Assembly (NCBI GenBank): GCA_903831655.1
Contig: CAIKYO010000183.1
Coordinates: 19 to 64,018 of the forward strand
Length of the DNA stretch: 64,000 nucleotides
Direction of reading: 5' to 3'
Source of the DNA: an uncultured Burkholderiales bacterium
Lineage (GTDB): Bacteria; Pseudomonadota; Gammaproteobacteria; Burkholderiales; Burkholderiaceae_C
In this document: in pieces, positions 1-64,000 of the stretch
Layout of the letters: each line of letters begins with the position of its first letter
Numbering within the stretch: the first letter of the stretch is position 1
Made by a program: the position numbers and the translations under genes
The notes under the pieces: model-generated
What the model was told of the DNA's origin: nothing
Seen by the model: the letters and a program-made list of their open reading frames with translations, nothing else
The model's database searches: none

Positions 1-40
1 AGCCTCAGGGGCTTTGGGTTATTTGGGCAGCCCGAACTGC

Positions 41-910
41 TCACGTGTCAAACAATTGGGTTGGATTTTTAACCAAAATTTGTTCCAATTGCTGTGAATT
101 GCGAGTCCAAGTACCCAATAAATCGACCAGATCCCCATCGTTTGGCATGAATTGATTTCGCATATTGACGTGAGGCCAATCTGATCCCCAAATCATTCTC
201 TCGGGTGCATATTCAATCAATGCTTTTGCGTATGGGTTGATGTCTTGATAGGGGTAAGACAAGTGGCTCGATCGCATGGGACCTGACAACTTGACCCAAA
301 CTTTGCCCGAGTCGATCATCTTCAAGAGTGTTTTGAAGTTCAAATGATCAAGACCCTCTCTGGGATCCAGATGGGCAAAGTGATCCAGCACAACGGGGTT
401 GGGAATTTCGAGCAAGCGAGAGGCGTACTCCATGAGATCCGCACAGGGGTAGAAGTGAACTTGCCATTGGGCTTGCTCAAAGACTTTGATGGACAATTGT
501 TTTGAAAAAACGGGTAAGCCGCCGTGCCTTTTTTCGCTGATAAAGCGAATACCTCGAACGCCAATTTGGTTGAATTCAGCAATTTTTTGATTTTCGATAT
601 CATCATTGGCCCAAATGATTCCTCGCAATCTGTTTGAATGATGGGTGAGCGTATCAACAAGGTGTTTCGTATCTCTCCCGTAGCCCCCTCCACTGATCAA
701 GACGCCTTTTTCAAAACCCAGGGTTTTTTGGAGATCAAAAAAAGTCTCAGGCAAGCGGTCATCCGATACGTACGGACTGGCTGGATCAAAGGGGTACAGA
801 TGAGTGGGGCCGAACAAATGAAAGTGACAATCCCAAGCTCCTTTGGGGATGTTAATTTTTGGGGTTTTGGGGGATGGGTCAGGAGGGGGTGTTAGGAATG
901 GCATGTTCAA
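41..910 (-). CDS. Amidohydrolase family protein (2-pyrone-4,6-dicarboxylate lactonase/LigI-like)
   Basis: WDCHFH (HxH), GIRF, VLDHFAH, WVKLSG and WGSDWPH motifs of the amidohydro_2 family; overlaps the Bug gene stop. Confidence 0.85.
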   Translation of the reverse strand: MNMPFLTPPPDPSPKTPKINIPKGAWDCHFHLFGPTHLYPFDPASPYVSDDRLPETFFDLQKTLGFEKGVLISGGGYGRDTKHLVDTLTHHSNRLRGIIWANDDIENQKIAEFNQIGVRGIRFISEKRHGGLPVFSKQLSIKVFEQAQWQVHFYPCADLMEYASRLLEIPNPVVLDHFAHLDPREGLDHLNFKTLLKMIDSGKVWVKLSGPMRSSHLSYPYQDINPYAKALIEYAPERMIWGSDWPHVNMRNQFMPNDGDLVDLLGTWTRNSQQLEQILVKNPTQLFDT

Positions 911-1911
911 TCGTTCTCGCTGATTTTTGCCTCTTTGACCACTTGCTTGTATTGTTTGAGTTCAAGCTCAATTTGAGCTTTCATCTGTTGCGGGCCTTTG
1001 GCCGTGAACTCCACGCCGTAGGTCTCGAGTTTGCTGGCAACCGCTGGAGTTTGAACCGCTTGTGAGACCGAGAGTGCAAGCTGTTTGATTTTATCGCTTG
1101 AGGTGTTCTTGGGTGCCAACAGCCCGATCCACAAATAACCCTGATAGCCATCAAAACCTTGTTCAGCAATGGTGGGCGTGTTGGGCAGTTGCGCGAGTCG
1201 CGAAACGCCTGCGGTGGCAATGACTTTGATTTTCTTGATGTTCAAAAATTGCGATGAGGTCGCATAGGTATCGTATTTGATGTCCACTACGCCTGCAACC
1301 AAGTCGTTGAAGGCTGGAGCAGCCCCTTTGTAGGGGACATGCAGCAAGTTGATGCCTGCGCGCCTTGCCAAAATCTCCATGGTGATGTGAGGGAGCGTTC
1401 CACTGCCGGCGGAGGAGTAGCTGATTTTTTGAGAGTTTGTTTTTGCAAACTGGATGAGTTCAGATAAATTGTTAAAGGGTGCGTTGACATTGGCAACCAG
1501 CAATTCAGGAATACTCGTTAAAAAGGAAATGGTCTCAAAATCTTTTTCAGTATCAAAGGGCAAGGTGGCGTGCAAAGCAGGATTGATCGTGTGTGAGGGG
1601 GTGGTGATCAAGAGTGTGTACCCATCAGAGGGAGCGTGAGAGACCAGTTCGGTTGCCAAAATACCGGCTCCTCCTGGCTTGTAATCCAAGACGATGGCTT
1701 GCCCTAGGTTGGTGGACATTTCTTGGGTAATGAGCCGTGTCACCACATCGACTGACCCCCCTGGAGGAAAGGGCAAAATGATTTTGATGGGTCGATCGGG
1801 ATAGGCCACTGCCAAGGGAGAGAGTGACAGAAGTAAGAACCATTGCACGAGAGATTTTTTTGCATTCTCCCTTGTGAATGCACCGAGCCGTGTTTTGGAC
1901 TTCTCAATCAT
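907..1911 (-). CDS. Bug/TctC tripartite tricarboxylate transporter substrate-binding protein
   Basis: YPDRPIKIILPFPPGGSVD, KPGGAG, DGYTLL and HVPYKGAAP signatures; signal peptide. Confidence 0.92.
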   Translation of the reverse strand: MIEKSKTRLGAFTRENAKKSLVQWFLLLSLSPLAVAYPDRPIKIILPFPPGGSVDVVTRLITQEMSTNLGQAIVLDYKPGGAGILATELVSHAPSDGYTLLITTPSHTINPALHATLPFDTEKDFETISFLTSIPELLVANVNAPFNNLSELIQFAKTNSQKISYSSAGSGTLPHITMEILARRAGINLLHVPYKGAAPAFNDLVAGVVDIKYDTYATSSQFLNIKKIKVIATAGVSRLAQLPNTPTIAEQGFDGYQGYLWIGLLAPKNTSSDKIKQLALSVSQAVQTPAVASKLETYGVEFTAKGPQQMKAQIELELKQYKQVVKEAKISEND

Positions 1912-1935
1912 TTTTTATGGCTTCAGTGCAATTCT

Positions 1936-2892
1936 TCAATGGCTTTGGCATTGAAGGGGTCGAATTTTCAAGTCTACCGTCAAAGGGTTGGGTGCGACAT
2001 TGAAAGTGTGGGTCACTTGATCAAACGCGATTTTTTGAAATTTCATGACTTCCTCTTGTGAGAGTCCCAGTTCATAGCCCGAACACTCGTTGGCTCCCAA
2101 TGAGCGGGGATCTTTGTGGGAGATGGCGCCAAAAACCACCAGGGCCTCCAGGTAATAACCGTAGGTGCTGGCGTGGTAGTGATCGAAGGTCCATAGATTG
2201 ATTTTTCCGGCATCAATGCCGTCGTAGGGATTGGCATCGGCCACCCCATCGCGAATGGCTTGGTTGAAGGCCTCTCCCACTGGGATCACATCTTGGATGA
2301 GTGTCGATTGTTTGAGGGCCATGTCATAGGAGAGGCGAATATCTTGAGCCATTTTCTCGATCTGCGATCCATACCATGCGCCCTTGGGTTGGTAGGTCTG
2401 GTCTGGGCGAGACCAAGTCGACATCAGATGGATGTTGATGTTTTGATTTTGGGCTTTCAGCACTTTGGCCATTTGCGAGGAGGTTTGGATGAGTTTGCTG
2501 GAATCTTTGGGTTTCTCGGCATCCAAGGTGCTGTAGCCGTGCATGACCACTGTGTCCCACGGTCTTTGCGTCAACGTTGCAACTTTATTGGCCAAATGCC
2601 AATCCAGTCCAATGCCACCGTGAGTTTCGAGGTAAACGTCATAGGCGAGCCCAGCTTGCTGGGTGAAGGACTTAAAGAGCGCTGGCAGTCCTCCATTGCC
2701 CTCTAGGTTCAAATCGGTCACGGTGTTGGCTCTGTAGAACTGAGCTGCTGAATGGGCTCCATAGGTAAAGCTGTTGCCAATGAAGAGGATGCTCTCGCTG
2801 GCCATTGAGCTGTGCGGCAGGGCCAGTCCCAGGGTCAAAGTCAAAGCGAGAGGATTCAAATGGGAGAGCGGATTTTTCATTGGAGATTTCAT
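1936..2892 (-). CDS. Secreted SGNH/GDSL-like hydrolase
   Basis: Signal peptide, then ILFIGNSFT (block I Ser) and FDHYHAS (DxxH block V). Confidence 0.65.
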   Translation of the reverse strand: MKSPMKNPLSHLNPLALTLTLGLALPHSSMASESILFIGNSFTYGAHSAAQFYRANTVTDLNLEGNGGLPALFKSFTQQAGLAYDVYLETHGGIGLDWHLANKVATLTQRPWDTVVMHGYSTLDAEKPKDSSKLIQTSSQMAKVLKAQNQNINIHLMSTWSRPDQTYQPKGAWYGSQIEKMAQDIRLSYDMALKQSTLIQDVIPVGEAFNQAIRDGVADANPYDGIDAGKINLWTFDHYHASTYGYYLEALVVFGAISHKDPRSLGANECSGYELGLSQEEVMKFQKIAFDQVTHTFNVAPNPLTVDLKIRPLQCQSH

Positions 2893-2894
2893 GC

Positions 2895-4040
2895 TTAGTT
2901 TTGGCCCAAATAACGATCAAAAAAGAGACCAATTTCGCTGAAAACTTCCCTCGTTTCATCGGCTTTGGGACTAAAGCCAAATTGAGCATGGGAGATGCCT
3001 TCGTACACATTGAGCTCGGCTGTGACGCCTGCGCGTTTGAGTTTTCGATGGGTGCGAACGGTGTTTGATAAAAATAAATCGCGCGTGCCAGAGGTCAAAA
3101 TCGTGGGTGGAAAGCCATGAAAGTCCCCGTAAATGGGAGAGAGTTGGGGGTCTTTGAAATCGTGTCCATTTGCATAGAGTTTGGCCGCTTTGCCAAGCCA
3201 TCCATCCCAACTCACCAAGATGTTATCCACCCACTCATTGGTTTGATACGAGTCGCCAATCTTGTCCAAGTCTGACCAAGGCGTGCTGGGTGCAATCGCT
3301 CCCGGTAAGGGGAGGTGTTCATCTTTGGCACGCAACACAAGCGCAAGCGTCATGGCGCCACCGGTGGAGGTGCCAAAGACAGCCATGTTTTTGGGGGTGT
3401 GCTGGGTCACTAGAGATTTCCAAACCGCTGTGGCATCATCCATTGCAGCTGGATAAGGGTGATCGGGTGGCATGCGGTAGTCCACACTGATGACGGTGTA
3501 GCCCCCGAAACTGGCCACATACATCGCCTCCGATAAACCCGCCTCACCAGGTCCAAACACATATCCACCACCGTGTAGATGCATGAGGAGTCGATTTTTA
3601 TTTTTGTCAGGCATGTTGTTAGGTGTCACCACATAGACATGCACTCCGCCCATGTAACTTGACTCGACATTGACCCCAAGCATCTCTTTTAAAGGGGGGA
3701 TGGTTTTGAGTGCAAATTGTGTTCTTTCCTGGATGAGTGTTTTCCACTCTTGGGCATTTTTAGGATCTGCGTTGAAGTAGGTAGGGTAGGGGGCTGCAAT
3801 CAAAGCTTGCATGGGGGCACTCACCTCTTGGGTAGGCGGTGCAAAGGCGTGAGCAGGTATTTGGCGCTTGCCCACTTCAGTGTTGTTTTGGGCTTGCGAG
3901 TGAGCGAGTTCAGAAAAGGCTGGAGTGGTTGAGGAGGGGATCCTTGGCGTGGTGGTGGGGGTTTGACTCCAACACAACGCCCCAAAGGTGAGCGTGATGG
4001 GTGCTAACCAAAAGGAGAGGGTGTGCTTTGAGTAATACAT
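2895..4040 (-). CDS. Secreted HSL-family (family IV) esterase
   Basis: HGGGY oxyanion motif, GTSTGG nucleophile elbow, GTRD acid and C-terminal His (GISHAQ). Start moved to MYYSKH at 4040, where a signal-like N-terminus begins. Confidence 0.85.
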   Translation of the reverse strand: MYYSKHTLSFWLAPITLTFGALCWSQTPTTTPRIPSSTTPAFSELAHSQAQNNTEVGKRQIPAHAFAPPTQEVSAPMQALIAAPYPTYFNADPKNAQEWKTLIQERTQFALKTIPPLKEMLGVNVESSYMGGVHVYVVTPNNMPDKNKNRLLMHLHGGGYVFGPGEAGLSEAMYVASFGGYTVISVDYRMPPDHPYPAAMDDATAVWKSLVTQHTPKNMAVFGTSTGGAMTLALVLRAKDEHLPLPGAIAPSTPWSDLDKIGDSYQTNEWVDNILVSWDGWLGKAAKLYANGHDFKDPQLSPIYGDFHGFPPTILTSGTRDLFLSNTVRTHRKLKRAGVTAELNVYEGISHAQFGFSPKADETREVFSEIGLFFDRYLGQN

Positions 4041-4269
4041 GATGTGATCAAATGAGAAGGTGAGAATGGGTGGAGAGAGCGCATTGAATTTCAACACCCC
4101 TCAACGCAGCGAACAAGTGGGAATAACCCCGTGCAGCCAAGAGGGAGGGGCAGCAATGGCCTTAAAAAGATCGTCATAGGTGTTTGCCCTTGTGACCGGG
4201 CGCTTTGAGCTCATTTTGACTTGACGCCGTCTTGAAGGCTTGCACAATGCGGGGTAAAGGACTCAACAC

Positions 4270-5406
4270 ATGCCAATCCATCACCCTCACAATACGTTTC
4301 AAAAGCAATCGGCCCCGAGTGTTGGGAGGCGATTTTCACATTGGATGACCACGCACTTGGTGTGCCTACACCTCTATGGGCTAGCGGGTACTGCCTTGGC
4401 ACAGGATATGGCAATGAAGGGTGAGAAGCCTGGGGCCTCGGGTAAAGACTATCCCTCACTCATTCGAGGAGAGCTGCAAGCTGCCAAGGATGCGTCTGAG
4501 TTTGAGTACCTGGGCACCTTGGGTCGCATTTGTTTGTTACCTCAATCGATGGCTGAGGACAACACCGATGTGGCTCCCCCCTATGTATTGGATCCCAAGT
4601 TGGCGCCAGGCGCCAACACTTGGTATGCCAAGCCCACTCAGGTGTTTGATAATTTTTATTTTGTCGGAGGCAAAATTCACTCCGCATGGGTTCTCAAAAC
4701 AACCCAAGGGTTGATTGTCTTTGATACGATTTTCCCCTACAACTCCGAGGCCTTGGTTTTGGGGGGGCTCAAAGAGTTGGGGCTAGACCCCAAGGACATC
4801 AAGTACTTGATGATTTCGCATGCTCACGCAGATCACATCGGGGGCGCTCAAATGATTCAAGAGCGCTATCATCCACATGTTGTCATGGGTGATTTGGATT
4901 GGAAGTTGGTTGAGGAGCATCCCAATCGCTACAAAAGCATGGCACCCAAGCGAGACATCACGGCCACCGACGGGATGCAGATCAAGTTGGGAGACGACAC
5001 CGTTAACATCTGGTTGACCCCAGGCCACACCCCTTCAACCCTGTCCTATACCTTCTCAGTCAAGGACCGGGGGCGTGTGGTGCAAGTGGTGTATTCGGGC
5101 GGAACAGCGTTTAATTTTGTCAATAAAACGCCGGTACCGGGTATCAAAAACTTCCAAACTTACATCGATTCTCAAAAGCACATTGCACAAAAGGCGCTTG
5201 AATCAGGCGCCACTGTGGTGATCTCTAATCACTCAGAGTTTGACAACGCGGTCAACAAAAACAAGATGTTGGCAGGCCGTGGAGATGGCCCACATCCGTA
5301 TGAACTGGGTGTGTCATGGGTACAGAGATATTTCTCAGTCATGCAGCACTGTGCGCGTGCTGCTCAACTCGCGCTCGAGAGTGCGGACGACAGACAAGCG
5401 CACTGA
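4270..5406 (+). CDS. Metallo-beta-lactamase fold hydrolase, subclass B3-like, exported
   Basis: ISHAHADHIGG (HxHxDH), TPGHTP and SNH zinc ligands; signal-like segment ending ALA-Q. Confidence 0.8.
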   Translation: MPIHHPHNTFQKQSAPSVGRRFSHWMTTHLVCLHLYGLAGTALAQDMAMKGEKPGASGKDYPSLIRGELQAAKDASEFEYLGTLGRICLLPQSMAEDNTDVAPPYVLDPKLAPGANTWYAKPTQVFDNFYFVGGKIHSAWVLKTTQGLIVFDTIFPYNSEALVLGGLKELGLDPKDIKYLMISHAHADHIGGAQMIQERYHPHVVMGDLDWKLVEEHPNRYKSMAPKRDITATDGMQIKLGDDTVNIWLTPGHTPSTLSYTFSVKDRGRVVQVVYSGGTAFNFVNKTPVPGIKNFQTYIDSQKHIAQKALESGATVVISNHSEFDNAVNKNKMLAGRGDGPHPYELGVSWVQRYFSVMQHCARAAQLALESADDRQAH

Positions 5407-5415
5407 AGTTTGGGC

Positions 5416-6219
5416 TCAAATTTTCTCGGTTTGTCCCGCCTTGGGTTGCCAGACCATGAGGCGCGACTCAATGCGAGTGACCAAGGTGTCGAGCACGAGT
5501 GCACAAAGGGTTAGCAAAATGATGCCTGCAAAAACCGTGTTGATGTCAAAGGTTCCCTCGGCTTGGAGAATCAAGTAACCTACTCCCTGTGCGGAGCCCA
5601 GGTATTCACCGACCACTGCACCCACGAAGGCCAATCCCACAGAGGTGTGCAAGCTCGAGAAGACCCAACTCGTGGCCGAGGGCAAGTAGACGTGTCTGAT
5701 GAGTTGACGGTAGTTGGCGCCCAGCATTTTGGTGTTGGCGAGTACCACTGGCGAGACCTCTTTGATGCCTTGGTAGACATTAAAGAAAACGATGAAGAAC
5801 ACCAAGGTAATGGACAAAGCAACCTTGGACCATATCCCTAAGCCAAACCAGACGCAAAAAATTGGCGCCAAGATGACGCGGGGCATGGAGTTCATGCCTT
5901 TGATGAAGGGGTCCAGAACCAAGGCCGTTTTTGGGGAAAGTCCAAGCCACAGGCCAGACAAAAGCCCAGCGACGGTGCCAATCACAAACGCAAGCATGGT
6001 CTCTAGGAGTGTGACACCCAAGTGCAAGTAGATGTCTCTTTTGATGAAGAGCCAATCGATCAGGCGAGACCAGACGATCAGGGGCTCACCCACGAAAAAT
6101 GCAACCTCAGGTTTGCGACTGCTCCAGTGCCAAAAGACCAAGATGAGGCTCAGGATGAGGAGTTGCCAAACTCGGAGCAGCCTGGTGTGAGTGCGTGATG
6201 AAGTGTTCATGAGGATCAA
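5416..6219 (-). CDS. ABC transporter permease, NitT/TauT family
   Basis: Multiple TM helices; EAA-like loop and AVVGEYLGSAQGVGYLI motif. Confidence 0.9.
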   Translation of the reverse strand: MILMNTSSRTHTRLLRVWQLLILSLILVFWHWSSRKPEVAFFVGEPLIVWSRLIDWLFIKRDIYLHLGVTLLETMLAFVIGTVAGLLSGLWLGLSPKTALVLDPFIKGMNSMPRVILAPIFCVWFGLGIWSKVALSITLVFFIVFFNVYQGIKEVSPVVLANTKMLGANYRQLIRHVYLPSATSWVFSSLHTSVGLAFVGAVVGEYLGSAQGVGYLILQAEGTFDINTVFAGIILLTLCALVLDTLVTRIESRLMVWQPKAGQTEKI

Positions 6220-6225
6220 GCGTTC

Positions 6226-7041
6226 TTAGGCGAGTTGTTTGGCGTAGCTTTTCATGACCTCATCTCTGAGAACGGCCCAAATGGAGGCATGCAGTTCAAA
6301 GAAGTGTGGATTGTCACGAATGTTGGCCACATCTCTGGGGCGGGGCAGGTCGATGTTGAACTCCCCAATGGGGTGCGAGGCGGGACCTGCAGACAAGACG
6401 ATGATTCTGTCACTCATGGCGATCGCTTCATCCAAGTCGTGGGTGATGAAAAGCACAGATCGGGGTTTGTTCATGGTGGTGCCAAAGCACAGATCCAAGA
6501 CTTCGTTTTCCATCAATTGGCGGGTTTGGATGTCCAACGCTGAAAACGGCTCGTCCATCAAAATGAGTTCAGGCTCCAAGGCGAGCACTTGCGCCAAGGA
6601 CACACGCTTTCTCATGCCTCCTGAGAGCTGGTGGGGGTAACGCTCAGCAAAGGCGAGGAGTCCAACACGTTTGAGCCAGTCGGTGGCAATCTCTTTGGCC
6701 AACTGGGGCTCAAGCCCTTTGAATTGAAGGCCCGCTAGCACGTTGTCCATCACATTTCGCCATGGCATCAAGGCTTCGGCTTGAAACATGTAGCCCGCTT
6801 TTTTGTTGATGCCCTTTAGTGGCTCACCAAAGGAGAGGACCTCACCACTGGAGGGAGTGAGCAAGCCTGCTGCAACGTTCAAGATGGTCGACTTGCCGCA
6901 ACCTGTGGGTCCTACGACACTGACAAATTCGCCAGGGTTGACCTTGAGGTTCACACCTTGAGTGGCGGTATAAAGTCCCTCAGCGCCCGAATCAAAGGAG
7001 CAGCTGATGGCTTTGAGTTCAAGGGGAGAGGGGCTATTCAT
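6226..7041 (-). CDS. ABC transporter ATP-binding protein, NitT/TauT family
   Basis: GPTGCGKS Walker A, LSGGMRKR signature, LMDEPF Walker B, ITHD switch. Confidence 0.95.
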   Translation of the reverse strand: MNSPSPLELKAISCSFDSGAEGLYTATQGVNLKVNPGEFVSVVGPTGCGKSTILNVAAGLLTPSSGEVLSFGEPLKGINKKAGYMFQAEALMPWRNVMDNVLAGLQFKGLEPQLAKEIATDWLKRVGLLAFAERYPHQLSGGMRKRVSLAQVLALEPELILMDEPFSALDIQTRQLMENEVLDLCFGTTMNKPRSVLFITHDLDEAIAMSDRIIVLSAGPASHPIGEFNIDLPRPRDVANIRDNPHFFELHASIWAVLRDEVMKSYAKQLA

Positions 7042-8081
7042 TACTTGAATTTTGCGTTCGCTTTTTGTGTAAAAGCATTGGTGTAGGTTTTGCTAACGTC
7101 AATTTTCTTATCAGCCAACTCAGGCTCAAAGGCTTGAAGCATTTTGAGTGCATTGGGGGGGCCGTCGTTGGGCATCAATCCGTCTGGGCTCATGGCCTCT
7201 TTGACCCCTAGCCAAGCGGCCAAGTAAAGCGCACGATCCCCTAAGAGGTAGTTTTCAGGGACCGTTTTGATGATGTCTGAGTTGCTTGCCGTTTGAAGCC
7301 ACTTGAGCGCGTGCACCATGGCGTTGGCCAAGGCTTGTGTCGTGCGTGGATTGGCTTCAATGAAAGAGGATTTGGCGTAGAGCACCGCTGCAGGCATGTT
7401 GCCGCCATAAATGGATTTGGTGTCTTTTAACGTGCGAGTGTCAGAGATGATTTTGATTTCATTTTTTTGACTCAACATGGTGATCACGGGATCCAAGTTC
7501 GATATCGCATCGATTTGGCCCGAGCGAAGAGCAGTCACTGCGCCAGCGCTGGTGCCCACACCCACAAAGGAGACGTCTGAAGGCTTCAAGCCTCCTTTGG
7601 CGAGCACGAAGTTGGCCAAAATATTGGTGGAAGAACCTGGAGCTGTGACACCAATTTTTTTGCCTTTGAGATCGGCCAAAGACTTGTAATTGGGCAGGGT
7701 TGAATTGGACACTGCAAAAACGATTTGGGGTGCGCGACCTTGCAAAACAAAAGCTTGAATGTTTTGACCTTTGGCTTGCATGTCGATGGTGTGCTCAAAG
7801 GCACCTGAGACCACTTCTGCGCTACCTCCAACCAAAGCTTGAAGGGCTTTGGAGCCACCCGCAAAGTCAGAAATCTCGACATCAAGTCCCTCTTCTTTGA
7901 AGTAGCCAAGTCTCTCGGCGATGGTCAAAGGGAGGTAGTAGAACAAATTTTTACCACCCACGGCGATGCTGACTTGTGTTTTTTCGGGTGCGGCACTTTG
8001 AGCTTGTGCGCCACATGAGAACCAAGGCAAGAGCGCAGAGAGGGCCAGGGCGGGTAGCACTTTGATGAGGTTTTGTTTCAT
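7041..8081 (-). CDS. ABC transporter substrate-binding protein (NMT1/THI5-like)
   Basis: GYFKEEGLDVE, GKKIGVTAPGSST; signal peptide from MKQNL at 8081; in an operon with the ATPase and permease. Confidence 0.88.
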   Translation of the reverse strand: MKQNLIKVLPALALSALLPWFSCGAQAQSAAPEKTQVSIAVGGKNLFYYLPLTIAERLGYFKEEGLDVEISDFAGGSKALQALVGGSAEVVSGAFEHTIDMQAKGQNIQAFVLQGRAPQIVFAVSNSTLPNYKSLADLKGKKIGVTAPGSSTNILANFVLAKGGLKPSDVSFVGVGTSAGAVTALRSGQIDAISNLDPVITMLSQKNEIKIISDTRTLKDTKSIYGGNMPAAVLYAKSSFIEANPRTTQALANAMVHALKWLQTASNSDIIKTVPENYLLGDRALYLAAWLGVKEAMSPDGLMPNDGPPNALKMLQAFEPELADKKIDVSKTYTNAFTQKANAKFK

Positions 8082-8295
8082 GTCTTCTTCCTTGAGGATG
8101 CGTTGTGCGTTGTCCAATCAATTATATGCACACCCAAACCACAAAGTGGGTTGAAGCTTGCGTCTACCAAAGGACACAAACCTTGGGTTCTTAAAGTTTG
8201 TAAGGGTTAATAGCAGTGTGTGCTGAGAGTCATGCCTCGCGATAATTGCATGCACAGCAAAGCTTTCGCAATGATCTATTTTTAAGGTTTCAAAC

Positions 8296-9303
8296 ATGCC
8301 AATTACAAAGTCCCTGAGCCAGCTTGTCCAGTTTTCGCGGCTTTTACCCTTGTCCTTGTGTTTGTTTGGTGTGTTGAGTCTTAACGGGGCTTTTGCTCAA
8401 AATTTTCCCATCAAACCAATCAGAATCGTAGAGCCCGCTGGACCTGGGAGTGCTGTGGATACGGCTGTGAGGGACTTGGTGCCAGAGCTCAACCGCCTTT
8501 TGGGTCAGCAAGTCATCATCGATAACAAACCAGGAGCCAATGGGTTGATTGGGGCCAAGGAGGTTGTTCGAGCTCCAGCCGATGGTTACACCCTCTTTCA
8601 TGGCAACATCAACAGCGCCTTGAATGAACTGTCCGCCTCCAGCAATAGCAGTTGCTGCAAGTTGGGGGAGAACTTGATTCCTGTCTCAAAACTGTTTTCC
8701 TCTCCGTTGGTATTGGTGGTCAATCCGAGTGTGCCAGCCAAAAACTTGAAAGAATTTTTAGCCTACGCTGGCGCTCACCCTGATCAATTGACCTATGCCT
8801 CGGCTGGTGGCGGATCCATCACTCAACTCTTGGGAGAGTTGGTTAAAACGACAGCGGGTGTGAGCCTAAAGGAAATTCCATACAAAGCAATTGGTGCTGA
8901 GTTGCCTGATTTGTTGGGTGGGCACGTGAGTGCTGCTTATTTGGCACCCGTGGTGGTGGCACAGTTGATCAAATCAGGCAAGCTCAACGCGCTAGGGGTG
9001 GCCTCTGGCAAGAGAGTTTCAATTATTTCGCAAGTGCCTACTTTGTCAGAGGCGGGTTTGCCCAATGTAGAAGCCTCGGGTTGGAATGGGATTTTTGTGC
9101 CTCAAGGCACACCGGCCTCTGTGATCGAGTTTTTACACGATCAATTTAGCAAAGCTTTGCTCACACCTCAAGCGAAATTGCATGGCGAGGAAATGGGCTA
9201 TGAGTACGGAAGTACCAGTCCCAAAGAGTTTGGGGATTTCATCAAGTCTGAGTTGATCAAATGGTCCAAAGTGGCCAAAGACGCGAAGATTGTGATTGAG
9301 TAA
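8296..9303 (+). CDS. Bug/TctC substrate-binding protein
   Basis: FPIKPIRIV, NKPGANG, ADGYTL, IPYK motifs; signal peptide. Confidence 0.9.
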   Translation: MPITKSLSQLVQFSRLLPLSLCLFGVLSLNGAFAQNFPIKPIRIVEPAGPGSAVDTAVRDLVPELNRLLGQQVIIDNKPGANGLIGAKEVVRAPADGYTLFHGNINSALNELSASSNSSCCKLGENLIPVSKLFSSPLVLVVNPSVPAKNLKEFLAYAGAHPDQLTYASAGGGSITQLLGELVKTTAGVSLKEIPYKAIGAELPDLLGGHVSAAYLAPVVVAQLIKSGKLNALGVASGKRVSIISQVPTLSEAGLPNVEASGWNGIFVPQGTPASVIEFLHDQFSKALLTPQAKLHGEEMGYEYGSTSPKEFGDFIKSELIKWSKVAKDAKIVIE

Positions 9304-9399
9304 AGAAGGCGGGAGGGCGCTAAGGCTCACTTGATTGCCCCTGTCCACTGGTCGACACCTGAGAGTGAGGCGTTTTACTCTGAATTGGGTGAGGCGGGG

Positions 9400-9660
9400 C
9401 TACTTGGTTTGAGCCTTGGCTTTCAACTCGTCAATTACATCGCAAACCTGAGCCAAGTTCACACCTGCATTTCTGGGGTCCAGTTTTTCCTCAGGAATGC
9501 GTATGTTGAACTTGTCCTCAACTGCAAAAACAAACTCCATCAAAGTTAATGAATCAAGGCCAAGTTCTAGTAACTCGGTTTGTTCGGTGATGGTGTCCAC
9601 TGGGGTGTTGAACTTATCAGTCAACAAACTAGTGATGGTGATGAATGACTCACGTTGCAT
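9400..9660 (-). CDS. Acyl carrier protein
   Basis: 86 aa acidic protein with LGLDSLTLMEFVFAVEDKFNIRIP; the DSL serine is the phosphopantetheine site. Confidence 0.85.
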   Translation of the reverse strand: MQRESFITITSLLTDKFNTPVDTITEQTELLELGLDSLTLMEFVFAVEDKFNIRIPEEKLDPRNAGVNLAQVCDVIDELKAKAQTK

Positions 9661-9823
9661 TAGGTATCCAAAGTAGTTCTAAATTGTAAATTTCTGTGAA
9701 ATTAAAGTCAAGATCAAAGGCTTTTTTCAAAGAGTGGTTTGAGTTAAATTGTACCTATTTGTACTCATATAATTGTTACATTTGAGTTAAAAACAATTCA
9801 TTTATAGGTTTAGGATACTGTTA

Positions 9824-10174
9824 TTAATTCTTTCGTGTGATTTCAGGGAACCACAATACCCCCACCAAAATGCCAGTAATGAAAATTTCTACATCATTGA
9901 GCAGTTCTTCAAAGGGCGTGGTCTCAGCGTAGGAGGGCTCATTGATGAGCAGCAACTCTAGCGCAATGAGGGTCAAGGTAAAGACCATCCGACAACTGTT
10001 GAAGGTGTAGATTTTGTATTTGGAGAACTTGGAAAAGTCTTTGACCCAAACAATGGACAAAATCGAGAACAGGTTCAAAATGAAGACCACCCAAATGAGA
10101 TTCGTCATCTCCAAGTTTTCGAAACAAAAATACAGAGATGCCAACATGACTTGTGTGTAAATCAGTAAGGTCAT
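9824..10174 (-). CDS. Hypothetical small integral membrane protein
   Basis: 116 aa with about 4 hydrophobic segments; fills the gap between flanking genes. Confidence 0.55.
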   Translation of the reverse strand: MTLLIYTQVMLASLYFCFENLEMTNLIWVVFILNLFSILSIVWVKDFSKFSKYKIYTFNSCRMVFTLTLIALELLLINEPSYAETTPFEELLNDVEIFITGILVGVLWFPEITRKN

Positions 10175-10246
10175 TGGCGTACTTTGAGAAGTTTGGTTTT
10201 AACGATTTGGGCTTTAGCTTTGGGAGCTTTGGGGTTGTACTTGGAT

Positions 10247-10606
10247 CTAAATTGAGTGCGGCTCGGTGTGCGGGGTTTCTTCAGGCGTGCTTTCCTGAGC
10301 CAAAACATCCAAGTCAGTGTGAACTTTGGGTATTCTTTTTTGAGGCTTAACCAAAAGCTCGATGAAGAAAGCCGGGTGCTCAAGGGCTTTTAATTCGTTG
10401 ATCTTGTGATTGATCTCTTTGGGGTGAATCATTTCGGCCAAAGACTGCTCGGAGCCGATTCTGCAATCAAAATCCCAATAATCAAAGCCGTTGGGCAAAG
10501 GGCGTCGGGTCTCACGGCGCATGTATTTTTTGATTTCATGCTTGTGGTGATCCAAGAGACGATCGGGGTGTTTGCCCTCAATGTGGAATGGGAATATTTT
10601 TTTCAT
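10247..10606 (-). CDS. Conserved hypothetical protein (DUF6172-like)
   Basis: MKKIF...EGKHPDRLL..KHEIKKYMRRE.RR.LP.G.DYWDFDCR matches my recollection of this family; start moved to MKKIF. Confidence 0.65.
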   Translation of the reverse strand: MKKIFPFHIEGKHPDRLLDHHKHEIKKYMRRETRRPLPNGFDYWDFDCRIGSEQSLAEMIHPKEINHKINELKALEHPAFFIELLVKPQKRIPKVHTDLDVLAQESTPEETPHTEPHSI

Positions 10607-10690
10607 GCGCCATGTTAACGGCAATTGTGTTCAAAGCGCATAAAATCTCCTCAAAATTGTGTGTCAAAACCCCAAAAAAAATATTCTGAT

Positions 10691-11419
10691 ATGTCAAACA
10701 AACTTCCCTTGGTGATGATTCCTGGATTGATGTGCGATGACACCGTTTGGCGTCCGCTCTTGGACGACTTGAATCCATATTGCAAGCCTTTGATGGTCAA
10801 CCACCCTCATGTGTCGAGTTTGCCCAGCATGGCAGAGCACATCTTGAAGACGGCTCCTGATCAATTTGCCATGGCGGGTCACTCCATGGGGGGACGGGTG
10901 GCGTTGGAGATATTGCGTCAATCACCCCAACGGGTCTTGGGCGTTTCTCTGATGGACACAGGGTTTTTGCCTCTACCAGCGGGTGAGGCCGGAGCCAACG
11001 AAGTGGACAAGCGACATGCTTTGGTGGCGCTGGCTGAAAAGAGTGGCGTGCGCGCCATGGGACAAGCTTGGGTGCAAGGAATGGTCGCGCCTTCAAGGCT
11101 TCAGGATGCTGCTTTGATTGATTCGATTTTGGACATGTTTGAGACCAAAACAGCGGCGTTCTTTGCCGACCAAATCAAGGCTCTGATTGCTCGACCTGAT
11201 GGTTCAGACGTTTTGCGCAAGATAAACTGCCCTGTTCAATTGCTTTGTGGCGAGTTGGATTCTTGGTCCAATGTTGCTCAACACGAGGCGATGAGCGCAT
11301 TGTTGCCCTCTAGACCCCCAGTGGATGTGATCCCAGGTGCAGGGCACATGTGCACCATGGAGGATCCTGCAAGCGTTGCCAAAGCCATGGCCAAGTGGTT
11401 GCAATCGATTCCCGTCTAA
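10691..11419 (+). CDS. Alpha/beta fold hydrolase
   Basis: LVMIPGLMCD, GHSMGG nucleophile, GELD acid, GAGH His; start moved to MSNKL. Confidence 0.88.
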   Translation: MSNKLPLVMIPGLMCDDTVWRPLLDDLNPYCKPLMVNHPHVSSLPSMAEHILKTAPDQFAMAGHSMGGRVALEILRQSPQRVLGVSLMDTGFLPLPAGEAGANEVDKRHALVALAEKSGVRAMGQAWVQGMVAPSRLQDAALIDSILDMFETKTAAFFADQIKALIARPDGSDVLRKINCPVQLLCGELDSWSNVAQHEAMSALLPSRPPVDVIPGAGHMCTMEDPASVAKAMAKWLQSIPV

Positions 11420-11474
11420 TCCAAAAGTGTTTTTTCCTCAGATCTGCCCATCAGACAATTTGTGGAGTGAGTCT

Positions 11475-12716
11475 TTAAACGCTTTGTGGTTTGGGAAGGG
11501 GTGAGGCCTCTTCAATGGGCAAATTGATGAGCGCTGCAAAGACAGCCAAGACCATGTCTGCGTACCACATCCATTGGTAGTCCCCAAAATAAGTGTAGGC
11601 CAGGCCGCCTAAATAAGCACCTAAGAATCCACCGATTTGATGTGAGAGCAAGGTCAAGCCGAATAGGGTACCCAAAAAGCGCACACCAAAGAGCTTGGCC
11701 ACGATGGAGGCCGTTGGGGGCACTGTGGCAAGCCATGTCACACCCAGACCTGCTGCAAAAAGGTAGAAGGTGATCGCAGTCTTGGGAGCCAAAAGATAAA
11801 TGGCAATCAACACTGCGCGCGAGCCGTACATCAAAGCCAAAATGTACTTGCTCTTGAAGTTGTTCACACACCCACCGGCCACGATGGAGCCCACGATATT
11901 GGCCAAGCCAATGATCGCCAATGACCAACTGGCTACTGTGGTGGAGAGGCCGCAAAGATTGACCTCATTGGGCAAGTGGGTGACCAAAAAAGCAATGTGA
12001 AAGCCGCATGTGAAAAAGCCCAAATGGAGCAGTTGATAACTTTTGTTTTTGAGTGCATCTTTGATGGCCGAACCAACGCTTTGCTCTTGTGCAGGAGGGG
12101 TGCTAGAGGAGGGAGTCGAGAGGGCTGCGACAGCAGACGAAGTGCCTTGGGTCAGTTTGGAAATCATGGGGAGGGCCAAGAGGCTGATCACGGCCATGGA
12201 ACCCATGGACCCCATCCAACCCAAAATTTCAATCAATTTTTGATTCAAAGGCGCAAAAATGAATTGCCCCAGAGATCCGCCTGCATTGATAAAACCAGAA
12301 GCACTTCCTCGGTCGCTGGCGGGTATTTTTTGTGCGGTCGCGCCAATGAGAACTGAAAAAGAGGCGGCTCCTGAACCCATGGCCGAGAGCAAACCCAGGC
12401 TCAAAATCAAGGCCCATTCAGAATCCACAAAAGGCGTGACAGCGCATCCCAGGGACAGCATCAGAATGGCACCCATCAGCACCACTCGAGGCCCCTTTTT
12501 ATCGGCCAATGCGCCGGCCAAAGGTTGAACCAACCCCCAAGCAAATTGTCCAATCGCCAAAGCCAGGCTGATTTTAGCGATGCCCAACCCAGTGGCTGTG
12601 TTCAAAGGGCCCACATAAAGACCCATGGATTGGCGCACACCCATGGTGATACAAAGAACGCCTGCTGCCATGAGGGTGGTGATCAGGGTGAGTGGGTTGC
12701 GAAAGATTTTGAACAT
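11475..12716 (-). CDS. MFS transporter
   Basis: About 12 TM helices; GALADKKGPR loop motif. Confidence 0.88.
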   Translation of the reverse strand: MFKIFRNPLTLITTLMAAGVLCITMGVRQSMGLYVGPLNTATGLGIAKISLALAIGQFAWGLVQPLAGALADKKGPRVVLMGAILMLSLGCAVTPFVDSEWALILSLGLLSAMGSGAASFSVLIGATAQKIPASDRGSASGFINAGGSLGQFIFAPLNQKLIEILGWMGSMGSMAVISLLALPMISKLTQGTSSAVAALSTPSSSTPPAQEQSVGSAIKDALKNKSYQLLHLGFFTCGFHIAFLVTHLPNEVNLCGLSTTVASWSLAIIGLANIVGSIVAGGCVNNFKSKYILALMYGSRAVLIAIYLLAPKTAITFYLFAAGLGVTWLATVPPTASIVAKLFGVRFLGTLFGLTLLSHQIGGFLGAYLGGLAYTYFGDYQWMWYADMVLAVFAALINLPIEEASPLPKPQSV

Positions 12717-12798
12717 CGAAGTTTGGGGTCAAGGGTTGCGGGTGTATGGGGCAGGTTGGACGAAACTTGGGATCAGCGTGGTTGCAAAGCGCTTGAGT

Positions 12799-13572
12799 TC
12801 AACCTCGGCCCACAAAGGGCATGTTGGAGGCCATGATGGTGGTAAAGAGCACGTTGGCTGAGAGAGGAAGAGAGGCCATGTTCATCAAAGTTTGGGTGAC
12901 ATTGGACATGTCCATGCGAGCTTCTTGTTTGATAGAGCCATCGGCTTGTTTGATGCCATTGGCCATGGCTGTGGTCATGTCACTTGCCACGTTCCCAATG
13001 TCGATTTGTCCGACAGCTATATTGAAGGCTCGACCATCAAGCGCTGCAGCTTTGGTGAGTCCCGTCATCGCATGTTTGGTGGTGGTGTAAGCAATGGAGC
13101 CAGGTCTGGGGGCGTGGGCTGAGATGGAGCCATTGTTGATGATGCGTCCACCCATGGGGGATTGGTGTTGCATGAGTTTGAAGGCTTGGGATAAACAGTA
13201 AAAGGAGCCATTGATGTTGATGTTCACGGCTTGTCTCCAGTCCTCACCCAAGACCTCACTTGGGAGCTGGCCCGAGGGAAATACACCTGCGTTGTTAAAG
13301 AGCAAGTCCAAGCGACCAAATTGCTTTTGTACCATGTCGAAGGCTTGAATGACTTGTGCTTCATCGCTGACATCGGCGCTCAAGATGAGCGTTTGCTCCG
13401 CTGCAATAGAGTGGGATTTGATCAAAGCGTGAATGGGCTCAACCCTTCTGGCCAAGAGCGCCACGTTCCAGCCCTCCTTCAAGAGCGCCACAGCAAACGC
13501 GGCCCCAATGCCAGAACTGGCTCCCGTTACCAACGCAAATTTATTCTCCATTTTTGGCTCCACCTTGATCAC
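12799..13572 (-). CDS. Short-chain dehydrogenase/reductase
   Basis: TGASSGIG, NNAG, YTTTK (YxxxK). Confidence 0.92.
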   Translation of the reverse strand: MIKVEPKMENKFALVTGASSGIGAAFAVALLKEGWNVALLARRVEPIHALIKSHSIAAEQTLILSADVSDEAQVIQAFDMVQKQFGRLDLLFNNAGVFPSGQLPSEVLGEDWRQAVNININGSFYCLSQAFKLMQHQSPMGGRIINNGSISAHAPRPGSIAYTTTKHAMTGLTKAAALDGRAFNIAVGQIDIGNVASDMTTAMANGIKQADGSIKQEARMDMSNVTQTLMNMASLPLSANVLFTTIMASNMPFVGRG

Positions 13573-13723
13573 TTTAATCGTTCAAAAGAGGTGATTATCC
13601 CTTTTAAAATGGTTCTTCGCTGTTGAGCCCCAGGCTCTGAGCAAGATGGTGCTCCGGGTGTCTGGTTCAATCATAGATGTATTTCAACTGTTAGCCACAA
13701 AGCTTATAAGGAGTCGATGGGTC

Positions 13724-14107
13724 ATGACCACATTGTTCAAAACGGTGCTCTTCACCAGTGAGAGCGGACAAGCTCAATTCAAGCGTGAGGACATTGCACT
13801 CCCACTCGGTAAACCGCAGGCGATGCTGTCTGAACTCCAAAGCAGCTCAGGCTATCAGTTGCGCTGGAGCCCAGTGGGTTTCACCAGTGAGTTTCACTGC
13901 ACCGAGCATCCCCAGTGGGTATTCATCTTGCAAGGTCAAATGGAGATTGGTCTGCACGGAGGTGTTTCAAAGGTGTTTGGGCCAGGCGAACATTTCTATT
14001 CAAATGACACATTGCCTTTGGGTGAGCGTTTTGATGCCACGGTGCATGGTCATTGGAGCCGACAAGTGGGACCAGATCCTTTGGTGACCTTGTTTGTCAG
14101 GGACTGA
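13724..14107 (+). CDS. Cupin domain protein
   Basis: FHCTEHPQWVFILQGQMEIG and GHWSR cupin motifs; start moved to MTTLF. Confidence 0.7.
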   Translation: MTTLFKTVLFTSESGQAQFKREDIALPLGKPQAMLSELQSSSGYQLRWSPVGFTSEFHCTEHPQWVFILQGQMEIGLHGGVSKVFGPGEHFYSNDTLPLGERFDATVHGHWSRQVGPDPLVTLFVRD

Positions 14108-14114
14108 AATGAAC

Positions 14115-14138
14115 AAAGCCCGCACTTAGGCGGGCTTT
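14115..14138. terminator. Bidirectional intrinsic terminator
   Basis: Perfect 9-bp stem aaagcccgc/gcgggcttt with a 6-nt loop, between convergent genes. Confidence 0.75.
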
Positions 14139-14209
14139 GAATGGGTTATGCAATCGATGTAGGCCGGATGGCCCCAAACAGCTTTGCGAAACCCCAGGGG
14201 TTCATGGCT

Positions 14210-14743
14210 TTACTTATTGATGACGGCAGCGCCTGTTTTGGCAATCAACTCATCCTGAGACCCTGTGCCACCCGAGCAACCAATGGCACCAACCAGCATA
14301 CCGCCCTCGACCAAGGGGATGCCTCCTCGGGACGCGATCACATCATCCAAAGTGGCCACATAAGGGTTGGTTTGAATGGCAATTTCAAAAGCCTTGGTCT
14401 CGCGTCTGTATTTGGCCGCCGTTCTGGCTTTGTGCATTGAAATATCGATGGAGGCCAGTTGAGCGCCGTCCATCCGCTTAAAGCTGATCAACTGTCCAGA
14501 GGCATCCACCACGGTGCAATTCATGGGCCAACCTCTTTTGCCAGCCTCTTGTGTGGCAACCGATAGGATTTGGTCAGCACGCTCCAAGTGCAAACTGATG
14601 GCATATGGAATATTAAAGGGCATCTTGTCTGGGATCACATCTTGCGGATTGGTCGGAGGAGTTTGTGCATGTAGTGCACCCATCCCAAGCAGCAGGCAAG
14701 CAGTGGTGAGAAGGGATTTCATTTTTAGTTGTGTTTTCATCAT
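14210..14743 (-). CDS. GlcG/HbpS family heme-binding protein, exported
   Basis: VVDASG.L..F.RMDGA....IDIS..KARTA and GGIPL..GG.LVGAIGCSGG; signal peptide. Confidence 0.85.
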   Translation of the reverse strand: MMKTQLKMKSLLTTACLLLGMGALHAQTPPTNPQDVIPDKMPFNIPYAISLHLERADQILSVATQEAGKRGWPMNCTVVDASGQLISFKRMDGAQLASIDISMHKARTAAKYRRETKAFEIAIQTNPYVATLDDVIASRGGIPLVEGGMLVGAIGCSGGTGSQDELIAKTGAAVINK

Positions 14744-14933
14744 GTCTCCAAGAGCGTGAATTGAGGTTTTATGCTTGAGCCCACAATATCTCTTGAAACA
14801 CTTCTTAAAGGACTCAGGACAAACCCTTTATCTGATCCATCCTAGGGTTAACCTTTTGGAGTTGAGTCTCATCCTTGCTTGTCCTATCTTTAAAATTGCT
14901 GCATCGTTTCATCGTTTCTTTTTAAGGTTGATC

Positions 14934-15404
14934 ATGAAAATTCGCAGAGTCGTTACAGGACACAACGAGAGTGGGCAAGCGGTGGTGAGCATTGATGAGA
15001 TGTACTCCAACATCATCTCCAGAAGGCCCGCCCACAAGAGTTGTGTGATTTGGTCTACGGGTGAGTCGCCAGCTGATAACAGCACTCAAGAGGACGGCGG
15101 ATACCGGGATGTACAAACGGTCGATCCCGCGGGCAGTGTATTTAGGGTGGTCGAGTACAGTCCCGGAGTTGCTCCTCGCAATCATCGCACCGAGTCCATT
15201 GACTATGCGGTTGTGATGTCGGGCGCGATAGACATGGTGCTCGATCATGAGACGGTGCACCTGAAGGCTGGGGACGTTTTGGTGCAAAGGGGCACCATTC
15301 ACAACTGGGTCAATCCCTATCAGGAGCCTTGTGTCATTGCGTTTGTACTTTTGGGTGCCAAGCCTTTGGAGTTGGGCTCCAAGGTCTTGCATGCATTGGG
15401 ATGA
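14934..15404 (+). CDS. Cupin domain protein
   Basis: RRVVTGHN..G.AVV, HRTESIDY, LVQRGTIHNW; start moved to MKIRR. Confidence 0.85.
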   Translation: MKIRRVVTGHNESGQAVVSIDEMYSNIISRRPAHKSCVIWSTGESPADNSTQEDGGYRDVQTVDPAGSVFRVVEYSPGVAPRNHRTESIDYAVVMSGAIDMVLDHETVHLKAGDVLVQRGTIHNWVNPYQEPCVIAFVLLGAKPLELGSKVLHALG

Positions 15405-16396
15405 AGAGCGTTCATCTAAAAGGATTGGCAGTTGTGCTCACCTGGGGCTTGAGCCTCGGTGCAAGTCTGTCAGCCCAAAGTGCGTTGGCTCAAGCACCGA
15501 GCTACCCCAGCAAGGCCGTCAAAATCGTGGTGCCTTCTGCGCCTGGAGGCGGCACCGACATCGTGGCTCGCTTGTTGGCCAACTTCTTGGCCCAGGAGTT
15601 CTCTCAACCCTTCTTGGTGGAGAACAAAGCGGGTGCGGGGAACATGATTGGTATCAATTATGTGGCTCACGCCCCCCCAGACGGATACACCTTGCTCTTT
15701 GCGCCCAGCACCCTCGTATTAAACCGTGTGCTCTACAAAAACATTCCTTTCGATCCCATCAAAGACTTCGCTCCGATTTCAGTGGCGGCCACGGTACCCA
15801 ATGTCTTACTGGTCTCGCCCCAACTCCCCGCACAAAATTTATCCGAATTTTTGGCGCTTGCTAAAAATCCCAAAGCACCATTGAGCTATGCCAGTGCAGG
15901 TGTAGGAACCTCTCCACACATGTCCATGGAGCTCTTAAAGAGCATGGCAGGCTTGTCCATGGAGCACATCCCCTACAAGGGCACATCTGCTGCGATGACG
16001 GATGTGATGGGTGGGCAGGTGGCTGCCATTTTTGCCAATGCGCTAGAGGCGATGCCTCTCATTGCTTCAAAACGCGTGCGTGCTTTGGCTGTGAGCTCTG
16101 ATGCCCGTTTGGAGACTTTGCTTGATGTGCCCAGTGTGTCTGAGGCAGGTGTAGCGGGTTATTCGTCGATGCAGTGGTACGGCATGTTGGCCCCGGCAGG
16201 CACTCCTCAGTCGGTCATTGATGTCATCAACGGGGGAATGGTGAAAGCCCTGAGGTCAGCTCCCATTAAAGAAAAGCTATTGGCCGATGGGGCACAAGCG
16301 GTGGGCAACTCCTCACAAGCTTTCTCACTATTGATCAAGAGTGAGCTGGAGAAATGGACTCGAGTTGCCAAGAGTGCCGCCATCGAGCCTCAATGA
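15401..16396 (+). CDS. Bug/TctC substrate-binding protein
   Basis: YPSKAVKIVVPSAPGGGTD, ENKAGAG, PDGYTLL, HIPYKG; start at 15401 overlaps the cupin stop. Confidence 0.92.
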   Translation: MKSVHLKGLAVVLTWGLSLGASLSAQSALAQAPSYPSKAVKIVVPSAPGGGTDIVARLLANFLAQEFSQPFLVENKAGAGNMIGINYVAHAPPDGYTLLFAPSTLVLNRVLYKNIPFDPIKDFAPISVAATVPNVLLVSPQLPAQNLSEFLALAKNPKAPLSYASAGVGTSPHMSMELLKSMAGLSMEHIPYKGTSAAMTDVMGGQVAAIFANALEAMPLIASKRVRALAVSSDARLETLLDVPSVSEAGVAGYSSMQWYGMLAPAGTPQSVIDVINGGMVKALRSAPIKEKLLADGAQAVGNSSQAFSLLIKSELEKWTRVAKSAAIEPQ

Positions 16397-16424
16397 AAGG
16401 TCTTGAGGCTGTGGGTTTCGCAGA

Positions 16425-17411
16425 CTACATTTTTTTGAAATGAATGTCGTTCAACAGTTTGCCCCATTTGACAAAATCTTGATTCAGTGTGTCTGCAAAA
16501 TACTGAGGAGACTCGACGTGGATGTCGAGGCCTAGCTTTTTCATTCGATCGGTGACCTCGGCCGTTGCCAGCACAGCATTGAACTCTTTATTGAGCAGGT
16601 TCACAATTTCGGGTGGAGTGCCCGCCGGTGCGATCATGCCAAACCATCCCCCAGAGGTGAAGCCGGGGAGGGTCTCAGAGAGTGTGGGTACATTGGGATA
16701 CTCGGGTAGCCGGGCCTCACGGGCGATGGCCAGCATTTTGAGCTTTCCAGATTCAGCCAAAGGTTGCACGGCCACAAAGGAGGTGAAGGTGGCATCGATT
16801 TGTCCACCAAACATTTCAGTAAAGACGGCAGGCATGCTCTTGTAGGGCACGTGCAGATACTTGAATTTCGCTTGGATGGCGAGTTGTTCTGTGGCCATGT
16901 GAATGAAAGCACCCTCACCATTGGTGCCAAAGGTGACTTGGCCTGGATTTTTTCGCGCAAAGGCAAACAACTCCTCCGTTGTCTTAAAAGGTGCATTGGG
17001 GCTGACAACCAAGGCCAAGAAATTCGAACCCATGAGGGAGATGGGGGTGAAATCCTTGCGTGCGTCGTAGCTTACCTTTTGGTAGGTCAACGGCACAATG
17101 ACCATGTTGCCACCTTGACCACAGCCCAAGGTGTAGCCATCGGGTTGTGCTTGTTTGATCAAGTTCAGTCCCAATTGACCAGAGGAGCCTGGGTGATTGT
17201 CAATCACAATCGATTGCCCCAGTCGCTCAGAGACCTTGGGGCCCAATATCCTGAGCATGGTGTCACAACTGTCACCTGGGCCAGCAGGAATGATCACCTT
17301 GATGGGGCGATTGGGATAGGGTTGTGCGTCAGCGTGAGCCGCTTGATTCAGCGTGGCACCAAGACTCAGGGCCAAGGTTGCACAAAGAGCAATGGATTGG
17401 AGTGTTTTCAT
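16425..17411 (-). CDS. Bug/TctC substrate-binding protein
   Basis: YPNRPIKVIIP, PDGYTLG, HVPYK; start moved to MKTLQ. Confidence 0.9.
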   Translation of the reverse strand: MKTLQSIALCATLALSLGATLNQAAHADAQPYPNRPIKVIIPAGPGDSCDTMLRILGPKVSERLGQSIVIDNHPGSSGQLGLNLIKQAQPDGYTLGCGQGGNMVIVPLTYQKVSYDARKDFTPISLMGSNFLALVVSPNAPFKTTEELFAFARKNPGQVTFGTNGEGAFIHMATEQLAIQAKFKYLHVPYKSMPAVFTEMFGGQIDATFTSFVAVQPLAESGKLKMLAIAREARLPEYPNVPTLSETLPGFTSGGWFGMIAPAGTPPEIVNLLNKEFNAVLATAEVTDRMKKLGLDIHVESPQYFADTLNQDFVKWGKLLNDIHFKKM

Positions 17412-17489
17412 GGATGGGGGGCTGAGTGACTTTTGGATTTGAAAAGGATGAAAAATCAGTGATGCGATTTTAGGCAAAGTGCCCTTGAC

Positions 17490-18338
17490 TCAAGGTTGAG
17501 CAGACTCCACGCTTTGAATGAAGGAGGAGATGCGCTGGGCCAAGGGTTCTTCAAATTGAGCCCATGCAGAAAAAGGCAACACATCGACATCTTGGTCCTC
17601 AATGGGGAGTTGAAAGAGCTCAGAGTGCTCGATGAGCTCTGCTGTGGCCAGCCCCCCCTTTGAGTCGTGTGTTTTGTCGTTGCCGGGAACCACCAAGGTG
17701 GGCACTTTGATGGAGCGCAGGTGCTCAACTTTCATGCCAAGCACTGGTGCCACAGGACCAGATTTGAAAATAGCGAGCCAGTGCTCCATGGTGCTGATGT
17801 AGTCCTTGGGATCCATGGCCATCAGACGCTCTAAGTTGGAGGGATTGGCTTGTATGCGCTCTTTGTACTGCTCGGTCTCGCAAACCGCCTTCATGCCTCC
17901 AGTTTGGCAAGCCTTGATGAATTGTCCGTAGTAGTTGTTGGGCAGTCGACCTGCCGCAAACTCACCCCCAGTGATCCTCATGAGCACCAAGGCTTTGACG
18001 AGCTCAGGGTGACGCAAATAGACCAGCATCGAGAGTCTGGCGCCTGAGGAGGTACCTCCCACATAGGCTTGGTCCACGCCCAAAGCCTTTAAGAGAAGGG
18101 CCAAATCATCGGCCCAAATTTCTTCCTCTCCGTCTTGTCCCTGAATCAAAACATCAGAGGCCCCTGTGTTCCTGCGGTCGTGAAGGAGAACGCGAAAACC
18201 TTTGGCCGCAATTTTTTTAGCAAACTCATTGAATTCAGAAAATCCTCTTCTCCCGCCTGTGACCAAAACCAGCCATGGACCAGAGTCTCCGGTGATGCTG
18301 TAGTTCAAATTGACGTCTCGAATTTTGATGGTTGGCAA
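17490..18338 (-). CDS. Alpha/beta fold hydrolase
   Basis: LLHDRRNTGAS and GGTSSG nucleophile elbow; C-terminal PGNDKTH. Confidence 0.82.
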   Translation of the reverse strand: MPTIKIRDVNLNYSITGDSGPWLVLVTGGRRGFSEFNEFAKKIAAKGFRVLLHDRRNTGASDVLIQGQDGEEEIWADDLALLLKALGVDQAYVGGTSSGARLSMLVYLRHPELVKALVLMRITGGEFAAGRLPNNYYGQFIKACQTGGMKAVCETEQYKERIQANPSNLERLMAMDPKDYISTMEHWLAIFKSGPVAPVLGMKVEHLRSIKVPTLVVPGNDKTHDSKGGLATAELIEHSELFQLPIEDQDVDVLPFSAWAQFEEPLAQRISSFIQSVESAQP

Positions 18339-18753
18339 AGGAAAAGCTCCAAATTAAAAGTAAATTGACTGAAGTCGCTCAGTTGTTAAGCAGCTCGTGT
18401 CTCAAGGGTTGAGTTCCACGCCTTTGGTAGGAGATCAGGATGGTCATTTGAAATGCACACCATCGTCTCTTCAAACTCAAAGAGGAGTTGGGAATGGGCC
18501 TTGTTGATACAGTTTTTGCTGGACACAAACAGCGACTAATGTGGCACAAGCTTGGGTCCAATGGTTAAAGGGTTTTTCCTGATCGGGAGAACCTCAAGTG
18601 CGCAACTCTAGGAGGTGCTTTGCTCATAGAATCTTCACTTTCAAACGAATGTCTTGATCGACACCGTTTTCTCTAGAACTCTTCTCAAACCCCGATTGAC
18701 TACAAAACACTGGGGAGTTGAGAAACTGATTTTTTAATTATCAAAGGTCTGAC

Positions 18754-19896
18754 ATGCGATTAGGTTACTTCACAATGCCCTTGCATCCTTTAGAGCGGGT
18801 GCTGGCAGAGACGCTTCAAGAGGACAGAGAGACAATCATTTACGCCGATCAGTTGGGTTTTTATGATGCCTTTGTTGGAGAGCATTTAACCGATAAAGCA
18901 GAAAATGTGACCAATAGTTTGATCTTTTTGGCCTCCATCATTGGTCAAACCAAAAACATCAAGTTGGGTTCCGGCACTTCAAACTTGTCCCACTCTCACC
19001 CCACCTTGATCGCCTCTCAAGCGGCCATGTTTGATCACCTGACCAAAGGTCGTTTCATCTTTGGAATTAGTCCAGGTGCGTTGTCCTCAGACGCCGAAGC
19101 GTTAGGCATCTTGGACCAAGATCGAAACAAAATGTTTGCTGAGGCGATTGATGTCATCTTGGCCATTTGGGACAGGGAGCCTCCCTACAACATCGATTTT
19201 CCCGATAACCGATACAAGGTGAGTACGCAAAAAACGCAGGTCTTGGACATTGGCAAAGGCATCATGATGAAGCCCTATCAGTCCCCAAGGCCGGAGATTG
19301 TGGGCACCGTTGTGGCGCCACACTCCAAGGGTGTGATTGCCATGGGAAAAAGGGATTTCCATCCCATGTCTGCCAATTTCTTGCTCTCTCACTGGCTTCC
19401 CAGCCATTGGCAAAACTACGCCCAAGGCAAAGCGGAGGTCTCACAAGAGGCCAATCCGAGTGATTGGCGTGTGGCAAGAACCATCTTTGTAGCCGATGAC
19501 TCCAAGACCGCAAAAGCGTATGGTGCAGAGGATGCGCAAAGTCCCTATCGTTTCTATTACCAACAAATGCTCACCAAGATGAAGTTGGGTAATCGCCACG
19601 TGATCTTTAAAAAGCACGAGGGTGAAAGTGATGAACATGTCACAGTTGAGCGCCTTTTGGATGAGTTGGTCATCAAAGGAACGGTGAACGAAGTGGTCGA
19701 TCAACTCTTGGCTTTGCGAGAGCAAGTTGGTGAGATTGGTGAAATCGTCTACGCTGGCATGGACCTTGTCGACCCCAAGTTGGGTCGACGCTCCATGGAG
19801 CTCATGGCCAATGAGGTCATGCCCCGTGTGAATGCTGCCATTGGTTTGGGCTCAACCATCAACGCCAATCCAAAGATGAGTGGTGTGGCCGCCTAA
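18754..19896 (+). CDS. LLM class flavin-dependent oxidoreductase (luciferase-like monooxygenase)
   Basis: ADQLGFYDAFVGEH, IKLGSG, HPTLIA..AAMFDHL..GRFIFG pattern. Confidence 0.88.
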   Translation: MRLGYFTMPLHPLERVLAETLQEDRETIIYADQLGFYDAFVGEHLTDKAENVTNSLIFLASIIGQTKNIKLGSGTSNLSHSHPTLIASQAAMFDHLTKGRFIFGISPGALSSDAEALGILDQDRNKMFAEAIDVILAIWDREPPYNIDFPDNRYKVSTQKTQVLDIGKGIMMKPYQSPRPEIVGTVVAPHSKGVIAMGKRDFHPMSANFLLSHWLPSHWQNYAQGKAEVSQEANPSDWRVARTIFVADDSKTAKAYGAEDAQSPYRFYYQQMLTKMKLGNRHVIFKKHEGESDEHVTVERLLDELVIKGTVNEVVDQLLALREQVGEIGEIVYAGMDLVDPKLGRRSMELMANEVMPRVNAAIGLGSTINANPKMSGVAA

Positions 19897-19915
19897 ACAA
19901 CCGTTCAACCACCCT

Positions 19916-19951
19916 AAAGCCCAAAGACGCTTGCTCTTTGGGCTTTTTTTT
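19916..19951 (+). terminator. Rho-independent terminator after the LLM gene, insulating the virB8 operon
   Basis: 12-bp stem aaagcccaaaga/tctttgggcttt followed by a T run. Confidence 0.85.
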
Positions 19952-20056
19952 GATCGTCAATCGATCGATGTGGGAAGCAGAAAATTCACCTTAAAGAGGG
20001 CTGTTTCCCTTATTTTTTGCACACCATAGCAAGACTCTTTTCTCGCATGATGGGGC

Positions 20057-20758
20057 ATGTTTGAAAAGAAATTAGATGCTTCCCGTCAATCAGATGAATT
20101 GGGCCATGTACCCACTGTCATGGATCCCCATGAACGTCGCACCTACAGCGACGTGGTCATGGAGTCTCGTGTGCAAGCGGCCCGGTGGTTTTGCATTGCG
20201 GTGCTTGAGTCGTTGGTGATTTTGGCCTTGGGGGTGAGCATTGATTTGATGACCCCGTTGGTGAAAACGGTTCCCTACATGGTCAAGATCGACTCAGACT
20301 CTGGACAGGTGCTGGCCAAACCCGTTGCCGCTGAGCCCTTTTTGGTGGAGCCTCGGTTTGTGGCTGCAGAGGCCAGAAGTTTTGTACGCAACTTGATGTC
20401 GATCGATCCCTTTTTGAGTCGACGTGATCTGGAACGTGCCTCAACCAGGGTTGCAGGAAAAGCCAGTGCTGAGTTCAAAGAGTTCTTGCTCACGGAGCGA
20501 CCCTTTGAGCGCATGGCCAAAACACCTGGTCTGCTCAGAACCACAGAGATCAACAGCGCCGATGTTTCGCAAAAGAACATTGTCTTTGTATTTGCGCAAA
20601 CGAGAGAGCGAATCTCCATTGGGGCTCCGATCGTGACGAAGTGGAGATTCACGATTCACTACGTTTTGGACACCACCCTTGATCAAAAGGGATTTGAGGA
20701 AAATCCCCTTGGTTTTGTGATCACCCATTTTGAGCGCTTACAGGACAACGTGCAATGA
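20057..20758 (+). CDS. virB8: Type IV secretion inner membrane protein VirB8/TrbF
   Basis: Single TM, then VPYMVKIDSDSG; C-terminal ENPLGFVITHF signature. Confidence 0.88.
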   Translation: MFEKKLDASRQSDELGHVPTVMDPHERRTYSDVVMESRVQAARWFCIAVLESLVILALGVSIDLMTPLVKTVPYMVKIDSDSGQVLAKPVAAEPFLVEPRFVAAEARSFVRNLMSIDPFLSRRDLERASTRVAGKASAEFKEFLLTERPFERMAKTPGLLRTTEINSADVSQKNIVFVFAQTRERISIGAPIVTKWRFTIHYVLDTTLDQKGFEENPLGFVITHFERLQDNVQ

Positions 20759-21663
20759 AGCTTGAACACAGGGGCACTTTGTTGTGCATGATTTTTTGGG
20801 TGCAGTGTGCATGGGCTCAGCCCACCGTTGTGAGTGCGGACACTCGTTTGGTCACCTTTGAGTTCGATCCTGACAAAAGCTACCTGGTTCTCACCCGGCC
20901 CAAATCGGTCACCCACATCCAACTCGCACCCAACGAGATGATCAATACCGCTGTGGCGGGAGACACCTCTAACTTTAGTGTGGTCGTCAGCGCCAATCGA
21001 ACGAGCGTTTTGGTGCGTCCCAAGTACGAGGGGCTCACCACGAGTTTGACCCTGATCACCAATGCAAGAAGTTACCCCATGGTGCTGAGATCAACGCCCG
21101 AGGCCACGGGCAAGTGGTATCAAAGGGTGAATTGGCATTTCGAAGAAATGGAATTGAATGCATTGAGCCCTCTTGGCAACCCACACGATCTGAGCGCTTC
21201 CCTTCAAACCTCCTCTTTGAGCGCAGAGGGGATATTGAGGGCACGTCCATTGGGGCCCGAAGAGATGCAAGGGGAAGTTCATTCAAACGATGTCCTTGCC
21301 TCACTCCATCCAAACTCGACTGCTGAGGCGCAAACCTCATTGAGTCTTGATTTGGATCGACTCACACAGTTGAGGAGTCAGTACTCAGTAGAGGGCAGTG
21401 CAGATTTCAGGCCATTACAAGTCTTTGATGATGGACAAAGGATGTATTTGCACATGCCTGATGAGATGCAAAATTTCCCAGCTATTTTTGCGCTTGAAGA
21501 GGACCGCGCGCAGTTGATCAATTTCAGTCTTGCCAAGCGCTTTGTGGTGATTCAAGGTCTTCATTCAGAATTGTTACTGAAAAATGGCTCTTTGGAGGTC
21601 AAAGTCAAGCGCACACCCAGTAGCAATGGCTTTTGGGGAGGGCTCTTGCATGGAAACCGATGA
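20755..21663 (+). CDS. virB9: Type IV secretion outer membrane core protein VirB9/TrbG
   Basis: Signal peptide, DTRLVTFEFDP, T.I.LAP.E, GDT..F, TSLTLITNARSY; C-terminal PLQVFDDGQRMYL. Confidence 0.9.
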   Translation: MKLEHRGTLLCMIFWVQCAWAQPTVVSADTRLVTFEFDPDKSYLVLTRPKSVTHIQLAPNEMINTAVAGDTSNFSVVVSANRTSVLVRPKYEGLTTSLTLITNARSYPMVLRSTPEATGKWYQRVNWHFEEMELNALSPLGNPHDLSASLQTSSLSAEGILRARPLGPEEMQGEVHSNDVLASLHPNSTAEAQTSLSLDLDRLTQLRSQYSVEGSADFRPLQVFDDGQRMYLHMPDEMQNFPAIFALEEDRAQLINFSLAKRFVVIQGLHSELLLKNGSLEVKVKRTPSSNGFWGGLLHGNR

Positions 21664-23284
21664 CCTGATGAAACCTGTGGTTGAAAAAGCGCGGGGTGTT
21701 CCACCTAAAAAAGTGGTCCTTCCTGTCTTGGTCTTGATCTTTGTTGTGTTGATGATTTTGTCATTCATATCTTCTGAGAATGATGAGCCCATTCAAAGGG
21801 GGGATGATCTTGCCAAGAAAAATGAAATCAACCTGAGTGAGTCCGATCGCTTGCAGATGAAGGGTGCCCAAAAATTGGTGGGTGAGTCTTACGCATTAAG
21901 TGGACTGACGCCTGAGATTTTGTTGTCCTCACAGATCAATTCAACCCAGCCCCACGATGCCAACACGTCTCCTTCGGCCTTTGGTGTTTCCACGCCCATC
22001 AGCAAAGATTCAAAAAGCAATGGGTACTTGGCGCAAAGTCAATGGCCCACACCCATTCACAGTGGCTCGAATATTTCAAATCCAAAGGGACTACTCTCTC
22101 CTAATTCTGCAAGCTTGCCAGTAGGGCCCCTGATGGGACAGGCTTCGTTGCCTTTGCCCGTTGGTCAAGTTCAGTGGGAGGGGGGTGTTGGAGTTGATTC
22201 TAAAAATGATCTATTGGCCTTAAAAGCAGCCAAGGAGATTGAGGTGCTCAATTCCAAAATGGTCGTTGCTGACTTTGATGACCGCGTGTCATCCTCAATT
22301 GCGAACCCACTTGGGGTCACCTCACAAGCGAAAACTTCAAATGGGTTGAGCCAAGAGCAAGCCCAAACCTTGGCCAACTTAAGGCAAAAAGCCATGAATT
22401 GGTCTGCCTCCAACCCACAGGCATCATTGGGCATGGGCTCAGTCGGTGCAGGTGCTGGCGGGGGCAATGCCTCCAAAATGGGCTTGGAAAGCGACTTGCC
22501 TGGCGCTCATGAGGGTGCATTGGGTTCAGACAAGAGTGGCTTTCAAAAAGCCTCAGAGCTCCTCGATGCATGGAGCAATCCATTTCAAGACCCGGCTCTA
22601 GGCGGAAGCACTTCGAGGCCAAGTCCTTCACTTGCGAACAAAGACACTTTGTTTTTGAATGAGTTTGCAAACTCCACTGCATCCAAGGCGGGTTTGCGTC
22701 CTAGGCGTTTGGAGAGTGCAGGTTCGATCTTTGAGGGGAGTGTCATTCCTGCGGTCTTGGCAAGGGACATCGTCTCCGATTTGCCGGGCACCCTGACGGC
22801 CTTGGTTTCACAAGATGTCTACGATTCATTGACCTCGAGCTCGGTGCTCATTTGCAAGGGGGCGAAATTGGTCGGTCGCTACAACCACGACGTTCGAGTG
22901 GGTCAGTCTCGTTTGATGTTTGCTTTTACGAGACTCATCTTGAACAGTGGTGAGTCGTTTGATTTGACGGGCTTTGAGGGCTCTGATGCGTTGGGTCGAG
23001 CGGGGTATGAGGGTGATGTGAACAACCATTTCTTGAAAATCTATGGATCCTCATTGGCCATTGGAGTGCTTGCAGATCAGGTGACAAAACAATCGCAAGT
23101 TCCTCAAGGTACCTTTGCTCAACCCAGTGCAACGGGGCAAATCATGGTTCAGACCACAAGAGAGATTTTGAGTCGAACAAGGGACGTCTCTCCCACCATC
23201 ACCATTGAGCACGGCACTCCAATCAATGTGGAGGTTCGGCGAGATTTAATTTTCCCAAGTACCCAAAGAGCGAGGTGCACATGA
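21650..23284 (+). CDS. virB10: Type IV secretion core protein VirB10/TrbI
   Basis: N-terminal TM, long Ser/Pro/Gly linker, GSVIPAVL...SDLPG.LTA.VSQDVYDS, GRAG..GDVNNHF, PTITIEHGTPINVEVRRDL. Start moved to 21650 (GGAGG upstream). Confidence 0.92.
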   Translation: METDDLMKPVVEKARGVPPKKVVLPVLVLIFVVLMILSFISSENDEPIQRGDDLAKKNEINLSESDRLQMKGAQKLVGESYALSGLTPEILLSSQINSTQPHDANTSPSAFGVSTPISKDSKSNGYLAQSQWPTPIHSGSNISNPKGLLSPNSASLPVGPLMGQASLPLPVGQVQWEGGVGVDSKNDLLALKAAKEIEVLNSKMVVADFDDRVSSSIANPLGVTSQAKTSNGLSQEQAQTLANLRQKAMNWSASNPQASLGMGSVGAGAGGGNASKMGLESDLPGAHEGALGSDKSGFQKASELLDAWSNPFQDPALGGSTSRPSPSLANKDTLFLNEFANSTASKAGLRPRRLESAGSIFEGSVIPAVLARDIVSDLPGTLTALVSQDVYDSLTSSSVLICKGAKLVGRYNHDVRVGQSRLMFAFTRLILNSGESFDLTGFEGSDALGRAGYEGDVNNHFLKIYGSSLAIGVLADQVTKQSQVPQGTFAQPSATGQIMVQTTREILSRTRDVSPTITIEHGTPINVEVRRDLIFPSTQRARCT

Positions 23285-24645
23285 TCGCTTGGGCTGTGAA
23301 ACCCGTCTCACTTGGATGTTCAAGGACTTGTCGGCTCAGACTTTTTTGTGCACTGAGTTTGAGCTTGATGGTTCACCCCACTTGGGCGAAGGGTCTTGAG
23401 AGATTTCATTTTGATTACGCCATTTATGGCATTGGTCAACCCCAAAGCCTTCAAATCTTTGATGATGGGGTGCGCACCTTTTTAATGTGGAATGAATCCG
23501 TTGATGCTCCACGAATTGACGAGGGGAATTCAACGGGTGCATTCAAGCTCAACCGCGAGGGGGCCTATTGGGTCATGCAGGGTGTTCATTCTCATTTGGT
23601 ATTGCGTTTTGGTCAGGGTTACTTTCACGTATTGGCCACGGGTAGACAGCCCTTGAGTACCTCCACCTTGTCGGAGGTGCAATTGGATCTGAATGCCCAC
23701 ACCTCTCACAGGTGGGGTGCTTTCGCTGGCCATCCAGCCCAGCCCAGTGAGCCTTTTGATTTTCGCGCTGCAAAGCTTATTGAAGGGGACGTGACCTCCA
23801 ACTCTTATGCACAACCCATTCACGGTGATGAGTTGTCATGGAAGAAATTGGAAGACAACTCAAGCGATATTGGCCCTCAGACTTCCATGCAGAACTTGGA
23901 CAACAAGCTTCATGGGAGCAGTGAAAACATGGCATTGCTTGCCTTTCCAAAAGGCTCCAAGGTGCTCGGAGTGCAGGCCAAGGCGAGGTTGAGGGAATTG
24001 TTGAAGGACAAACGAGTCGGATTTGATCTGACGGTCGTGGGCTATGAGGACGATTCGTATCTTGAGGATCTGGGGCAAGAGCGGGCCGACGTGATTAAGC
24101 AATACCTCTTGGCTCAAGGTGTGAAACAAGAGCGGGTGAGGCTTCAAATTGAGCCCTTCACCGAAATGAGGGCAACCAAGGGTACAAAACCCCCGGGCGC
24201 CAAGATCATTTGGCACCGTTTGGAGGATTCAAGCAGCAAGGTTGAAAAAACCGCAAGCAAGAACATTGCACCATTTTCCGGGGGTGATCAACCGGTTGAC
24301 AAAGTTCAGCGCAAATTGGCTTTTGATATGGCTCAAAGTTCTTCATCCCCCAGAGTTGACATGGCTTTAAGTGTCCGACCTTCACTCTCTGTGATCAAAC
24401 AAGGCGAGTTGATTCACGAGGGTTTGGCACGTTTGGCCAAGTCCCACAATTGGACATTGATGTGGCGACTCAATTGGGATTGGAAGGCCGTGGCTGACAT
24501 TGATCTCTCCAAAGGAGGAGATGTGGTGCAAGAGGTCAGCCAAGTCATTGAGGCTCTAAGACTAGAGGGTCATGCTCTTCAGTTGAAGGTCTATGAGGAC
24601 AACCAAGTGATGGAGGTGGTGACGACAGAGGTGTTCAATGATTGA
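23281..24645 (+). CDS. PilL-like/TcpQ-domain protein with N-terminal VirB9-C-like and central OmpA-like domains
   Basis: FDYAIYG..PQSLQIFDDGVRTFL; AF.KGS..L...LTVVGYED....LGQERA..IKQYL...GV; C-terminal GELI...L.RLA...NWTLMW...DW...Y.DNQV.EV. ATGA overlap with virB10. Confidence 0.72.
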   Translation: MIAWAVKPVSLGCSRTCRLRLFCALSLSLMVHPTWAKGLERFHFDYAIYGIGQPQSLQIFDDGVRTFLMWNESVDAPRIDEGNSTGAFKLNREGAYWVMQGVHSHLVLRFGQGYFHVLATGRQPLSTSTLSEVQLDLNAHTSHRWGAFAGHPAQPSEPFDFRAAKLIEGDVTSNSYAQPIHGDELSWKKLEDNSSDIGPQTSMQNLDNKLHGSSENMALLAFPKGSKVLGVQAKARLRELLKDKRVGFDLTVVGYEDDSYLEDLGQERADVIKQYLLAQGVKQERVRLQIEPFTEMRATKGTKPPGAKIIWHRLEDSSSKVEKTASKNIAPFSGGDQPVDKVQRKLAFDMAQSSSSPRVDMALSVRPSLSVIKQGELIHEGLARLAKSHNWTLMWRLNWDWKAVADIDLSKGGDVVQEVSQVIEALRLEGHALQLKVYEDNQVMEVVTTEVFND

Positions 24646-26401
24646 TTCAAATCGCCATCAGCGGGGGGCTTGGGACAGGTTCCACCTTGTGTGTGTTGTG
24701 CAGACAATGTGTTTGATGTTTGCTTTGTGTGCGTGTTCATTTGAGGCCAATCGCCTGGGCATTGAAAAAGGGATTTCCCAAACACAGGGGTTCATGGACA
24801 CAGAACCTTCAAGGCCATCTCAACCCTCACCACCTGGGGGTGTGATGCACATCAAGGGTCCTAGGGTTTCGGGACAAGTGGTGAGACTTGACGAACAGGA
24901 GCTGCCTGATGTGTTTTCTCAAAAGGTTCGATTTTTGAGCAAAGGGGCTTCCTCCATGGCTCAGATCACAGCGGATATCTCCAAGCTCATCGGAGTTCCG
25001 ATCAAGGCGAGCGAATTGCTCAATCAAGGGTTGGGCCACGATGATGCCATGGGTTCTCGCCTGGCCAGTCCTCAATCATCGATGTCATGGGGCCCGAGTG
25101 TTGGGGTGGAAATTGATTTTGAGGGCAGTGCTCAAAGTTTGATGGATCTCTTGGCTGGGCAAAACAATGTGTCTTGGCGCTTCAACCCTCAAAGTGCGGC
25201 GGTGGAGTTTTACCGCTTTGAGACCAAAGCATTTTCGGTCTTTGTACCGGGGGGGCAAAAAAACATCAACGCAAGCATTTCACTCTCCGGTGTGAGTGAT
25301 GGAGGAGGAGCGGGAAATTCAACTGGAGCTGCAAGCGCAGCGGCTGGGACGGGCGCGGGCAACGTATCGGTCAACCAAGCGATGAGTGTCAACCCTTGGG
25401 TATCGATCATGCAAGGGGTGAGATCGATTTTGAACGACACCAACCAAAGTTTGAGTTCATCACTGGGATTGCAAGGACAAATGGGCATGGGCGCAAGCAG
25501 TGGAGGAGGGCTGCCTGCAAGCCTTGGCGCTAACGCCATTGGGGGGACCACTTTGAGTGCCAGTGGCGCACAAGCCGTAGCCAATCCTGAATTGGGACTG
25601 ATCACCGTCACCGCAAGACCCCAGGCGTTGGAGCGTGTTCAGCAGTATGTGCGTGCCATCAATGAGCGCTTTGCAAAAAACGTCCTGATTGATGTCAAGA
25701 TTTACAGTTTCTCGTTGGATGAACAAAAGTCTTTGGGATTTGGTTTGAACATGCTCTACACCAAACTGAACCAAATGAATGCAAACATTGTGAGTCCTCA
25801 GCCCTTGCAGGCGGGAGTGGACACACCAGGTATTTTGACTTTGGCTGCACCGACAGGCTCTGGCGCTTGGAGTGGTTCGAACTTTGTGGCTCAAGCGCTC
25901 AGTCAGTTGGGTCGCGTCGCTTTGCTCAAGCAAGCCCAAGTGTTGGCCATCAATGGACAACCCTCTCCGGTGCAAGTCGCCAACGAAATCAGTTTCATCG
26001 CATCCAGTGCGACCACATTGGCGCCCAACGTGGGCTCAATTACCACGCAGACCACGGGTACGAAGGTGGTTGGATTCACGGCCAATTTTTTACCCTTGAT
26101 TTTGGGAGATGGACGCATTTTGTTGTCCTATCAAATCCAAATTTCTTCATTGGCAAGCGCACTGACACCCAACGCTCAAGGGATTCAAACCCCCAATGTG
26201 GCTACCCAGTCTTTGCAGCAACAAGCGTTCTTGGAGGATGGTCAATCGATTGTGTTGTTTGGATACGATGAGGAGCGAAACGCTCAAGCAAAGGCCTTGA
26301 GCGTAGCGGGTCTCTCCAACTCAAGCAGCATGAACCGAGACATGGTGGTCATTGTTTTGCAAGTCAACACAGGAGCTAGGCGTGTCACACCTCCGATTTG
26401 A
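24638..26401 (+). CDS. pilN: Type IVb pilus secretin, R64 PilN family (lipoprotein)
   Basis: Lipobox ALCAC; ET.AFSV, Gly/Ser-rich N2 region, GLITVTARPQALERV..YV..IN, NGQPSP.QV, GFTANFLP.I...GRILL, Q..L..GQS.VL.G. Confidence 0.88.
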   Translation: MIDSNRHQRGAWDRFHLVCVVQTMCLMFALCACSFEANRLGIEKGISQTQGFMDTEPSRPSQPSPPGGVMHIKGPRVSGQVVRLDEQELPDVFSQKVRFLSKGASSMAQITADISKLIGVPIKASELLNQGLGHDDAMGSRLASPQSSMSWGPSVGVEIDFEGSAQSLMDLLAGQNNVSWRFNPQSAAVEFYRFETKAFSVFVPGGQKNINASISLSGVSDGGGAGNSTGAASAAAGTGAGNVSVNQAMSVNPWVSIMQGVRSILNDTNQSLSSSLGLQGQMGMGASSGGGLPASLGANAIGGTTLSASGAQAVANPELGLITVTARPQALERVQQYVRAINERFAKNVLIDVKIYSFSLDEQKSLGFGLNMLYTKLNQMNANIVSPQPLQAGVDTPGILTLAAPTGSGAWSGSNFVAQALSQLGRVALLKQAQVLAINGQPSPVQVANEISFIASSATTLAPNVGSITTQTTGTKVVGFTANFLPLILGDGRILLSYQIQISSLASALTPNAQGIQTPNVATQSLQQQAFLEDGQSIVLFGYDEERNAQAKALSVAGLSNSSSMNRDMVVIVLQVNTGARRVTPPI

Positions 26402-26948
26402 TCCCAAAGTGGTGTGTGGGTGCTGGGCTTTGCTCTTGGCGCCTGCGCTTTGGGCACAAGAAACGAACCCATCAGTGGGTGTGGTCAACGATTTGGATGA
26501 TCAAAAGGCCGTGATGCAAGCTCAAATTGAAATCATGAGAAAGGAGCTGGATTTGAACAGCACACTCAAGTCATTGGCAATGTCTGTTTATCAGCCCTTA
26601 CCCAGTGTGCTGAGTCTATCCATCAGAGGTTCTCAGGCACAGGTGAGGTTGCTATTCGCCTCTGGCGTGAGTGCGAGCTACAAAACTGGAGATCTTGTGC
26701 CAGGAGGTTTCAAAATCTCCGAAATCAAAGAGCGAGAGGTATTTGTTGAGATAAGGCGAAATTCAAAAGCCGTTCGGGTGGCTTTGGAATTTGCAATCAG
26801 CCCAGCCTCACCCTCCCTGTCCCCGTCCTTTGTCTCCGCTGGAGTTGGAGCGATCATCCCACCTGAGCTCATGCCTAAACTACCGCATGTCCCCATGCCC
26901 GCGGTCAGCGCTCCTAGAGCACTGCCTTCTTTAGGGGCAAAACCATGA
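26382..26948 (+). CDS. pilP: Type IVb pilus biogenesis protein PilP
   Basis: Signal peptide, coiled coil, LPSVLSL...G....V.L....G......GD.VPGG..I.EI. GTG start at 26382 follows AGGAG. Confidence 0.72.
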   Translation: MSHLRFDPKVVCGCWALLLAPALWAQETNPSVGVVNDLDDQKAVMQAQIEIMRKELDLNSTLKSLAMSVYQPLPSVLSLSIRGSQAQVRLLFASGVSASYKTGDLVPGGFKISEIKEREVFVEIRRNSKAVRVALEFAISPASPSLSPSFVSAGVGAIIPPELMPKLPHVPMPAVSAPRALPSLGAKP

Positions 26949-28447
26949 TTGTCAAAGTTGCAGACTTGCACTTTGCCTTTGGTATGAAATGGATCATTTC
27001 TCATGACAAAAAAGAAACTCGATTGATCAAGGCTCAGTTCAATCCAAAGGGCTCTTTGTTTGTGTGTCAAGAAAAAATTAAGGCCGAGTTTGCTCCCAAC
27101 GGTCAGGCTTGGCTTGGGGTCTACACTTTGAGTTCAAAATCTCGCGCACTCCGGGAGCCAAAACCAATCTATTGCGCCGCACTTTGCCTGGCTACTTTTG
27201 TGCGAGACGCCATACTTGTTCAGCCCCTCATGGAGGGTTGCGTTTGGTTTTGTGTGATCAAAGATGGATTGCCCGTGGTGGGATTTGATCTGTTGCTAAG
27301 CCCTGATGAGATTGAGTCCCATGTCGACTATTGTCAAAGGGTGTTCATGACAACTGCCGAAGGGCTTCAACCGGACACGCCCTTGATCTCCAGGTCCTTT
27401 GAGGTGATTGAAGCACTGGAGCTGCTTAGGGGCATAGGAACTGAAAAATCTAAAGATCGTGCTTTAGCTAAAAGTATCAAGGCCGCAAGGCTCAGACCAT
27501 TGGAGCAAATGGGGTGGAGAAAGTTCAGGCCCATTGTGCTGACATTGAGTGCGGGTGTCGTTTTGAGCGTACTTTGTGGCGTTGCTGCGGGTGAAGGCTT
27601 CTTTGCGATCTTCAATGGCACTGTGGATTTTGGCGGGTTGTCCAGCTCAACTCCGGTGCGAAGCGCAGTGGACAAGGTGCACACTTGGGTGAGTACTGCA
27701 TTTTTTCCTGAACACGCAAGGCAAGAGAGCATTCGCCTACAAAGCTTGGCGCTACAAAGGCAAGAGTCGAATATGGCGGGAACACGAGAGAGAGCGCAGG
27801 CTCAATTGAATGCGAGACAACGCCAATACGAGCTCAATGAAGGTCGATTCTTGGATCAACAAAATCTGTTGCGATCAAAAGTTCAAGCAATCGAGCTTTG
27901 GCAGGAATTCAACCGCGTGCGACAAAGTGTGCCTATCTCATTGAAGGGGCGTGAGATGCGCCACATCAAATGTGTGCTTACACAATGTGATTTGAATGGG
28001 TCCACAGGAATCGGCGAAATGGACAGGGCCTTGCGCCAGGTGAGTTTGAATGTGCACGGGTCGCCAATGGAACTTGGAAGCCAGGATTCGGCTGAGGGCC
28101 TCTTGGAGTCCTTGAAAATAAATTTTGACCCTCTGCCCGTGAATTGGAGTACAGCCTCTCCTAATCGGTATTTAATGCAGACGCTTGAGAGCGCAGTGCC
28201 CTTGGTTGCTGAGACCCGAGCAAGTAGAGGGGGTGAGCCGATCAGAGAGCACAAATGGTTGCTTGCCAAAGCAGGCGAATGGTCACTGAACTTGAGTGGC
28301 GAGACGATGCTTGTGCAAGGTGATGAGTTTGTCAAACGCATGGCCCATTGGCCCTTGGAGCTCTCTGAGGTGAACTACCGAAAAAATGAGTCTTTGACTT
28401 TCAAAGGCAGGTGGTTCTATTTTCCAAAAGTGATGGGTTCGCCATGA
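26945..28447 (+). CDS. pilO: Type IVb pilus assembly protein PilO (PilO2-like)
   Basis: FAFGMKW N-terminus, VWFCVIKDGLPVVGFD, central TM, periplasmic coiled coil; position between pilP and the ATPase. Confidence 0.7.
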   Translation: MIVKVADLHFAFGMKWIISHDKKETRLIKAQFNPKGSLFVCQEKIKAEFAPNGQAWLGVYTLSSKSRALREPKPIYCAALCLATFVRDAILVQPLMEGCVWFCVIKDGLPVVGFDLLLSPDEIESHVDYCQRVFMTTAEGLQPDTPLISRSFEVIEALELLRGIGTEKSKDRALAKSIKAARLRPLEQMGWRKFRPIVLTLSAGVVLSVLCGVAAGEGFFAIFNGTVDFGGLSSSTPVRSAVDKVHTWVSTAFFPEHARQESIRLQSLALQRQESNMAGTRERAQAQLNARQRQYELNEGRFLDQQNLLRSKVQAIELWQEFNRVRQSVPISLKGREMRHIKCVLTQCDLNGSTGIGEMDRALRQVSLNVHGSPMELGSQDSAEGLLESLKINFDPLPVNWSTASPNRYLMQTLESAVPLVAETRASRGGEPIREHKWLLAKAGEWSLNLSGETMLVQGDEFVKRMAHWPLELSEVNYRKNESLTFKGRWFYFPKVMGSP

Positions 28448-30264
28448 GTCTAATAGGTCCCACAGATGAGTTCGTGATCACTGACATCACGCAACTCCCG
28501 GCGGGTGAGTATTTGAGTTTTAAGCAAGCTCAATTACCTGCTGCGTTCAGAAAGCATTTTGCATTGCTCCTCTCTCACATCCATTCGCAATTGGAATTAA
28601 GCCCTCAAGAGGATGTCAGCAAACACCAGAATTACAATTTATTGCTGTTGGTCAATGAGGCACATTTTGCAAGTCACGAGTACTTTGATTTGATACATCG
28701 TTTGGACCCTTCGCTTGAGCGGGAGATACAGGGTGGGGGCTCACTGAAGTCAAACTTGAACCGAGATTTGCCGGGTATGCGTTTGGTTCAAGTCATGAAG
28801 GTGACCCATGAGATCATCAAAAGCATACACGCAGCCAATGTCTCCTTACCCCATTGGGTTGAGACACATGTGGAGACCTCCTCATGGGCGTTGATTGACA
28901 GGGCCATCGATCAGCGCGCGTCTGACTTGCACATCGAGACGCGAGGCTCATATGCACAGGTCTACTTTCGAATTGATGGTGAGCGTCGCCCACAGCCCAG
29001 CATTTCATCCAAGAGTGCCATGGATATGTGCAATGTGCTGTACGGAGTCCATGCCGATGCGGACAACAAAGGGGTCACATGGGATGAGAAAACGGTGAAG
29101 GATGCAGTGATTGAGCATCGATCTGCTTTGGGTAAGCACGTTCAGTTAAGGCTCTCAAGCGCTCCGATTCATCCGAGTGGAAATTTTCATGTCGTCATTC
29201 GACTCTTGGTAATGGATGTCCACACCCTCAAGCCCCTGGCTGAAATGGGTTACTCCAAAGAGCAATTGGAGCGCATTGAGGACATGTTGATCGGCTCCAT
29301 CGGTGTGGTCTTTGTGGTGGGACCCACCAACAGCGGCAAGTCCACTTCCTTGCAATCTCTGATTGCTCGCATGTTTGAACAAAAGGGACGTGACATCAAA
29401 GTGATCACAGTAGAGAGACCCGTTGAGTATTTGATCGCATCTGCATGCCAAATGGGGGTTCCTGAGGGTAGGCGCGATTTGATGAATCAACAAACGGGTT
29501 CCCATTACAGCGCTTTTGTTGCCGCAACTTTGAGGCAAGACCCCGATGTGGTGATGCTAGGGGAGGTCAACGATGCGGACAGTGCCAACAACATCATGCA
29601 ATTGGTCTTGTCGGGTCGAAAGACTTTGGCTACTTTGCACGTGTATGAGGCCTTTGGGGTCTTTGCTCGTCTGTGCGAGCTAGGTGTCCCGAAATCGGTG
29701 CTTCTCATGAAGAGGTTCATCAGTGGCATTGTTTTTCAAAGGCTGGTGCCTTTGTTGTGCGCTGGGTGTGCGTTATCTCTTCATGATGAGGGGGCGGTTG
29801 AGCTCATGAGTGCTCAATTACTTGGGCGAGTACTTGCGCTGAGTGGTGAGGACTCAAGCCGGGTTCGACTTCGGGGTGGAGGTTGTCAGGCTTGTTCGGG
29901 CACAGGGTTGGCTGGGCGTACCCTGTGTGCAGAGATTTTGGTGCCAGATGCGTGTTTTTTGTCCTTGATGAATGCAGGACTGGAGGACCAGGCCAGGGCA
30001 CATGGGTTAAAGGGTTGTGGTGCTCTCGAAACCCAGACCGGGGGTTCAGCCATGTCGCATGCCATACAAAAGATGCGACTCGGACTCTTGGATCCCCGAG
30101 ACATTGAGAGGTGGCTGGGGCGCTTGGAGTTAGAGTTCATTGAATCAGAGCAAGCATCCAGGCCAACTGCACAAGCTCTAAGTCCTTTGAAGGCGAAAAG
30201 GACTGTTCCACGAAAAGAAAAGCCACTTGTGGCCCAAGCTCTTGAAAAGTTGGAGCCCGATTGA
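28444..30264 (+). CDS. pilQ: Pilus extension ATPase (GspE/PilB/PilQ family)
   Basis: ASDLHIE, GPTNSGKST Walker A, TVERPVEY, LRQDPDVVMLGEV, LATLH, CxxC...CxxC zinc motif; start moved to the ATGA overlap. Confidence 0.93.
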   Translation: MSLIGPTDEFVITDITQLPAGEYLSFKQAQLPAAFRKHFALLLSHIHSQLELSPQEDVSKHQNYNLLLLVNEAHFASHEYFDLIHRLDPSLEREIQGGGSLKSNLNRDLPGMRLVQVMKVTHEIIKSIHAANVSLPHWVETHVETSSWALIDRAIDQRASDLHIETRGSYAQVYFRIDGERRPQPSISSKSAMDMCNVLYGVHADADNKGVTWDEKTVKDAVIEHRSALGKHVQLRLSSAPIHPSGNFHVVIRLLVMDVHTLKPLAEMGYSKEQLERIEDMLIGSIGVVFVVGPTNSGKSTSLQSLIARMFEQKGRDIKVITVERPVEYLIASACQMGVPEGRRDLMNQQTGSHYSAFVAATLRQDPDVVMLGEVNDADSANNIMQLVLSGRKTLATLHVYEAFGVFARLCELGVPKSVLLMKRFISGIVFQRLVPLLCAGCALSLHDEGAVELMSAQLLGRVLALSGEDSSRVRLRGGGCQACSGTGLAGRTLCAEILVPDACFLSLMNAGLEDQARAHGLKGCGALETQTGGSAMSHAIQKMRLGLLDPRDIERWLGRLELEFIESEQASRPTAQALSPLKAKRTVPRKEKPLVAQALEKLEPD

Positions 30265-31436
30265 TAAAGCCTCGAGCAAGTGCATTGAGCCTGAGTTTGT
30301 GGGACCGTTTTTGGATCACGCCAGCGCACCGAGAGCAATGGTATTTATCGCTGGCAAAGTTGGCCCGTGATGGGTTACCCTTGTTTGACTCGATACAAGG
30401 CATGCAGCGTGAAATGAGTTTGACCCGTCACCCGTTGGCGCCACTCTTGAGTTGTGTGCTCCTTGGGCTGAGGGGGGAGGCGAGGGAGGATCTATCTGGG
30501 TGGGGTCCTTTCCCACTTGATTTGATGAGCCCATCCAAAGCCAGTGATCCCAAGGGCAGGGGTGCGGATTTTCAACGTGGGCTGAGTGCTCGTGCGACCC
30601 TTGCGAGCCAACTGCAGGGGCTCGTGCCAGACAATGAGGCGATGCTGATTCAAGCTGGGGACGTGAGCGGCAAGCTTGCCTTGGGACTGGAGAATGCGGC
30701 CAAGCTCTTAGGTGCAAAGCAAGCGCTATATTTGACTTTGCAAGGCGCATTGATCAAACCACTCACGTATTTTGTCAGCTTGTGTGCTTTGTTGCTTTAC
30801 TTCTCATGGGTAATTTTTCCTCAGTTTGAGGCCGTGCTCCCCAAAGCCAATTGGTCAAGTGGCATGCTTGAGTTGGCTTGGGTGGCCGATCATGTGGTCA
30901 CGTTGATCTTGGTTTTTGTCGGAAACTTGGGTCTCCTCATGGCCTGGTTTTACTGGGCTTTGCCGGGACTCATTCACCCTTGGCGTGTGGTGTTGGATCG
31001 CCATTGTTTCCCCTTCAATGTTTACGCAACCCTGAGTGGATCTTATTTTCTAACGGCTTTGAGTGGATTCATTGATGCTGGGTTGCCGTTCTCCAATGCC
31101 GTTCAATCCATTCGTGCTTGTGCAAATCCCTATCTAACCCATCAGTGTGATCTCTTGTTGATGTCCCTCAAAAGAGGTCAAACACCCGCGCGAGCACTCA
31201 CCCAGATCTCCATCATCGCTCGCCCCTTTCATTGGTTGATATTGGTATATGCAATGTCCTTGGATTCATCTAAAGCGTATGTGGAGATGGCCCATCAAAT
31301 GCGCACCCAGGTTGAAAAATTGATGAAACTGGTATTTGGAGATGTGTTGGGTGGGTTGATGCTTGCTGGTGTTGGAGCTGCAGTCTATTGGATCTACGCC
31401 CAAATGATGACTGGCATGACCACAGTGTCTTTGTGA
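30261..31436 (+). CDS. pilR: Pilus inner membrane platform protein (GspF/PilC/PilR family)
   Basis: L...ARDGLPL.DS, E.MLI.AG..SG.L..GL, L.GFI.AG.PF..A; TM helices. Confidence 0.87.
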   Translation: MIKPRASALSLSLWDRFWITPAHREQWYLSLAKLARDGLPLFDSIQGMQREMSLTRHPLAPLLSCVLLGLRGEAREDLSGWGPFPLDLMSPSKASDPKGRGADFQRGLSARATLASQLQGLVPDNEAMLIQAGDVSGKLALGLENAAKLLGAKQALYLTLQGALIKPLTYFVSLCALLLYFSWVIFPQFEAVLPKANWSSGMLELAWVADHVVTLILVFVGNLGLLMAWFYWALPGLIHPWRVVLDRHCFPFNVYATLSGSYFLTALSGFIDAGLPFSNAVQSIRACANPYLTHQCDLLLMSLKRGQTPARALTQISIIARPFHWLILVYAMSLDSSKAYVEMAHQMRTQVEKLMKLVFGDVLGGLMLAGVGAAVYWIYAQMMTGMTTVSL

Positions 31437-31574
31437 TCTCTTGCCCGCTTGATCGATTCAAGGTGAGGGGTGTCTTCAATGGAGCAAAAAAAAGATCACT
31501 TAGGCTTGTTTTTTGAGAGCTTGAGGATGTGTATCGCAACCTACATTGAATCCTTCAATTTGAAGGATTAAAAA

Positions 31575-32180
31575 ATGAACACAGTACAAGTCTCAATGCA
31601 ATCCGAGAAATATACAAATGCAAGAGGATTCTCATTGATCGAGTTGATCGTCGTGTTGGCCATCATTGCGGCCAGTGTTGCGCTCATTTTGTCAAGGCAA
31701 AGCAGAGCCACAGAGAGCAGCAAAGCAAGCGACATGGTGCAGTCAATCACTTACTTGGCATCCAAGGTACAAAACTTTTATGCCAGCTCGGGCTCCTACG
31801 CAGGCTTGAATCCAAAGGTTGTGGGGCAAATGTCTTTGGTCAATCAACCCTTGAAGTGGGATGGGTCTTCCAGTATTTTGGATGCCTGGAACAATCCTTT
31901 GGGGGTGAGTGGAAATCAAACGGGGGCCTCACCAACCTTTGCCATCACCATTGGTGGAAGTGTCAATCCATTGAACAATGAGAGTTGTACCGCTATGGCG
32001 ACTGCTTTGGCCAGTGCAGCTGATGTTGTGGTGGTGGGGAGCACCAGCATCAATGTGACTGCTGGATTGGTTCCAGTCAGTGGCAATGTTTATAAAAGCA
32101 GTGCGGGTAGTTTGGATTTGACTCAATTGGCAACGGGATGCTCCTCGGGCAATCCGGTCATTGCGCTTCAATTGCATTGA
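31575..32180 (+). CDS. pilS: Major type IVb prepilin, PilS-like
   Basis: Class III signal ARG|FSLIELIVVLAII; 183-aa mature chain with YAGL, D.WNN and two C-terminal-half Cys; strong RBS (GAAGGA) after a 138-nt gap. Confidence 0.88.
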   Translation: MNTVQVSMQSEKYTNARGFSLIELIVVLAIIAASVALILSRQSRATESSKASDMVQSITYLASKVQNFYASSGSYAGLNPKVVGQMSLVNQPLKWDGSSSILDAWNNPLGVSGNQTGASPTFAITIGGSVNPLNNESCTAMATALASAADVVVVGSTSINVTAGLVPVSGNVYKSSAGSLDLTQLATGCSSGNPVIALQLH

Positions 32181-32185
32181 GCCCA

Positions 32186-33130
32186 ATGGAGAAAGGCATT
32201 CAATTCATTGCGTTTGTATGGGCCTGGATGGTTGTCAATGCCATGGCAACCTCCATTGTGGTGACACCCGGGAGCACAGCAAGTTACTTGTATTTCCCAC
32301 CAGCGAGTTCGAGCGCGAGCTCTGGCTCGAGCTCCAGCTCCTTTGGTGGCAACAACTCCACTGTAACTTTGGCCGGTGTTGGAGGCGTGAGTGTCACCAA
32401 GTCTGGGGCTTACACGTCTTACTCCATTGCGCAGAGTTCAACGGGGAGTGTTTGTGGTGTCGGTTGCACTTTGGCTCAATTCAATTCAGGCGCGGGTTTT
32501 GTGACCTTGACCACTTCTAGGCCAAGCACTTTCACAGATTCGAGTGGTACGGCACTGAACAATTGCACAGCTGTTCTCAGTTGCACGACCTGGATCAATA
32601 CCAACTCAAACGTGGCGTTGCGCGTGTACCCCAATTGCTTTGAAGGAGATTACCGATTGAATTACGCAAGCACTTGCACGACCGCACTGATACCGGTTGG
32701 GATCAATCAGTTCTATGCCACCAATCTCGTGGCGATGGGGACCTATGGTGGGGTGTATGCGGGAAATGTGTTGGTCTATCAGGTCACCCAAGCCTTGGCT
32801 GCTTGGGAGTCGCTCAACGACTTGTATGCACAAACCTACGCCGTGGTGTCTACGGGGAGTTCAGGCATCCAAAACAAAGCGAACATCTTGAACGTCTACA
32901 CCCATGGCTCCATCGAAGACACTTGTTCTGGTTTGGGCACGGGTTCGTATTTGCCCAGTGTGAACGAACTGGGTCAGTTTGTTGGTACCTTGCCGTTGAT
33001 GTTTTATTGGACATCTAACGATTCCAATCAAATTTATTCCATAGCCGAAGCTTCAAGCTCTGCTATTTCTACATTTCAAAAAACTACTCCTCTAGCTATT
33101 GTTTGTACACGCTATTACCCTCTTAACTGA
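32186..33130 (+). CDS. Secreted Ser/Thr/Gly-rich, 8-Cys protein; adhesin candidate with a C-type-lectin-like/DUF1566-like C-terminus
   Basis: Sec signal ending AMA|T; C-terminal DTCSGLGTGSYLPSVNEL...YWTS...IVCTR. Start moved to 32186, 5 nt after pilS. Confidence 0.6.
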   Translation: MEKGIQFIAFVWAWMVVNAMATSIVVTPGSTASYLYFPPASSSASSGSSSSSFGGNNSTVTLAGVGGVSVTKSGAYTSYSIAQSSTGSVCGVGCTLAQFNSGAGFVTLTTSRPSTFTDSSGTALNNCTAVLSCTTWINTNSNVALRVYPNCFEGDYRLNYASTCTTALIPVGINQFYATNLVAMGTYGGVYAGNVLVYQVTQALAAWESLNDLYAQTYAVVSTGSSGIQNKANILNVYTHGSIEDTCSGLGTGSYLPSVNELGQFVGTLPLMFYWTSNDSNQIYSIAEASSSAISTFQKTTPLAIVCTRYYPLN

Positions 33131-33142
33131 TCAATTATCAAC

Positions 33143-33601
33143 ATGCAACTCTGGATATTGGCTTTTGGATTGTTGATCGGTTGGGTTGGGATGCAGCGCG
33201 ATTTGAACTGGGTGATGTCAAGGCAAGCGCAAAAGGTGAGTTTGGCTGCAAGTGAGGTTGATGACTACCGTTTGTTCCTTTTTGCAGCCAGCCAGTACTT
33301 GGCCAATTTCAATGGTGGGGCCGGGGAGTTAACTTGGGCTGACCTCTCGAACTCAGATGCCATGCCCGCGGCTTTGAGAGCACACGTGTATTCGTCTTTA
33401 TGGCGAGTGGTCGTCTTGCCAGATGGGTCTTGGGTGGTTTGCTCTCCAATGGGTGAGCGAGCACTTGGTATGCAGTCTCAGTTCATGAGTGCTCACGGCC
33501 TGACTTGGTTGCCCATCGACCCATCCCTTAAAAATCAAGCCACTGGAGCTCAATTGCGTTACATGGATCACTCAAGCGAAAGCCAAGGATTGTGCAGATG
33601 A
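33143..33601 (+). CDS. pilM: Type IVb pilus biogenesis protein PilM
   Basis: N-terminal hydrophobic anchor, A.QYL..F.GG.GEL.W.DL; size and position typical of pilM next to pilV. Confidence 0.62.
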   Translation: MQLWILAFGLLIGWVGMQRDLNWVMSRQAQKVSLAASEVDDYRLFLFAASQYLANFNGGAGELTWADLSNSDAMPAALRAHVYSSLWRVVVLPDGSWVVCSPMGERALGMQSQFMSAHGLTWLPIDPSLKNQATGAQLRYMDHSSESQGLCR

Positions 33602-34311
33602 TGCGCTCCTCAGCGTATGTACCCGAGCTTCAATTGCGTCGAATTGCTCGCAACCATGGATTTGCAATGATGGAGTTGATGATTGGCTTATCCATGTTGG
33701 CGCTCCTTGTCTTAGGGGGTGTTGAAATGGGTGCGCGTGTGCAGCGTCTGAACGCTGCTCACGAGGACGCCGAAGCAATGGCCTCATTCTCTCAATTGGT
33801 AGGGCAGTATTGGGTTGCCAATCGAGCGGCCATAGAGCTTGTGATGTCTGGGCAGTCTCAAGTGGGCAGTGTCTATTGTGCAACCAATGTCTCCCTTGAT
33901 GGACTCAGCCTCACCCCCAGCTTTGATACCCTTAAACACACCTGTGTGATTGACTCAACGCTTTTGCAAGCGAAAGGCCTTTGGCCTCAGAGCATGCCCA
34001 CACAAAGGGCCAATAATCGGTGGGTGGCGGCATTTAGGCAAATCACAAATTTGAATGAGGTCACTGGAGCGGACGAGGTTTTTATGTTCATGTCCCCCTT
34101 GCAAAACGGTCAATTGATGACCCAAGGCGAAGTGAAGATCAATCTCCCTTTGCAAGCCTATGTGGAGCAGTTTCAAGCCAGCATGTCCGAGCTCGGTGGC
34201 ATGGGTGGCTTTGTGCCGCCCTTGCAAACCGTTGGGAACTGTTTGTACACCAGTGCGGTCCAACAAGCTTGTGGGCGAGAGTGGCGTGTTGCGATCTCGG
34301 ATTTTTTGTGA
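33592..34311 (+). CDS. Minor prepilin, PilV/Shufflon_N-like (short, no variable C-terminal domain)
   Basis: Class III signal NHG|FAMMELMIGL; A.QYW..N, L..KGLWP, GGMGGFV. Confidence 0.65.
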   Translation: MQMMRSSAYVPELQLRRIARNHGFAMMELMIGLSMLALLVLGGVEMGARVQRLNAAHEDAEAMASFSQLVGQYWVANRAAIELVMSGQSQVGSVYCATNVSLDGLSLTPSFDTLKHTCVIDSTLLQAKGLWPQSMPTQRANNRWVAAFRQITNLNEVTGADEVFMFMSPLQNGQLMTQGEVKINLPLQAYVEQFQASMSELGGMGGFVPPLQTVGNCLYTSAVQQACGREWRVAISDFL

Positions 34312-34343
34312 TCCATTTTTTACCTGTCGCACCCAGAAGCAGA

Positions 34344-34377
34344 AACCCCACTCAACAAACCAATGTTGAATGGGGTT
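34344..34377. terminator. Hairpin between the convergent pilV-like and Ala-rich genes
   Basis: 14-bp arms aaccccactcaaca/tgttgaatggggtt with one mismatch (G-U on the minus strand). Confidence 0.6.
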
Positions 34378-34392
34378 CAGGCTGGGGACGTG

Positions 34393-34800
34393 TTATTTGA
34401 TCAACACGCTTGACTTGGCGCTGGGGGTTGAGGTGTGAGTTGCCCCCTTCAGAGCACTGGCGTGCTGAAGACTAGCGTGTTTGTTTTCACTCACGTTGTG
34501 TGTTTTCTTGGACTTGGCGTCCTCCGCGTGTGCTGACCCCTTGGCTGAAGCAGCTGCGGGAGCTGCAGAAGCGGTGGATGCTGGTGTTGTGCCTTTTTGA
34601 GCACTCGCGACAGAGGCACTAGCCATGGCTGGTGCTGACGCTTTGGCAGTGCTCGGTGCAGCATCAGGGGTAGCTGCATGGCTCAAGCCACTCGCGCCCA
34701 AAGCCAGGGCAAGTGTTGAGACAGCGAACAATTTGGTTACATTGGTTTTGAGTGTGTTTGCGTTTTTCATATCTTGCATCCTTTGAGTAGTTGGAGTCAT
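34393..34800 (-). CDS. Small secreted Ala/Ser/Lys-rich low-complexity protein
   Basis: Signal peptide ending SHA|A; ASTASAAPAAASAK-type repeats. The true start may be MKNAN (AAGGA upstream). Confidence 0.7.
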   Translation of the reverse strand: MTPTTQRMQDMKNANTLKTNVTKLFAVSTLALALGASGLSHAATPDAAPSTAKASAPAMASASVASAQKGTTPASTASAAPAAASAKGSAHAEDAKSKKTHNVSENKHASLQHASALKGATHTSTPSAKSSVLIK

Positions 34801-34804
34801 TTGT

Positions 34805-34890
34805 CTTCATAAAAAGTTTATGAAGTACTCCTAAAACGATCTCGAGTTGAGGTCTGTTGACGAAGATATTTATTTATTTTGGTCAACAGA
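34805..34890. promoter_or_regulatory. Two perfect 9-bp inverted repeats upstream of the Ala-rich gene
   Basis: cttcataaa-N3-tttatgaag (34805-34825) and tctgttgac-N20-gtcaacaga (34853-34890) in AT-rich intergenic DNA. Confidence 0.5.
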
Positions 34891-35287
34891 TTTAAATGGT
34901 TTTGCGTTGATGCGAGTTCATTGAATTTCACCATTTCATTTTTTTTCGATAAATTAATATTATTTTGATAAGTTAGTGGTGTGCTTGCTCGTACCCATCC
35001 AAGTTGATGCCTGAACTTGAGAATGCAGCAATATGTTGCAGTGCACCATATTTATTGGGGGTTCGTTGTGTGTTGGGGGTGAATTATTTTGTGTATTTTT
35101 GATGAAATTGCCCAATTGTTTTAGGGTTTCCACTTACCATTTTGATTATTTCTTTTAAAATGAAATTCGTGGCCACCCCGTTGATTACAAAGTTCGAGTA
35201 GGTGTTTTGTAAGTGGTGGAATTGAATTGCAAGATACGTGTACTCTCATGAGTTGCACCGCATCAAGAATGTTTTTTCGGAGACCCA

Positions 35288-35722
35288 ATGCTGTATTCAA
35301 GTTCAAATGAACAGGTTGTGGATCGGCACGAGTGCGAGCACATGCTCTCAAGCTTGGGCAGAAGCCATGAGTTCATCTCGTTCATGGATCTACACCTACC
35401 TCAATTGATGCAAAGGCTCGGAGCTTTGAACGCTCGCATCGATTTATTGCATCAAGTCCTCAGAGTTGATTTGGACTACTATTTGAATTTCACTGCCTCA
35501 ACACACAAATCCTCTCACCAGTGGAGCGTGCTTTTGAGTTCTTTGGATGCGGTGTTCATCTTGAACGCTTTTGGCAAATGCTACTCAGCCACCAATGCGG
35601 CTCAGTTGTTGGAGTTGATTTGGAATGCGCTCTCTAGCGAGATCAACGCCAACGCCTCCATTTCGCACAAGACACCTTGGTCAGGTAACCCAGGTGCAGG
35701 GCACAGTTTTTCCCCAATTTGA
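35288..35722 (+). CDS. Hypothetical helical protein, possibly a degenerate Hpt-like domain
   Basis: VVDR...EHML..LG...FI.F...LPQLM.RL and SHQW...SSLDA..I spacing resemble Hpt, but the HxLKG lysine-glycine is absent. Confidence 0.4.
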   Translation: MLYSSSNEQVVDRHECEHMLSSLGRSHEFISFMDLHLPQLMQRLGALNARIDLLHQVLRVDLDYYLNFTASTHKSSHQWSVLLSSLDAVFILNAFGKCYSATNAAQLLELIWNALSSEINANASISHKTPWSGNPGAGHSFSPI

Positions 35723-35964
35723 TTCTCACCCTCTGTAAGCCTGGCACTTTACGCGCCTGGTCCAATCAGGGCTAAAAGTGATTGATTGGGACTATAAAGC
35801 CCCATTCTGTCGTCTTGGCTCAAGTCACCTTAAAATATGGTTTGTCGCTTTTGACAGACTTCATCTCCCCATGTCCTCAAAGTCAACCCTTTTTAGGCGT
35901 TAGAGGGATCGTCCACGTTTAAAAGCTTGTTTCTTTGTGAAAAATCTTAAAAGAGCCCCGTTGC

Positions 35965-36456
35965 ATGAAAGTTAACCTTCAAATCAACTCAGTTCCCCAC
36001 AGCTTTGATGTGCCTGAGCGCACGACACTGGTGGAGCTGATTCGCGAGCATTGCCACTTGACAGGCACCCACATGGGGTGCGACACAAGTCAATGTGGTT
36101 GCTGCACCGTGCTCATGGATGGTCATGCGATCAAGTCTTGTTCTATCTTGGCTGCACAAGCACAAGACACACATATCACCACCATTGAGGTATTGGCCAA
36201 GCCCAATGAAGAACCCAATTTGGCGCTTCACCCAGTGCAAAAAGCTTTCTCTGAATGCCACGCTTTGCAGTGCGGTTTCTGTACCCCAGGCATGATCATG
36301 TCAAGTGTTGACTTGCTCAATAAAAACGCCAACCCAAGCGACGAAGAAATCATCGAAGCTTTGGAGGGAAACCTTTGCCGCTGCACCGGTTACATCAACA
36401 TCGTGAGTGCGGTCAAAACAGCAGCACAAATCATGCGAGAGGAGTCTGTGCAATGA
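35965..36456 (+). CDS. (2Fe-2S)-binding small subunit of a xanthine dehydrogenase/CO dehydrogenase family enzyme (CoxS-like)
   Basis: GCDTSQCGCCT, QCGFCTPG, NLCRCTGY. Confidence 0.93.
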   Translation: MKVNLQINSVPHSFDVPERTTLVELIREHCHLTGTHMGCDTSQCGCCTVLMDGHAIKSCSILAAQAQDTHITTIEVLAKPNEEPNLALHPVQKAFSECHALQCGFCTPGMIMSSVDLLNKNANPSDEEIIEALEGNLCRCTGYINIVSAVKTAAQIMREESVQ

Positions 36457-38855
36457 GCTCACATCACACTTCCCAAAAGTCGAACCATCACCACGAACAT
36501 CAACATGTGAAAGGTGAATTTCACATGGCCCGTCAAGAGGATTTGAGGCTGATCCAAGGCAAGGGACATTTCACCGCAGATACCCATTACGAGGGTCAAC
36601 TCCACATGTATGTGATTCGCTCCATGCATGCGCATGCTGTGATCAAAAGACTCAATTTGGATGCTGTGAAATCTGCTCCTGGAGTCGTTTGTGTCTTGAC
36701 GGCCGACGATCTGTCCGCTCACGGCGGCCATGAACTACCTCATCCCGTGAGCCTCACCTCTCCCAGTGGAGTGGCTCAGGTTGTGAACAAAATGCCTTTG
36801 CTTGCCAAAGACCGAGTGCGTTTTGTAGGGCAGCCTATCGCATTTGTCGTTGCTCAAACCGCCTTCGAAGCCCAAAACGCCAGCGAGTTGGCTGATATTG
36901 AGTTTGAGGAGTTGAAAGCGGTCTCCAATGTGCACGAAGCCATTCAGCCTGGAGCACCGGTCCTCTTTGACAATGCCCCTGGGAATGTCTCTGTTGATTT
37001 TGAGTCTGGTGACAAAGGGAGAGTGGAGGCGGCGTTTGCGAGCGCCACTTTTGTGAGCAAAGTACAGGTCAATAGCCAGCGCTTGATTGGTTTTCCCATG
37101 GAGCCTCGCGCTGTGGTTGCGGTGTATGACCCAAAAACGGGCCGCACCCGAGTGCACACCCCCTCTCAGGGGCTCAATAACATGTTGGGCTTTTTGACCC
37201 AAGCCTCCGGTTACAAGGTTGAGGATCTTGAGATCGTGACCCAAGACGTGGGCGGCTCTTTTGGACTGAGGACCGCGGCTTATTCTGAGCACGTGGGTGT
37301 GATGGTGGCAAGCAAACTCACAGGCAAACCCGTCAAATGGGTGGGCACTCGTTCAGAGACCATTTTGAGCGATTGGCACGGCCGTGCCTTGAGTCTTCAA
37401 GGCAGCATTGCCTTGGATGCAGAGGGACGCATTTTGGCCATTCGATTTGAGGATTGGGTGGATTCGGGGGCGTTCAATGCTTACATGAGCTCCTTCATTG
37501 GTTCGAGAAACCTCTCGATCACCATGGGCGGTGTCTACCAAGTGCCTGCCTTGTACATGCACAGCACCTTTGTCTACACCAACACCGTGCCCATCTCTGC
37601 CTACCGAGGTGCGGGGCGTCCCGATATTGCTTACGGCATCGAGAGATTGATTGACTTTGCGTGCCACGAGCACGGTTTTGATCCTGTGCAGTTGCGCAAA
37701 AAGAACTTCATTCCCACCAACCGTTTCCCCTACACCACGGCCAATGGTTATGTCTACGATTACTGTGACTTTGAGCAAGTATTGGACCGGGCTTTGGAAT
37801 TATCGGATTACAAAGGCTTTCAAGCCCGCAAGGCTGCTTCGAAGGAAAAGGGCCTGTTGCGTGGCATTGGTATATCCACTTACGTTGAAGCCAGTGGAGC
37901 CGGTACTGCGCAAAAAGACCAAGTGTTGGGTGAGATCAACGCACTGGGCCAATTGGTCATCTCCGGCGTGACCGGTCCGTCTGGGCAAGGGCATGAGACC
38001 TCATTTGCCAAAATCGTTGAAAACGAATTGGGCCTTCAATCAGAACAGGTCAAGTACCAAGCAGGACTCGCGGGCGTACCACTCATTGGAAACGGCACTG
38101 GCGGCTCCAGAAGTTTGTACGGTGCGGGCTCTGCCATCAAGAATCTTTGTGCGGTGCTCAAAGCCAAAATCGCTGTTTTGTTGAGCTCACACTGGGGTGT
38201 CCCTGCTGAGAGCGTTGAATTTGCTGCGGATGCCAACTGGGTTTGTAAGCAAAGTTTGGGCTCCAATGTGAGTGGCGCATGGGCGCACTCCCCAATGAGC
38301 ACTCGCCAGGTCTTGGAGGCGTTGAGCGCTGAGGAGCGAGCCATCTTGCGTGGCATGGGTGAAGCCCAATCGGGCTCCACTTTCCCCAACGGGTGTCACG
38401 TTGCAGAGCTCGAGATCGATCCGGTCACTGGCGTCACAGAGATCGTGGGCTACGTGAGCGTTGATGAGTTGGGCGTGGTGATTTCTCCTGAATTGGTCAA
38501 AGGCCAAGTGCACGGTGGCGTGGTTCAGGGCTTGGGGCAAGCCTTTTATGAACAGGCGGTCTATGACAGCCAAGCTCAGTTGCTCACGGGCTCCTTGATG
38601 GATTACGCATTGCCAAGAGCCGATGCCTTAAAGCATTTGACGCATGGCACGGTCGAATTGCAGACCCAATTGAACTTACTGGGTGCTAAAGGAGTGGGGG
38701 AGTCGGGTTGTACGGGCTCACTCCCTGCGGTGGCCAATGCCATGATGGACGCTTTGCGCCCCTTTGGCGTGACTTCCATGGACATGCCCTTTACGCCCCC
38801 CAAGGTCTGGGCTGCAATCCAAAAGGGTGAGCAGGCGCAAACGGTCCTTTGGTGA
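36453..38855 (+). CDS. Molybdopterin-binding large subunit (CoxL form II-like)
   Basis: DVGGSFG, AYRGAGR loop, GQGHET, GQVHGG..QGLG, GAKGVGESG; ATGA overlap with the small subunit; His-rich N-terminus. Confidence 0.92.
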   Translation: MSSHHTSQKSNHHHEHQHVKGEFHMARQEDLRLIQGKGHFTADTHYEGQLHMYVIRSMHAHAVIKRLNLDAVKSAPGVVCVLTADDLSAHGGHELPHPVSLTSPSGVAQVVNKMPLLAKDRVRFVGQPIAFVVAQTAFEAQNASELADIEFEELKAVSNVHEAIQPGAPVLFDNAPGNVSVDFESGDKGRVEAAFASATFVSKVQVNSQRLIGFPMEPRAVVAVYDPKTGRTRVHTPSQGLNNMLGFLTQASGYKVEDLEIVTQDVGGSFGLRTAAYSEHVGVMVASKLTGKPVKWVGTRSETILSDWHGRALSLQGSIALDAEGRILAIRFEDWVDSGAFNAYMSSFIGSRNLSITMGGVYQVPALYMHSTFVYTNTVPISAYRGAGRPDIAYGIERLIDFACHEHGFDPVQLRKKNFIPTNRFPYTTANGYVYDYCDFEQVLDRALELSDYKGFQARKAASKEKGLLRGIGISTYVEASGAGTAQKDQVLGEINALGQLVISGVTGPSGQGHETSFAKIVENELGLQSEQVKYQAGLAGVPLIGNGTGGSRSLYGAGSAIKNLCAVLKAKIAVLLSSHWGVPAESVEFAADANWVCKQSLGSNVSGAWAHSPMSTRQVLEALSAEERAILRGMGEAQSGSTFPNGCHVAELEIDPVTGVTEIVGYVSVDELGVVISPELVKGQVHGGVVQGLGQAFYEQAVYDSQAQLLTGSLMDYALPRADALKHLTHGTVELQTQLNLLGAKGVGESGCTGSLPAVANAMMDALRPFGVTSMDMPFTPPKVWAAIQKGEQAQTVLW

Positions 38856-38942
38856 GTTTCGCTTTGGGCTTGCCAATCCCATAAGTCCTTGTTTAGAATA
38901 GGTTTTGGGCTTAATTTGAAGCCCAAAACTTCTCGGAGTTGA

Positions 38943-39170
38943 GTGGTGTTTCAGTACCAAACCCGTCGTTATTTTGAACTGATTTTGGGGATCTATTTCT
39001 TGGTCCTGGGTTGTGTCGCGCCCATGGTGATGTTGCCCAAGTCGGGTCACCCTTTGGCCTTGCACTACATCTTTGAGTTGCTCTTGGTTGGCATTGGAAC
39101 CTTCTTTTTGGTGCGTTCCACCCGCGTGGTCACCGTGGTGGTGGTGGATATGCCCCAACAAAAGTCGTAA
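38943..39170 (+). CDS. Hypothetical small membrane protein
   Basis: 75 aa with two hydrophobic helices; no recognisable family. Confidence 0.4.
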   Translation: MVFQYQTRRYFELILGIYFLVLGCVAPMVMLPKSGHPLALHYIFELLLVGIGTFFLVRSTRVVTVVVVDMPQQKS

Positions 39171-39312
39171 AACCTGCCCCTCAGACCCCACCTTTCTCGG
39201 TGTTTACCTGGGTGACTGGGCAAATCTGCCCAGTCTGATGGATAATTAACCCTTTGTTTTCAATCACATGACTGCTCTTGCTCAAGCAAGCAGTGAACAT
39301 TAGGAGAGCCCC

Positions 39313-40467
39313 ATGGCTGGATTAGTTCCCAACATCGACCCCGATGGCTTGTTAGAGTTTTCAGTGGTGTACACCGATCGCGCCTTGAACCACATGTCCA
39401 AAAGGTTTCAAGGGGTGATGACAAACATCTCCCAAATCTTAAAGGACGTCTACCACGCCCACTCCGCTGTGCTCGTGCCCGGAAGTGGAACATTTGGCAT
39501 GGAAGCCGTGGCCAGACAATTTGCCACGGGCAAGAAAACGCTGGTGATTCGCAATGGTTGGTTCAGTTACCGTTGGACTCAAATTTTTGACATGGGTCAC
39601 ATTCCCTCACAGTCAACGGTGCTCAAAGCACGTCGCTTGAGCCAAGACTCTGAAGCCCAATGGATCCCATGTCCGGTCGCCGAAGTGGTGCAGACCATTT
39701 TGGAACAAAAGCCAGACGTGGTGTTCGCTCCTCACGTTGAGACGGCTGCAGGCATGATCCTGCCTGATGACTATTTAAGAGCAGTCTCTGAGGCCGTGCA
39801 CCAAGTCGGTGGCTTGATGGTGCTTGACTGCGTGGCCTCTGGTGCCATGTGGGTCAACATGAAAGACACGGGCGTGGATGTGCTCATCACCGCCCCTCAA
39901 AAGGGTTGGAGCGGTTCGCCTTGTTGCGCCATGGTCATGCTCTCCCAAAGAGCTCGCGAGGCCATCGAGTCAACCAACAGCACAAGTTTTGCTTGTGATT
40001 TGAAGAAATGGTTGCAAATCATGGAGACCTACGAAAAAGGGGCCCATGCCTACCACACCACGCTCCCAACCGATGCACTCACCCGTTTGTGTGAGGTCAT
40101 GAACGAGACCAAAGCTTACGGTTTTGATCGTGTGAAGGCCGAGCAAATTGAACTTGGCCGTGCGGTCAGAGCACTCTTTGAGTCTCGTGGTATCAAGAGC
40201 GTGGCTGCCGAGGGCTTCAAAGCCCCAGGAGTTGTGGTCAGTTACACCCGAGATGCCGAGATCCATTCGAGCAAGAAGTTCCTCTCATTGGGACTTCAAA
40301 CTGCCTCTGGTGTTCCCTTGCAATGCGATGAACCCAGTGACTTCATGACGTTCAGAGTGGGCTTGTTTGGACTTGAGAAGTTGCACAACGTTCAAAGAAG
40401 TGTTGATCACTTGAGTCACGCGCTCGATCAAATGGGGATCAAAGAAAAAGCGGAAGCCTTGGCCTGA
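39313..40467 (+). CDS. Class V PLP-dependent aminotransferase (serine/alanine-glyoxylate-like)
   Basis: PGSGTFGME, HVET, VLDCVAS, APQKGW (PLP lysine). Confidence 0.9.
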   Translation: MAGLVPNIDPDGLLEFSVVYTDRALNHMSKRFQGVMTNISQILKDVYHAHSAVLVPGSGTFGMEAVARQFATGKKTLVIRNGWFSYRWTQIFDMGHIPSQSTVLKARRLSQDSEAQWIPCPVAEVVQTILEQKPDVVFAPHVETAAGMILPDDYLRAVSEAVHQVGGLMVLDCVASGAMWVNMKDTGVDVLITAPQKGWSGSPCCAMVMLSQRAREAIESTNSTSFACDLKKWLQIMETYEKGAHAYHTTLPTDALTRLCEVMNETKAYGFDRVKAEQIELGRAVRALFESRGIKSVAAEGFKAPGVVVSYTRDAEIHSSKKFLSLGLQTASGVPLQCDEPSDFMTFRVGLFGLEKLHNVQRSVDHLSHALDQMGIKEKAEALA

Positions 40468-40499
40468 GAGGGGCCAAAGTCCAAGTTTTGAAGTTGAAT

Positions 40500-40527
40500 C
40501 ACAAAGAGCTTTTTAAAGCTCTTTGTG
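40500..40527. terminator. Near-perfect palindrome, terminator or operator, between the aminotransferase and cupin genes
   Basis: cacaaagagcttt-tt-aaagctctttgtg (13-bp arms). Confidence 0.55.
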
Positions 40528-40574
40528 CTTTCTAGAGTTAAAAAAATACAAAACCAACCCAGGAGACAAACCAC

Positions 40575-41060
40575 ATGAACAATCCAAAAATTAGACGCGT
40601 CGTCACAGGTCACGATGAGAACGGCAAAGCGGTTGTGAAAATCGATGAGATCTGTACCCATTTCAAAGAGGGCCGTCCCAACGGTTTTTCTTGCAACATT
40701 TGGACCACTGACACCGTGCCTGCAGACAACTGCTCCGATGTGGATGGGGGCAAGCGCGAGGGACGTTTCACAATGATTGAGAATGGCTCGGTCTTTCGAA
40801 TATTGGACTTCAAGCCCGGCGTTGCTTATCGCATGCACAGAACCGATTCAATTGACTACATTGTGGTGATGTCAGGAGAGATCGACATGGAACTCGATGA
40901 AGGTCACTCGGTCCACCTCAAAGCTGGGGATGTGATGGTGCAAAGAGGCACCATTCACAATTGGGTCAACAATGGGACCGAGACCTGCGTCATGGCGGTT
41001 ATTTTGATTCATGCCCACCCTGCACAAGCTGGTGGACAGGTGCTTCACGCCCAAGGCTAA
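40575..41060 (+). CDS. Cupin domain protein (paralog of 14934..15404)
   Basis: KIRRVVTGHD..GKAVV, HRTDSIDY, MVQRGTIHNW. Confidence 0.85.
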   Translation: MNNPKIRRVVTGHDENGKAVVKIDEICTHFKEGRPNGFSCNIWTTDTVPADNCSDVDGGKREGRFTMIENGSVFRILDFKPGVAYRMHRTDSIDYIVVMSGEIDMELDEGHSVHLKAGDVMVQRGTIHNWVNNGTETCVMAVILIHAHPAQAGGQVLHAQG

Positions 41061-41082
41061 GCGAGCAAGCCGTAGGCTGGAA

Positions 41083-42462
41083 TTAGAGCAAGGGAGCGGG
41101 GCGTTCTTGCAAGTCGAAGTTCAAAATGTGATCCAAAGTGGATTGCACTTTTAAAGGGTGAAACCTGCGAAGCAGCTCCACTCTCGTACTTTGTAGATGG
41201 TCTTCAAAAGCATAGGGTCTCTCAGCACTCCCCAGAGGCGCTGCAATGAACTGGCTCCTCTCTCCTTTGGCTCCAAGTGTGATGCTCACTCGCGCACTCA
41301 CTGACTCTTTGGTGCTGCTGTTCTCCACCTCTGGGTCGAGCTCAATTTCAACCAAACTTGAGAGCTTTTGGGTCAGGGGATCTTTGAGGTAAAACTCAAA
41401 ATCATCGATGTTCAAAGCCTCTGAGGGCTTCAATCCTTTTGCAAGCGCCATGCTCAAACAAAAAGGGGCGCTCATTTGAGCGGCTTGTAGGTCATTGACC
41501 CGAGTAGAGGTGAGGCGACCCAAAATCACTTTGGGAATACCCAGACGAATTCGAGTGATCTCTCGTGCATCAAAACCACTTTGCATGGCGAGCATAGAAG
41601 CAGCCTCTATGGCGGAGAGCACTCGAGCTGAACTTGCATGGGGCTTGATGGAAACACCCATGGTCTCAAATCGCTCGCCCAAACCCTCGGTGAGGAGTTC
41701 TGTATTTTGGGTGTCAGAGTAAGCACGCAAGAAACCGTCAACGCCCTCCAAACCATCCAAGGGCCCATCAAAACCGGCGTGCACCAAGAGAGCTGCCTTG
41801 ACGCCTGAGCTCGCCGCCTGAGCGGCGTGCAGCCTCTTGACCGTTGAGCCTGAGTGGAAGAATTGTGTGACCCCAGAGCAAAGTGAGGAAGCCAGCCCCA
41901 GAGTTTGTGCGATTTTGTGTTCACGCTCCTCTTGGGTAAAGAGCAGTTTTGCTGCCGCTGTGGCTGCACCAAAAACTCCGCAGGTTGCGGTCGCTTGGAA
42001 TCCTCTTTTGAAATGTCCCGGTTGCACGCTCAAACCAATTCTGATCATGCACTCGTAGCCAGCCAAAATAGCGCTCAACATGTCTTGGCCGCTTGCGCCT
42101 AGCGATTCGCCGATGCTTAACGCGGCGGAAATCACAATGCAGCCAGGATGAAGCATGGCACCAACGTGCACGTCATCGGCGTCTACGCTTCCGCTGTAAA
42201 TGGTGTTGAGAAAGGTTGCGCTCACACGGTCTACTTTTTTCTGTCCAAAGAGCACCGTGCTCGCTTCGTGAGGGAGGGCATGGGTGTTGGCTGTTTCTTG
42301 GATGTATCGCTCAGCAAACCTGGACCACGTCATGCGCTCACCAATGGAGGCCACGCGCAAATAATCGAGCAAAAAGATGGTTAACTTTTCTTTTAAGACT
42401 GGCGAGACGTTTTGTACGTTCAACTCGGCTGTGAACTTGCTAAGGGCTTGGGTGATTTGCAT
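41083..42462 (-). CDS. MmgE/PrpD family protein
   Basis: DDVH..AMLHPG, GYE...RIG, VKRLHA, G..GFL, IKPHAS. Confidence 0.88.
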   Translation of the reverse strand: MQITQALSKFTAELNVQNVSPVLKEKLTIFLLDYLRVASIGERMTWSRFAERYIQETANTHALPHEASTVLFGQKKVDRVSATFLNTIYSGSVDADDVHVGAMLHPGCIVISAALSIGESLGASGQDMLSAILAGYECMIRIGLSVQPGHFKRGFQATATCGVFGAATAAAKLLFTQEEREHKIAQTLGLASSLCSGVTQFFHSGSTVKRLHAAQAASSGVKAALLVHAGFDGPLDGLEGVDGFLRAYSDTQNTELLTEGLGERFETMGVSIKPHASSARVLSAIEAASMLAMQSGFDAREITRIRLGIPKVILGRLTSTRVNDLQAAQMSAPFCLSMALAKGLKPSEALNIDDFEFYLKDPLTQKLSSLVEIELDPEVENSSTKESVSARVSITLGAKGERSQFIAAPLGSAERPYAFEDHLQSTRVELLRRFHPLKVQSTLDHILNFDLQERPAPLL

Positions 42463-42525
42463 GGATGAATGGAGGTGATGGATTTAAGGGGGTTGAGGCT
42501 TAAGAGTCAAAGGCGAATCAAGGGT

Positions 42526-43542
42526 TCATTGAATTTGAGCTTTGAGGTTTGCTGTTTTAACCACGCGCTCCCACTTGCTGTAGTCCTCTTTTAAGTATTT
42601 GGCCAAATCGGCTGGACTCCCGCCCAAGAGCTCAATGGCCTCCTGGGCAAAGCGTGACTTGACCTCAGGTGAGCTCAGCAATTTGTTCATTTGTGTGTTG
42701 AGCTTTTCAACGACGCCTTCTGGTAAACCTGCAGGGCCAAAGAGCCCCCACCATTGATTGGATTCAAAGCCTTTCAAACCCATTTCAGACAGGGTGGGAA
42801 CCTCTGGTGCCAAGGCCAAGCGGTGGTTGCTCGTGATGGCCAGCATTTTGAGTTTGCCGCCTTTGACCATGGTGTTGACACTGCCCACGGCAGCAAAGAG
42901 GGCGTTGACTTGACCACCTATCGTATCGGCCACCGCAGGTGCGGCCCCTTTGTAGGGAATGTGCAAGCCCTTGAGACCTGTGTATTGATTAAAGAGCTCC
43001 CCACTCAAGTGACTCACCGTTCCTGCTCCATTGGAGGCGAAGGTGAATTGACCTTGATGCGCTTTGGCATATTCAATGAGTTGGGGGAGGGTGTTGATGG
43101 TGCTGGTGGCTGAGACCACCAGCACATTGGGTGAGGCGCCGATGAGAGAGATGGGGGTGAGATCCGTCAACGGGTTGTACAGAGGTTTGTCCATGAAGAG
43201 TGGGTTGATGGAGACTGGGGAGCTTGAGGTGAGGAGCAAAGTGTAGCCATCGGGATCGGAGCGCACGACGAATTGGGTTCCAATACCGCCTCCTGCGCCG
43301 GCTTTGTTCTCCACCACCACGGTCGTGGCCAACTCTTTGGACAAAGTTTGGGTGACCAGTCTCAAGACCACATCCGCGGCTCCTCCCGGTGGAAATGGGG
43401 TGATCACGTGAATGGGTTTATCTGGGTAGGGTGCCGCTGACAAAAGTCCCAGGTACAGAGCTGGCAATAAAGAGAGGAGTCGTTTCATGGGCATTGGAAG
43501 TTTTAGGGACTGAAAAAGTGTTTGAGGATTGGTTGGGGTCAC
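42526..43542 (-). CDS. Bug/TctC substrate-binding protein
   Basis: YPDKPIHVITPFPPGGAAD, ENKAGAGG, PDGYTLL, HIPYKG. Confidence 0.92.
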   Translation of the reverse strand: MTPTNPQTLFQSLKLPMPMKRLLSLLPALYLGLLSAAPYPDKPIHVITPFPPGGAADVVLRLVTQTLSKELATTVVVENKAGAGGGIGTQFVVRSDPDGYTLLLTSSSPVSINPLFMDKPLYNPLTDLTPISLIGASPNVLVVSATSTINTLPQLIEYAKAHQGQFTFASNGAGTVSHLSGELFNQYTGLKGLHIPYKGAAPAVADTIGGQVNALFAAVGSVNTMVKGGKLKMLAITSNHRLALAPEVPTLSEMGLKGFESNQWWGLFGPAGLPEGVVEKLNTQMNKLLSSPEVKSRFAQEAIELLGGSPADLAKYLKEDYSKWERVVKTANLKAQIQ

Positions 43543-43682
43543 GATTGGCGGGGCCAGCTTGATTGCGGCAATAGCGCCAATGCAGGGTGTCTGGGATGCT
43601 GAGCTTCATAGGCCAGTGCGCATTGTAGAAAGAATACCTGCGTCTTTAGAGGCAAGTGTCGAAATCGTGTTGGCGTTTTTGC

Positions 43683-44201
43683 TTAATCTAAGTTTTGAGC
43701 TGAACTCTCTCGGACATAGTGAATTTGATTGTGGTGAATGTGGTCGATGCCTTCAAAATCGTTTTTGCTTTGAAAATGAATTTCAAAGGTGACAAAGGGC
43801 AGGTTCATTCTTGAAGGAGCACGTCCGTCAATCCAATCGTATTTTCTCTTGAGGTTAACGCCATCAAAGAGCCAAGTTCCCTTGTGGCGATGGGTTTGTG
43901 TCTGGCCCGAGTCCAAAGAGATGAGAGTGGTTTCGCTGAAGTCACCGTTTGTATCGAGCACCAAGTACTTTTTGACCACTGAGGTCTCACGCTCGTCCAC
44001 ACGCACCCATGTGCCGGGCAAGTGTTCAATCACTTGTGCGGTGCTCCAGTGGACCGGTTGTGCTTGAAACTCGCCAGAGAGGTCTGAGGGCGTGTCTTCA
44101 CACGCCGTTAAAAAGGCCATGATCCCCATGCTCAATAAAGAAACGCATCTGGCCCAATGAAACTTCATGAGCTCGATTATGGTCGTGTGTTGGCGTTCCA
44201 A
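43683..44201 (-). CDS. Putative lipoprotein (possible lipocalin-like beta barrel)
   Basis: Lipobox FLTAC; LPGTW motif and alternating beta-strand pattern. Confidence 0.55.
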   Translation of the reverse strand: MERQHTTIIELMKFHWARCVSLLSMGIMAFLTACEDTPSDLSGEFQAQPVHWSTAQVIEHLPGTWVRVDERETSVVKKYLVLDTNGDFSETTLISLDSGQTQTHRHKGTWLFDGVNLKRKYDWIDGRAPSRMNLPFVTFEIHFQSKNDFEGIDHIHHNQIHYVRESSAQNLD

Positions 44202-44316
44202 AGCTTGGCTTGCATGCCTTTTTTATCTGAAAGCGTCATTTTCAAATTTTCTTCAATTTCTTTCATTTTTGGGTTGCAGTTTTTTTAACTTCTTTTAGAA
44301 TGGTTAATTAGTAAAC

Positions 44317-44340
44317 CGCTGTTTCACTGGTAAAACAGCG
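44317..44340. promoter_or_regulatory. Candidate operator of the catabolic operon (IclR-type)
   Basis: Perfect 8-bp inverted repeat cgctgttt-N8-aaacagcg, 14 nt before the first gene of an operon encoding an IclR regulator. Confidence 0.55.
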
Positions 44341-44354
44341 AATCTGGAGACTTT

Positions 44355-44699
44355 ATGAGTGCAGGTGAGCCCCAAAGTTCAAACTCTGAATGGCACGACG
44401 TGTGTGCCGAATCCGAATTGGATCCTGAGTTTCCCCTCAGCGTTGAGGTTGAGGGTGAGAAGGTCGGGGTCTTCAAAGTGGGGGATCAGGTCTATGCGCT
44501 TGAGGACATTTGTCCGCATGCCTATGCATTGCTCTCACAAGGCTTTCAAGAGAACGGACAAATTGAATGTCCACTGCACGGCGCGTTGTTTGACATAGCC
44601 ACGGGCATGAGTCTGACTGAGATTGGTCAACGCGATTTGACATGTCACAAGCTCAAAATTGAGAGCGGTCGTGTTTGGGTCAAGCTCCACGCCGCCTGA
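44355..44699 (+). CDS. Rieske-type ferredoxin of a ring-hydroxylating oxygenase
   Basis: CPH....L..G......IECPLHGALFDI.TG. Confidence 0.92.
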   Translation: MSAGEPQSSNSEWHDVCAESELDPEFPLSVEVEGEKVGVFKVGDQVYALEDICPHAYALLSQGFQENGQIECPLHGALFDIATGMSLTEIGQRDLTCHKLKIESGRVWVKLHAA

Positions 44700-44731
44700 G
44701 TTCCTCAAAGACCAACTCAATCAGGACCCCC

Positions 44732-45532
44732 ATGACACCCTCAACTCCAGTCTCTGTTCCTGCCATTGAGTTTGTCAATGTGCAAAAGAGGTTTTCCTCC
44801 AAAGCGGGGAATGTGACAGCTGTTCAAAACATCAACACTCAAATCCAAAGTGGTGAAGTGGTCTCCATCATTGGTCCCTCGGGTTGTGGAAAAAGCACCT
44901 TGCTCAACATGGGTTCAGGACTTGCCGCACCCACAAGTGGTGAGGTCTTTGTCGCGGGTGAGCGTGTGATGGGGCCCAACGCGCACGTTGCCTTTATGCT
45001 CCAAAAGGATCTCTTGATGCCTTGGAGAACGATTGCCCAAAACGTCGAATTTGGCCTTGAAATCAGAGGTGTTGCAGCCAAAGAGCGAGAGATCATTTCA
45101 ACCCAACTCTTGGCCCAATGCCACTTAAAAGGTTTTGAGGCTCACTACCCACACCAACTCTCGGGTGGGATGAGGCAGCGTGCCGCATTGGCGCGCACCT
45201 TGGCCATTGACCCCATTGTGCTTTTAATGGATGAGCCTTTTTCCGCCTTGGATGCACAGACCAAAATGATCTTGCAACAAGATTTGGCCACCACCATTCA
45301 TGCTCAAAACAAAACGGTGCTCTTCATCACACACGACTTGGCTGAGGCGGTTACGCTCTCGGATCGCATTTTGGTCATGAGCGAGAGACCTGGCACGATT
45401 GTCAACGAGATCATTGTGGAGTTACCTGCTCGCCACGATCCTTTGCAGCGCAGAAAGCATCCCGAGATGAACCACTACGTGGCCCTGTTGATGGATCTCT
45501 TGAAGTTGGATGCCAACAAAGAGTTGCATTGA
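44732..45532 (+). CDS. ABC transporter ATP-binding protein, NitT/TauT family
   Basis: GPSGCGKS, LSGGMRQR, LMDEPF, ITHD; start moved to MTPST. Confidence 0.95.
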   Translation: MTPSTPVSVPAIEFVNVQKRFSSKAGNVTAVQNINTQIQSGEVVSIIGPSGCGKSTLLNMGSGLAAPTSGEVFVAGERVMGPNAHVAFMLQKDLLMPWRTIAQNVEFGLEIRGVAAKEREIISTQLLAQCHLKGFEAHYPHQLSGGMRQRAALARTLAIDPIVLLMDEPFSALDAQTKMILQQDLATTIHAQNKTVLFITHDLAEAVTLSDRILVMSERPGTIVNEIIVELPARHDPLQRRKHPEMNHYVALLMDLLKLDANKELH

Positions 45533-45554
45533 TTGATTGATTGATTGATTGATT
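45531..45554. repeat. Tetranucleotide microsatellite (GATT)6
   Basis: gattgattgattgattgattgatt, overlapping the ATPase stop codon and upstream of the SBP start. Confidence 0.9.
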
Positions 45555-45573
45555 CTTTTTCACTTTACTTTAC

Positions 45574-46584
45574 TTGGAGCGCAACATGTTTAGAACCTCT
45601 TGTCCTGCTTTGGTATCGCGTGCTTTGGCAGCACTTCTCTTGAGCCTTGGTCTGGTGTCCGCAGCGAGAAGTGCTGAGCTCCAAGAAATCACTTACTTGC
45701 TTCCTGCTCCCAGCAATTTACCTGCATTTGGTCCTTGGATGATTGCACAGGCCAAGGGCTACTATGCCCAAGAGGGTTTGAGCGTTAAGTTCGTCACCGG
45801 TCGTGGCGGTGTGGATGTGGCCAAACAAGTCGGTGCGGGCAATGCTGTCATTGGAGGAGCCATTGGGGACACGCCCATCATTGCACGCGCACAAGGCATT
45901 CCCGTCAAAGCCGTTGCCGTTTTGGGCGCAGGTTCACTCATGCAACTCGTGAGCCACGAGGACGCTCACATTGAGAGTCCACGGGAATTAAAAGGCAAGA
46001 CCGTAACGACCATCGCCTACACCGATACCACCTATTACGCGTTGCTTGGCATGCTCTCCAAATCAGGTTTGACCAAAAACGACTTGGACATTCAAGCTGC
46101 AGGACCCGCAGGGGTTTGGCAACTCTTTGTGAGTAAAAAATCCACTGCCATGGCCTCTACACCAGACTGGACTGTGATGGCCATGGAGGCGGGTGCCAAG
46201 GTGAGCATCATCCCCTCTGATGTGTACTTCAAAAGCATGGCTCAAGCCATTTTGGTGTCCGATGAAACCATTCAAAAAAATCCTGAATTGGTTCGCAAAC
46301 TCGTTCGCGCAACCCTAAAAGGCATGAAAGACATCATGGCCAACCCCAAAGAAGCGGCCAAGTCATATGCCACTGTGGTCACCAATTACAAAGGGCACGA
46401 GGACAGCATTGAGAAGATGTTTGGCTTTTACAACCAATACGTCTACGCCAATCAAAAGGTCCCAGGCACGATGGATGAAAGTCGCTTGGGTGAGTTGCAA
46501 AAATTCTATGTCTCCAATGGCATCGTGCCCCAAGCCGTTCCTTTGAATGAGCTCTACACCAATCAATTTGTGAGCACCAAGTAA
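45574..46584 (+). CDS. ABC transporter substrate-binding protein (NMT1/THI5-like)
   Basis: KGYYAQEGL.V....G.GG......VGAG; signal peptide. Confidence 0.88.
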   Translation: MERNMFRTSCPALVSRALAALLLSLGLVSAARSAELQEITYLLPAPSNLPAFGPWMIAQAKGYYAQEGLSVKFVTGRGGVDVAKQVGAGNAVIGGAIGDTPIIARAQGIPVKAVAVLGAGSLMQLVSHEDAHIESPRELKGKTVTTIAYTDTTYYALLGMLSKSGLTKNDLDIQAAGPAGVWQLFVSKKSTAMASTPDWTVMAMEAGAKVSIIPSDVYFKSMAQAILVSDETIQKNPELVRKLVRATLKGMKDIMANPKEAAKSYATVVTNYKGHEDSIEKMFGFYNQYVYANQKVPGTMDESRLGELQKFYVSNGIVPQAVPLNELYTNQFVSTK

Positions 46585-46666
46585 GTCCCACTTTTTTTGT
46601 ATTGGGCAGTTCAATTGAGACTTTTCGATTGAACTGCTTTTCTCTCCCCAAGAACGCCACTCTTTC

Positions 46667-47455
46667 ATGAACTCAACTTCTCCCAAAGCCTTACAGACCC
46701 TTCTTTGGAGTGCTGTGGTGTTGATTGTCTTTTTGGCCCTTTGGCAATGGGGGCCTGGTGCTTTGGGTGTACCTTCCTTCATTTTGCCCAATTTCACCAA
46801 GGTGATCTCTGAGGGCGTCAGAATTTGGAGTGGCGAGCGCTTATTCTTCCACACCGCTGTGACGGCCCTTGAGGTGGGCGTGGGTTTTGTGCTGGGTGCC
46901 CTGTTGGGGGCGGTCATCGGTTATGCGTTGGGTGTTTCTCCCAGAGTAGAGGCCGTCTTGTCGCCTTATCTCTTGGCCCTACAAATCGCGCCCAAAGTGG
47001 CCTTTGCACCTTTGTTTGTGATGTGGCTGGGTTACACCATGTATCCCAAAATTTTGGTGGCCGTCTTGATCGTCTTCTTTCCAGTACTCATCAACGTCCT
47101 TCAAGCCATGAGAACGATGGATTTGGACATGATCAACCTGGCCAGATCTTTCTCAGCAAATCGCTGGCAGGTCTTTAGAAACGTTGAATTTCCAAGCACC
47201 TTGCCCGCCCTTTTCTCAGGCCTGAGAATTGCCAGTACCTTGGCCGTCATCGGAGTGGTGGTGGGTGAATTGGTGGGTGGCAACATGGGGCTTGGGTATT
47301 TGTTGGTTTTCTTTGAGGGCGAGGGCAACACGGCAGCCGTGTTTGTGGTGATCGCTTGGCTCACTGTGATTGGCATCGTGGCCTACTACGCAGTGGTTTA
47401 TGCGGAGAACAAAGTTCTTCATTATTTGCCTTCCATGGAGAGACGCAATGCTTGA
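46667..47455 (+). CDS. ABC transporter permease
   Basis: TM helices; PKVAFAPLF, VVGEL.GG..GLGYL. Confidence 0.9.
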   Translation: MNSTSPKALQTLLWSAVVLIVFLALWQWGPGALGVPSFILPNFTKVISEGVRIWSGERLFFHTAVTALEVGVGFVLGALLGAVIGYALGVSPRVEAVLSPYLLALQIAPKVAFAPLFVMWLGYTMYPKILVAVLIVFFPVLINVLQAMRTMDLDMINLARSFSANRWQVFRNVEFPSTLPALFSGLRIASTLAVIGVVVGELVGGNMGLGYLLVFFEGEGNTAAVFVVIAWLTVIGIVAYYAVVYAENKVLHYLPSMERRNA

Positions 47456-48227
47456 TTCAAGCCCCAAGGCCTTCATTGCCGAGCCCTCACTTTTGAGGGG
47501 CCATCGTGTCTTGATCACGGGTGCGGCGAGGGGACTGGGGGCTGAATTTGCAAAAGCCGTGATTGATAGCGGTGCACGGGTGGTCTTGAGCGATGTGCTG
47601 CTCGAGCAAGGACAAGAGACCGCTCGTTCTTTGGGTGAGCGAGCGCACTTTGTGCCTGTTGATCTTTTGAATTCGCAAAGTACTCAAGACATGGTGCAAG
47701 CTGCCGTGGATTGGCTGGGAGGCTTGGATGCGGTGGTGAACAATGCGGCCATCACCAATTCGGGTGGAGTGCCCATGCAAAATTTGAGTGAATCTGTGTG
47801 GGATGATGTCATGGCTGTGAACGTCAAGGCGCCTTGGATGGTGAGCAAATTTGCGCTCCCCCATTTGGAGAAGAGTCCCAACGCTCGCATTGTCAACTTG
47901 TCCTCCGATACCGCCCTTTGGGGGGCTCCCAACTTAATGGCCTATGTGGCCAGCAAGGGTGCCATCATCTCCATGACCCGCTCCATGGCGCGTGAGTTGG
48001 GCTCCAAAGGCATCACGGTCAACGCCATCGCGCCAGGCTTGACTTTGGTGGAGGCCACGCAATACGTGCCTCAACATCGACACGATCACTACATGAATGG
48101 ACGAGCCATTCCCAGAGCGCAGTACCCCCAAGATTTGGCTAGCACCGTTTTGTTTTTGCTAAGCCCTGCAAGTGGCTTTATCACCGGACAGGTCATCCCC
48201 GTCAACGGTGGTTTTGTGATGAATTGA
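47448..48227 (+). CDS. Short-chain dehydrogenase/reductase
   Basis: TGAARGLG, NNAA, YVASK, VNAIAPG; start moved to MLDSS. Confidence 0.92.
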   Translation: MLDSSPKAFIAEPSLLRGHRVLITGAARGLGAEFAKAVIDSGARVVLSDVLLEQGQETARSLGERAHFVPVDLLNSQSTQDMVQAAVDWLGGLDAVVNNAAITNSGGVPMQNLSESVWDDVMAVNVKAPWMVSKFALPHLEKSPNARIVNLSSDTALWGAPNLMAYVASKGAIISMTRSMARELGSKGITVNAIAPGLTLVEATQYVPQHRHDHYMNGRAIPRAQYPQDLASTVLFLLSPASGFITGQVIPVNGGFVMN

Positions 48228-48261
48228 TGTCCTTGCCTGAATTTTAGAAAGTGAACCCAAA

Positions 48262-48852
48262 ATGAACCACACTGCAGCCAATGAGCCCCACTTTAACGAG
48301 CACGGCCTCTTGGACCCCACCATTCCAAGTGAGAGGGACATTCAAGCCGGACTTTTAAAGCCCCAGGGGATGAGTTTCTCCGACTGGATGCTCTCCCGCG
48401 TTGCCACCTATGCCACACGTCGCTATGACTGGGACGCATTGAAGTTCCAAGCTGATTTTGATCCCAAGTACGGTCGCGCCCAAATGCGCTACGTTGGTAC
48501 AGGGGGCACGGGTGTGGCCAAGGATGTGAACACGGTGCCTGCTGGGCACTTTACCTTCTCAACGATGGTGATCCCCGCAGGGCATGAGGGTCCCTCTCAC
48601 ATTCATTGGGATGTGGAGGAGATTTTCTTTTTGATTCGAGGACGCATGAAAGTCGTTTGCGAAAAGGACGGCGAGAGATGGGAGCACGTGCTCTCGGATC
48701 GTGATTTGATCTCTGTGCCACCAGGGGTCTACCGTGAGGAGATCAACATTGGAGACGAGGACGCGCTCATGTGCGTGATGCTGGGCTCACCCAAGCCCAT
48801 CACCCCGGTCTATCCCCCCAACAGTCCTTTGGCAAAGATCAAAAGAACTTGA
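48262..48852 (+). CDS. Cupin domain protein
   Basis: GPSHIHWDVEEIFF and PPGVYR.E cupin metal motifs. Confidence 0.82.
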   Translation: MNHTAANEPHFNEHGLLDPTIPSERDIQAGLLKPQGMSFSDWMLSRVATYATRRYDWDALKFQADFDPKYGRAQMRYVGTGGTGVAKDVNTVPAGHFTFSTMVIPAGHEGPSHIHWDVEEIFFLIRGRMKVVCEKDGERWEHVLSDRDLISVPPGVYREEINIGDEDALMCVMLGSPKPITPVYPPNSPLAKIKRT

Positions 48853-48880
48853 TCTGAGCCCTTGGTCCACCCAACGATCC

Positions 48881-49858
48881 ATGAACCCCTCTCAACCCTT
48901 AAGTGCTGCCATGATGGATGCCTCTACAAGTCCTTCCGCCTTGATTCAAGCCATTGAAGGTTTCAAGGCACGGGTGTGCACCTACGCCCATGGGGGTGAG
49001 GAGCGGCAAATTTCTTACCGTTCCAGTTTACAAACAAGTGACGGTGTAGGCGAGGAAAAAGGTGTGACCCATGTTCTTTTGCATGGCATTGGTTCTGGCA
49101 GTCAAAGCTGGTTGTATCAACTCCAATTTGCGAGAGCAAATGGGGACAAAAAAGCAGGTGTTCAGGGCTTGGGTGAGGTTTTGGCTTGGGACGCACCAGG
49201 ATACGCGCTCAGCACGCCCTTGCACAATTTGGCACCCACACCACAAGAATACGCACAACAGTTTTGGGCTTGGCTGGATGCGTTTGAAATTCAAAGTGGA
49301 GTGCAGTCCAATGAGCTCACGTTGGTGGGACATTCACTGGGCTGCCTAATGGCCACCGCCGCCCAAAAATTGAGGCCTAATCGTGTGAAGCGATTGGTCT
49401 TGCTCTCGCCAGCCATAGGCTACGCAGCAGCAGCAGAGGAGGTGAGAGTCGCCAAACGAGAGGATCGGCTCAAAAACTTGAACCTCTTGGGCCCCAAGGG
49501 CATGGCCGAAAAGAGGGGGCACGCCATGCTCCACGCACCTGTCTCAGAGGAATTGTTGGACTATGTGAAATTCATCATGGCTCAAGTCATCCCCCATGGT
49601 TACCAGCAAGCCACCCACATGCTCTCCAATGCGGATTTGCTCCAGGAGCTTGAATCGGTGGGTTGTGCTTTGAGTGTTGCCTCTGGGGACCAAGATGTGA
49701 TCACCCCACTTGGATCTTGTCAAAGCGTTGCGGCCAAGAAAAATGTTCCCCACCAAGTTCTCATAGGTGCTGGTCATGCCTGTCATTTACAAACCCCTGA
49801 TGTGGTGACACAGTTGATCTTCGAGTCTGAGCAAAGGAGTGAACAAATCCATGGTTGA
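48881..49858 (+). CDS. Alpha/beta fold hydrolase
   Basis: LLHGIGS, WDAPGY, GHSLG nucleophile, GDQD, GAGH. Confidence 0.88.
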   Translation: MNPSQPLSAAMMDASTSPSALIQAIEGFKARVCTYAHGGEERQISYRSSLQTSDGVGEEKGVTHVLLHGIGSGSQSWLYQLQFARANGDKKAGVQGLGEVLAWDAPGYALSTPLHNLAPTPQEYAQQFWAWLDAFEIQSGVQSNELTLVGHSLGCLMATAAQKLRPNRVKRLVLLSPAIGYAAAAEEVRVAKREDRLKNLNLLGPKGMAEKRGHAMLHAPVSEELLDYVKFIMAQVIPHGYQQATHMLSNADLLQELESVGCALSVASGDQDVITPLGSCQSVAAKKNVPHQVLIGAGHACHLQTPDVVTQLIFESEQRSEQIHG

Positions 49859-50693
49859 GGACAAGGAAAATCGCTACACGGTCCCTGGTCTTCAAAGGGG
49901 CTTGGAGATCCTTGGGGCTTTCTCACAAGACAACAAGCCTTTGAGTGGAGCTGAACTCGCTCGTCGGCTTCAATTGCCCAGAGCCTCAGTGTTTCGATTG
50001 CTTCAAACGCTTGAACTGATGGGTTTTGTCGAGCGCATAGGCGAGTCTTCCCAATACAAGTTAGGACTTGCTGTGTTGCGACTGGGTTTTGGGTACTTGG
50101 CCTCTCTTGAGATCACCCATTTGGGTCAGCCCATCTTGGAGAGATTGAGTGCAAGCACTGGTTTATCCAGTCACTTGGTCGTGCGGGACCACACCCAAGT
50201 GGTGATCGTGGCCAAAGTGTTGGGCCGTACGTCTCTCTTTAATTCCCTACAAGTGGGAGCTCGTTTGCCCGCACACGCCACCGTCATCGGCCGAGTGTTG
50301 CTGAGTGATTTCACAAGCGATCAACTGAGCGCGTTATTCACGAATGCGCCACTCCAAGCCTATACCGAACACACGCCGACCAGCATCTCTCGTTTGGCCG
50401 AGTTGATTGCTCAGCTCAAAACCCAAGGTCACGGAATCAGTCAAGGTGGATTTGAGATAGGGATCTCCACCATCGCTGCACCCGTGCGGGATCAAACGGG
50501 TCAGGTCGTGGCCGCTCTCAGTATCACCGTGCCCTCTCAGCAAATTGAACCCAGCAACTTGAATCCTTTATTAAATGAGCTCAAGCGCTGTGCGGCTGAG
50601 TTGTCCATATCCATGGGCTACCGCGAGCCTTTCATGGCCTCGAGTCGTGCACTCGAGAGACGTGAGTCACCGGTGCTCAGTGCGGTTGATTAA
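49839..50693 (+). CDS. IclR family transcriptional regulator
   Basis: VPGLQRGL.IL N-terminal HTH; GARLPAHAT..GRVLL effector domain. Confidence 0.92.
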   Translation: MNKSMVEDKENRYTVPGLQRGLEILGAFSQDNKPLSGAELARRLQLPRASVFRLLQTLELMGFVERIGESSQYKLGLAVLRLGFGYLASLEITHLGQPILERLSASTGLSSHLVVRDHTQVVIVAKVLGRTSLFNSLQVGARLPAHATVIGRVLLSDFTSDQLSALFTNAPLQAYTEHTPTSISRLAELIAQLKTQGHGISQGGFEIGISTIAAPVRDQTGQVVAALSITVPSQQIEPSNLNPLLNELKRCAAELSISMGYREPFMASSRALERRESPVLSAVD

Positions 50694-50720
50694 AAATATT
50701 TTTACAAAAAAAACACAGAC

Positions 50721-52430
50721 ATGAATTCATCCCTTCACCCTGAGCCTCAAAACATCACTGTGGGGCAATTGATCGCCCGCTACTTGGAGGCTTGTGGCGT
50801 GAGGGCAGCCTTTGGCGTGGTCTCTATTCACAATTTGCCTATTTTGGATGCATTCTTTCAACGCAAAGACCTCCCCAGTGGCATTCGTTTTGTGCCCTCA
50901 AGAGGAGAGGCGGGTGCTTGCAACATGGCAGACGCTTATGCGCGTGTGAGTCAAACTTTGGGCGTTTTTGCGACCAGTACCGGTACAGGTGCTGGCAACG
51001 CTGCAGGCGCTTTGGTTGAAGCCATGACTGCAGGCACGCCCATGATTCATCTCACAGGGCAAATTGACTCTGATTTTGTGGACAAAGATTTCGGATTTAT
51101 CCACGAAGCCCCTGATCAATTGGGCATGCTTAAATCGGTGAGCAAGGCTGCGTATCGCATCCGAACCGCCCAGAGTGCACTGTCCATTTTGAAGGAGGCC
51201 ACTCGAGTGGCTTTCACCGCACCCTGTGGTCCGGTGAGCATTGAGATTCCCATTGATGTACAAAAGTCGCTCCTCCAAGCGCCCCATGTGAGCGATTTGC
51301 TCCCCCCTCATGCTGCTGTGGTGACTCCTAACGAGGAGGTGCTTAACGCCATGGCCGAACGACTCTTGCAGGCCAAGCGTCCTGTGTTGTGGCTCGGCGG
51401 AGGCGCAAGGGGTGCCTCAAAAGCGGTCATGCGTTTTGTAAAAATGGGTTGGACCATTGTGACATCTGTTCAAGGCCGAGGTGTCGTGAGCGAGGACACC
51501 CCAGGTGTCTTGGGGTCCTTCAATTCTCAGCGCCCCATTGAAGCCTTCTATGAAAGCTGTGATGCATTTGTAGCGGTTGGCACTCGCCTCAGATCCAACG
51601 AGACATTGCGCTACCAATTGAAATTGCCCAAGGCTCACTTTCGAATCGATGCAAACGCTTTGGCCCAGGGCCGTGGATATGCCAGTGAGCTCTTTTTGCA
51701 TGGAGATGCAACACTCAGTTTGAACGCGTTGGCAGATCGATTGGAGCACCGTTCGCAAATCGATCCCCAATTGATCTTGGACGCTCAAGCGGCCAAGGCA
51801 AGTGCCATCGCTTTGATGAACCATGACTTGGGGCCTTATCACTTGCTAAAGGATGAGGTGAGTCGTGTTTTTAAGGACGATTTGTTGTGGGTAAGGGATA
51901 TCACACTCTCCAATAGCATGTGGGGTAACCGAGCGCCGTTTTTCACGCAACCCACACAAGGTGTGCATGCGCTTGGAGGTGGCATTGGACAAGGGCTTAG
52001 CATGTCCATTGGTGCAGAGGTGGCCAATCAAACCCACCAATTAAAAGCCAATACCTTGGCTTTGATGGGGGATGGTGGGTTCATGCTCAATGTGGGCGAG
52101 TTGGCCTGCGCCGTTCAAGAGCGTGCCAACGTGGTGATGCTGGTCATGAACGATGGTGGGTATGGCGTCATCAAAAACATTCAAGACGATTTGTACGGTT
52201 CACGCCACGGTTATGTGGATTTGGTCAACCCCAGTTTTGAGGTCTTGTGCGCGAGTTTGGGAGTGAGTTACTTGTCCATGAAGGACGCAACTTCCTGTGC
52301 CGCAGTGCTCCATGAGGCCAAGGCTTTGCAGCAAAAGGGTGTTGGTCCTGTGGTGATCGAAGTGGATATGAAAACTTGGGGGCCCTTTAATACCAAGTTT
52401 GCGGGTCCCCCTTTGAAGAAGGCGCACTGA
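50721..52430 (+). CDS. Thiamine pyrophosphate-dependent enzyme (decarboxylase/ALS-like)
   Basis: RGEAGA..MADAYAR catalytic Glu; GDGGF...NDGGYG TPP motif. Confidence 0.9.
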   Translation: MNSSLHPEPQNITVGQLIARYLEACGVRAAFGVVSIHNLPILDAFFQRKDLPSGIRFVPSRGEAGACNMADAYARVSQTLGVFATSTGTGAGNAAGALVEAMTAGTPMIHLTGQIDSDFVDKDFGFIHEAPDQLGMLKSVSKAAYRIRTAQSALSILKEATRVAFTAPCGPVSIEIPIDVQKSLLQAPHVSDLLPPHAAVVTPNEEVLNAMAERLLQAKRPVLWLGGGARGASKAVMRFVKMGWTIVTSVQGRGVVSEDTPGVLGSFNSQRPIEAFYESCDAFVAVGTRLRSNETLRYQLKLPKAHFRIDANALAQGRGYASELFLHGDATLSLNALADRLEHRSQIDPQLILDAQAAKASAIALMNHDLGPYHLLKDEVSRVFKDDLLWVRDITLSNSMWGNRAPFFTQPTQGVHALGGGIGQGLSMSIGAEVANQTHQLKANTLALMGDGGFMLNVGELACAVQERANVVMLVMNDGGYGVIKNIQDDLYGSRHGYVDLVNPSFEVLCASLGVSYLSMKDATSCAAVLHEAKALQQKGVGPVVIEVDMKTWGPFNTKFAGPPLKKAH

Positions 52431-52432
52431 AA

Positions 52433-53251
52433 ATGATGCAACTCACCTTGCTTGGGTTTGGAGCCATTGCCAAAGAGGTGCTCGAACGTTTGAAGCCCGA
52501 GACGGGTATTCGCCTGTCCCAAGTGGTGGTCAACCCGGGCCGTGAGAGCGCAGTCAGGGAGCAATTGGGGCAAGGGGTGAAGGTGGGCTCCATCATGGAT
52601 CACGATTTGATGCACCAGTGGCAGGCTCAAGGTGATCAGGTGATGGTGCTCGAGTGTGCCTCACATTCTGCACTCTTGACGCACGTTCTTGCCGCCTTGA
52701 GGGAAGGCTTTGAATGTGCGATTCTCTCCATTGGTGCGCTCTCTGAGGAGGGCTTGCCCGAGCAATTAGATGAAGCCGCTCGAGCGGGGCAAACCCAGGT
52801 GCACTTGTTGAGTGGAGCTATAGGTGGGATTGATGCATTGGCCTCAGCGAAGTTGATGGGCTTGGAGGAGGTGATCTACACCGGACGAAAGCCTCCCTTG
52901 GGCTTTAAGGGCACTCCAGCAGAGCAACTGGTGGAGTTGGAAACACTCAAGCACGCTCATGTGCTCTTGAGTGGCACGGCACGCCAAGCTTCAAGACTGT
53001 ATCCCAAAAATGCCAATGTGGCAGCCACGGTTTCGCTGGCGGGTCTGGGCTTGGACGCCACAAAAGTGCAATTGATTGCAGACCCCAGCATCAGCCAAAA
53101 TATTCATGAAATCAAGGCCAAAGGCGCCTTTGGTGAGTTTCACATGACCTTGATGGGCAACCCTTTGCCAAACAATCCCAAAACCTCAGCGCTCACAGTG
53201 CTCAGTGCGGTGCGTTTTTTGTTGAATCAAGTTCGTCCAATGACCCTTTGA
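52433..53251 (+). CDS. nadX: L-aspartate dehydrogenase (NadX family)
   Basis: G.GAI, ECASH, SIGAL, SGAIGGID.L, YP.NANVAAT, NPKTS.LT. Confidence 0.9.
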   Translation: MMQLTLLGFGAIAKEVLERLKPETGIRLSQVVVNPGRESAVREQLGQGVKVGSIMDHDLMHQWQAQGDQVMVLECASHSALLTHVLAALREGFECAILSIGALSEEGLPEQLDEAARAGQTQVHLLSGAIGGIDALASAKLMGLEEVIYTGRKPPLGFKGTPAEQLVELETLKHAHVLLSGTARQASRLYPKNANVAATVSLAGLGLDATKVQLIADPSISQNIHEIKAKGAFGEFHMTLMGNPLPNNPKTSALTVLSAVRFLLNQVRPMTL

Positions 53252-53273
53252 CGCAAGAATTTAAAAATCCATT

Positions 53274-54299
53274 TTGATACCAGCACAACACATGACACAT
53301 CCAAGCGTTCAACCTCCCCAAAGCGGTATCGAAGGAATCGATGCCATTACATTCAGCGCAAGCGAAGGCCCTGAGGCTTGGGCCCGAGTGAACGCGTTCT
53401 TTAAAGACTTTGGATTGAAGGCGCTCTCCAATACGCCCAATCACCAACTCTTTGAAACGCTCAACGGCTCTTTGGTGAAAGTGGTTTTACCTGGAGACAG
53501 CTCCTATCCAGTTGCCATTGAGGAGGGGCCAACGCTCAGAGAGGTGACCTGGGGGCTGCGCGATCTTGGGACCTTGGATCGATTGGCCGATGCATTAAAG
53601 GGTCAGCGTGGTTTTGAAGATTTACGCTCTACCCACGCCCAAATCAAGGCCATCGATCCCCATGGGCTGGTTTTGGTGTTTCAGTTGAGTCGCAAAAAAG
53701 ATCTGAGGATTGTGGGGTCTCCCACCAATCCTTACGGGGCCGTTGCACGGGTCAATCAAGCCTCTCCCGTCTACGAGCGTGCCACTCCCATTGAGATTGG
53801 ACACGTGGTGCTCTTTACGGACCAGTTGAAAGACGCGCAAACTTACTACGAGTCCTTGGGTTTCGTGGTCTCAGATGAATACCCCAACCGGGGTGTTTTC
53901 CTCAGGTGTGGTGAGCAAGCTGGCCACCACGATTTGTTTTTATTGCAAGTGCCCAACAAGAAACCAGGATTGAACCACGTGGCGTTCACGGTCAGAGACA
54001 TTCACGAGGTCTTTGGAGGTGGGTTGCACATGAGCCGTTGCGGCTGGAAAACACAACTGGGCCCTGGTCGCCATCCCGTGTCATCCGCTTTCTTTTGGTA
54101 TTTCGAGAGTCCATGTGGAGGGCTGGTTGAGTACAACGCCGATGAGGACTATTTAACGGCCGAGTGGCACGCAAGAAGTCTTGATCCCAGTCCTTCCATG
54201 TTTGCGGAGTGGGCCATTGAGGGAGGGTTGGACGGGCACACCCGTCGTCAACCTTTGGCGGAGAAGCCATCGGGCTTTTTGACGGAGAAAAAAGGATGA
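53274..54299 (+). CDS. VOC-family type I extradiol ring-cleavage dioxygenase
   Basis: GHVV, HHDL, NHVAF, GRH...Y...P.G..VEY (His/His/Glu metal ligands). Confidence 0.8.
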   Translation: MIPAQHMTHPSVQPPQSGIEGIDAITFSASEGPEAWARVNAFFKDFGLKALSNTPNHQLFETLNGSLVKVVLPGDSSYPVAIEEGPTLREVTWGLRDLGTLDRLADALKGQRGFEDLRSTHAQIKAIDPHGLVLVFQLSRKKDLRIVGSPTNPYGAVARVNQASPVYERATPIEIGHVVLFTDQLKDAQTYYESLGFVVSDEYPNRGVFLRCGEQAGHHDLFLLQVPNKKPGLNHVAFTVRDIHEVFGGGLHMSRCGWKTQLGPGRHPVSSAFFWYFESPCGGLVEYNADEDYLTAEWHARSLDPSPSMFAEWAIEGGLDGHTRRQPLAEKPSGFLTEKKG

Positions 54300-55315
54300 T
54301 CTCTAGACTGCATTTGCGCGTCAGGGCGCTGATTACATTTGCTTTTGTTTGGGGTCTGGTGATCTTGGGACTGCCCGCTTTTGCCCAAAGCACCAGTCAA
54401 GTGTCCAATGCTTGGGCAAGCAACTCAGAAGGCTTTCATGTTGTAGCGCCTTTCCCACCTGGTGGTCCCATCGATTTGCTGGCTCGTTTGTTGTCCAACG
54501 ATTTGGCTGAGCGTTACAAAGTCACCTCGGTGGTTGACAACGTCCCAGGGGGTGCTGGCAACATTGGGATGGATCGTGTGAAAAAAGCCAAACCAGATGG
54601 GCACACGCTGTTGGTAATTCCTGCAGGTAACTTGACCATCAACCCCAGTTTGATGCCCGATTTCCCCTTCAACATTGAGCGTGACTTCACACCCATCACC
54701 CTCTTGGCCAAAGCCCCCAATGTGCTTGTGGCGTCTCCCTCATTGCATGTCAAAGGGGTCTCCGAGTTGGTGGCTTTTGCCAAAGCCCAAAAATCACCCT
54801 TGGCCTTCGCCTCGCCTGGGGTGGGCAGTGGCCTTCACTTGGCGGGGGAGCTCTTTAAACAACAAGCTGGCATAGAGCTCATGCACGTTCCCTACAAAGG
54901 AACTGCTCCTGCATTGAATGATGTTTTGGGGGGACAGGTGCCATTGATGTTTAGCAATCTACCTGGCGCTTTGCCTTTCATTAAAAACGGCAAATTGGTG
55001 GCCATTGGGCTTACCGACTCTGTTCGTTCTTTGTCTGCACCTGAAATTGCAACGCTGCAAGAGCAAGGCTTGAGCGGTGTGGTCGTTAATTCTTGGTATG
55101 GCCTTCTCGCGCCAATGGGCACGCCGGTGAGCGTTGTTGAGGCTTTGGCCAAGGATGCTCAGGAGATGCTTGGCAAAGCACAAACGCAGGAACAACTCAA
55201 AGCGCAGGGCTTAACAGAATCAAAGATGAGTCCGCAAGAGTTTGCGCAACTCATTAAAAGCGAGACTGCTCAATGGGCCAAGATCGTCAAAGCCAAAAAC
55301 ATCGTGATGGAGTGA
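54296..55315 (+). CDS. Bug/TctC substrate-binding protein
   Basis: PFPPGGPID, PDGHTLL, HVPYKGTAP. Confidence 0.92.
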   Translation: MISRLHLRVRALITFAFVWGLVILGLPAFAQSTSQVSNAWASNSEGFHVVAPFPPGGPIDLLARLLSNDLAERYKVTSVVDNVPGGAGNIGMDRVKKAKPDGHTLLVIPAGNLTINPSLMPDFPFNIERDFTPITLLAKAPNVLVASPSLHVKGVSELVAFAKAQKSPLAFASPGVGSGLHLAGELFKQQAGIELMHVPYKGTAPALNDVLGGQVPLMFSNLPGALPFIKNGKLVAIGLTDSVRSLSAPEIATLQEQGLSGVVVNSWYGLLAPMGTPVSVVEALAKDAQEMLGKAQTQEQLKAQGLTESKMSPQEFAQLIKSETAQWAKIVKAKNIVME

Positions 55316-55319
55316 GTTC

Positions 55320-55658
55320 ATGGAGCACACCAACCCAACTGGACAAGAGATGGTGATGCTCACCATCGTTCTCAAGCACGCTCAGGGTTTGGATTTGGAG
55401 GCCATCCAGAGCAAACTCAAAAGTAAAGAGTGGTGGAGCCGTTTCCCCATTGAGGGCACACAGCTCGTGTCTTGGGTCGTGGCCATGGGGTTGGGTCAAA
55501 TTGTGGTGCTCAAAACGCCTGCTCATTTGGTGCCAGCCATCAACTTGGAGCTCGAGCGCAGTGCTTGGGGTGTTTTTAACACCGAGTGTTATGTGAGCTA
55601 CGACTTCGTACCCGTTAGAGAGCGCATCATAGAGCGGGTGAAGGCGGGGGGGCAGTGA
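55320..55658 (+). CDS. Conserved hypothetical protein of Rieske oxygenase clusters
   Basis: MLTIVLKH.Q, FP.EG..LVSW.V.MGLGQIV.L, ERSAWG.F.TE.Y..YDF. Confidence 0.7.
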   Translation: MEHTNPTGQEMVMLTIVLKHAQGLDLEAIQSKLKSKEWWSRFPIEGTQLVSWVVAMGLGQIVVLKTPAHLVPAINLELERSAWGVFNTECYVSYDFVPVRERIIERVKAGGQ

Positions 55659-55728
55659 TGCACAGTTTCTCAAGCGAATGGGTCTTGGAAGTTTTAATCA
55701 TTCAAAGCGTATTTATTTGGAGTCAGCC

Positions 55729-55992
55729 ATGAGTCAATTTACACAACCTTCCTTTGGGCATTTTCCCCAAAAAGAGATCGACAGGTATTTGGATCCACAT
55801 CAAGCCAGAAGGCGAGCGCCCACAAGTTATGAGGACTTGTTGGGGGATGCGATTGAGCGAGCGTTTGGACTGGGGCATTGGGATTTGGAGGGTTTGGTTG
55901 CACGCTTGAACCAAACCGGACCCATGGGACCCAATGGTGAGAGATGGACCCCCGAGAGCTTTTCAAACGTGATCAAAACTTTGGGAGATTGA
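55729..55992 (+). CDS. Recombinase-like helix-turn-helix small protein
   Basis: YEDLLGDAIERAF.....L..L...LN..G...P.G..WT.ESF; start moved to MSQFT (GGAG upstream); abuts the oxygenase gene. Confidence 0.7.
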   Translation: MSQFTQPSFGHFPQKEIDRYLDPHQARRRAPTSYEDLLGDAIERAFGLGHWDLEGLVARLNQTGPMGPNGERWTPESFSNVIKTLGD

Positions 55993-55993
55993 G

Positions 55994-57028
55994 ATGAGCA
56001 CTGCACACACCATTCACTTGTCTGAGCAAAGCCCAAACCTCACTCCACAGGGGCTCATGGAGAGAGGTCTCTTTGATTTGTGGTTTCCCATTTGTCCATC
56101 CGACTTTGTCAAAGAAAAGCCCATCTCGCTTTGGCGACTGGGCTACAAGTTGGCCCTTTGGAGAGATGCACAAAACAAGGTTCATGCCTTGGAGGATCAT
56201 TGTCCTCACCGAGGAGCGCCTTTGTCGATGGGGGTTAACTTGGGGGACCGCTTGGCTTGCCCCTACCATGGGATTGAGGTTCGATGCGATGGTTTGGTCA
56301 CCAAAGTTCCAGCCAGTCCGGGTTGCACTTTGGAGGGCACGCACGCCACCCGCTCCTTTCACATTCAAGAGGTGCACGGTGCGATATGGCTCTACAACAG
56401 CAAACTGCCAGTAGAGAAGGCTCCCCCACTGGTGCTCCCCGAGGAGCTCACCAACCCTGAGTGGAGCAATTTCCTGTGTTACACAGAGTGGAGAGGCGAC
56501 TACCGCTACGTCATAGACAATGTGATGGACCCCATGCACGGTACTTTTGTCCACAAGCAATCGCATTCGATGTCTGAGGGGGACATCAGCGCTAAATTTA
56601 AACTGAGGAAAACCGAGCACGGATTCATGTTTGAAAAGGATGGACAGCGTGATGTGAATTTTGACTGGACCGAGTTTGGAGACACCGGTGTGCATTGGCT
56701 TCGCTTGGCCATTCCATATCCCAAAACGGGAGGTCCTGGTGGCAGCTTTGGCATCATTGGAAGTTACACCCCGATTACTCCCAATTTGTCTGCGGTCTTT
56801 CACTGGAGGTGCAGACGGGTGCAGGGTTGGGAGAGAGATGTTTGGCGCTTTCTCTACAAAAACAGGCTTGAAGCGCGTCACTGGGTGGTGCTTGAGCAAG
56901 ACCGCGTGATGCTTGAAAACATGGAGCCCAATGCCAACGAGAGAGAGCACTTGTACGAGCATGATGTGGGGCTTTCCAGGCTTCGCAAAATCATGCTCTC
57001 GACCGCTCAAAAGCAGTTGGGTGCTTGA
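55994..57028 (+). CDS. Rieske non-heme iron oxygenase, alpha subunit (VanA/phthalate dioxygenase-like)
   Basis: CPHR...CPYHG Rieske motif; DNVMDPMHGTFVH and EQD mononuclear iron ligands. Confidence 0.93.
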   Translation: MSTAHTIHLSEQSPNLTPQGLMERGLFDLWFPICPSDFVKEKPISLWRLGYKLALWRDAQNKVHALEDHCPHRGAPLSMGVNLGDRLACPYHGIEVRCDGLVTKVPASPGCTLEGTHATRSFHIQEVHGAIWLYNSKLPVEKAPPLVLPEELTNPEWSNFLCYTEWRGDYRYVIDNVMDPMHGTFVHKQSHSMSEGDISAKFKLRKTEHGFMFEKDGQRDVNFDWTEFGDTGVHWLRLAIPYPKTGGPGGSFGIIGSYTPITPNLSAVFHWRCRRVQGWERDVWRFLYKNRLEARHWVVLEQDRVMLENMEPNANEREHLYEHDVGLSRLRKIMLSTAQKQLGA

Positions 57029-57462
57029 TGCAAATCAAGCGCTTGGTCAATGAACTCGATCCTTGGAGCGAGCACATGACTTGGACCTCTGCTTGGCAAA
57101 TGGGCCAAGAGGTGGTGCTATCGGGTATGACGGCCAATCCCAACGCAAAGCCACCCCTTCTTGAGGGGGAGGAGCAAGGGGCAAGAGGACTCGACATGTA
57201 CTCTCAAACCATGACTGTGTTTGAGAAAATCGAGTCGTGGCTCAAAGTCGCAGGGGGTCACCGCTACAACTTGGTCAAGACGGTCATCTACGTGACCGAT
57301 ATAGCCTTGAAGGCGGAGGTTGGGCGGGCCAGGAGGGATTTCTTTGCAGGGAGCTTTCCCTTGTCCACTTTGGTGGAGGTCTCGGGTTTGGTTTTTCCTC
57401 AACTGTTGGTTGAAATCGATGCTTGGGCACGGTTGGACGTAGATATTCGACAAGCCAGCTGA
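57025..57462 (+). CDS. RidA/YjgF family protein
   Basis: V.LSGMTA, LVKTVIYVTD, R..FF....P.STLVEV..L....LLVEIDA. Confidence 0.85.
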   Translation: MMQIKRLVNELDPWSEHMTWTSAWQMGQEVVLSGMTANPNAKPPLLEGEEQGARGLDMYSQTMTVFEKIESWLKVAGGHRYNLVKTVIYVTDIALKAEVGRARRDFFAGSFPLSTLVEVSGLVFPQLLVEIDAWARLDVDIRQAS

Positions 57463-57503
57463 GCCTGAGCGGTTGTTAGATCGATTCTTAACAGGAGCAT
57501 TTC

Positions 57504-58280
57504 TTGGATTTGGGACTTAAAAACAAACGCGCCTTGGTGTGTGGTGCCTCCGCTGGTTTGGGCCTGGCTTGTGCTGAGGCTTTGGCCCGAGAGGGTGTTC
57601 ACATTTTGAGTGTGGCCAGAAGAGAGGAGCTCCTCAAGACAACTTGTGCGAGTCTTTTGGAATTGGGAGCTGCATCGGCCACATGGTGTTCAGCCGACAT
57701 CACCACTGAGGAGGGGCGCAAAGCGGTCTTTCAAATGCAAAGTGATTTTGACATCGTCATCACCAACGCGGGTGGACCCATGCAAGGGGATTTTAGGGGC
57801 TTCAAGAGAGAGGATTGGCTCAAAGCCATGGATGCCAATATGCTCACCCCCATTGAGATCACCAAGAGAGTTTTGGATGGCATGATGCAAAGGGGATTTG
57901 GTCGCATCGTGCACATCACATCCAGTGGCGTCAAACAGGCGGTGCCTGGTTTGGATTTGAGCAACGGAGTGCGCGCAGGTCTCACAGGCTTCATGGCTGG
58001 TTTGGCGCGCAGCGCGGTTCAAAGTGGAGTCACCATCAACCAACTGCTTCCAGGGACTTTTGACACCGATCGACTGGCGAGTAACTTCAAGGCACAAAGC
58101 CAAAGAACAGGCATTGACGCCCAGACTCTATTGACTCAACGACTTCAAAAGCACCCCGCTAAGCGACTGGGTCGCCCTGAGGAACTGGGTGCCATGTGTG
58201 CTTTTTTGTGCAGCCAATATGCTGGCTACATCAACGGACAAAATATACTCATGGACGGGGGCTCTTATTTAGGGGTTTAG
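57504..58280 (+). CDS. Short-chain dehydrogenase/reductase (atypical; LSNGVR replaces YxxxK)
   Basis: CGASAGLG, TNAGGP, TINQLLPG; TTG start after AGGAG. Confidence 0.88.
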   Translation: MDLGLKNKRALVCGASAGLGLACAEALAREGVHILSVARREELLKTTCASLLELGAASATWCSADITTEEGRKAVFQMQSDFDIVITNAGGPMQGDFRGFKREDWLKAMDANMLTPIEITKRVLDGMMQRGFGRIVHITSSGVKQAVPGLDLSNGVRAGLTGFMAGLARSAVQSGVTINQLLPGTFDTDRLASNFKAQSQRTGIDAQTLLTQRLQKHPAKRLGRPEELGAMCAFLCSQYAGYINGQNILMDGGSYLGV

Positions 58281-58337
58281 AGCTTTCTGCATTTTCTAAG
58301 AGTCTGTCGAGTAAGAGAGCACAACAGGGATTCAATC

Positions 58338-59246
58338 ATGACTTATTGCCCAGAGGGTTTCAAAATTGAGCGCCAGCGCACCCAAGGCGTCTGTGCTGAG
58401 GAGCCCATTGAGATCGAATACTGCATCGGGGGCAGGGGACCTGCGCTTTTACTCTTGCACGGATTTCCCCAGACAAAAGCCATCTGGCACAAGGTGGCAG
58501 GGCCTTTGTCTGAGCACTTCACACTGGTGATGCCTGATCTGCGGGGCTACGGAGCCTCCTCCAAACCCAAGGGTTCAATGGATCATGCAAGCTATTCAAA
58601 GCGAGCCATGGCTCAAGACCAAGTTGATTTGATGAGGGGGCTAGGATTTGATCGATTCGGACTGGTTGGGCATGACCGAGGAGCAAGGGTCTCTCACCGT
58701 TTGGCCAAAGACCACGCTCAGGTGGTGAGTCGCATGATGCTGCTCGATATCTCTCCAACACTCACCATGTACGACAACACCAGTCAAGCGTTTGCAACGA
58801 GTTACTGGCACTGGTTTTTTTTGATTCAGCGTGAACCCGTACCCGAGACCTTGATCGGATCGAATCCAGAATTTTGGATCAAGCAGCACATGGGTTCACG
58901 TTTTGCGGGTTTGGATATTTTTACGCCTGAGGTGTGGCAAGACTATTTGAAAGGTGCCAAGGACCCAGCGTGTGTTCACGCCATGTGCGAGGACTACCGT
59001 GCATCAGCAAGCATCGATTTAGAGCATGACAGGGAGGACTTGCGTGGGGGTGTGAAGCTTCAAATGCCCCTTCACGTTCATTGGGGCTCTAAGGGAGTGA
59101 TCGAGCGATGCTTTTCCCCACTTGAGGATTGGCGTGCGTGTTCAAACGCCGTGGTCACGGGCAATGCACTCGAATGTGGTCACTACATTCCCGAGGAAGT
59201 GCCACTTGATTTGGTGAAGTCGATTTTGACGTTCTTTGGCAGTTAA
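58338..59246 (+). CDS. Haloacetate/fluoroacetate dehalogenase-like alpha/beta hydrolase
   Basis: HGFPQ, GHDRGARV (Asp nucleophile plus two Arg), YWHWFF, CEDYRA, CGHYIPEE. Confidence 0.85.
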   Translation: MTYCPEGFKIERQRTQGVCAEEPIEIEYCIGGRGPALLLLHGFPQTKAIWHKVAGPLSEHFTLVMPDLRGYGASSKPKGSMDHASYSKRAMAQDQVDLMRGLGFDRFGLVGHDRGARVSHRLAKDHAQVVSRMMLLDISPTLTMYDNTSQAFATSYWHWFFLIQREPVPETLIGSNPEFWIKQHMGSRFAGLDIFTPEVWQDYLKGAKDPACVHAMCEDYRASASIDLEHDREDLRGGVKLQMPLHVHWGSKGVIERCFSPLEDWRACSNAVVTGNALECGHYIPEEVPLDLVKSILTFFGS

Positions 59247-59271
59247 AGCGCTTGGAGCCAGCGTTTTTTTT
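59245..59271. terminator. Probable terminator between convergent genes
   Basis: aaagcgct/agcgtttt stem (one G-U) followed by a T run. Confidence 0.5.
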
Positions 59272-60088
59272 ATGCGGCAGGTATGCACCACGGCGCGTTT
59301 TGCAAAATGGTGTCGTTGTACAAAGTCCAGGCACAAAACACAAAAAGTGCCAGCCCGCAAGCTCTAAAGCCGATTCGAGAGAGTTTTTCTCGCAGCGCAT
59401 GGTTTGAGGTTTCAAGCCCTTCCAGCGTTTTCCCGGGAGCCACAAACAACAACGCATGAGTGCCCTGTGGCTGTGATTCAGAGCGCGCAGAGTTGTTGGC
59501 CTGCACCCTCTTTTCAAAGTGATTGAAACCCCATTGAGCGAGCCACAAGGACAGACCGCTGCCCAGTGCAAAGCTCATCATGCTGAGCCACCCCATCAAA
59601 GGGGAGGCGGTGAGGGATGCCAGCATCAAGGCTGAGTAAAGCAGTCCACAGGGCAAGAGTGCCCAAAGTACGCCAACCAGGAGGGGTCCTGAGCGCCAAG
59701 ATTGCAGGGTATCTAGACCCAGATGTGATTGAATCCACCGCCAAATGTGACGGGCTCCTTGGTCAAGCCAAAGCGGTTGAAAGGCAAAGAGCAACAAATA
59801 AAGTCCCGTAAAGAGTCCGATGACGTGGATGAAGTTCCAAAGGGGTTGGAGCAGCACGAGTTTGACAGAGAGCTCTCCAAGGGCTTGCATGGACAGGGCA
59901 GCCATTGCGCCTAAAACTCCGTATCCTAGAATTCGCCCCACCTGAAAGCTCCAGGCTCTTTCTAGGGCAGATTGCTCAGAGGTGTTTTTACACAGTGCTG
60001 CGCAGGCGCCCCCGCACATCAGTAGGCAATGTGGACCACCGAAGAGGCCCATCAAAAATGAGGCCCAAAGCGTTGAGCTTGCGAGCAT
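59270..60088 (-). CDS. DsbD_2/TauE-SafE-like membrane protein associated with cbb3 loci
   Basis: GGPHC..MCGG, FQVGRILGY, LLPCGLLYSAL. Confidence 0.85.
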   Translation of the reverse strand: MLASSTLWASFLMGLFGGPHCLLMCGGACAALCKNTSEQSALERAWSFQVGRILGYGVLGAMAALSMQALGELSVKLVLLQPLWNFIHVIGLFTGLYLLLFAFQPLWLDQGARHIWRWIQSHLGLDTLQSWRSGPLLVGVLWALLPCGLLYSALMLASLTASPLMGWLSMMSFALGSGLSLWLAQWGFNHFEKRVQANNSARSESQPQGTHALLFVAPGKTLEGLETSNHALREKLSRIGFRACGLALFVFCAWTLYNDTILQNAPWCIPAA

Positions 60089-60103
60089 GGTTAAAGGGAG
60101 GAC

Positions 60104-60361
60104 TCAGCGCTTTGAGTGCTGATCTTTGCCCTCGGGTTCTCGCATCAGTAAAAAGCTGATGAAGCTCGAGAGTGCAGTGGCGGACCAAAACACAAAAAAG
60201 GAACCCGTGTAGATGAGCTGAGTGGGGTTTTCGCTGTTGATGAATTGGGACTGCATCTGGGAGGGGTCAAAGACCGCAAAGAAAATCATCTCCAACATGC
60301 AAGCGCTCAAGAACCCTGGCCACACGATTTGCATCAATTTCCAAAAGCTCATGGCGCTCAC
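60104..60361 (-). CDS. Small membrane protein of betaproteobacterial cbb3 loci
   Basis: IVWPGFL.AC.LEMIFFA.FDP, YT..FFVFW. Confidence 0.75.
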   Translation of the reverse strand: MSAMSFWKLMQIVWPGFLSACMLEMIFFAVFDPSQMQSQFINSENPTQLIYTGSFFVFWSATALSSFISFLLMREPEGKDQHSKR

Positions 60362-60702
60362 TCCTTGGTGCCAATGGGATCCTTGCCAAACAACATGCCC
60401 TCATTGGAGCGAACGCTGTTGGAGGTCATGTGATTGTGCCTGATCTGCTCAGCACTCAGTTGCGGGGCTGAGAGATGCAGGTGTTCATCTGAGCCCATCA
60501 TGGCCACATATCCTGTCCATAGGGCTGCGAGCACCACGCAAAGTGGTCCCATCAAGACGAGCCAGAGGTAACTCTCACGCCACCAAGGTTTTGGGGGAGG
60601 AGTGATGGCGCTTTTCTCACGTGCTTCAGGGGCGTAGGATGCGTTGAGAGTCAAAGTGGATTCTCCTTTAGTGGCTCGGGACCAAGAACGTGGTGGCCTC
60701 AC
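60358..60702 (-). CDS. ccoH: FixH/CcoH-like protein (short)
   Basis: KPWWRE...WLV..GP..VV..A..T motif; directly downstream of ccoG. Confidence 0.7.
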   Translation of the reverse strand: MRPPRSWSRATKGESTLTLNASYAPEAREKSAITPPPKPWWRESYLWLVLMGPLCVVLAALWTGYVAMMGSDEHLHLSAPQLSAEQIRHNHMTSNSVRSNEGMLFGKDPIGTKE

Positions 60703-62095
60703 TCAAGGTGTGATTGGAGTGGGTGGGAGTTAGAGTCAAGAATATTTTATGCGAGCCGCTTGTGTCAATTTCGGCGGGAACCGAGACCCTCAATGCGAAC
60801 CACTCTGACTGGGCGGCTTTGACCGTGAGGGTTGAGGGTGTTTGGAGTTGAATTTGGTCCAGCCCTTTGACACTCAAGTGGTAGGTCTCATCCTCTTCGG
60901 AGGCATTCATGATTTGAATGCGGTAGATGTTTTCCAAAATCATGTGGTGTTGACTGTCTTCGCTTAGGCGAGACATGGCACTTCGGTCTCTCACGATGTC
61001 GAGCTTGAAGGGGGCTTGGGTTAGCAAGTTGTAGAGCATGACGCTTGAGAGGCAAGTCAACAAGAAGGCGTAAATCAAAACGCGAGGTCTGGCGATCGTG
61101 CCCAGAAGGCTGACGCTCTTTGCTCCCATTTTTTGTGCGCGTTCGGTTGAAAAACTGATCAGCCCAGTCGCGTAGTTCATTTTCTTCATCACTGGATCGC
61201 ACACATCGGCGCAGGCCCCGCATCCAATGCATTCGTACTGTAGACCATCCCGGATGTCGATGCCAGTTGGACAAACTTGAACACACAAATTGCAGTCTAC
61301 GCAGTCTCCTAGCCCCTGCGCTTTAATGGCAATGGGGTCTGCATTTTTGGATCGATGTCCACGACTCTCACCGCGCTGCTGGTTATAGGTGACGATCAAG
61401 GTGTCTTGATCAAACATGGCGCTTTGAAACCTTGCGTAAGGGCACATGTATTTGCAGACCTGCTCTCGCATGAAGCCTGCGTTACCATAGGTTGCAAAGC
61501 CGTAGAAGACAATCCAAAACAAGGACCACCCAAACACTTGCGCGTGCATGACAGAGTCAGCCAAGGTGCGTGCTGGGACAAAATAGGCCACAAAGCTAAA
61601 ACCAGTGATCAGTGAGATGGCGATCCAAATGCTGTGTTTGATGAATTTCTTCAAAACATATTGCGCGCTAAAGCTCGATTGATCGAGTTTCATGCGCTGA
61701 GGTCTCTCACCCTCGACCAAGCGCTCGATGTACATGAAGATCTCGGAGTAGACGGTTTGTGGACAAGAAAATCCACACCAAACCCGACCTGCAATGGCCG
61801 TGACCAAGAACAAGGAGAGGGCACAACCCACGAGTAAACCCGTCAAGTAGATGAAGTCTTGGGGATAGAGAACGAGAGAGAAGATAAAAAAGCGTCGATT
61901 CTCTAGATCAAAGAGCACGCTAGGTCTGGAGCCCCACTCGAGCCAAGGCAAACCATAAAAGACGGCTTGAGTGAGAAAGACGCAAATCCACCTCCAAGTG
62001 GCATAGCGGCCTTGAACGGTTCTGGGGTAGATTTTCTCAGCCGATTCATAGAGTGAAACGGTGATGGGGCGTGAGGCTGTGTCTTGGTCGTTCAA
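60668..62095 (-). CDS. ccoG: Cytochrome c oxidase accessory 4Fe-4S protein CcoG/RdxB
   Basis: GRVWCGFSCPQT, CKYMCPY, CVDCNLCVQVCP, CIGCGACADVC. Confidence 0.95.
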   Translation of the reverse strand: MNDQDTASRPITVSLYESAEKIYPRTVQGRYATWRWICVFLTQAVFYGLPWLEWGSRPSVLFDLENRRFFIFSLVLYPQDFIYLTGLLVGCALSLFLVTAIAGRVWCGFSCPQTVYSEIFMYIERLVEGERPQRMKLDQSSFSAQYVLKKFIKHSIWIAISLITGFSFVAYFVPARTLADSVMHAQVFGWSLFWIVFYGFATYGNAGFMREQVCKYMCPYARFQSAMFDQDTLIVTYNQQRGESRGHRSKNADPIAIKAQGLGDCVDCNLCVQVCPTGIDIRDGLQYECIGCGACADVCDPVMKKMNYATGLISFSTERAQKMGAKSVSLLGTIARPRVLIYAFLLTCLSSVMLYNLLTQAPFKLDIVRDRSAMSRLSEDSQHHMILENIYRIQIMNASEEDETYHLSVKGLDQIQLQTPSTLTVKAAQSEWFALRVSVPAEIDTSGSHKIFLTLTPTHSNHTLSEATTFLVPSH

Positions 62096-62101
62096 GGTCT
62101 A

Positions 62102-63055
62102 TCAATTGTTATTGGGGGGACTTGGTGGTGCATTTGCGCTCGTCTGAGTCCCCTCTGAGTTTGAAAATCTCCAAACATAGGCGGTGAGCACTCTAATCTG
62201 AGAGGTACTTAGACGGTCTTTTTGCGCAGGCATTTGATTGATTTTGCCATTGTTGATCATGGCTTCGATGGCTTTTTCGCCGTATCCATGCAACCAAATG
62301 TGGTCAGTCAAATTGGCTGAACCGATGTCGGTGTTGCCTTTTCCATCGACTCCGTGGCACGCCGCGCAGACCATGAATTTGGCTTGACCAAGGGCCGCTT
62401 TTTGGGCGTCATGCGGACTGCCAGAGAGGCTCAATACATAGTTGGAGACATTCTCCACATCCACTGGGCTCCCAACTGCAGCTGCCATTGGAGGCATTTG
62501 TCCCATTCGCCCCAATGTGATGGTTTCTTGGATTTTCTCAGGCGTGCCGCCATGTAACCAATCTTTGTCCGTGAGGTTTGGAAAACCTTTGGAGCCTTTT
62601 GCATCGTAGGCATGACATTGTGCGCAATTGTTTAAAAACAAGTTCGAAGCCATCGACATGGCATCTGCGTCTTTGGCCATGTCTGCAATGGACATGGAGT
62701 CGAACTTTGCATACAAGGGGGCAATTTTCGCTTTATTGGCTTCAGTGTCCGCATTCAGTGCGCCTGCGGATGACCAATTGAGTGTTCCTTTTGAGTCACC
62801 CAGGCCAGGATAAAGGTAGAGGTACCCCAGTGCAAAGAGAACGGTCAGGATGAAGAGGTAGACCCACCAAAGTGGTAGCGGGTTGTTGTCCTCCTTGAGG
62901 TCCTCGTCCCAGACGTGAGCAACATGGGTGCCATCGCTCTCACCGGGATGGGTGGTTTTGGAGGTTTTCCATAAGAGGAGCAAGCACGCAAAGATACCCA
63001 AGAGGGCAATGGCTGCAATGTAGTAGGACCAAAAGGAGGAGGTGAAGTCACTCAT
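62102..63055 (-). CDS. ccoP: cbb3-type cytochrome c oxidase subunit III
   Basis: HVWDEDL.E.NNPLP.WW; two CxxCH hemes (CAQCH, CAACH). Confidence 0.95.
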   Translation of the reverse strand: MSDFTSSFWSYYIAAIALLGIFACLLLLWKTSKTTHPGESDGTHVAHVWDEDLKEDNNPLPLWWVYLFILTVLFALGYLYLYPGLGDSKGTLNWSSAGALNADTEANKAKIAPLYAKFDSMSIADMAKDADAMSMASNLFLNNCAQCHAYDAKGSKGFPNLTDKDWLHGGTPEKIQETITLGRMGQMPPMAAAVGSPVDVENVSNYVLSLSGSPHDAQKAALGQAKFMVCAACHGVDGKGNTDIGSANLTDHIWLHGYGEKAIEAMINNGKINQMPAQKDRLSTSQIRVLTAYVWRFSNSEGTQTSANAPPSPPNNN

Positions 63056-63060
63056 GGTAA

Positions 63061-63204
63061 TTAATCTTCAAGGAAGGGGTATTGGGCAGCTTCTTGGAAC
63101 TGACTTTTTTTCCTGGGATCGAGTGCCCAGGCGACGATGCCGATGAAGATGAGAAAGCTCACCACGGTCATGACGATTCGAACGGTGTTGATGTCAAAGT
63201 TCAT
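63061..63204 (-). CDS. ccoQ: cbb3-type cytochrome c oxidase subunit IV (47 aa, not in the ORF track)
   Basis: My translation: MNFDINTVRIVMTVVSFLIFIGIVAWALDPRKKSQFQEAAQYPFLED; lies between ccoO and ccoP. Confidence 0.9.
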   Translation of the reverse strand: MNFDINTVRIVMTVVSFLIFIGIVAWALDPRKKSQFQEAAQYPFLED

Positions 63205-63225
63205 AAGTTAACTCTCTAGATCTGT

Positions 63226-63855
63226 TTATTTGAGTGCAAGCCCCAAACTTTGCAAATAGGCAATCAGGGCTTGAAGTTCAGTTTTGTCTTTGACTTGTTC
63301 CATTGCAGAGCCAATTTCTTCGTCACTGTAGGGTACCCCCACTTTTCTGAGTGCACTCATGTGCTGAGGGATGACGCTGGCGTCAAGCGTGGTGCTTTCT
63401 AGCCAAGGGTAGCCAGGCATGTTGGACTCGGGGACCAAGTCTCTGGGATTGTGCAAATGGATTTTGTGCCAATCGTCGCTGTACTTGCCGCCCACGCGTT
63501 GAAGATCGGGTCCTGTTCTCTTGGAGCCCCATTGGAAGGGGTGATCGTAGACGAATTCACCAGGCTCGGAGGCGTGTCCATAGCGCATGGTGTCTCCCAC
63601 CAGTGAGCGAATCATCTGTGAGTGACAGTTGTAGCAACCCTCTCTCACGTAAATGTCTCGACCTGCAAGTTGCAGCGGGGTCAAGGGTTTCACGCCCTCA
63701 AGGGGGATGGTGGTGGACTTTTGAAAAAACAAAGGCACAATTTCAACCAATCCCCCAAAGGAGATCACAAGGACAATGAGCACAATCATGAGAAAGTAAT
63801 TGGTCTCAATTTTTTCGTGGCTAAATCCTGAGGATTTCTGATCAGACATCGTCAT
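63226..63855 (-). CDS. ccoO: cbb3-type cytochrome c oxidase subunit II
   Basis: GRDIYVREGCYNCHSQMIR, WGSKRTGPDL, SNMPGY. Confidence 0.96.
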   Translation of the reverse strand: MTMSDQKSSGFSHEKIETNYFLMIVLIVLVISFGGLVEIVPLFFQKSTTIPLEGVKPLTPLQLAGRDIYVREGCYNCHSQMIRSLVGDTMRYGHASEPGEFVYDHPFQWGSKRTGPDLQRVGGKYSDDWHKIHLHNPRDLVPESNMPGYPWLESTTLDASVIPQHMSALRKVGVPYSDEEIGSAMEQVKDKTELQALIAYLQSLGLALK

Positions 63856-63861
63856 TGCTCC

Positions 63862-64000
63862 TTATGCGTTGCGCTGTGTGTGGGAGAGTTCAGGAATGGC
63901 CACTGAGTCCGATTTGCCCTGAGCAATTGTCTTCCAAGCATTCCAAGCCATCACCACCATGCCGAGGAAATAGAGCAAGCCTCCGAAGACACGAATGACG
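63862..64000 (-). CDS. ccoN: cbb3-type cytochrome c oxidase subunit I, C-terminal fragment (gene runs off the window)
   Basis: Reads VIRVFGGLLYFLGMVVMAWNAWKTI...; stop at 63862, immediately upstream of ccoO. Confidence 0.88.
   Translation of the reverse strand, partial: VIRVFGGLLYFLGMVVMAWNAWKTIAQGKSDSVAIPELSHTQRNA

Follow-up and report, generated by a model that had tools for sequence, protein, structure and literature searches.

The operon analysed here is probably the second half of a plasmid-derived apparatus, spread over two chromosomal loci, that combines a type IV secretion system (T4SS) with a type IVb pilus in a Limnohabitans-like lineage. The host is a freshwater Limnohabitans-like bacterium. 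The apparatus is unusual in being chromosomal, in being split at two conserved sites and in lacking the transfer genes of its plasmid relatives, and it looks domesticated and non-self-transmissible.

In the window, by which we mean the whole 64,000-nucleotide stretch of DNA (on contig C183), ORF reading and Pfam/NCBIfam profile searches recovered the 13 intact co-oriented genes of the preliminary description at 20057-34311 on the plus strand. Their order is virB8, virB9, virB10, a three-domain adapter and then R64-like type IVb pilus genes:

19916-19946, plus strand: intrinsic terminator of the upstream luciferase-like gene (12-bp stem, 7-nt loop, T8 tail)
20057-20758, plus strand: virB8, 233 aa (PF04335, 2.4e-28)
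20755-21663, plus strand: virB9, 302 aa (PF03524 CagX, 4e-47); the start overlaps the virB8 stop (ATGA)
21584-23284, plus strand: virB10, at most 566 aa (PF03743 (VirB10/TrbI), 2e-47, residues 382-557)
23281-24645, plus strand: junction adapter, 454 aa (Pfam CagX 1.9e-5, OmpA 2.2e-5, TcpQ 1e-9)
24638-26401, plus strand: pilN-family type IVb pilus secretin, 587 aa (TIGR02520 7e-55, PF00263 6e-14)
26352-26948, plus strand: pilP-like small periplasmic protein (TIGR03021 7.6e-6, under cutoff)
26945-28447, plus strand: pilO-position protein, 500 aa, named by position and without a family match
28411-30264, plus strand: pilQ-type assembly ATPase of the T2SSE family (PF00437, 7e-58)
30261-31436, plus strand: pilR-type inner-membrane platform of the T2SSF family (PF00482, 1.2e-13, two stretches)
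31575-32180, plus strand: pilS-type major prepilin (N_methyl (PF07963) 1.3e-6 and PilS (PF08805) 3.2e-6, both above cutoff)
32186-33130, plus strand: g11, secreted Ser/Thr/Cys-rich protein, clade-conserved and without a family match
33143-33601, plus strand: g12, small membrane protein in the pilM position, without a family match
33592-34311, plus strand: g13, short pilV-position minor prepilin-like protein (weak N-terminal matches NF007800 0.005 and TIGR02532 0.013)

Start and stop codons can overlap by four nucleotides at 20755, 23281 (ATGA), 26945, 28444, 30261 (TTGA) and 33598, and pilS is preceded by a 139-nt gap. The overlapped, translationally coupled operon proposed earlier is thus borne out, including the ATGA at 23281-23284 between virB10 and the pilL-like gene, here called the adapter. 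The operon had also been placed between two terminators; the upstream one was found and marks the 5′ boundary, but the 3′ side offers just a hairpin, at about 34345-34380, with its T-rich tail on the minus strand. The flanking genes are metabolic (TctC, a hydrolase, the luciferase-like monooxygenase and Fer2/MoCo dehydrogenase subunits). VirB4, VirD4 and a relaxase were likewise said to be missing from the window, and we obtained no matches to VirB4, VirD4, TrbL or TraI_2 on C183.

The profile matches of the VirB8-VirB9-VirB10 core (PF04335, PF03524, PF03743) are all far above the cutoffs. VirB8 is 91% identical to that of L013 and 64-70% identical to those of congeners, and the N-terminal half of VirB10 is long and of low complexity and is followed by a C-terminal TrbI domain. 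The likely start of virB10 is at 21650 or 21668, and that of pilQ at 28444 (ATGA overlap); the pilP-like gene has candidate starts at 26352, 26382 and 26409. The secretin has 2,719 plasmid PilN relatives and is 27-30% identical to IncI plasmid PilN, its TIGR02520 match to PilN (186 bits) being under the 288-bit equivalog cutoff. Homologs of the pilP-like protein occupy the equivalent position in L013, L016, L017 and L036, as do weak homologs of the pilO-position protein (no Pfam or NCBIfam matches) in L013, L016 and L036. The g11 protein, a candidate pilus-associated adhesin, has orthologs of 53-60% identity at the equivalent position in genomes G015 and G062. For g12 and g13 the G015 orthologs are 36% and 42-49% identical, respectively, and a blastp comparison of g12 with JS666 PilM gave no match. 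No PilU prepilin peptidase, PilT transglycosylase, shufflon PilV or Rci was matched among the 13 ORFs; two A24 peptidases are encoded elsewhere in the genome, on C257 and C211.

The operon had been described as a bare core without ATPases of its own. VirB4 is the one ubiquitous T4SS component, and this part of the description had to be abandoned, since a cognate virB6 lies on another contig of this genome (G000) and an intact virB4 on a nearly identical metagenome contig. Contig C369 ends within virB6, of which the last 122 codons are kept; this tail is 46% identical to VirB6 of L054 and 39% to that of JS666, and has orthologs of 73% and 69% identity in the congeners G062 and G142. There the virB6 ortholog closes a virB11-B2-B3-B4-x-B6 operon that follows an FlhC-like regulator gene, and this operon sits at the C369-syntenic site, its downstream flank being syntenic with C369. 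Both congeners also hold the virB8-pil operon at the site of the window, with the same flank genes. The metagenome contig L221 overlaps the end of C369 at 98.9% DNA identity and carries intact genes for VirB3-like, VirB4 (855 aa; PF03135, 58 bits), DUF4141-like and VirB6 proteins, as well as a partial virB2 ORF that is 75% identical to VirB2 of G062. VirB11 was seen only in G062 and G142, and for this population virB11, the FlhC-like regulator and the 5′ part of virB2 are predicted from these congeners.

The G000 assembly itself contains no match to VirB4. The partner locus has a GC content of 28-34%, and the T4SS appeared to lack its ATPases because this AT-rich locus dropped out of the metagenome-assembled genome (MAG). 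Genome-wide absence of VirB4 in five MAGs was considered as a real feature and then downgraded, as the virB6 tail and L221 show that G000 misses virB4. Claims of T4SS parts missing from MAGs therefore need a check for AT-rich dropout. A search for contigs encoding the C369 flank protein found no record.

The gene order of the operon recurs in other genomes, as anticipated: it was seen in six loci and then in dozens more, and the virB10-adapter-pilN order in more than 30. The remark that no described system of such composition was known did not survive this comparison, for the T4SS-pilus join is annotated in plasmid 2 of Polaromonas sp. JS666 (NC_007950), a Burkholderiales megaplasmid, and in the IncI2 plasmid pDRC-3 (NZ_MK574667). 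The former carries the array mobH-traD-DUF4400-virB11-B2-B3-B4-x-B6-AAA-eexN-B8-B9-B10-TcpQ(adapter)-TcpQ-pilN...pilV, and MOB_H/MPF_T transfer modules on Burkholderiales plasmids have virB8-B9-B10-adapter-pilN as their standard 3′ half. The JS666 module shares with our operon virB8-B9-B10 (VirB8, VirB9 and VirB10 36-49% identical), the CagX/OmpA/TcpQ adapter, (TcpQ), pilN, pilO/P, the ATPase, the platform, the pilin and pilM/pilV, and its virB11-B2-B3-B4-x-B6 block matches the partner locus. However, what is one array there is two chromosomal loci here, without counterparts of the MobH relaxase, TraD, DUF4400, the double AAA+ ATPase, EexN, the PilT-like ATPases and the long shufflon-type PilV; the clade-specific secreted g11 is an addition. 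The closest full relatives of both halves are the unsplit modules L222 and L223 (VirB6 59%, VirB8 60% and VirB10 63% identity). In Rhizobacter, 450 kb separate virB8-pil from the chromosomal site of relaxase-T4CP-virB11...virB6, while in Caenimonas the first half is roughly 10-15 kb upstream. A tree of VirB9 and VirB10 had been read as three independent reductions that kept VirB8-10; because Rhizobacter and Caenimonas retain the first half, that reading was rejected, and their cases are splits at the operon boundary, not reductions.

Both halves are under purifying selection. Between the window and L013, dS is about 1 for the locus and its flanks alike, with dN/dS (omega) values of 0.05 for VirB8, 0.26 for VirB9, 0.17 for VirB10 and 0.13-0.26 for the adapter and pil genes. 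Over all comparisons omega is 0.05-0.17 for virB8, 0.13-0.26 for virB9, 0.17-0.27 for virB10 and about 0.08-0.11 for the pilQ-type ATPase. For the partner half it is 0.07-0.17 (G062 vs G142), and for the C369 virB6 tail 0.12-0.15. The values stay within 0.05-0.35 throughout both halves at dS 1 to >2, and are rough because dS is near or past saturation in most comparisons. The check proposed earlier, dN/dS on virB8-10, thus gave purifying selection and not decay (omega 0.05-0.27). The conserved chromosomal sites, together with synonymous divergence like that of the flanks, argue for vertical inheritance.

The transfer genes of the plasmid relatives could not be detected. Coupling protein PF02534 has no match in G000, and a Ramlibacter TraD query, which finds the Rhizobacter and Caenimonas T4CPs by tblastn, had none in seven clade genomes including the 99%-complete G062 and G142 (a search without an internal positive control). 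The relaxase search, which covered the MobH type (PF07514), had no match in G000 or G044 and only 16-17 bits, sub-threshold, in G062 and G142, compared with 1e-49 and 1e-51 in the controls G045 and G051. Neither half is adjoined by mobH, traD, DUF4400, a double AAA+ ATPase or eexN, and the coupling protein and MobH relaxase are absent genome-wide from the assemblies searched. In G062 and G142 the FlhC-like gene lies directly 5′ of virB11, with metabolic genes upstream; since these genes occupy the position of relaxase-traD-DUF4400 in the plasmid array, the latter appear to have been removed and not merely missed. All Limnohabitans-clade genomes compared are MAGs, and since AT-rich parts are missing from G000, faulty assembly or binning could also account for the failure to find relaxase and coupling protein genes; alternatively, a relaxase from a different MOB family might act in trans. 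A search for cognate genes elsewhere, as suggested in the preliminary description, turned up the virB2/3/4/6 set (virB11 in congeners) but not a normal conjugative element, because relaxase and coupling protein were not found.

The comparisons indicate that the apparatus descends from a MOB_H/MPF_T plus type IVb pilus module that forms a single transfer array in Burkholderiales plasmids and in ICE-like elements. Its proximal half (FlhC-like, virB11, virB2, virB3, virB4, DUF4141-like, virB6) probably lies at the other of the two conserved chromosomal sites, where the DNA is very AT-rich and was lost from the assembly save for the last 122 virB6 codons. VirB8-10 would then form the usual envelope-spanning core with VirB4, VirB11, VirB6, VirB3 and VirB2 from the other locus. 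Such a system, having neither relaxase nor coupling protein, would be unable to mediate its own transfer. It most likely serves a host function requiring pilus-mediated contact, and may have been kept for adhesion or aggregation, for DNA uptake or release, or for helping other elements move.

It is improbable that VirB8-10 and the type IVb pilus are self-sufficient without VirB4, VirB11 and VirB6, powered by the PilQ ATPase alone, whether here or in congeners with one half. VirB4 was not found in the G000, G041, G044, G023 and G052 assemblies, nor TrbL in G041, G044 and G023; G023 and G052 have no T4SS genes in the 6.6-7.5 kb upstream of an MBL-fold marker gene, purifying selection on virB8-10 is also seen against L016, and Alcaligenaceae loci show that such a pilus can stand alone. 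Against this stand the virB6 tail under selection in this genome, the 98.9%-identical contig with intact virB4 and the dropout-prone GC content of the partner locus. As the G000 assembly misses a virB4 that its population has, the VirB4 absences in the other MAGs are unreliable. The empty-site test at the marker gene is weak evidence as well, with a contig break in G041 and sites in G023 and G052 that differ in synteny.

Could the two loci instead still encode mating-pair formation for a transmissible or mobilising element, whose relaxase and coupling protein are unassembled, too divergent or provided by another element? The pilus would then do what it does in IncI plasmids, stabilising mating pairs, here in open water. 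The close relatives outside the genus are all conjugative modules, the split Rhizobacter system has transfer genes, an FlhC-like activator, as such modules typically have, is still there, and AT-rich DNA is under-assembled in these MAGs. We nevertheless regard both the element and this role of the pilus as rather unlikely, since FlhC-like-virB11 in G062 and G142 sits where plasmids hold relaxase-traD-DUF4400, the 99%-complete genomes gave no T4CP and only sub-threshold TraI_2 matches, and each locus is found at its conserved chromosomal site in different species, with synonymous divergence like that of the flanks. One might also suspect an integrated conjugative element that has lost its function and is decaying, given the loss of transfer genes, AAA+ ATPase, eexN and PilT-like ATPases relative to the plasmid relatives, and the rarity of the system in the genus (3/25 and 3/121 genomes sampled). 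This is highly improbable, however, as all 13 ORFs have stayed intact at dS 1 to >2, as have those of the partner locus in L221, G062 and G142, omega is low throughout and the coupled junctions are kept.

A physical join of the T4SS core and the pilus, two parts that the preliminary description suggested might work together, is made plausible by the dedicated adapter, to judge from its predicted fold. The adapter comprises a VirB9-CTD-like beta-sandwich (residues ~41-140), an OmpA-like peptidoglycan-binding domain (~212-320) and a BfpG/TcpQ-like domain (~366-450), which are modelled by AlphaFold2 at pLDDT 80-97 with disordered linkers between them. Foldseek matches them to VirB9 CTDs (6gyb_B/8rt6_B/2n01), OmpA/Pal domains and BfpG in 9u5s_R. 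The adapter may connect three structures, the T4SS core, peptidoglycan and the secretin of the pilus: its VirB9-like domain would dock on or copy the VirB9/VirB10 outer layer, the OmpA-like domain would bind peptidoglycan and the BfpG/TcpQ-like domain would hold the PilN secretin, such that pilus and channel sit together. It resembles the BfpB-BfpG (PDB 9u5s) and TcpC-TcpQ secretin-accessory pairs in that its C-terminal domain matches BfpG and the TcpQ Pfam family and its gene is directly 5′ of the secretin gene, but it fuses this domain to OmpA-like and VirB9 C-terminal-like domains. The VirB9-like domain need not touch a T4SS core, because Alcaligenaceae pilus loci have a VirB9-like/TcpQ protein without VirB8-10. 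Used as a single-protein query against genome contigs the adapter found nothing, and an alignment-based scan was needed. In the literature we found no paper on the VirB8-10/adapter/type IVb pilus junction or on a domesticated version of it.

A domesticated supercomplex, in which the adapter docks the PilN secretin and peptidoglycan onto VirB9/VirB10 for a host function and not for conjugation, is a possibility that we put forward tentatively. The function might, equally tentatively, be DNA uptake or release, or adhesion between cells or to particles in the plankton, and in some congeners virB8-10 and the pilus half may work without the VirB4 half. The conserved adapter offers a testable hypothesis, namely that a Burkholderiales plasmid family might mount a DNA channel and a contact pilus as one assembly in the envelope.

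Among other known systems, IncI2 plasmids (which include TP114 and R721; pDRC-3 is the one examined) likewise have an MPF_T T4SS and an R64-like type IVb pilus in one co-oriented array. The pilus of TP114 holds mating pairs together and plays an important part in DNA transfer in the mouse gut (PMC9045228). IncI2 arrays differ from our operon in being MOB_P, in having virB10 followed by virB11 and virD4 before pilN, in a PilL-like protein that shows the TcpQ domain only, without VirB9-like or OmpA-like domains, and in holding a prepilin peptidase, a transglycosylase, PilV and a shufflon recombinase. With R64 (IncI1) pilI-pilV the operon shares the PilN-family lipoprotein secretin, PilQ ATPase, PilR platform, PilS pilin and a TcpQ-type accessory; however, all its scores are below the NCBIfam equivalog cutoffs, the conjugative PilL model is unmatched, and PilT, PilU and Rci are missing from the locus. 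R64 pairs its pilus with a Dot/Icm-like T4BSS and not with a VirB core.

Conjugation machines are occasionally captured by their hosts, and Bartonella Trw (adhesion) and Helicobacter ComB (DNA uptake) are domesticated T4SSs without a coupling protein. ComB, a VirB2-4/6-10 set without T4CP, relaxase or VirB11, is required for natural transformation. Like these, the present system is a chromosomal, conjugation-derived VirB machine without relaxase and coupling protein, and like ComB it occupies more than one locus, but neither Trw nor ComB is known to carry a type IVb pilus attached to it or an adapter of the VirB9/TcpQ kind. If our preferred reading of a plasmid-derived, two-locus apparatus is true, it would be a host-captured conjugation machine in abundant free-living freshwater bacteria, and the first such machine to keep a type IVb pilus alongside its channel. 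The gene content is compatible with a ComB-type DNA-uptake T4SS, save for the predicted presence of VirB11.

The operon at 20057–34311 comprises 13 ORFs (g01–g13), all intact and in one orientation, as the preliminary description had it. The products are listed here, with assignment by profile searches unless stated otherwise.

First three ORFs: VirB8, VirB9 (CagX) and VirB10 (TrbI)
23281–24645: junction protein ("adapter") of 454–456 aa, in which a segment resembling the VirB9 C terminus, another resembling OmpA and a TcpQ domain are combined
PilN-family secretin
PilP-like protein, weak profile match
500-aa protein, no profile match
T2SSE-family ATPase
T2SSF platform protein
PilS-type prepilin
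32186–33130: g11, secreted and Ser/Thr/Cys-rich, no family match
g12, the ORF after g11: no profile match
g13, the last ORF: prepilin-like, weak match

Four-nucleotide start/stop overlaps are possible at 20755, 23281, 26945, 28444, 30261 and 33598, and the 139-nt gap preceding pilS is the sole sizeable one in the operon. TGA is the stop codon at all 12 gene ends checked (g01–g12; 20758–33601), many of them within ATGA or TTGA overlaps. The operon had been placed between two terminators. The upstream one, at 19916–19946, is strong and ends a luciferase-like gene, but downstream there is only a hairpin, which fits the convergent gene better. The genes on either side are ordinary metabolic genes. 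The product of g11, whose orthologs in congeners are 53–60% conserved, is a candidate adhesin; in plasmid relatives its position is occupied by PilT-like ATPase genes.

A comparison with 5.8 billion proteins yielded only five close relatives of the adapter. An alignment-based scan recovered the order virB8, virB9, virB10, adapter, (in some cases a second TcpQ protein), pilN, pilO/P, ATPase, platform, pilin in Hydrogenophaga, Ramlibacter, Rhodoferax, Polaromonas, Burkholderia, Paraburkholderia, Sideroxydans and Methylophilus, as well as in many MAGs. Upstream of virB8 these loci carry virB4 and virB6, with a conserved hypothetical gene between them, and a gene for a double AAA+ ATPase; farther upstream they have virB11, virB2, virB3 and DUF4400 and the genes for a coupling protein of the TraD type, a relaxase (TraI_2/MobH) and regulators resembling FlhDC. 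The annotated plasmid 2 of Polaromonas sp. JS666, typed as conjugative, MOB_H and MPF_T, holds the full array from mobH to a shufflon-type pilV in a single orientation, and its junction protein combines CagX, OmpA and TcpQ as the adapter does. VirB-type and pil genes are likewise interleaved in a single array on IncI2 plasmids, whose pilus stabilises mating pairs (PMC9045228), but the PilL-like protein of IncI2 lacks the VirB9-like domain present in the adapter. The recurrence of the order, the JS666 array and the IncI2 interleaving together identify the layout as the 3' half of a known and widespread kind of transfer module. The gene order is thus conserved elsewhere, and the composition, for which the preliminary reading knew no described system, has precedents. 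Within the JS666 array, an annotated IscB RNA-guided endonuclease gene separates the second TcpQ gene from pilN (21988–22926 of locus L033).

Where, then, is the other half? In the assembly of the source genome (G000; 3.54 Mb in 463 contigs, with a marker-based completeness of 99.99%), searches for VirB4, VirD4 and paralogs of VirB8–10 found none. Another of its contigs, C369, terminates within a TrbL/VirB6-like ORF, of which a 122-aa tail is present. This tail shares 46% identity with VirB6 of L054, a full locus placed as sister to the window's clade by a tree of VirB9+VirB10, and 39% with VirB6 of JS666; it belongs to the VirB6 of the window's own module. Its orthologs in two congeners that are 99% complete, G062 (73%) and G142 (69%), end a compact operon encoding a 101-aa ORF, an FlhC-like regulator, VirB11, VirB2, VirB3, VirB4, a 252-aa protein and VirB6. 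This operon is flanked by metabolic genes, with its downstream side syntenic with C369, and both congeners also carry virB8-B9-B10-adapter-pil at the window's chromosomal site, sharing the TctC, hydrolase and luciferase-like flank. Furthermore, a JGI metagenome contig (Ga0007809_10004632; L221) overlaps the final 855 bp of C369 at 98.9% DNA identity and runs on for 4.5 kb with an intact virB6 (331 aa), a DUF4141-like gene (255 aa), virB4 (855 aa; PF03135, 58 bits), a virB3-like gene and a partial virB2.

The G000 organism, or a near-identical population, therefore possesses a cognate, ATPase-bearing half, and from the congeners virB11 and the FlhC-like regulator are inferred to be present as well. 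This half evidently dropped out of G000 by failed assembly or binning, owing to its AT-rich DNA (28–34% GC, against ~50% for the window locus). The VirB6 tail, L221 and the congener loci refute the proposal of a bare core without ATPases of its own on the terms on which it was made: virB6 was found on C369 and L221, virB4 on L221 and in the congeners, and virB11 in the congeners, but neither VirD4 nor, above threshold, a MobH relaxase in the genomes searched. The contrast in GC content is a feature in itself, with the virB11-virB6 locus (C369 10000–12713; L221; L122/L124 12000–19000) extremely AT-rich and the virB8-pil half host-like, though the two have one apparent ancestor. Directly adjoining the virB6 end, C369 encodes a 564-aa low-complexity protein rich in Q/N/K/S/D (10429–12120, plus strand), which is 95% conserved on L221; G062 and G142 have no such protein at the corresponding place.

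Both halves have their closest complete relatives in the same two unsplit metagenome modules, L222 and L223 (VirB6 59%, VirB8 60%, VirB10 63%), which fits a single ancestral element that was later split and stripped. The split point is a natural operon boundary. Rhizobacter isolates have relaxase to virB6 at one chromosomal site and virB8 to pil 450 kb away, and in Caenimonas ~10–15 kb of other DNA lies at the virB6/virB8 boundary. In Rhizobacter sp. LjRoot28 the halves (L113/L114, G051:C1 1.369–1.380 Mb; L075, 1.83–1.85 Mb) retain relaxase, coupling protein and DUF4400; as a cultured strain it is a natural comparison system for the split module.

We consider it likely that the operon in the window is the distal one of a domesticated T4SS–type IVb pilus apparatus that cannot transmit itself and whose proximal operon lies elsewhere on the chromosome. 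It seems unlikely that the two loci are still used for conjugation, with transfer genes missed by the assembly or provided in trans. Where plasmids have mobH-traD-x-DUF4400, G062 and G142 have the FlhC-like gene directly next to virB11, and the AAA+ ATPase and eexN genes found between virB6 and virB8 in plasmids are gone from the two-locus system. The coupling protein of the plasmid family gave no match in seven clade genomes, nor did the PF02534 profile in G000. In a search covering the MobH class, relaxases were absent or sub-threshold in the clade genomes, all of which are MAGs, while the Ramlibacter and Rhizobacter controls scored 1e-49 and 1e-51. The two loci thus do not appear to make up a normal conjugative element. 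A machine without ATPases, in G000 or in those congeners that apparently hold only the virB8-pil half, is improbable: partner genes are indeed absent from congener MAGs, but the false negative demonstrated for G000 lessens the weight of such absences.

A functionless remnant is more improbable still, because every ORF is intact and ω (dN/dS) is 0.05–0.35, a rough range with dS near saturation. Against L013, the closest relative of the window locus, ω is 0.05 for VirB8, 0.26 for VirB9 and 0.17 for VirB10, 0.13–0.26 for the adapter and pilus genes and 0.02–0.07 in the flanks, values that are likewise rough but indicate purifying selection on virB8–10 and rule out decay. For more remote relatives and for the partner locus the range was 0.07–0.35, with all ORFs intact, and the virB6 tail of C369 gave ~0.12–0.15. 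In several species the two loci are found at conserved sites of the chromosome. Of the preliminary reading, the operon stands, while the bare ATPase-less core and the composition without a known counterpart do not; what appears to be new is a derivative of a plasmid T4SS and type IVb pilus module that is chromosomal, split in two and devoid of transfer genes.

In the domesticated apparatus, as in MPF_T systems generally, VirB8–10 would work with VirB4, VirB11, VirB6, VirB3 and VirB2, and the pilus (PilN, PilO/P-like proteins, PilQ, PilR, PilS, a short pilin resembling PilV and perhaps secreted g11) would supply contact, with the adapter bringing channel and pilus together. Candidate purposes are adhesion or aggregation, uptake or release of DNA, and aiding the movement of other elements.

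An AlphaFold2 model of the adapter, built with 35 homologs, has three confident domains separated by disordered linkers. Foldseek matched the first to VirB9 C-terminal domains of solved outer-membrane core complexes (6gyb_B, 8rt6_B, 7o3j_B, 2n01, 3jqo_B, CagX), the second to the peptidoglycan-binding domains of OmpA, Pal and MotB, and the third to BfpG of the BfpB–BfpG type IVb secretin complex (9u5s_R). Since, in addition, the position of the gene is invariably between virB10 and pilN, it is reasonable to infer that the predicted protein bridges T4SS core, peptidoglycan and secretin. In ~40 Alcaligenaceae chromosomes (loci among L062–L112), a 280–340-aa CagX(VirB9-CTD)+TcpQ protein opens a type IVb pilus cluster and is followed by a secretin (pilN) and a T2SSE ATPase, with VirB8–10 not nearby. 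In the verified case, Pigmentiphaga litoralis E30 (L085 9845–16408), no VirB8–10 or other T4SS gene is found in the 10 kb upstream. The VirB9-like domain can thus also work, or at any rate be retained, where no T4SS core is present in cis. These clusters may be the final stage of the same series of reductions, or the domain may be intrinsic to the pilus.

Between the window (16425–28447) and L013, locus proteins are 3–20 times more diverged than those of flanking genes (dN 0.05–0.35 vs. 0.016–0.03), while dS is about equal at ~1, near saturation. Identity drops abruptly just after virB8, from 91% to 52–79%. This pattern suggests diversifying, or relaxed but purifying, pressure on a surface machine. 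Finally, G000 is rich in TctC/Bug-family paralogs, as is typical of Comamonadaceae-like Burkholderiales: one tblastn query gave about a hundred or more matches, of which C183, the contig that contains the window, has six.

Follow-up and report, generated by a model that had tools for sequence, protein, structure and literature searches.

Between the virB10 and pilN genes of an uncultured Burkholderiales bacterium lies a real, uncharacterised three-domain protein, and the position of its family, always between these two genes, suggests a tie between two envelope machines, a type IV secretion system (T4SS) core and a type IVb pilus (T4bP). The gene sits in a 64,000-nucleotide stretch of DNA, hereafter the window. 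In IncI-type conjugative plasmids, a type IVb "thin" pilus holds mating cells and a separate T4SS moves the DNA; we know of no mechanism by which the two are coordinated in space. With the family described here, there is for the first time a concrete candidate for something that physically joins a VirB-type T4SS core to a T4bP secretin.

The junction gene overlaps the genes on both sides (Table 1). It begins at 23281 with an ATG that shares nucleotides with the stop codon of virB10 (ATGA), and the pilN ATG at 24638 overlaps its 3′ end by 8 nt, suggesting translational coupling to both neighbours. Its signal peptide ends in ...LSLSLMVHPTWA and is followed by KG; a lipobox scan found no lipobox in the junction protein, which sets it apart from VirB7 lipoproteins of the Xanthomonas type. 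From these features the protein is predicted to be Sec-exported, non-lipidated and periplasmic. The AF2 model resolves three folded domains (pLDDT >90 in aa 41–140, 212–315 and 371–450) with disordered linkers between them.

Table 1. Coordinates of the junction gene, its parts and the surrounding cluster in the window.
Feature	Position	Strand	Basis
virB8, first gene of cluster	20057..20758	+	profile matches
virB9, full two-domain CagX/VirB9	20755..21663	+	profile matches, tree
virB10, TrbI domain aa 382–557	21584..23284	+	profile matches
Junction-protein CDS, 454 aa	23281..24645	+	ORF list, sequence
Sec-type signal peptide, aa 1–37, predicted cleavage after TWA	23281..23391	+	sequence; AF2 helix 15–28
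VirB9 C-terminal-domain-like beta-sandwich and following helix, aa 38–140	23392..23700	+	Pfam, BLASTP, profile, AF2, Foldseek
Family signature motif NSYAQPIHGDELSW (consensus NSYATPxxGDxxxW), aa 174–187, in disordered linker	23800..23841	+	family alignment, AF2
OmpA-like domain, aa 212–315	23914..24225	+	Pfam, profile, AF2, Foldseek
TcpQ/BfpG-type N0-like domain, aa 368–454	24382..24642	+	Pfam, family profile, AF2, tree
pilN, lipoprotein-type type IVb pilus secretin	24638..26401	+	TIGR02520, 186 bits; lipobox
pilP, pilO, pilQ (ATPase), pilR (platform), pilS (major pilin)	26352..32180	+	profile matches

A first-pass annotation had parsed the protein into VirB9-C-like, OmpA-like and TcpQ/N0 parts, and Pfam, a family profile, AF2 and Foldseek recovered this parse (with CagX and OmpA below threshold on the single protein). 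It had also described the N-terminal block as a mirror of the adjacent VirB9 C-domain, a likeness that BLASTP bears out by aligning aa 39–111 with residues 203–278 of the neighbouring VirB9 (34% identity, E 4e-7). In Pfam, aa 40–113 match the C-terminal part of CagX/VirB9 at 25 bits (E 2e-5), under the 34.2 cut-off. This match covers profile positions 114–191 of 198 only, short of a full two-domain VirB9, and the TIGR02781 score is likewise far below its cut-off (24 versus 217.7 bits). All 62 distant homologues matched CagX, which confirms the sub-threshold domain at the family level. The family profile matched the TrwF/VirB9 C-terminal domain (CTD; 7o3j_B, TrwF 142–240, E 1.3e-10), and Foldseek assigned a probability of 1.00 to the VirB9 CTDs 6gyb_B, 7o3j_B and 2n01_B, identifying the beta-sandwich fold. 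The junction protein therefore shares with VirB9/TrbG/CagX (PF03524, TIGR02781) the homologous C-terminal beta-sandwich but lacks the VirB9 N-terminal domain. In the R388, pKM101 and Xanthomonas structures, this sandwich is the O-layer domain that touches VirB7 and the VirB10 CTD. In a VirB9 CTD tree, the N-domains of the family fell outside the branch holding all 46 sampled bona fide VirB9 CTDs (SH-aLRT 94; 85 columns, of limited resolution). The domain is therefore an old paralogue, and a recent copy of the neighbouring virB9 is rejected on this tree.

For the signature motif in the linker that follows, AF2 predicts disorder and no partner is known; we regard it as a candidate docking peptide. 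Beyond it, aa 222–289 match OmpA at 25.2 bits (E 2.2e-5; Pfam cut-off 27.2), 29 of the 62 distant homologues match at E ≤ 1e-3, and among solved structures the family profile finds OmpA C-domains (E 1.5e-9). Foldseek returned 4erh_A as the best structural match (E 5e-6; OmpA-like probability 1.00), with a TM of 0.71 to 4g4w. Across the 62 sequences D257 is nearly invariant (≥90%) and R268 is invariant; we take them to be the Asp/Arg pair that binds diaminopimelate (peptidoglycan) in OmpA-like structures. Fold and conserved pair are thus common to the OmpA C-terminal/Pal/MotB domains (PF00691) and the junction protein, but in the latter 4 residues are missing from the usual loop after the Asp, so peptidoglycan binding is not assured.

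The C-terminal domain is the only one to exceed its Pfam cut-off on the single protein, with aa 372–447 scoring 38.8 bits against 27 for TcpQ (PF10671), and 61 of the 62 distant homologues match the same family. AF2 models aa 371–450 at pLDDT 90–97 with alternating helices and strands. The family profile matches BfpG (9u5s_R) at E 3.3e-13, indicating an N0-like fold, and the Xanthomonas VirB7 N0 domain far more weakly, at E about 2e-6. These matches agree with the earlier statement that such domains are common to T4bP accessory proteins and Xanthomonas VirB7, which are homologous in this part (PMC12531336). BfpG/TcpQ domains pair with lipoprotein secretins by building a ring on their LG domain, and assembly cannot proceed without them; in the BfpB–BfpG structure (9u5s), BfpG surrounds BfpB as a 17:17 ring (PMC12531336). 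Like BfpG/TcpQ, the junction protein is a non-lipoprotein encoded right before a lipoprotein-type T4bP secretin: PilN has a lipobox in the window, and a canonical one in relatives. BfpG/TcpQ proteins are small and single-domain (PMC12531336), whereas the junction protein adds the VirB9-CTD-like and OmpA-like domains and is only predicted to bind PilN.

Two further systems invite comparison. Xanthomonas citri VirB7 (6gyb, 3ov5, 2l4w) is likewise T4SS-associated and ends in an N0 domain, but it is a lipoprotein with a VirB9-binding peptide, whereas the junction protein has a VirB9-like domain itself, together with an OmpA-like domain. PilL of IncI1 R64 (taken from record NC_005014) and of ICE-type elements (PAPI-1/ICEclc-like) occupies the same place, before pilN in a pil operon of the R64 type, and likewise ends in a TcpQ domain. 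Unlike the junction protein, neither PilL has CagX or OmpA: R64 PilL, an annotated lipoprotein, has TcpQ only, and ICE-type PilL has a DotD-like domain plus TcpQ. The NCBIfam PilL model (conj_PilL) did not match the junction protein, whose architecture is not PilL-like. With BfpG/TcpQ single-domain as well (PMC12531336), the three-domain architecture is not the norm for T4bP loci that lack virB genes. Neither of the two outcomes that the first-pass annotation had named as refuting it was thus observed, the other being a failure of domain searches to recover CagX-like or TcpQ domains.

We defined the family by the order VirB9CTD–OmpA–TcpQ, the signature motif and the position between virB10 and pilN, all of which the window protein has. 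A context-blind degenerate DNA search for the motif in GTDB species representatives yielded 26 genuine family loci (Burkholderiales-type). At these loci virB10 was directly upstream in every visible case (23/23) and pilN downstream in every visible case (18/18), usually after a small tcpQ gene. The same synteny occurs on plasmids of Polaromonas JS666, Hydrogenophaga and Ralstonia. On large Burkholderiales plasmids, the family gene marks the exact seam within one composite operon. Complete systems, for example on Polaromonas sp. JS666 plasmid 1 and the Hydrogenophaga PBL-H3 plasmid, encode a second, small TcpQ protein between the junction protein (the linker) and pilN. In these systems the TcpQ domain of the linker itself may play another role, for example in a ring of N0 domains that surrounds the core of the T4SS, by analogy with Xanthomonas VirB7.

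In the window, the gene does lie between virB10 and pilN, but the T4SS side of the proposed T4SS–pilus junction is not a complete secretion system: it comprises virB8, virB9 and virB10 only, placed before the pilus genes and preceded by a terminator at 19916–19946. VirB4, VirB2, VirB3 and a coupling protein were not found in this genome (an assembly of 463 contigs), nor was VirB4 in the genome of the closest relative. Because the assembly is fragmented and contig C369 carries a TrbL/VirB6-like fragment at its end, the genome may hold a second, unassembled T4SS. A 'VirB11' match elsewhere in the genome, on contig C211, is part of a Tad/Flp locus. No separate virB7 had been visible at first pass, and indeed the + strand of the cluster shows no VirB7-like small lipoprotein ORF, nor do two complete systems; a hypothetical gene before virB8 in Polaromonas was rejected as a VirB7 equivalent, being without signal peptide or lipobox.

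At least two more sequenced lineages (L101/L103 and L104) have the reduced arrangement, virB8-virB9-virB10-linker-pilN and onwards, and have it at this same site in the chromosome. With dS about 1 in flanking and cluster genes alike, dN/dS was 0.05 for VirB8, 0.26 for VirB9, 0.17 for VirB10 and 0.25 for the junction protein. The reduced cluster is under purifying selection, including virB8–10 and every domain of the junction protein. Within the latter, identity is highest in the N-domain (67–78%) and the TcpQ domain (74–80%), and the linkers drift almost neutrally; the VirB9-like domain is constrained as much as the TcpQ domain.

Together, these features would fit a beads-on-a-string tether: a VirB9-CTD paralogue, the motif-bearing linker, the OmpA-like domain, a second disordered linker and the TcpQ/BfpG-type N0-like domain. 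The C-terminal domain would bind PilN, a lipoprotein secretin, at the latter's N-terminal region, much as BfpG surrounds BfpB; the OmpA-like domain would fasten the assembly to peptidoglycan; and the VirB9-like sandwich, perhaps aided by the linker motif, would engage the outer-membrane complex of VirB9 and VirB10, whose genes lie just upstream. In this way, T4SS-type core and pilus secretin would be tethered side by side. We infer all three binding events, with unequal confidence: the protein is probably a secretin partner, we lean towards peptidoglycan binding, and docking onto VirB9/VirB10 is possible, at somewhat less than an even chance. A point against the tether is that a T4SS core is 14-fold and a secretin roughly 17-fold, with no obvious common symmetry. 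Physical coupling of the VirB9/VirB10 ring to the PilN secretin, as initially proposed, is plausible, and coupling of the core to PilN by the three-domain protein is our best explanation, one we hold to be about evenly poised between right and wrong.

The closest competing account accepts the PilN and peptidoglycan contacts only. The protein would be an equivalent of PilL/TcpQ/BfpG whose VirB9-like sandwich is structural or oligomerising, for instance in a periplasmic ring under PilN, and never touches VirB9/VirB10. In its favour, TcpQ is the sole part above its Pfam cut-off, and the junction protein is the only TcpQ-domain protein at the window locus, with none other in this lineage. The TcpQ tree agrees, grouping the window domain with stand-alone/PilL-type TcpQ and not with the C-domains of junction proteins from complete systems (support 100/99; AU test p 0.0066). 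TcpQ/BfpG domains behave as modules, exchanged between proteins of their own and fusions. N-terminal extensions are also common on TcpQ proteins, as in R64 PilL. However, a VirB9-like domain never occurs in the TcpQ proteins of virB-less pilus loci (R64 PilL, ICE-type PilL), the gene always directly follows virB10, the VirB9-like domain is conserved like the TcpQ domain, and selection keeps virB8–10 together with the pilus genes. We consider this account rather unlikely; the strict confinement to the virB10–pilN position and the equal constraint on the two domains favour a coupling role. Still less probable is a protein that belongs to the T4SS alone, an accessory of its outer-membrane core standing in for the missing VirB7, with the N0-like domain at the core periphery and no role at PilN. 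The lack of a VirB7-like lipoprotein ORF in the cluster and in two complete systems would be accounted for, as would the homology of TcpQ to the VirB7 N0 domain (PMC12531336), and in complete systems the separate small TcpQ could serve PilN. Yet the junction protein is not a lipoprotein, its match to BfpG is far better than that to VirB7, the window's lineage has no other TcpQ protein for its lipoprotein secretin, and that lineage retains the junction protein despite having lost VirB4 along with the remainder of the T4SS.

Finally, a T4SS part cut down to three genes could be the decaying remnant of an integrated conjugative element, with the junction gene and virB8–10 becoming pseudogenes; between close relatives, the cluster proteins are only 52–91% identical versus 91–98% for flanking proteins. 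We regard this as very improbable, given that three lineages or more, at dS values near or above 1, have every ORF intact, that dN/dS stays within 0.05–0.26, that folded domains are conserved as linkers drift, and that the G+C of the cluster equals that of the window (50.6% versus 50.9%). Returning to coupling, a stronger version is that, in this freshwater-type Burkholderiales lineage, VirB8–VirB9–VirB10 have been kept without VirB4 or other T4SS parts because they now work as part of the type IVb pilus machine. The junction protein would staple this core to PilN in a true hybrid envelope machine, and would itself have arisen by fusion of the ancestral linker with the small tcpQ. We advance this version tentatively, as one that may well be wrong. 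The reduced chromosomal form, comprising VirB8–10, tie and pilus under purifying selection, makes the coupling idea testable: should piliation depend on VirB8–10 even where VirB4 is absent, a pilus has taken over a T4SS core for its own use.

The family has no name, and annotation of its members goes no further than "TcpQ domain-containing protein" or "TrbG/VirB9 family". Our literature search found no paper combining VirB9 with TcpQ; on TcpQ and T4SS it returned only the BfpB–BfpG paper and an unrelated review, and the TP114 (IncI2) paper held nothing on PilL. In family-wide and class-wide searches, the full three-domain protein was present in only 2 of ~800 representative genomes, and the family is therefore rare. 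Most matches in these searches were plain VirB9 or OmpA proteins.

The linker gene shares bases with both neighbours: its ATG runs into the TGA of virB10 (ATGA), and the pilN ATG lies within its last 8 nt. Gene overlaps of this type are the usual sign of translational coupling in one operon. The linker protein, P0001, begins with a Sec-type signal peptide, in which basic residues precede LFCALSLSLMVHPTWA, followed by KG; a lipobox scan found no lipobox there. PilN carries a lipobox in the window and its relatives; the window copy is unusual at -2, and the relatives have canonical LAGC or LSGC. The cluster holds no prepilin peptidase or PilT-like gene, and the ORF in the pilM position does not match the PilM model, which R64 PilM does match. 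Outside the cluster, the window encodes ordinary metabolism only.

Features of the linker gene, its cluster and two other loci of the same assembly
Feature	Sequence	Position	Strand	Remarks
Cluster	window	20057-34311		virB8, virB9, virB10, linker, pilN (secretin), pilP, pilO, pilQ (ATPase), pilR (platform), pilS (pilin), 3 more ORFs
Strong terminator	window	19916-19946		ends monooxygenase gene preceding cluster
Linker CDS	window	23281-24645	+	454 aa, P0001
Linker motif	window	23800-23841		NSYAQPIHGDELSW, aa 174-187
PilN lipobox	window	24638-24740		L-C-A-C
ORF 3' of pilS	window	32138-33130		no Pfam match
ORF 3' of pilS	window	33143-33601		no Pfam match
ORF 3' of pilS	window	33592-34311		no Pfam match
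CagX/VirB9 C-terminal half	P0001	aa 40-113		Pfam, E 2e-5, 25 bits (cut-off 34.2)
OmpA	P0001	aa 222-289		Pfam, E 2.2e-5, 25.2 bits (cut-off 27.2)
TcpQ	P0001	aa 372-447		Pfam, 38.8 bits (cut-off 27)
Tad/Flp pilus locus	contig C211	12243-19617		CpaF-like ATPase, TadB/C-like proteins, secretin, prepilin peptidase
TrbL/VirB6-like C-terminal fragment	contig C369	12347-12712		122 aa, runs off contig end

The first-pass annotation had read P0001 as VirB9-C-like, OmpA-like and TcpQ domains, and Pfam, BLASTP, a family profile, AlphaFold2 and Foldseek between them confirmed this reading. Residues 39–111 align with residues 203–278 of the adjacent VirB9 at 34% identity (BLASTP, E 4e-7), the same blocks that had been quoted as alike. 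Because CagX and OmpA scored sub-threshold in P0001 alone, we examined the domains across the family. Searching 1.84 billion representatives with a profile gathered 284 relatives, and the 62 sharing the N-terminal domain form the family set, with CagX in 62, TcpQ in 61 and OmpA in 29; the NCBIfam VirB9 model matches all 62, and none matched a dedicated NCBIfam model for the family. The family profile matched BfpG (9u5s_R, E 3.3e-13), TrwF/VirB9 residues 142–240 (7o3j_B, E 1.3e-10), OmpA C-domain structures (E 1.5e-9) and the Xanthomonas VirB7 N0 domain (E about 2e-6). From the family alignment, AlphaFold2 predicted three confident domains (pLDDT above 90; aa 41–140, 212–315 and 371–450) and disorder at aa 143–211 and 326–364, and Foldseek with this model returned OmpA-like domains and the VirB9 CTDs 6gyb_B, 7o3j_B and 2n01_B at probability 1.00. 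In the OmpA-like domain, D257 is kept in at least 90% of family sequences and R268 is invariant, residues that we take to be the counterparts of the diaminopimelate-binding Asp/Arg pair; in the linker protein the intervening loop is shortened by 4 residues.

P0001 belongs to the TcpQ/BfpG domain family; it is neither an orthologue of VirB9 nor a PilL, nor, lacking lipidation, a Xanthomonas-type VirB7. Pilus loci lacking virB genes have other architectures: unlike the three-domain linker, R64 PilL has the TcpQ domain only, ICE-type PilL joins a DotD-like domain to TcpQ, and BfpG and TcpQ consist of one domain each (PMC12531336). Neither of the two findings that, by the first-pass annotation, would speak against its reading was obtained. 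The closest solved relative of the linker C-terminal domain is BfpG, which sits as a 17:17 hoop on the N-terminal LG region of BfpB, a lipoprotein secretin, contacts it by beta-strand addition, and is required for secretin assembly (PMC12531336). The three-domain family stands in databases under generic names. In the literature searched, we found no description of it and no paper naming both VirB9 and TcpQ; TcpQ together with T4SS yielded only the BfpB–BfpG paper and an unrelated review.

The first disordered segment of the linker holds a motif, consensus NSYATPxxGDxxxW, with an exact match in about half of the 62 relatives. It stands out by its conservation in a disordered, fast-evolving stretch and looks like a candidate docking peptide. 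A context-blind degenerate DNA search for this motif, in one genome per prokaryotic species, returned 45 stretches, 26 of them true family members. Hosts are nearly all Burkholderiales (Ramlibacter, Polaromonas, Hydrogenophaga, Rhodoferax, Caenimonas, Paraburkholderia, Burkholderia, Sideroxydans), and one locus lies in Fluviicoccus. The upstream neighbour is virB10, after virB8 and virB9, wherever an upstream gene is visible (23/23), and pilN then pilO/P/Q/R follow wherever the downstream side is visible (18/18), mostly with a small stand-alone TcpQ protein between linker and pilN. On the conjugative MPF_T plasmid 1 of Polaromonas sp. JS666, T4SS and pil genes form one co-directional run: traD, virB11, virB2, virB3, virB4, virB6-like, AAA ATPase, transglycosylase, virB8, virB9, virB10, linker, small TcpQ, pilN, pilO2, pilP, pilQ, pilR, pilin, pilM, pilV. 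Linker and small protein are both annotated there as "TcpQ domain-containing protein". The arrangement recurs on a Hydrogenophaga sp. PBL-H3 plasmid, a Ralstonia insidiosa plasmid and in one metagenome-assembled genome (MAG); relatives' genomes are mostly MAGs. In complete composite systems, with a full virB T4SS and type IVb pilus genes (loci L022, L054, L102, L106 and many of L059-L100), a conserved gene for an AAA ATPase (about 650–700 aa) lies between virB6 and virB8; most of these systems have the small TcpQ gene before pilN. Some Hydrogenophaga junction proteins have two TcpQ domains, and in one Ralstonia protein none was detected.

In the window, the linker does lie between virB10 and pilN, at the T4SS-pilus junction, but the T4SS is incomplete, consisting of virB8, virB9 and virB10 only. 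VirB4 was not found in the assembly (99.99% complete by markers, 463 contigs), and a tblastn search with all genes of three complete systems found no VirB2, VirB3, VirB4 or coupling protein. The same order (Bug, hydrolase, monooxygenase, then virB8-virB9-virB10-linker-pilN-pilP-pilO...) occupies the same chromosomal site in L101, from a related species of uncultured Burkholderiales, and on metagenome contigs L103 and L104; these count as two further lineages because L103 has the L101 allele. Since order and site are shared and neither VirB4 nor TrbL was found in the L101 genome, the reduced form is not an assembly accident. Another contig, L021, carries virB10-linker-pilN, and the junction-protein profile had no match in three same-genus genomes searched.

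Protein identity and substitution rates (NG86), window versus L101
Gene	Identity	dS	dN/dS
Flanking genes	91-98%	about 1.0-1.1	0.02-0.05
VirB8	91%	1.08	0.05
VirB9	69%	0.83	0.26
VirB10	70%	1.25	0.17
Linker	56%	1.40	0.25
PilN	75%	1.01	0.15
PilP	66%	1.13	0.19
PilO (N-terminal part)	52%	1.38	0.26

The incomplete T4SS invites the reading that the cluster is a decaying remnant. Cluster proteins are 52–91% identical between window and L101, against 91–98% for flanking proteins, with dS about 1 in both; the two therefore diverged together. Every cluster frame is intact and its G+C equals that of the window; together with equal dS this shows the cluster to be old, vertically inherited and under purifying selection, even if it evolves faster than housekeeping genes. 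The window VirB9 nests within the VirB9 clade of complete composite systems, so the reduced cluster derives from one such system. Its retention under selection, as a VirB4-less VirB8–10 plus type IVb pilus cluster, is the more unusual point.

What the linker does can be framed by its domains. The C-terminal domain would bind PilN, and, by analogy with BfpG, the linker is quite probably the secretin partner; no other protein of the window locus has a TcpQ domain. A rival reading makes it a partner of the pilus only. Across reduced lineages, however, the VirB9-like domain (67–78% identity, dN 0.14–0.21) is as constrained as the secretin-partner TcpQ domain (74–80%, dN 0.11–0.17), which speaks for a separate partner; the OmpA-like domain is 56–67% identical, and the disordered linkers are nearly free (17–44%, dN 0.4–1.2). 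Conversely, the linker could serve the T4SS only, as a VirB7 substitute: as the first-pass annotation had remarked, no VirB7-like lipoprotein for the VirB9/VirB10 complex is visible in the window cluster, nor in two complete systems. Against this stand the missing lipidation and the closeness of the TcpQ domain to BfpG. In the tether picture, the linker would tie the VirB9/VirB10 core to the PilN secretin: the N-terminal VirB9-like sandwich would engage VirB9/VirB10, perhaps together with the conserved peptide of the first disordered segment, the OmpA-like domain would bind the cell wall, and the long disordered stretches would accommodate a mismatch in symmetry between the two rings. We lean towards wall binding, regard VirB9/VirB10 docking as tentative, and hold the tether picture as a whole to be evenly balanced.

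A recent copy of the neighbouring virB9 is ruled out as the source of the N-terminal domain, an old paralogue: in a tree of this 80-residue domain, whose few columns make only a coarse statement safe, a branch with SH-aLRT 94 separates all 46 bona fide VirB9 CTDs from the linker domains. The TcpQ domain has moved about more in its history. In its tree, also a short alignment, the window lineage's domain clusters with TcpQ proteins of stand-alone or PilL type (support 100/99), and monophyly of all linker C-domains, a group named after seeing the tree, is rejected (AU test, p 0.0066). The small tcpQ gene is absent from window-lineage loci. This absence and the grouping suggest that the present gene arose by fusion of an ancestral linker with the downstream tcpQ.

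Two other loci of the assembly touch on T4SS genes. The sole "VirB11" match is CpaF of the Tad/Flp locus, on a 41.6% G+C contig. The TrbL/VirB6-like fragment, a caveat to the missing T4SS genes of this assembly, lies in a 32% G+C stretch and may come from a mobile element that was not assembled. It is 59% identical to VirB6 from the nearest of the complete composite systems and absent from the relative genome G799 and three same-genus genomes.

Follow-up and report, generated by a model that had tools for sequence, protein, structure and literature searches.

A predicted IclR-controlled operon in an uncultured Burkholderiales bacterium, probably for degradation of an imported N-heteroaromatic carboxylate

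The analyzed window, a stretch of 64,000 nucleotides from an uncultured Burkholderiales bacterium, carries on its forward strand a tightly packed run of 18 genes that includes an IclR regulator gene (44355-59246), in which neighboring genes either overlap slightly or lie no more than 82 nt apart. A first-pass annotation had counted 16 genes; we find 17 that are co-conserved (g01 to g17), followed by an eighteenth, co-directional gene for a second alpha/beta hydrolase (g18, 58338-59246). The domain families that it named were all recovered with Pfam and NCBIfam where it had placed them, on the forward strand. The sole long non-coding gap preceding the run (44202-44354, forward strand) is presumed to hold the promoter and operator; a scan for a consensus sigma-70 site in this gap gave none. 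At the other end, a sequence scan identified a terminator-like hairpin followed by a T-run (59245-59267, forward strand), beyond which the next gene, DsbD_2 (59270-60088), lies on the opposite strand. The unit therefore ends about 1 kb past the earlier end coordinate (58280).

The run opens with a 114-amino-acid protein (g01, 44355-44699; Pfam Rieske/Rieske_2), annotated earlier simply as a ferredoxin. It is a ferredoxin, but of the Rieske [2Fe-2S] type (CPH...CPLH at residues 53 and 72), a predicted electron carrier for the oxygenase; its nearest NCBIfam model is AndAb, below cut-off, and ferredoxins of this type head the cluster in loci without a reductase gene. The oxygenase (g15, 55994-57028; Pfam Rieske and VanA_C) is an alpha-only Rieske non-heme iron enzyme with a VanA_C-type catalytic domain, orthologous to PA3500 and 71% identical to the Pseudomonas aeruginosa protein (dN/dS 0.026), with intact CPH/CPYH (residues 70 and 89) and DxxxDxxHxxxxH (residue 175) motifs. 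Among solved structures it comes nearest, with scores of only 65-76 bits, to SxtT/SxtDIOX, DdmC, and KshA, which are hydroxylases and demethylases, so neither cis-dihydroxylation nor a diol dehydrogenase role for the first short-chain dehydrogenase is assured. Directly upstream lies an HTH_62 domain protein (g14, 55678-55992, with a probable true start at 55729; Pfam PF20552), a predicted partner of the oxygenase: its counterpart directly precedes the oxygenase gene in every comparison locus, and in at least eight database clusters the domain forms the N-terminal part of a fusion protein with the oxygenase orthologue. No reductase gene was found within the cluster, and the only Reductase_C-type candidate of the genome lies outside it in a housekeeping context.

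The putative ring-cleavage enzyme (g11, 53274-54299; Pfam Glyoxalase) is a two-domain VOC protein that retains the metal ligands H177, H235, and E286 when aligned to homoprotocatechuate 2,3-dioxygenase (HPCD), together with H219, H267, and Y276 as equivalents of HPCD H200, H248, and Y257. This complete active site marks it, as judged by alignment, as a genuine type I extradiol dioxygenase. The meta-cleavage logic proposed earlier thus stands for the Rieske oxygenase, the short-chain dehydrogenase, and the extradiol enzyme but not for the hydrolase (g07, 48881-49858; Pfam Abhydrolase_6, GHSLG nucleophile elbow). The latter's nearest NCBIfam models are of AcoC/PcaD type, with HsaD matched only at E 2e-6, and we rejected it as a meta-cleavage-product hydrolase because it is closest to PcaD-type enol-lactonases; it is a core gene, yet the least conserved one (32-49% identity across loci). 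No hydratase or aldolase gene was found in the cluster. The first short-chain dehydrogenase, SDR1 (g05, 47448-48227, the start most likely being at 47448 rather than 47370; Pfam adh_short), is a core protein present in all loci and 56% identical to the PA3511-type P. aeruginosa orthologue adjoining the permease; we propose that it may act as a diol dehydrogenase. Next to it, the most highly conserved of all the cluster genes (66-81% identity across loci, dN/dS 0.011) encodes a 196-amino-acid cupin metalloprotein (g06, 48262-48852; Pfam Cupin_2, HxH...E motif at residue 113). This protein weakly resembles quercetinase QueD (E 8e-4) and could be a ring-opening dioxygenase or a decarboxylase acting on a second ring. 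The regulator (g08, 49839-50693, with a probable true start at 49851; Pfam HTH_IclR and IclR_C) scores 192 bits, below cut-off, against the PcaR/PobR subfamily model.

Two enzymes that may process the ring-fission products are encoded side by side. The ThDP-dependent enzyme (g09, 50721-52430) is the PA3506 orthologue, sharing 54% identity with its P. aeruginosa counterpart (NCBIfam NF005470, 761 bits against a cut-off of 495). Its next nearest model is 5-guanidino-2-oxopentanoate decarboxylase, and it is proposed to be a 2-oxo-acid decarboxylase. The PA3505 orthologue (g10, 52433-53251; NCBIfam NF009827, 325 bits against a cut-off of 226) belongs to the L-aspartate dehydrogenase (NadX) family, is single-copy in the genome, and has the canonical 'NIH' histidine in alignment with the Thermotoga maritima and Archaeoglobus fulgidus enzymes. 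It probably does not serve NAD synthesis, because nadB was found in none of the 25 genomes of the genus and nadA in none of the other 24, among them G007 and G014, which carry the cluster; in this genome nadA is represented by two fragments and nadB is missing. We propose that the enzyme handles an imino or amino dicarboxylate fragment.

The 22-nt junction between the aspartate dehydrogenase and extradiol dioxygenase genes (53252-53273) is, by locus comparison, the empty site of a PA3504-type aldehyde dehydrogenase, which 71 of the 77 comparison loci have and this freshwater copy lacks; the best aldehyde dehydrogenase match in the genome, on another contig, is only 33% identical. Within type B, the form of the cluster to which this copy belongs, the gene has been lost on two or three separate occasions, and a simple scheme of decarboxylase followed by aldehyde dehydrogenase is therefore not obligatory. 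The absent aldehyde dehydrogenase and reductase, both missed earlier, matter for the first-pass annotation's scheme of a product that is 'decarboxylated and deaminated'.

A RidA/YjgF-family protein (g16, 57025-57462; Pfam Ribonuc_L-PSP) is the orthologue of PA3499 and matches PDB 2IG8, an entry titled 'hypothetical protein PA3499' (E 3e-36). The two small proteins reported earlier are both present: one is the HTH_62 protein, and the other (g13, 55320-55658) is a conserved 112-amino-acid protein with no Pfam match, modeled by AF2 (pLDDT 74) with a ferredoxin-like alpha+beta fold (beta-alpha-beta-beta-alpha-beta) for which Foldseek gave methylmuconolactone isomerase 2ifx, ClcF, and Dabb proteins as weak matches. 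RidA and g13 are accessory and co-occur perfectly (both in 16 loci, neither in 55, no discordant locus), which fits an optional module that speeds a reaction that also runs spontaneously.

Uptake would depend on a NitT/TauT-type ABC system comprising an ATPase (g02, 44675-45532; Pfam ABC_tran, nearest NCBIfam models SaoA and TauB; 70-72% identical to counterparts in Rhodoferax and Polaromonas loci), an NMT1/THI5-like periplasmic binding protein of the SsuA family (g03, 45574-46584; Pfam NMT1, NCBIfam SsuA_fam below cut-off), for which no close ligand-bound solved structure was found, and a permease (g04, 46667-47455; Pfam BPD_transp_1) 72% identical to that of P. aeruginosa (dN/dS 0.036). The true start of the ATPase may be the ATG at 44732. 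In Cupriavidus loci, MFS transporters replace the ABC system. An accessory TctC/Bug-family receptor (g12, 54296-55315; Pfam TctC), with counterparts in only part of the comparison loci, is nearest among solved structures to 8hka, a terephthalate-binding protein (234 bits), followed by Bug27 (207 bits); one TctA gene of the genome lies outside the cluster. This proximity to aromatic-acid binders was counted for a likely aromatic-acid substrate. The ligand of the receptor's closest relative of solved structure is a nitrogen-free dicarboxylate, which was counted against a nitrogen-containing substrate.

The first-pass annotation had pointed to a resemblance to the PA3505 region of P. aeruginosa PAO1, and correctly so: the uncharacterised PA3498-PA3514 cluster is a gene-for-gene counterpart of this run in its type B variant, and on a P. 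aeruginosa contig the genes follow this order too, ending at nth/rnf. The Comamonadaceae form differs in having the Rieske ferredoxin and a different short-chain dehydrogenase in place of the reductase and the PA3507-type enzyme. This type-B-specific SDR2 (g17, 57504-58280; Pfam adh_short) is only 25% identical to the PA3507-type protein and 56-66% identical to its relatives within type B loci, and the two are mutually exclusive (20 loci versus 43). The second hydrolase, g18 (Pfam Abhydrolase_1, GHDRG; weak NCBIfam matches, the nearest including BchO-related hydrolases and haloalkane dehalogenases), is a lineage-specific addition that this copy shares with no loci other than those of the sister lineage (L123-L126; dN/dS 0.10). 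Other Comamonadaceae, including Rhodoferax and Polaromonas, have the cluster genes in the same order, and Cupriavidus and Ralstonia have a rearranged core. Co-conservation, on which the earlier reading had been made to hang, is borne out: the Rieske oxygenase with its HTH_62 partner, SDR, cupin, alpha/beta hydrolase, IclR regulator, ThDP enzyme, aspartate dehydrogenase, and extradiol dioxygenase remain linked in about 80 loci, even where the order has been reshuffled (Comamonadaceae, Cupriavidus, Ralstonia, and Pseudomonas). We thus predict that 44355-59246 is a single IclR-controlled catabolic operon, the Comamonadaceae type B form of the PA3498-PA3514-type cluster. A full-text literature search found no assigned substrate for the cluster, in keeping with its earlier description as an orphan.

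We consider it likely (probability roughly 0.7) that this operon degrades an imported aromatic acid, most likely an N-heteroaromatic carboxylate of the quinoline or pyridine type, and works without an aldehyde dehydrogenase and reductase of its own. A nitrogen-containing substrate, already suggested by the first-pass annotation, is still inferential, and is strengthened by the improbable role of the aspartate dehydrogenase in NAD synthesis and by the 2026 precedent of an enzyme of this fold that reduces a ring-fission enamine (bioRxiv 10.64898/2026.06.05.730449). From the domains found we infer the following order of steps. An aromatic carboxylic acid would enter through the NitT/TauT-type importer and the TphC/Bug27-like TctC receptor; its carbocyclic ring would be oxygenated by g15 with g14, electrons arriving from g01 and a reductase encoded elsewhere; SDR1 would rearomatize the product to a catechol; and g11 would open this first ring. 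The 2-oxo-acid side chain might then be trimmed by g09, joined in most organisms by the aldehyde dehydrogenase missing here, and the remaining nitrogen-containing ring dismantled by g06 and g07. The freed imino or amino dicarboxylate would pass to g10, with imine or enamine turnover sped by the accessory pair g16 and g13.

Within the N-heteroaromatic carboxylates, kynurenate or xanthurenate is our best guess; kynurenate is the best single candidate, a tentative one with the odds against it. Reports that Acinetobacter baumannii grows on kynurenate (PMC10732645) and that freshwater algae excrete it (PMC10805672) lend this guess circumstantial support. Against it, this genome lacks tryptophan 2,3-dioxygenase, and in none of 21 cluster-bearing genomes is the gene for that enzyme linked to the cluster, so the genomes offer no connection with the kynurenine pathway.

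The same oxygenase and extradiol logic could instead act on a nitrogen-free aromatic acid, such as a methoxylated or dicarboxylated benzoate, with the aspartate dehydrogenase, RidA, and ThDP enzyme only processing a 2-oxo-dicarboxylate product (e.g., oxaloacetate) or reductively aminating it. The affinities of the receptor to the terephthalate-binding protein, of the oxygenase to O-demethylase and hydroxylase types, and of the regulator to PcaR/PobR, as well as the dispensability of RidA in most loci, all agree with such a substrate. Under this scheme a dedicated amino-acid dehydrogenase has no easy explanation. Its gene is core in about 80 loci, and the rest of the genus has no de novo NAD pathway for it to feed. 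Molybdenum hydroxylases, moreover, typically act on N-heterocycles, and their genes adjoin the cluster in about eight Cupriavidus loci, which suggests such substrates; we regard the nitrogen-free alternative as unlikely.

A long shot is an amino-aromatic substrate of the aminophenol or aminobenzoate type, whose extradiol cleavage by the intact g11 would yield a 2-aminomuconate-like enamine to be deaminated by RidA (as by AmnD/NbaF) or reduced by the aspartate dehydrogenase (as by human ASPDH). RidA-family 2-aminomuconate deaminases are established in 2-aminophenol and 2-nitrobenzoate pathways. The PA3505 orthologue is reportedly a true L-aspartate dehydrogenase, which argues against such a substrate, and the cupin and ThDP enzyme would be left without an obvious role. 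The 2-aminomuconate reductase precedent for the fold also differs in that the human enzyme has a shifted histidine, whereas g10 keeps it at the prokaryotic position (bioRxiv 10.64898/2026.06.05.730449). That two unrelated modules (ABC-SDR-cupin-hydrolase-IclR-ThDP-aspartate dehydrogenase and VOC-Rieske) merely lie side by side, with the dehydrogenase serving NAD biosynthesis, is very improbable: the halves are divergently oriented in one genus member (L144) and this genome has nadA fragments and no nadB, but they travel together even in the reshuffled Cupriavidus layout, G007 and G014 carry the dehydrogenase without nadA, and its gene sits within a predicted IclR-regulated catabolic operon.

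The preferred reading, a catabolic operon for an N-heteroaromatic carboxylate, sits with how the cluster is distributed and maintained. Carriers make up 5 of the 41 relatives, 46 of the 401 genomes of the family, and none of 400 in an even class-wide sample, a patchy, accessory distribution typical of catabolic islands. All 18 genes show dN/dS of 0.01-0.16 against the sister lineage, at dS of 0.7-1.2, and recurrent gene order together with purifying selection on every gene is far more than chance would produce. This copy of the operon has been retained by selection despite the loss of a near-universal enzyme, the aldehyde dehydrogenase.

ORF listing together with Pfam and NCBIfam scans confirmed one co-directional run of genes on the plus strand, as the first-pass annotation had described, and lengthened it from 16 genes to 18. 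The run opens with a Rieske ferredoxin gene (44355-44699), followed by genes for the ATPase, NMT1-like binding protein, and permease of a NitT/TauT-type ABC importer (44675-47455), an SDR (SDR1, 47448-48227), a cupin (48262-48852), an alpha/beta hydrolase (48881-49858), an IclR regulator (49839-50693), a ThDP enzyme (50721-52430; NF005470, 761 bits), an aspartate dehydrogenase (AspDH, 52433-53251; NF009827, 325 bits), a two-domain VOC dioxygenase (53274-54299), a TctC receptor (54296-55315), a 112-aa protein matching no Pfam family (55320-55658), an HTH_62 protein (55678-55992), a VanA_C-type Rieske oxygenase with Pfam Rieske and VanA_C domains (55994-57028), RidA (57025-57462), and a second SDR (SDR2, 57504-58280). 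A second alpha/beta hydrolase gene follows (58338-59246), with a terminator-like hairpin at its end on the same strand (59245-59267) and the next gene on the opposite strand; the unit thus holds 18 genes, its end falling about 1 kb past the one first assigned to it. Neighbouring genes either overlap slightly or are separated by no more than 82 nt. The operon has a chromosomal setting, with ccoGPO downstream. The upstream stretch (39313-43542) encodes a class-V aminotransferase and a small cupin on the plus strand, and on the minus strand an MmgE/PrpD-family protein accompanied by a TctC receptor of its own; these small catabolic units are unrelated and do not accompany the cluster in other loci.

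A resemblance to the region around PA3505 of Pseudomonas aeruginosa PAO1, put forward in the first-pass annotation, proved correct. A P. aeruginosa contig whose oxygenase is 71% identical to that of the window carries, in order, permease, SDR, cupin, hydrolase, IclR, SDR, ThDP enzyme, AspDH, aldehyde dehydrogenase (ALDH), VOC, small protein, HTH_62, Rieske oxygenase, RidA, and reductase, followed by nth and rnf. Pairwise protein identities between the window and P. aeruginosa are 41-74%, and the RidA protein matches PDB 2IG8, "hypothetical protein PA3499" (E 3e-36). PA3505 itself is annotated in PAO1 as an aspartate dehydrogenase. The window shares with PA3498-PA3514, in matching order, the ABC importer, SDR, cupin, hydrolase, IclR, ThDP enzyme, AspDH, VOC, small protein, HTH_62, Rieske oxygenase, and RidA; it lacks the PA3507-type SDR, the PA3504 ALDH, and the PA3498 reductase, and adds the Rieske ferredoxin, the TctC receptor, a different SDR, and the second hydrolase. 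With orthologues of all the core genes in one co-directional run, it belongs to the PA3498-PA3514-type cluster. In one P. aeruginosa draft (GCA_002156655.1; L073:4523-6958 and 10001-11299) the gene calls merge the ThDP enzyme with AspDH, and likewise the Rieske oxygenase with RidA, into single proteins; these fusions are probably assembly or gene-calling artefacts, there being no ThDP fusion among the 120 best ThDP homologues.

Scanning with the VOC protein recovered 58 loci in Rhodoferax, Polaromonas, other Comamonadaceae, Cupriavidus, and Ralstonia. By tblastn mapping, the window gene order is repeated in Comamonadaceae, and in Cupriavidus and Ralstonia the layout is reshuffled to hydrolase, HTH_62, oxygenase, SDR1, cupin, IclR, PA3507-type SDR, ThDP enzyme, AspDH, ALDH, VOC, and reductase; 20 further genomes of the family show the same layouts. 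The invariant core consists of the oxygenase with HTH_62, SDR1, cupin, hydrolase, IclR, ThDP enzyme, AspDH, and VOC. Co-conservation, on which the first reading had been staked, is therefore upheld by the recurrence of gene order and core in other loci. Distribution is patchy: the cluster is present in 5 of 41 close relatives and in 46 of 401 genomes of the family (30 of 166 genera), and an even class-wide sample of 400 genomes yielded no further copies. Many Proteobacteria conserve the gene set, and the cluster family can be seen in numerous annotated genomes; relatives that have it include P. aeruginosa, Burkholderia, Variovorax, Hydrogenophaga, Cupriavidus, Ralstonia, Rhodoferax, and Polaromonas.

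A tree built from the concatenated ThDP enzyme, AspDH, VOC, oxygenase, and cupin sequences separates the loci into two clades, here called types A and B. Type A (43 loci, from Pseudomonas, Cupriavidus, and some Comamonadaceae) carries a PA3507-type SDR and an FNR/Fer2 reductase, both of which are lacking in type B (the window and 20 other loci); type B has SDR2 and, in every locus that extends far enough, a Rieske ferredoxin at the cluster head. The window follows the type B pattern, with the ferredoxin and SDR2 instead of the PA3498-type reductase and the PA3507-type SDR. Being of type B, without ALDH, and with an extra hydrolase, its operon is a variant form of the cluster. One member of the same genus (L144; G014:C2:36000-55999) has the cluster split into two divergent halves, VOC-HTH_62-oxygenase-reductase and SDR2-ALDH-AspDH-ThDP-IclR-hydrolase-cupin-SDR1-ABC, and mixes features of both types in having reductase and SDR2 together. 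Uptake systems are swapped between lineages: Comamonadaceae and Pseudomonas have the ABC importer, and an MFS (Sugar_tr-type) transporter follows the reductase in L069:11164-13644 and 18 other Cupriavidus and Ralstonia loci.

The ALDH gene found between the AspDH and VOC genes in 71 of the 77 other loci is absent from the window, where the junction is 22 nt (53251/53274). Among those 77 loci it is otherwise missing only from a sister lineage (L123-L126), a genus member (L145), and an uncultured Burkholderiales contig (L072). Elsewhere in the genome the best ALDH is 33% identical and lies on another contig. The concatenated tree implies that ALDH was lost independently at least twice, and probably three times, each time inside type B, and the absence defines a variant of the PA3498-PA3514-type cluster, not exclusion from it. 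Recent decay can be ruled out because the sister lineage has the same layout under purifying selection: its metagenomic contigs, with an oxygenase 95% identical, carry the same 18-gene ALDH-less operon beside ccoGPO at dS of about 0.9, and all 18 genes show dN/dS of 0.01-0.16 against it (dS 0.7-1.2), matching the flanking ccoG and ccoP. The terminal hydrolase, which has BchO-related hydrolases and haloalkane dehalogenases among its nearest models, is an addition confined to this lineage and its sister, and purifying selection acts on it too (dN/dS 0.10); it may or may not stand in for the absent ALDH.

The 112-aa protein and RidA occur together in 16 loci and are both absent from 55, with none discordant, counts drawn from loci that are not phylogenetically independent. 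The two genes are separated by two others in the window, yet neither is ever found alone, and they look like an optional two-protein accessory module. The model of the 112-aa protein (pLDDT 74) has a ferredoxin-like beta-alpha-beta-beta-alpha-beta fold, and a fold search gave weak matches only, to ferredoxin-like folds and to muconolactone-isomerase and Dabb proteins.

The Rieske oxygenase has an intact Rieske motif (CPHRG at residue 70, CPYHG at residue 89) and an intact mononuclear-iron motif, (D/E)xxxDxxHxxxxH, read as DNVMDPMHGTFVH at residue 175. Its nearest solved relatives, at no more than 65-76 bits, are hydroxylases or demethylases, so the type of reaction is uncertain. HTH_62 is considered a partner of the oxygenase because the two are fused in other clusters, at least eight in the database; the fusion recurs and looks real, not an artefact. 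Within the window the cluster has no reductase gene, and the ferredoxin is present. A single Reductase_C-type gene lies at C196:3620-4837, between argH-like and hemC-like genes, and a PA3498-like homologue on contig C267 is 37.5% identical.

For the two-domain VOC protein, metal ligands H177, H235, and E286 align with H155, H214, and E267 of homoprotocatechuate 2,3-dioxygenase, and H219, H267, and Y276 with H200, H248, and Y257; from this alignment we assign it as a genuine type I extradiol (vicinal oxygen chelate) catechol dioxygenase. The meta-cleavage logic proposed for the run stands for the Rieske oxygenase, the SDR, and this dioxygenase, whose active site is complete, and fails for what should follow: the first hydrolase is nearest to PcaD/AcoC-type models, not to meta-cleavage-product hydrolases (HsaD at just E 2e-6), and Pfam scans of the run detected no hydratase or aldolase domains. 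The cupin, the most conserved gene of the cluster, carries an HxH...E metal motif and faintly resembles quercetinase. For the ThDP enzyme the next-nearest NCBIfam model after NF005470 is 5-guanidino-2-oxopentanoate decarboxylase. The TctC receptor is nearest to the terephthalate-binding protein and Bug27, and one TctA gene occurs elsewhere in the genome.

The AspDH, the sole copy in the genome, scores above the family cut-off of 226 bits, and its conserved "NIH" histidine aligns with the Thermotoga maritima and Archaeoglobus fulgidus enzymes. A role in NAD synthesis is unlikely in this genus. The best match to nadB in this genome is SdhA, and none of the 25 genomes of the genus has NadB; of 16 genomes compared from other families in the order, 10 have a true NadB (at least 600 bits). 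NadA is absent from all 24 other genomes of the genus, including the cluster-bearing G007 and G014, and nadA is represented in this assembly by two fragments at contig ends only (G000:C325:1691-2026 and C157:4-387). The gene sits in a catabolic operon, not with NadA and NadC for de novo synthesis; its conserved place there, together with the improbability of a biosynthetic role in the genus, points to a catabolic one.

The nadB and nadA absences suggest that the genus depends on NAD salvage. This assembly, at 3.5 Mb in 463 contigs, one of them made up almost entirely by the window, is larger than is typical of the genus (2.3-2.7 Mb), and the nadA fragments may reflect a mixed bin or a gene regained in this lineage. 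Other members of the genus carry a distant AspDH-family paralogue (31-35% identical) in five loci (L133-L138; G003:C74, G012:C224, G013:C10, G020:C90, and G007:C15), three of which place it beside ABC ATPase genes and none of which has nadA or the catabolic cluster; these are paralogues in unrelated contexts and not trimmed clusters.

The operon is best read as catabolic, with an N-heteroaromatic acid as substrate, a general reading to which we give a probability of roughly 70%. The steps would run, in an order that we infer, from uptake of an aromatic carboxylate to oxygenation by the Rieske oxygenase with the HTH_62 protein and ferredoxin, rearomatisation by SDR1, and extradiol cleavage by the VOC dioxygenase. 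The ThDP enzyme would decarboxylate a 2-oxo-acid side chain, in other loci followed by ALDH and by the PA3507-type SDR or SDR2; cupin and hydrolase would open and hydrolyse a second, nitrogen-bearing ring; and AspDH would process an iminoaspartate-like fragment, with RidA and the 112-aa protein as helpers. A search of the full-text literature gave no assigned substrate for the cluster, which bears out its orphan status.

Kynurenate or xanthurenate is a tentative candidate for that substrate. The kynurenate pathway, described in the 1960s literature and in KEGG map00380, proceeds through kynurenate 7,8-hydroxylase, a dihydrodiol dehydrogenase, and 7,8-dihydroxykynurenate 8,8a-dioxygenase to picolinate derivatives, and is known as enzyme activities; we found no genes or reference sequences assigned to these activities in the literature. 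All of its enzyme types have predicted counterparts in the cluster: a ring-hydroxylating oxygenase, a diol dehydrogenase, an extradiol dioxygenase, a 2-oxo-acid side-chain decarboxylation, and a pyridone ring opening with nitrogen release. Step for step, the match is one of compatible enzyme classes only. Against it stand the dispensability of ALDH, which the side-chain step would need and which the window copy lacks, and the uncertain reaction type of the oxygenase. To these is added the want of a link to kynurenine-pathway genes: this genome has no tryptophan 2,3-dioxygenase, and in none of 21 cluster-bearing genomes is that enzyme encoded close to the cluster, an outcome that by itself neither supports nor refutes kynurenate. 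Xanthine dehydrogenase-family molybdenum hydroxylases typically hydroxylate N-heterocycles. Subunits of such enzymes (Fer2_2, MoCoBD) are encoded just downstream of the cluster in L041:16753-17676, L068:18034-20322, and about six other Cupriavidus loci, after a second IclR gene and a TctC gene, and lend kynurenate thin circumstantial support. Also circumstantial are the reported growth of Acinetobacter baumannii on kynurenate (PMC10732645) and excretion of kynurenate by Chlamydomonas (PMC10805672). The PA3498-PA3514-type cluster, with the window operon as its trimmed freshwater form, may supply the genes that the bacterial kynurenate/xanthurenate ("quinoline") pathway has so far lacked, a possibility that we regard as less likely than not.

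Other known systems resemble parts of the operon. AmnD and NbaF are bacterial RidA-type 2-aminomuconate deaminases. The resemblance to 2-aminomuconate processing lies in the placing of a RidA-family protein and an AspDH-fold dehydrogenase, both suited to an enamine or imine product, beside a ring-cleaving dioxygenase. Human ASPDH reduces 2-aminomuconate, a ring-fission enamine (bioRxiv 10.64898/2026.06.05.730449), and is a precedent for an AspDH fold acting downstream of a dioxygenase; the window enzyme, in contrast, has the active-site histidine position of prokaryotic AspDH, and RidA is optional in the cluster. The AruI/KauB steps of the arginine transaminase pathway, a 2-oxo-acid decarboxylase and then an ALDH, recall the next-nearest model of the ThDP enzyme and the ALDH two genes downstream of it in 71 of 77 loci, whereas the ThDP enzyme falls in another equivalog family (NF005470), its amino-acid partner is a dehydrogenase and not a transaminase, and the window has no ALDH. 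Carbazole (car) and phthalate-type pathways share an alpha3-type oxygenase that lacks a beta subunit, electron transfer through a Rieske ferredoxin, and meta-cleavage of the catechol formed, but the oxygenase matches CarAa and phthalate dioxygenase at 45-66 bits only, the hydrolase is of a different type, hydratase and aldolase are missing, and ThDP, AspDH, and cupin steps are added. A classical catechol 2,3-dioxygenase-type route does not fit, its set of meta-cleavage-product hydrolase or dehydrogenase, 2-oxopent-4-enoate hydratase, and aldolase not being found here.

To our knowledge, no characterised pathway joins an AspDH and a ThDP enzyme to ring cleavage as this cluster does. If the kynurenate reading is true, the cluster would hold an unprecedented small Fe(II) cupin opening a 4-hydroxy-2-pyridone ring, an unprecedented PcaD-like hydrolase releasing the carbon skeleton, and an unprecedented catabolic AspDH acting on the freed iminoaspartate-type fragment, with RidA and the new ferredoxin-fold protein as an optional helper pair; repeated loss of ALDH would point to a different fate for the side-chain aldehyde, and algal kynurenate would be the substrate in lakes. 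Two natural experiments are at hand: a lineage in which selection has retained the operon with neither ALDH nor reductase, and a genus whose members, this assembly excepted, are without quinolinate synthase, so that AspDH is separated from NAD biosynthesis. The window operon is of value mainly as part of a family-wide question. Solving the cluster would assign function to a block of about 15 "hypothetical" or "probable" genes in model organisms, would explain "NadX" outside NAD synthesis in mesophilic bacteria, and would possibly close a 60-year gap in tryptophan catabolism.
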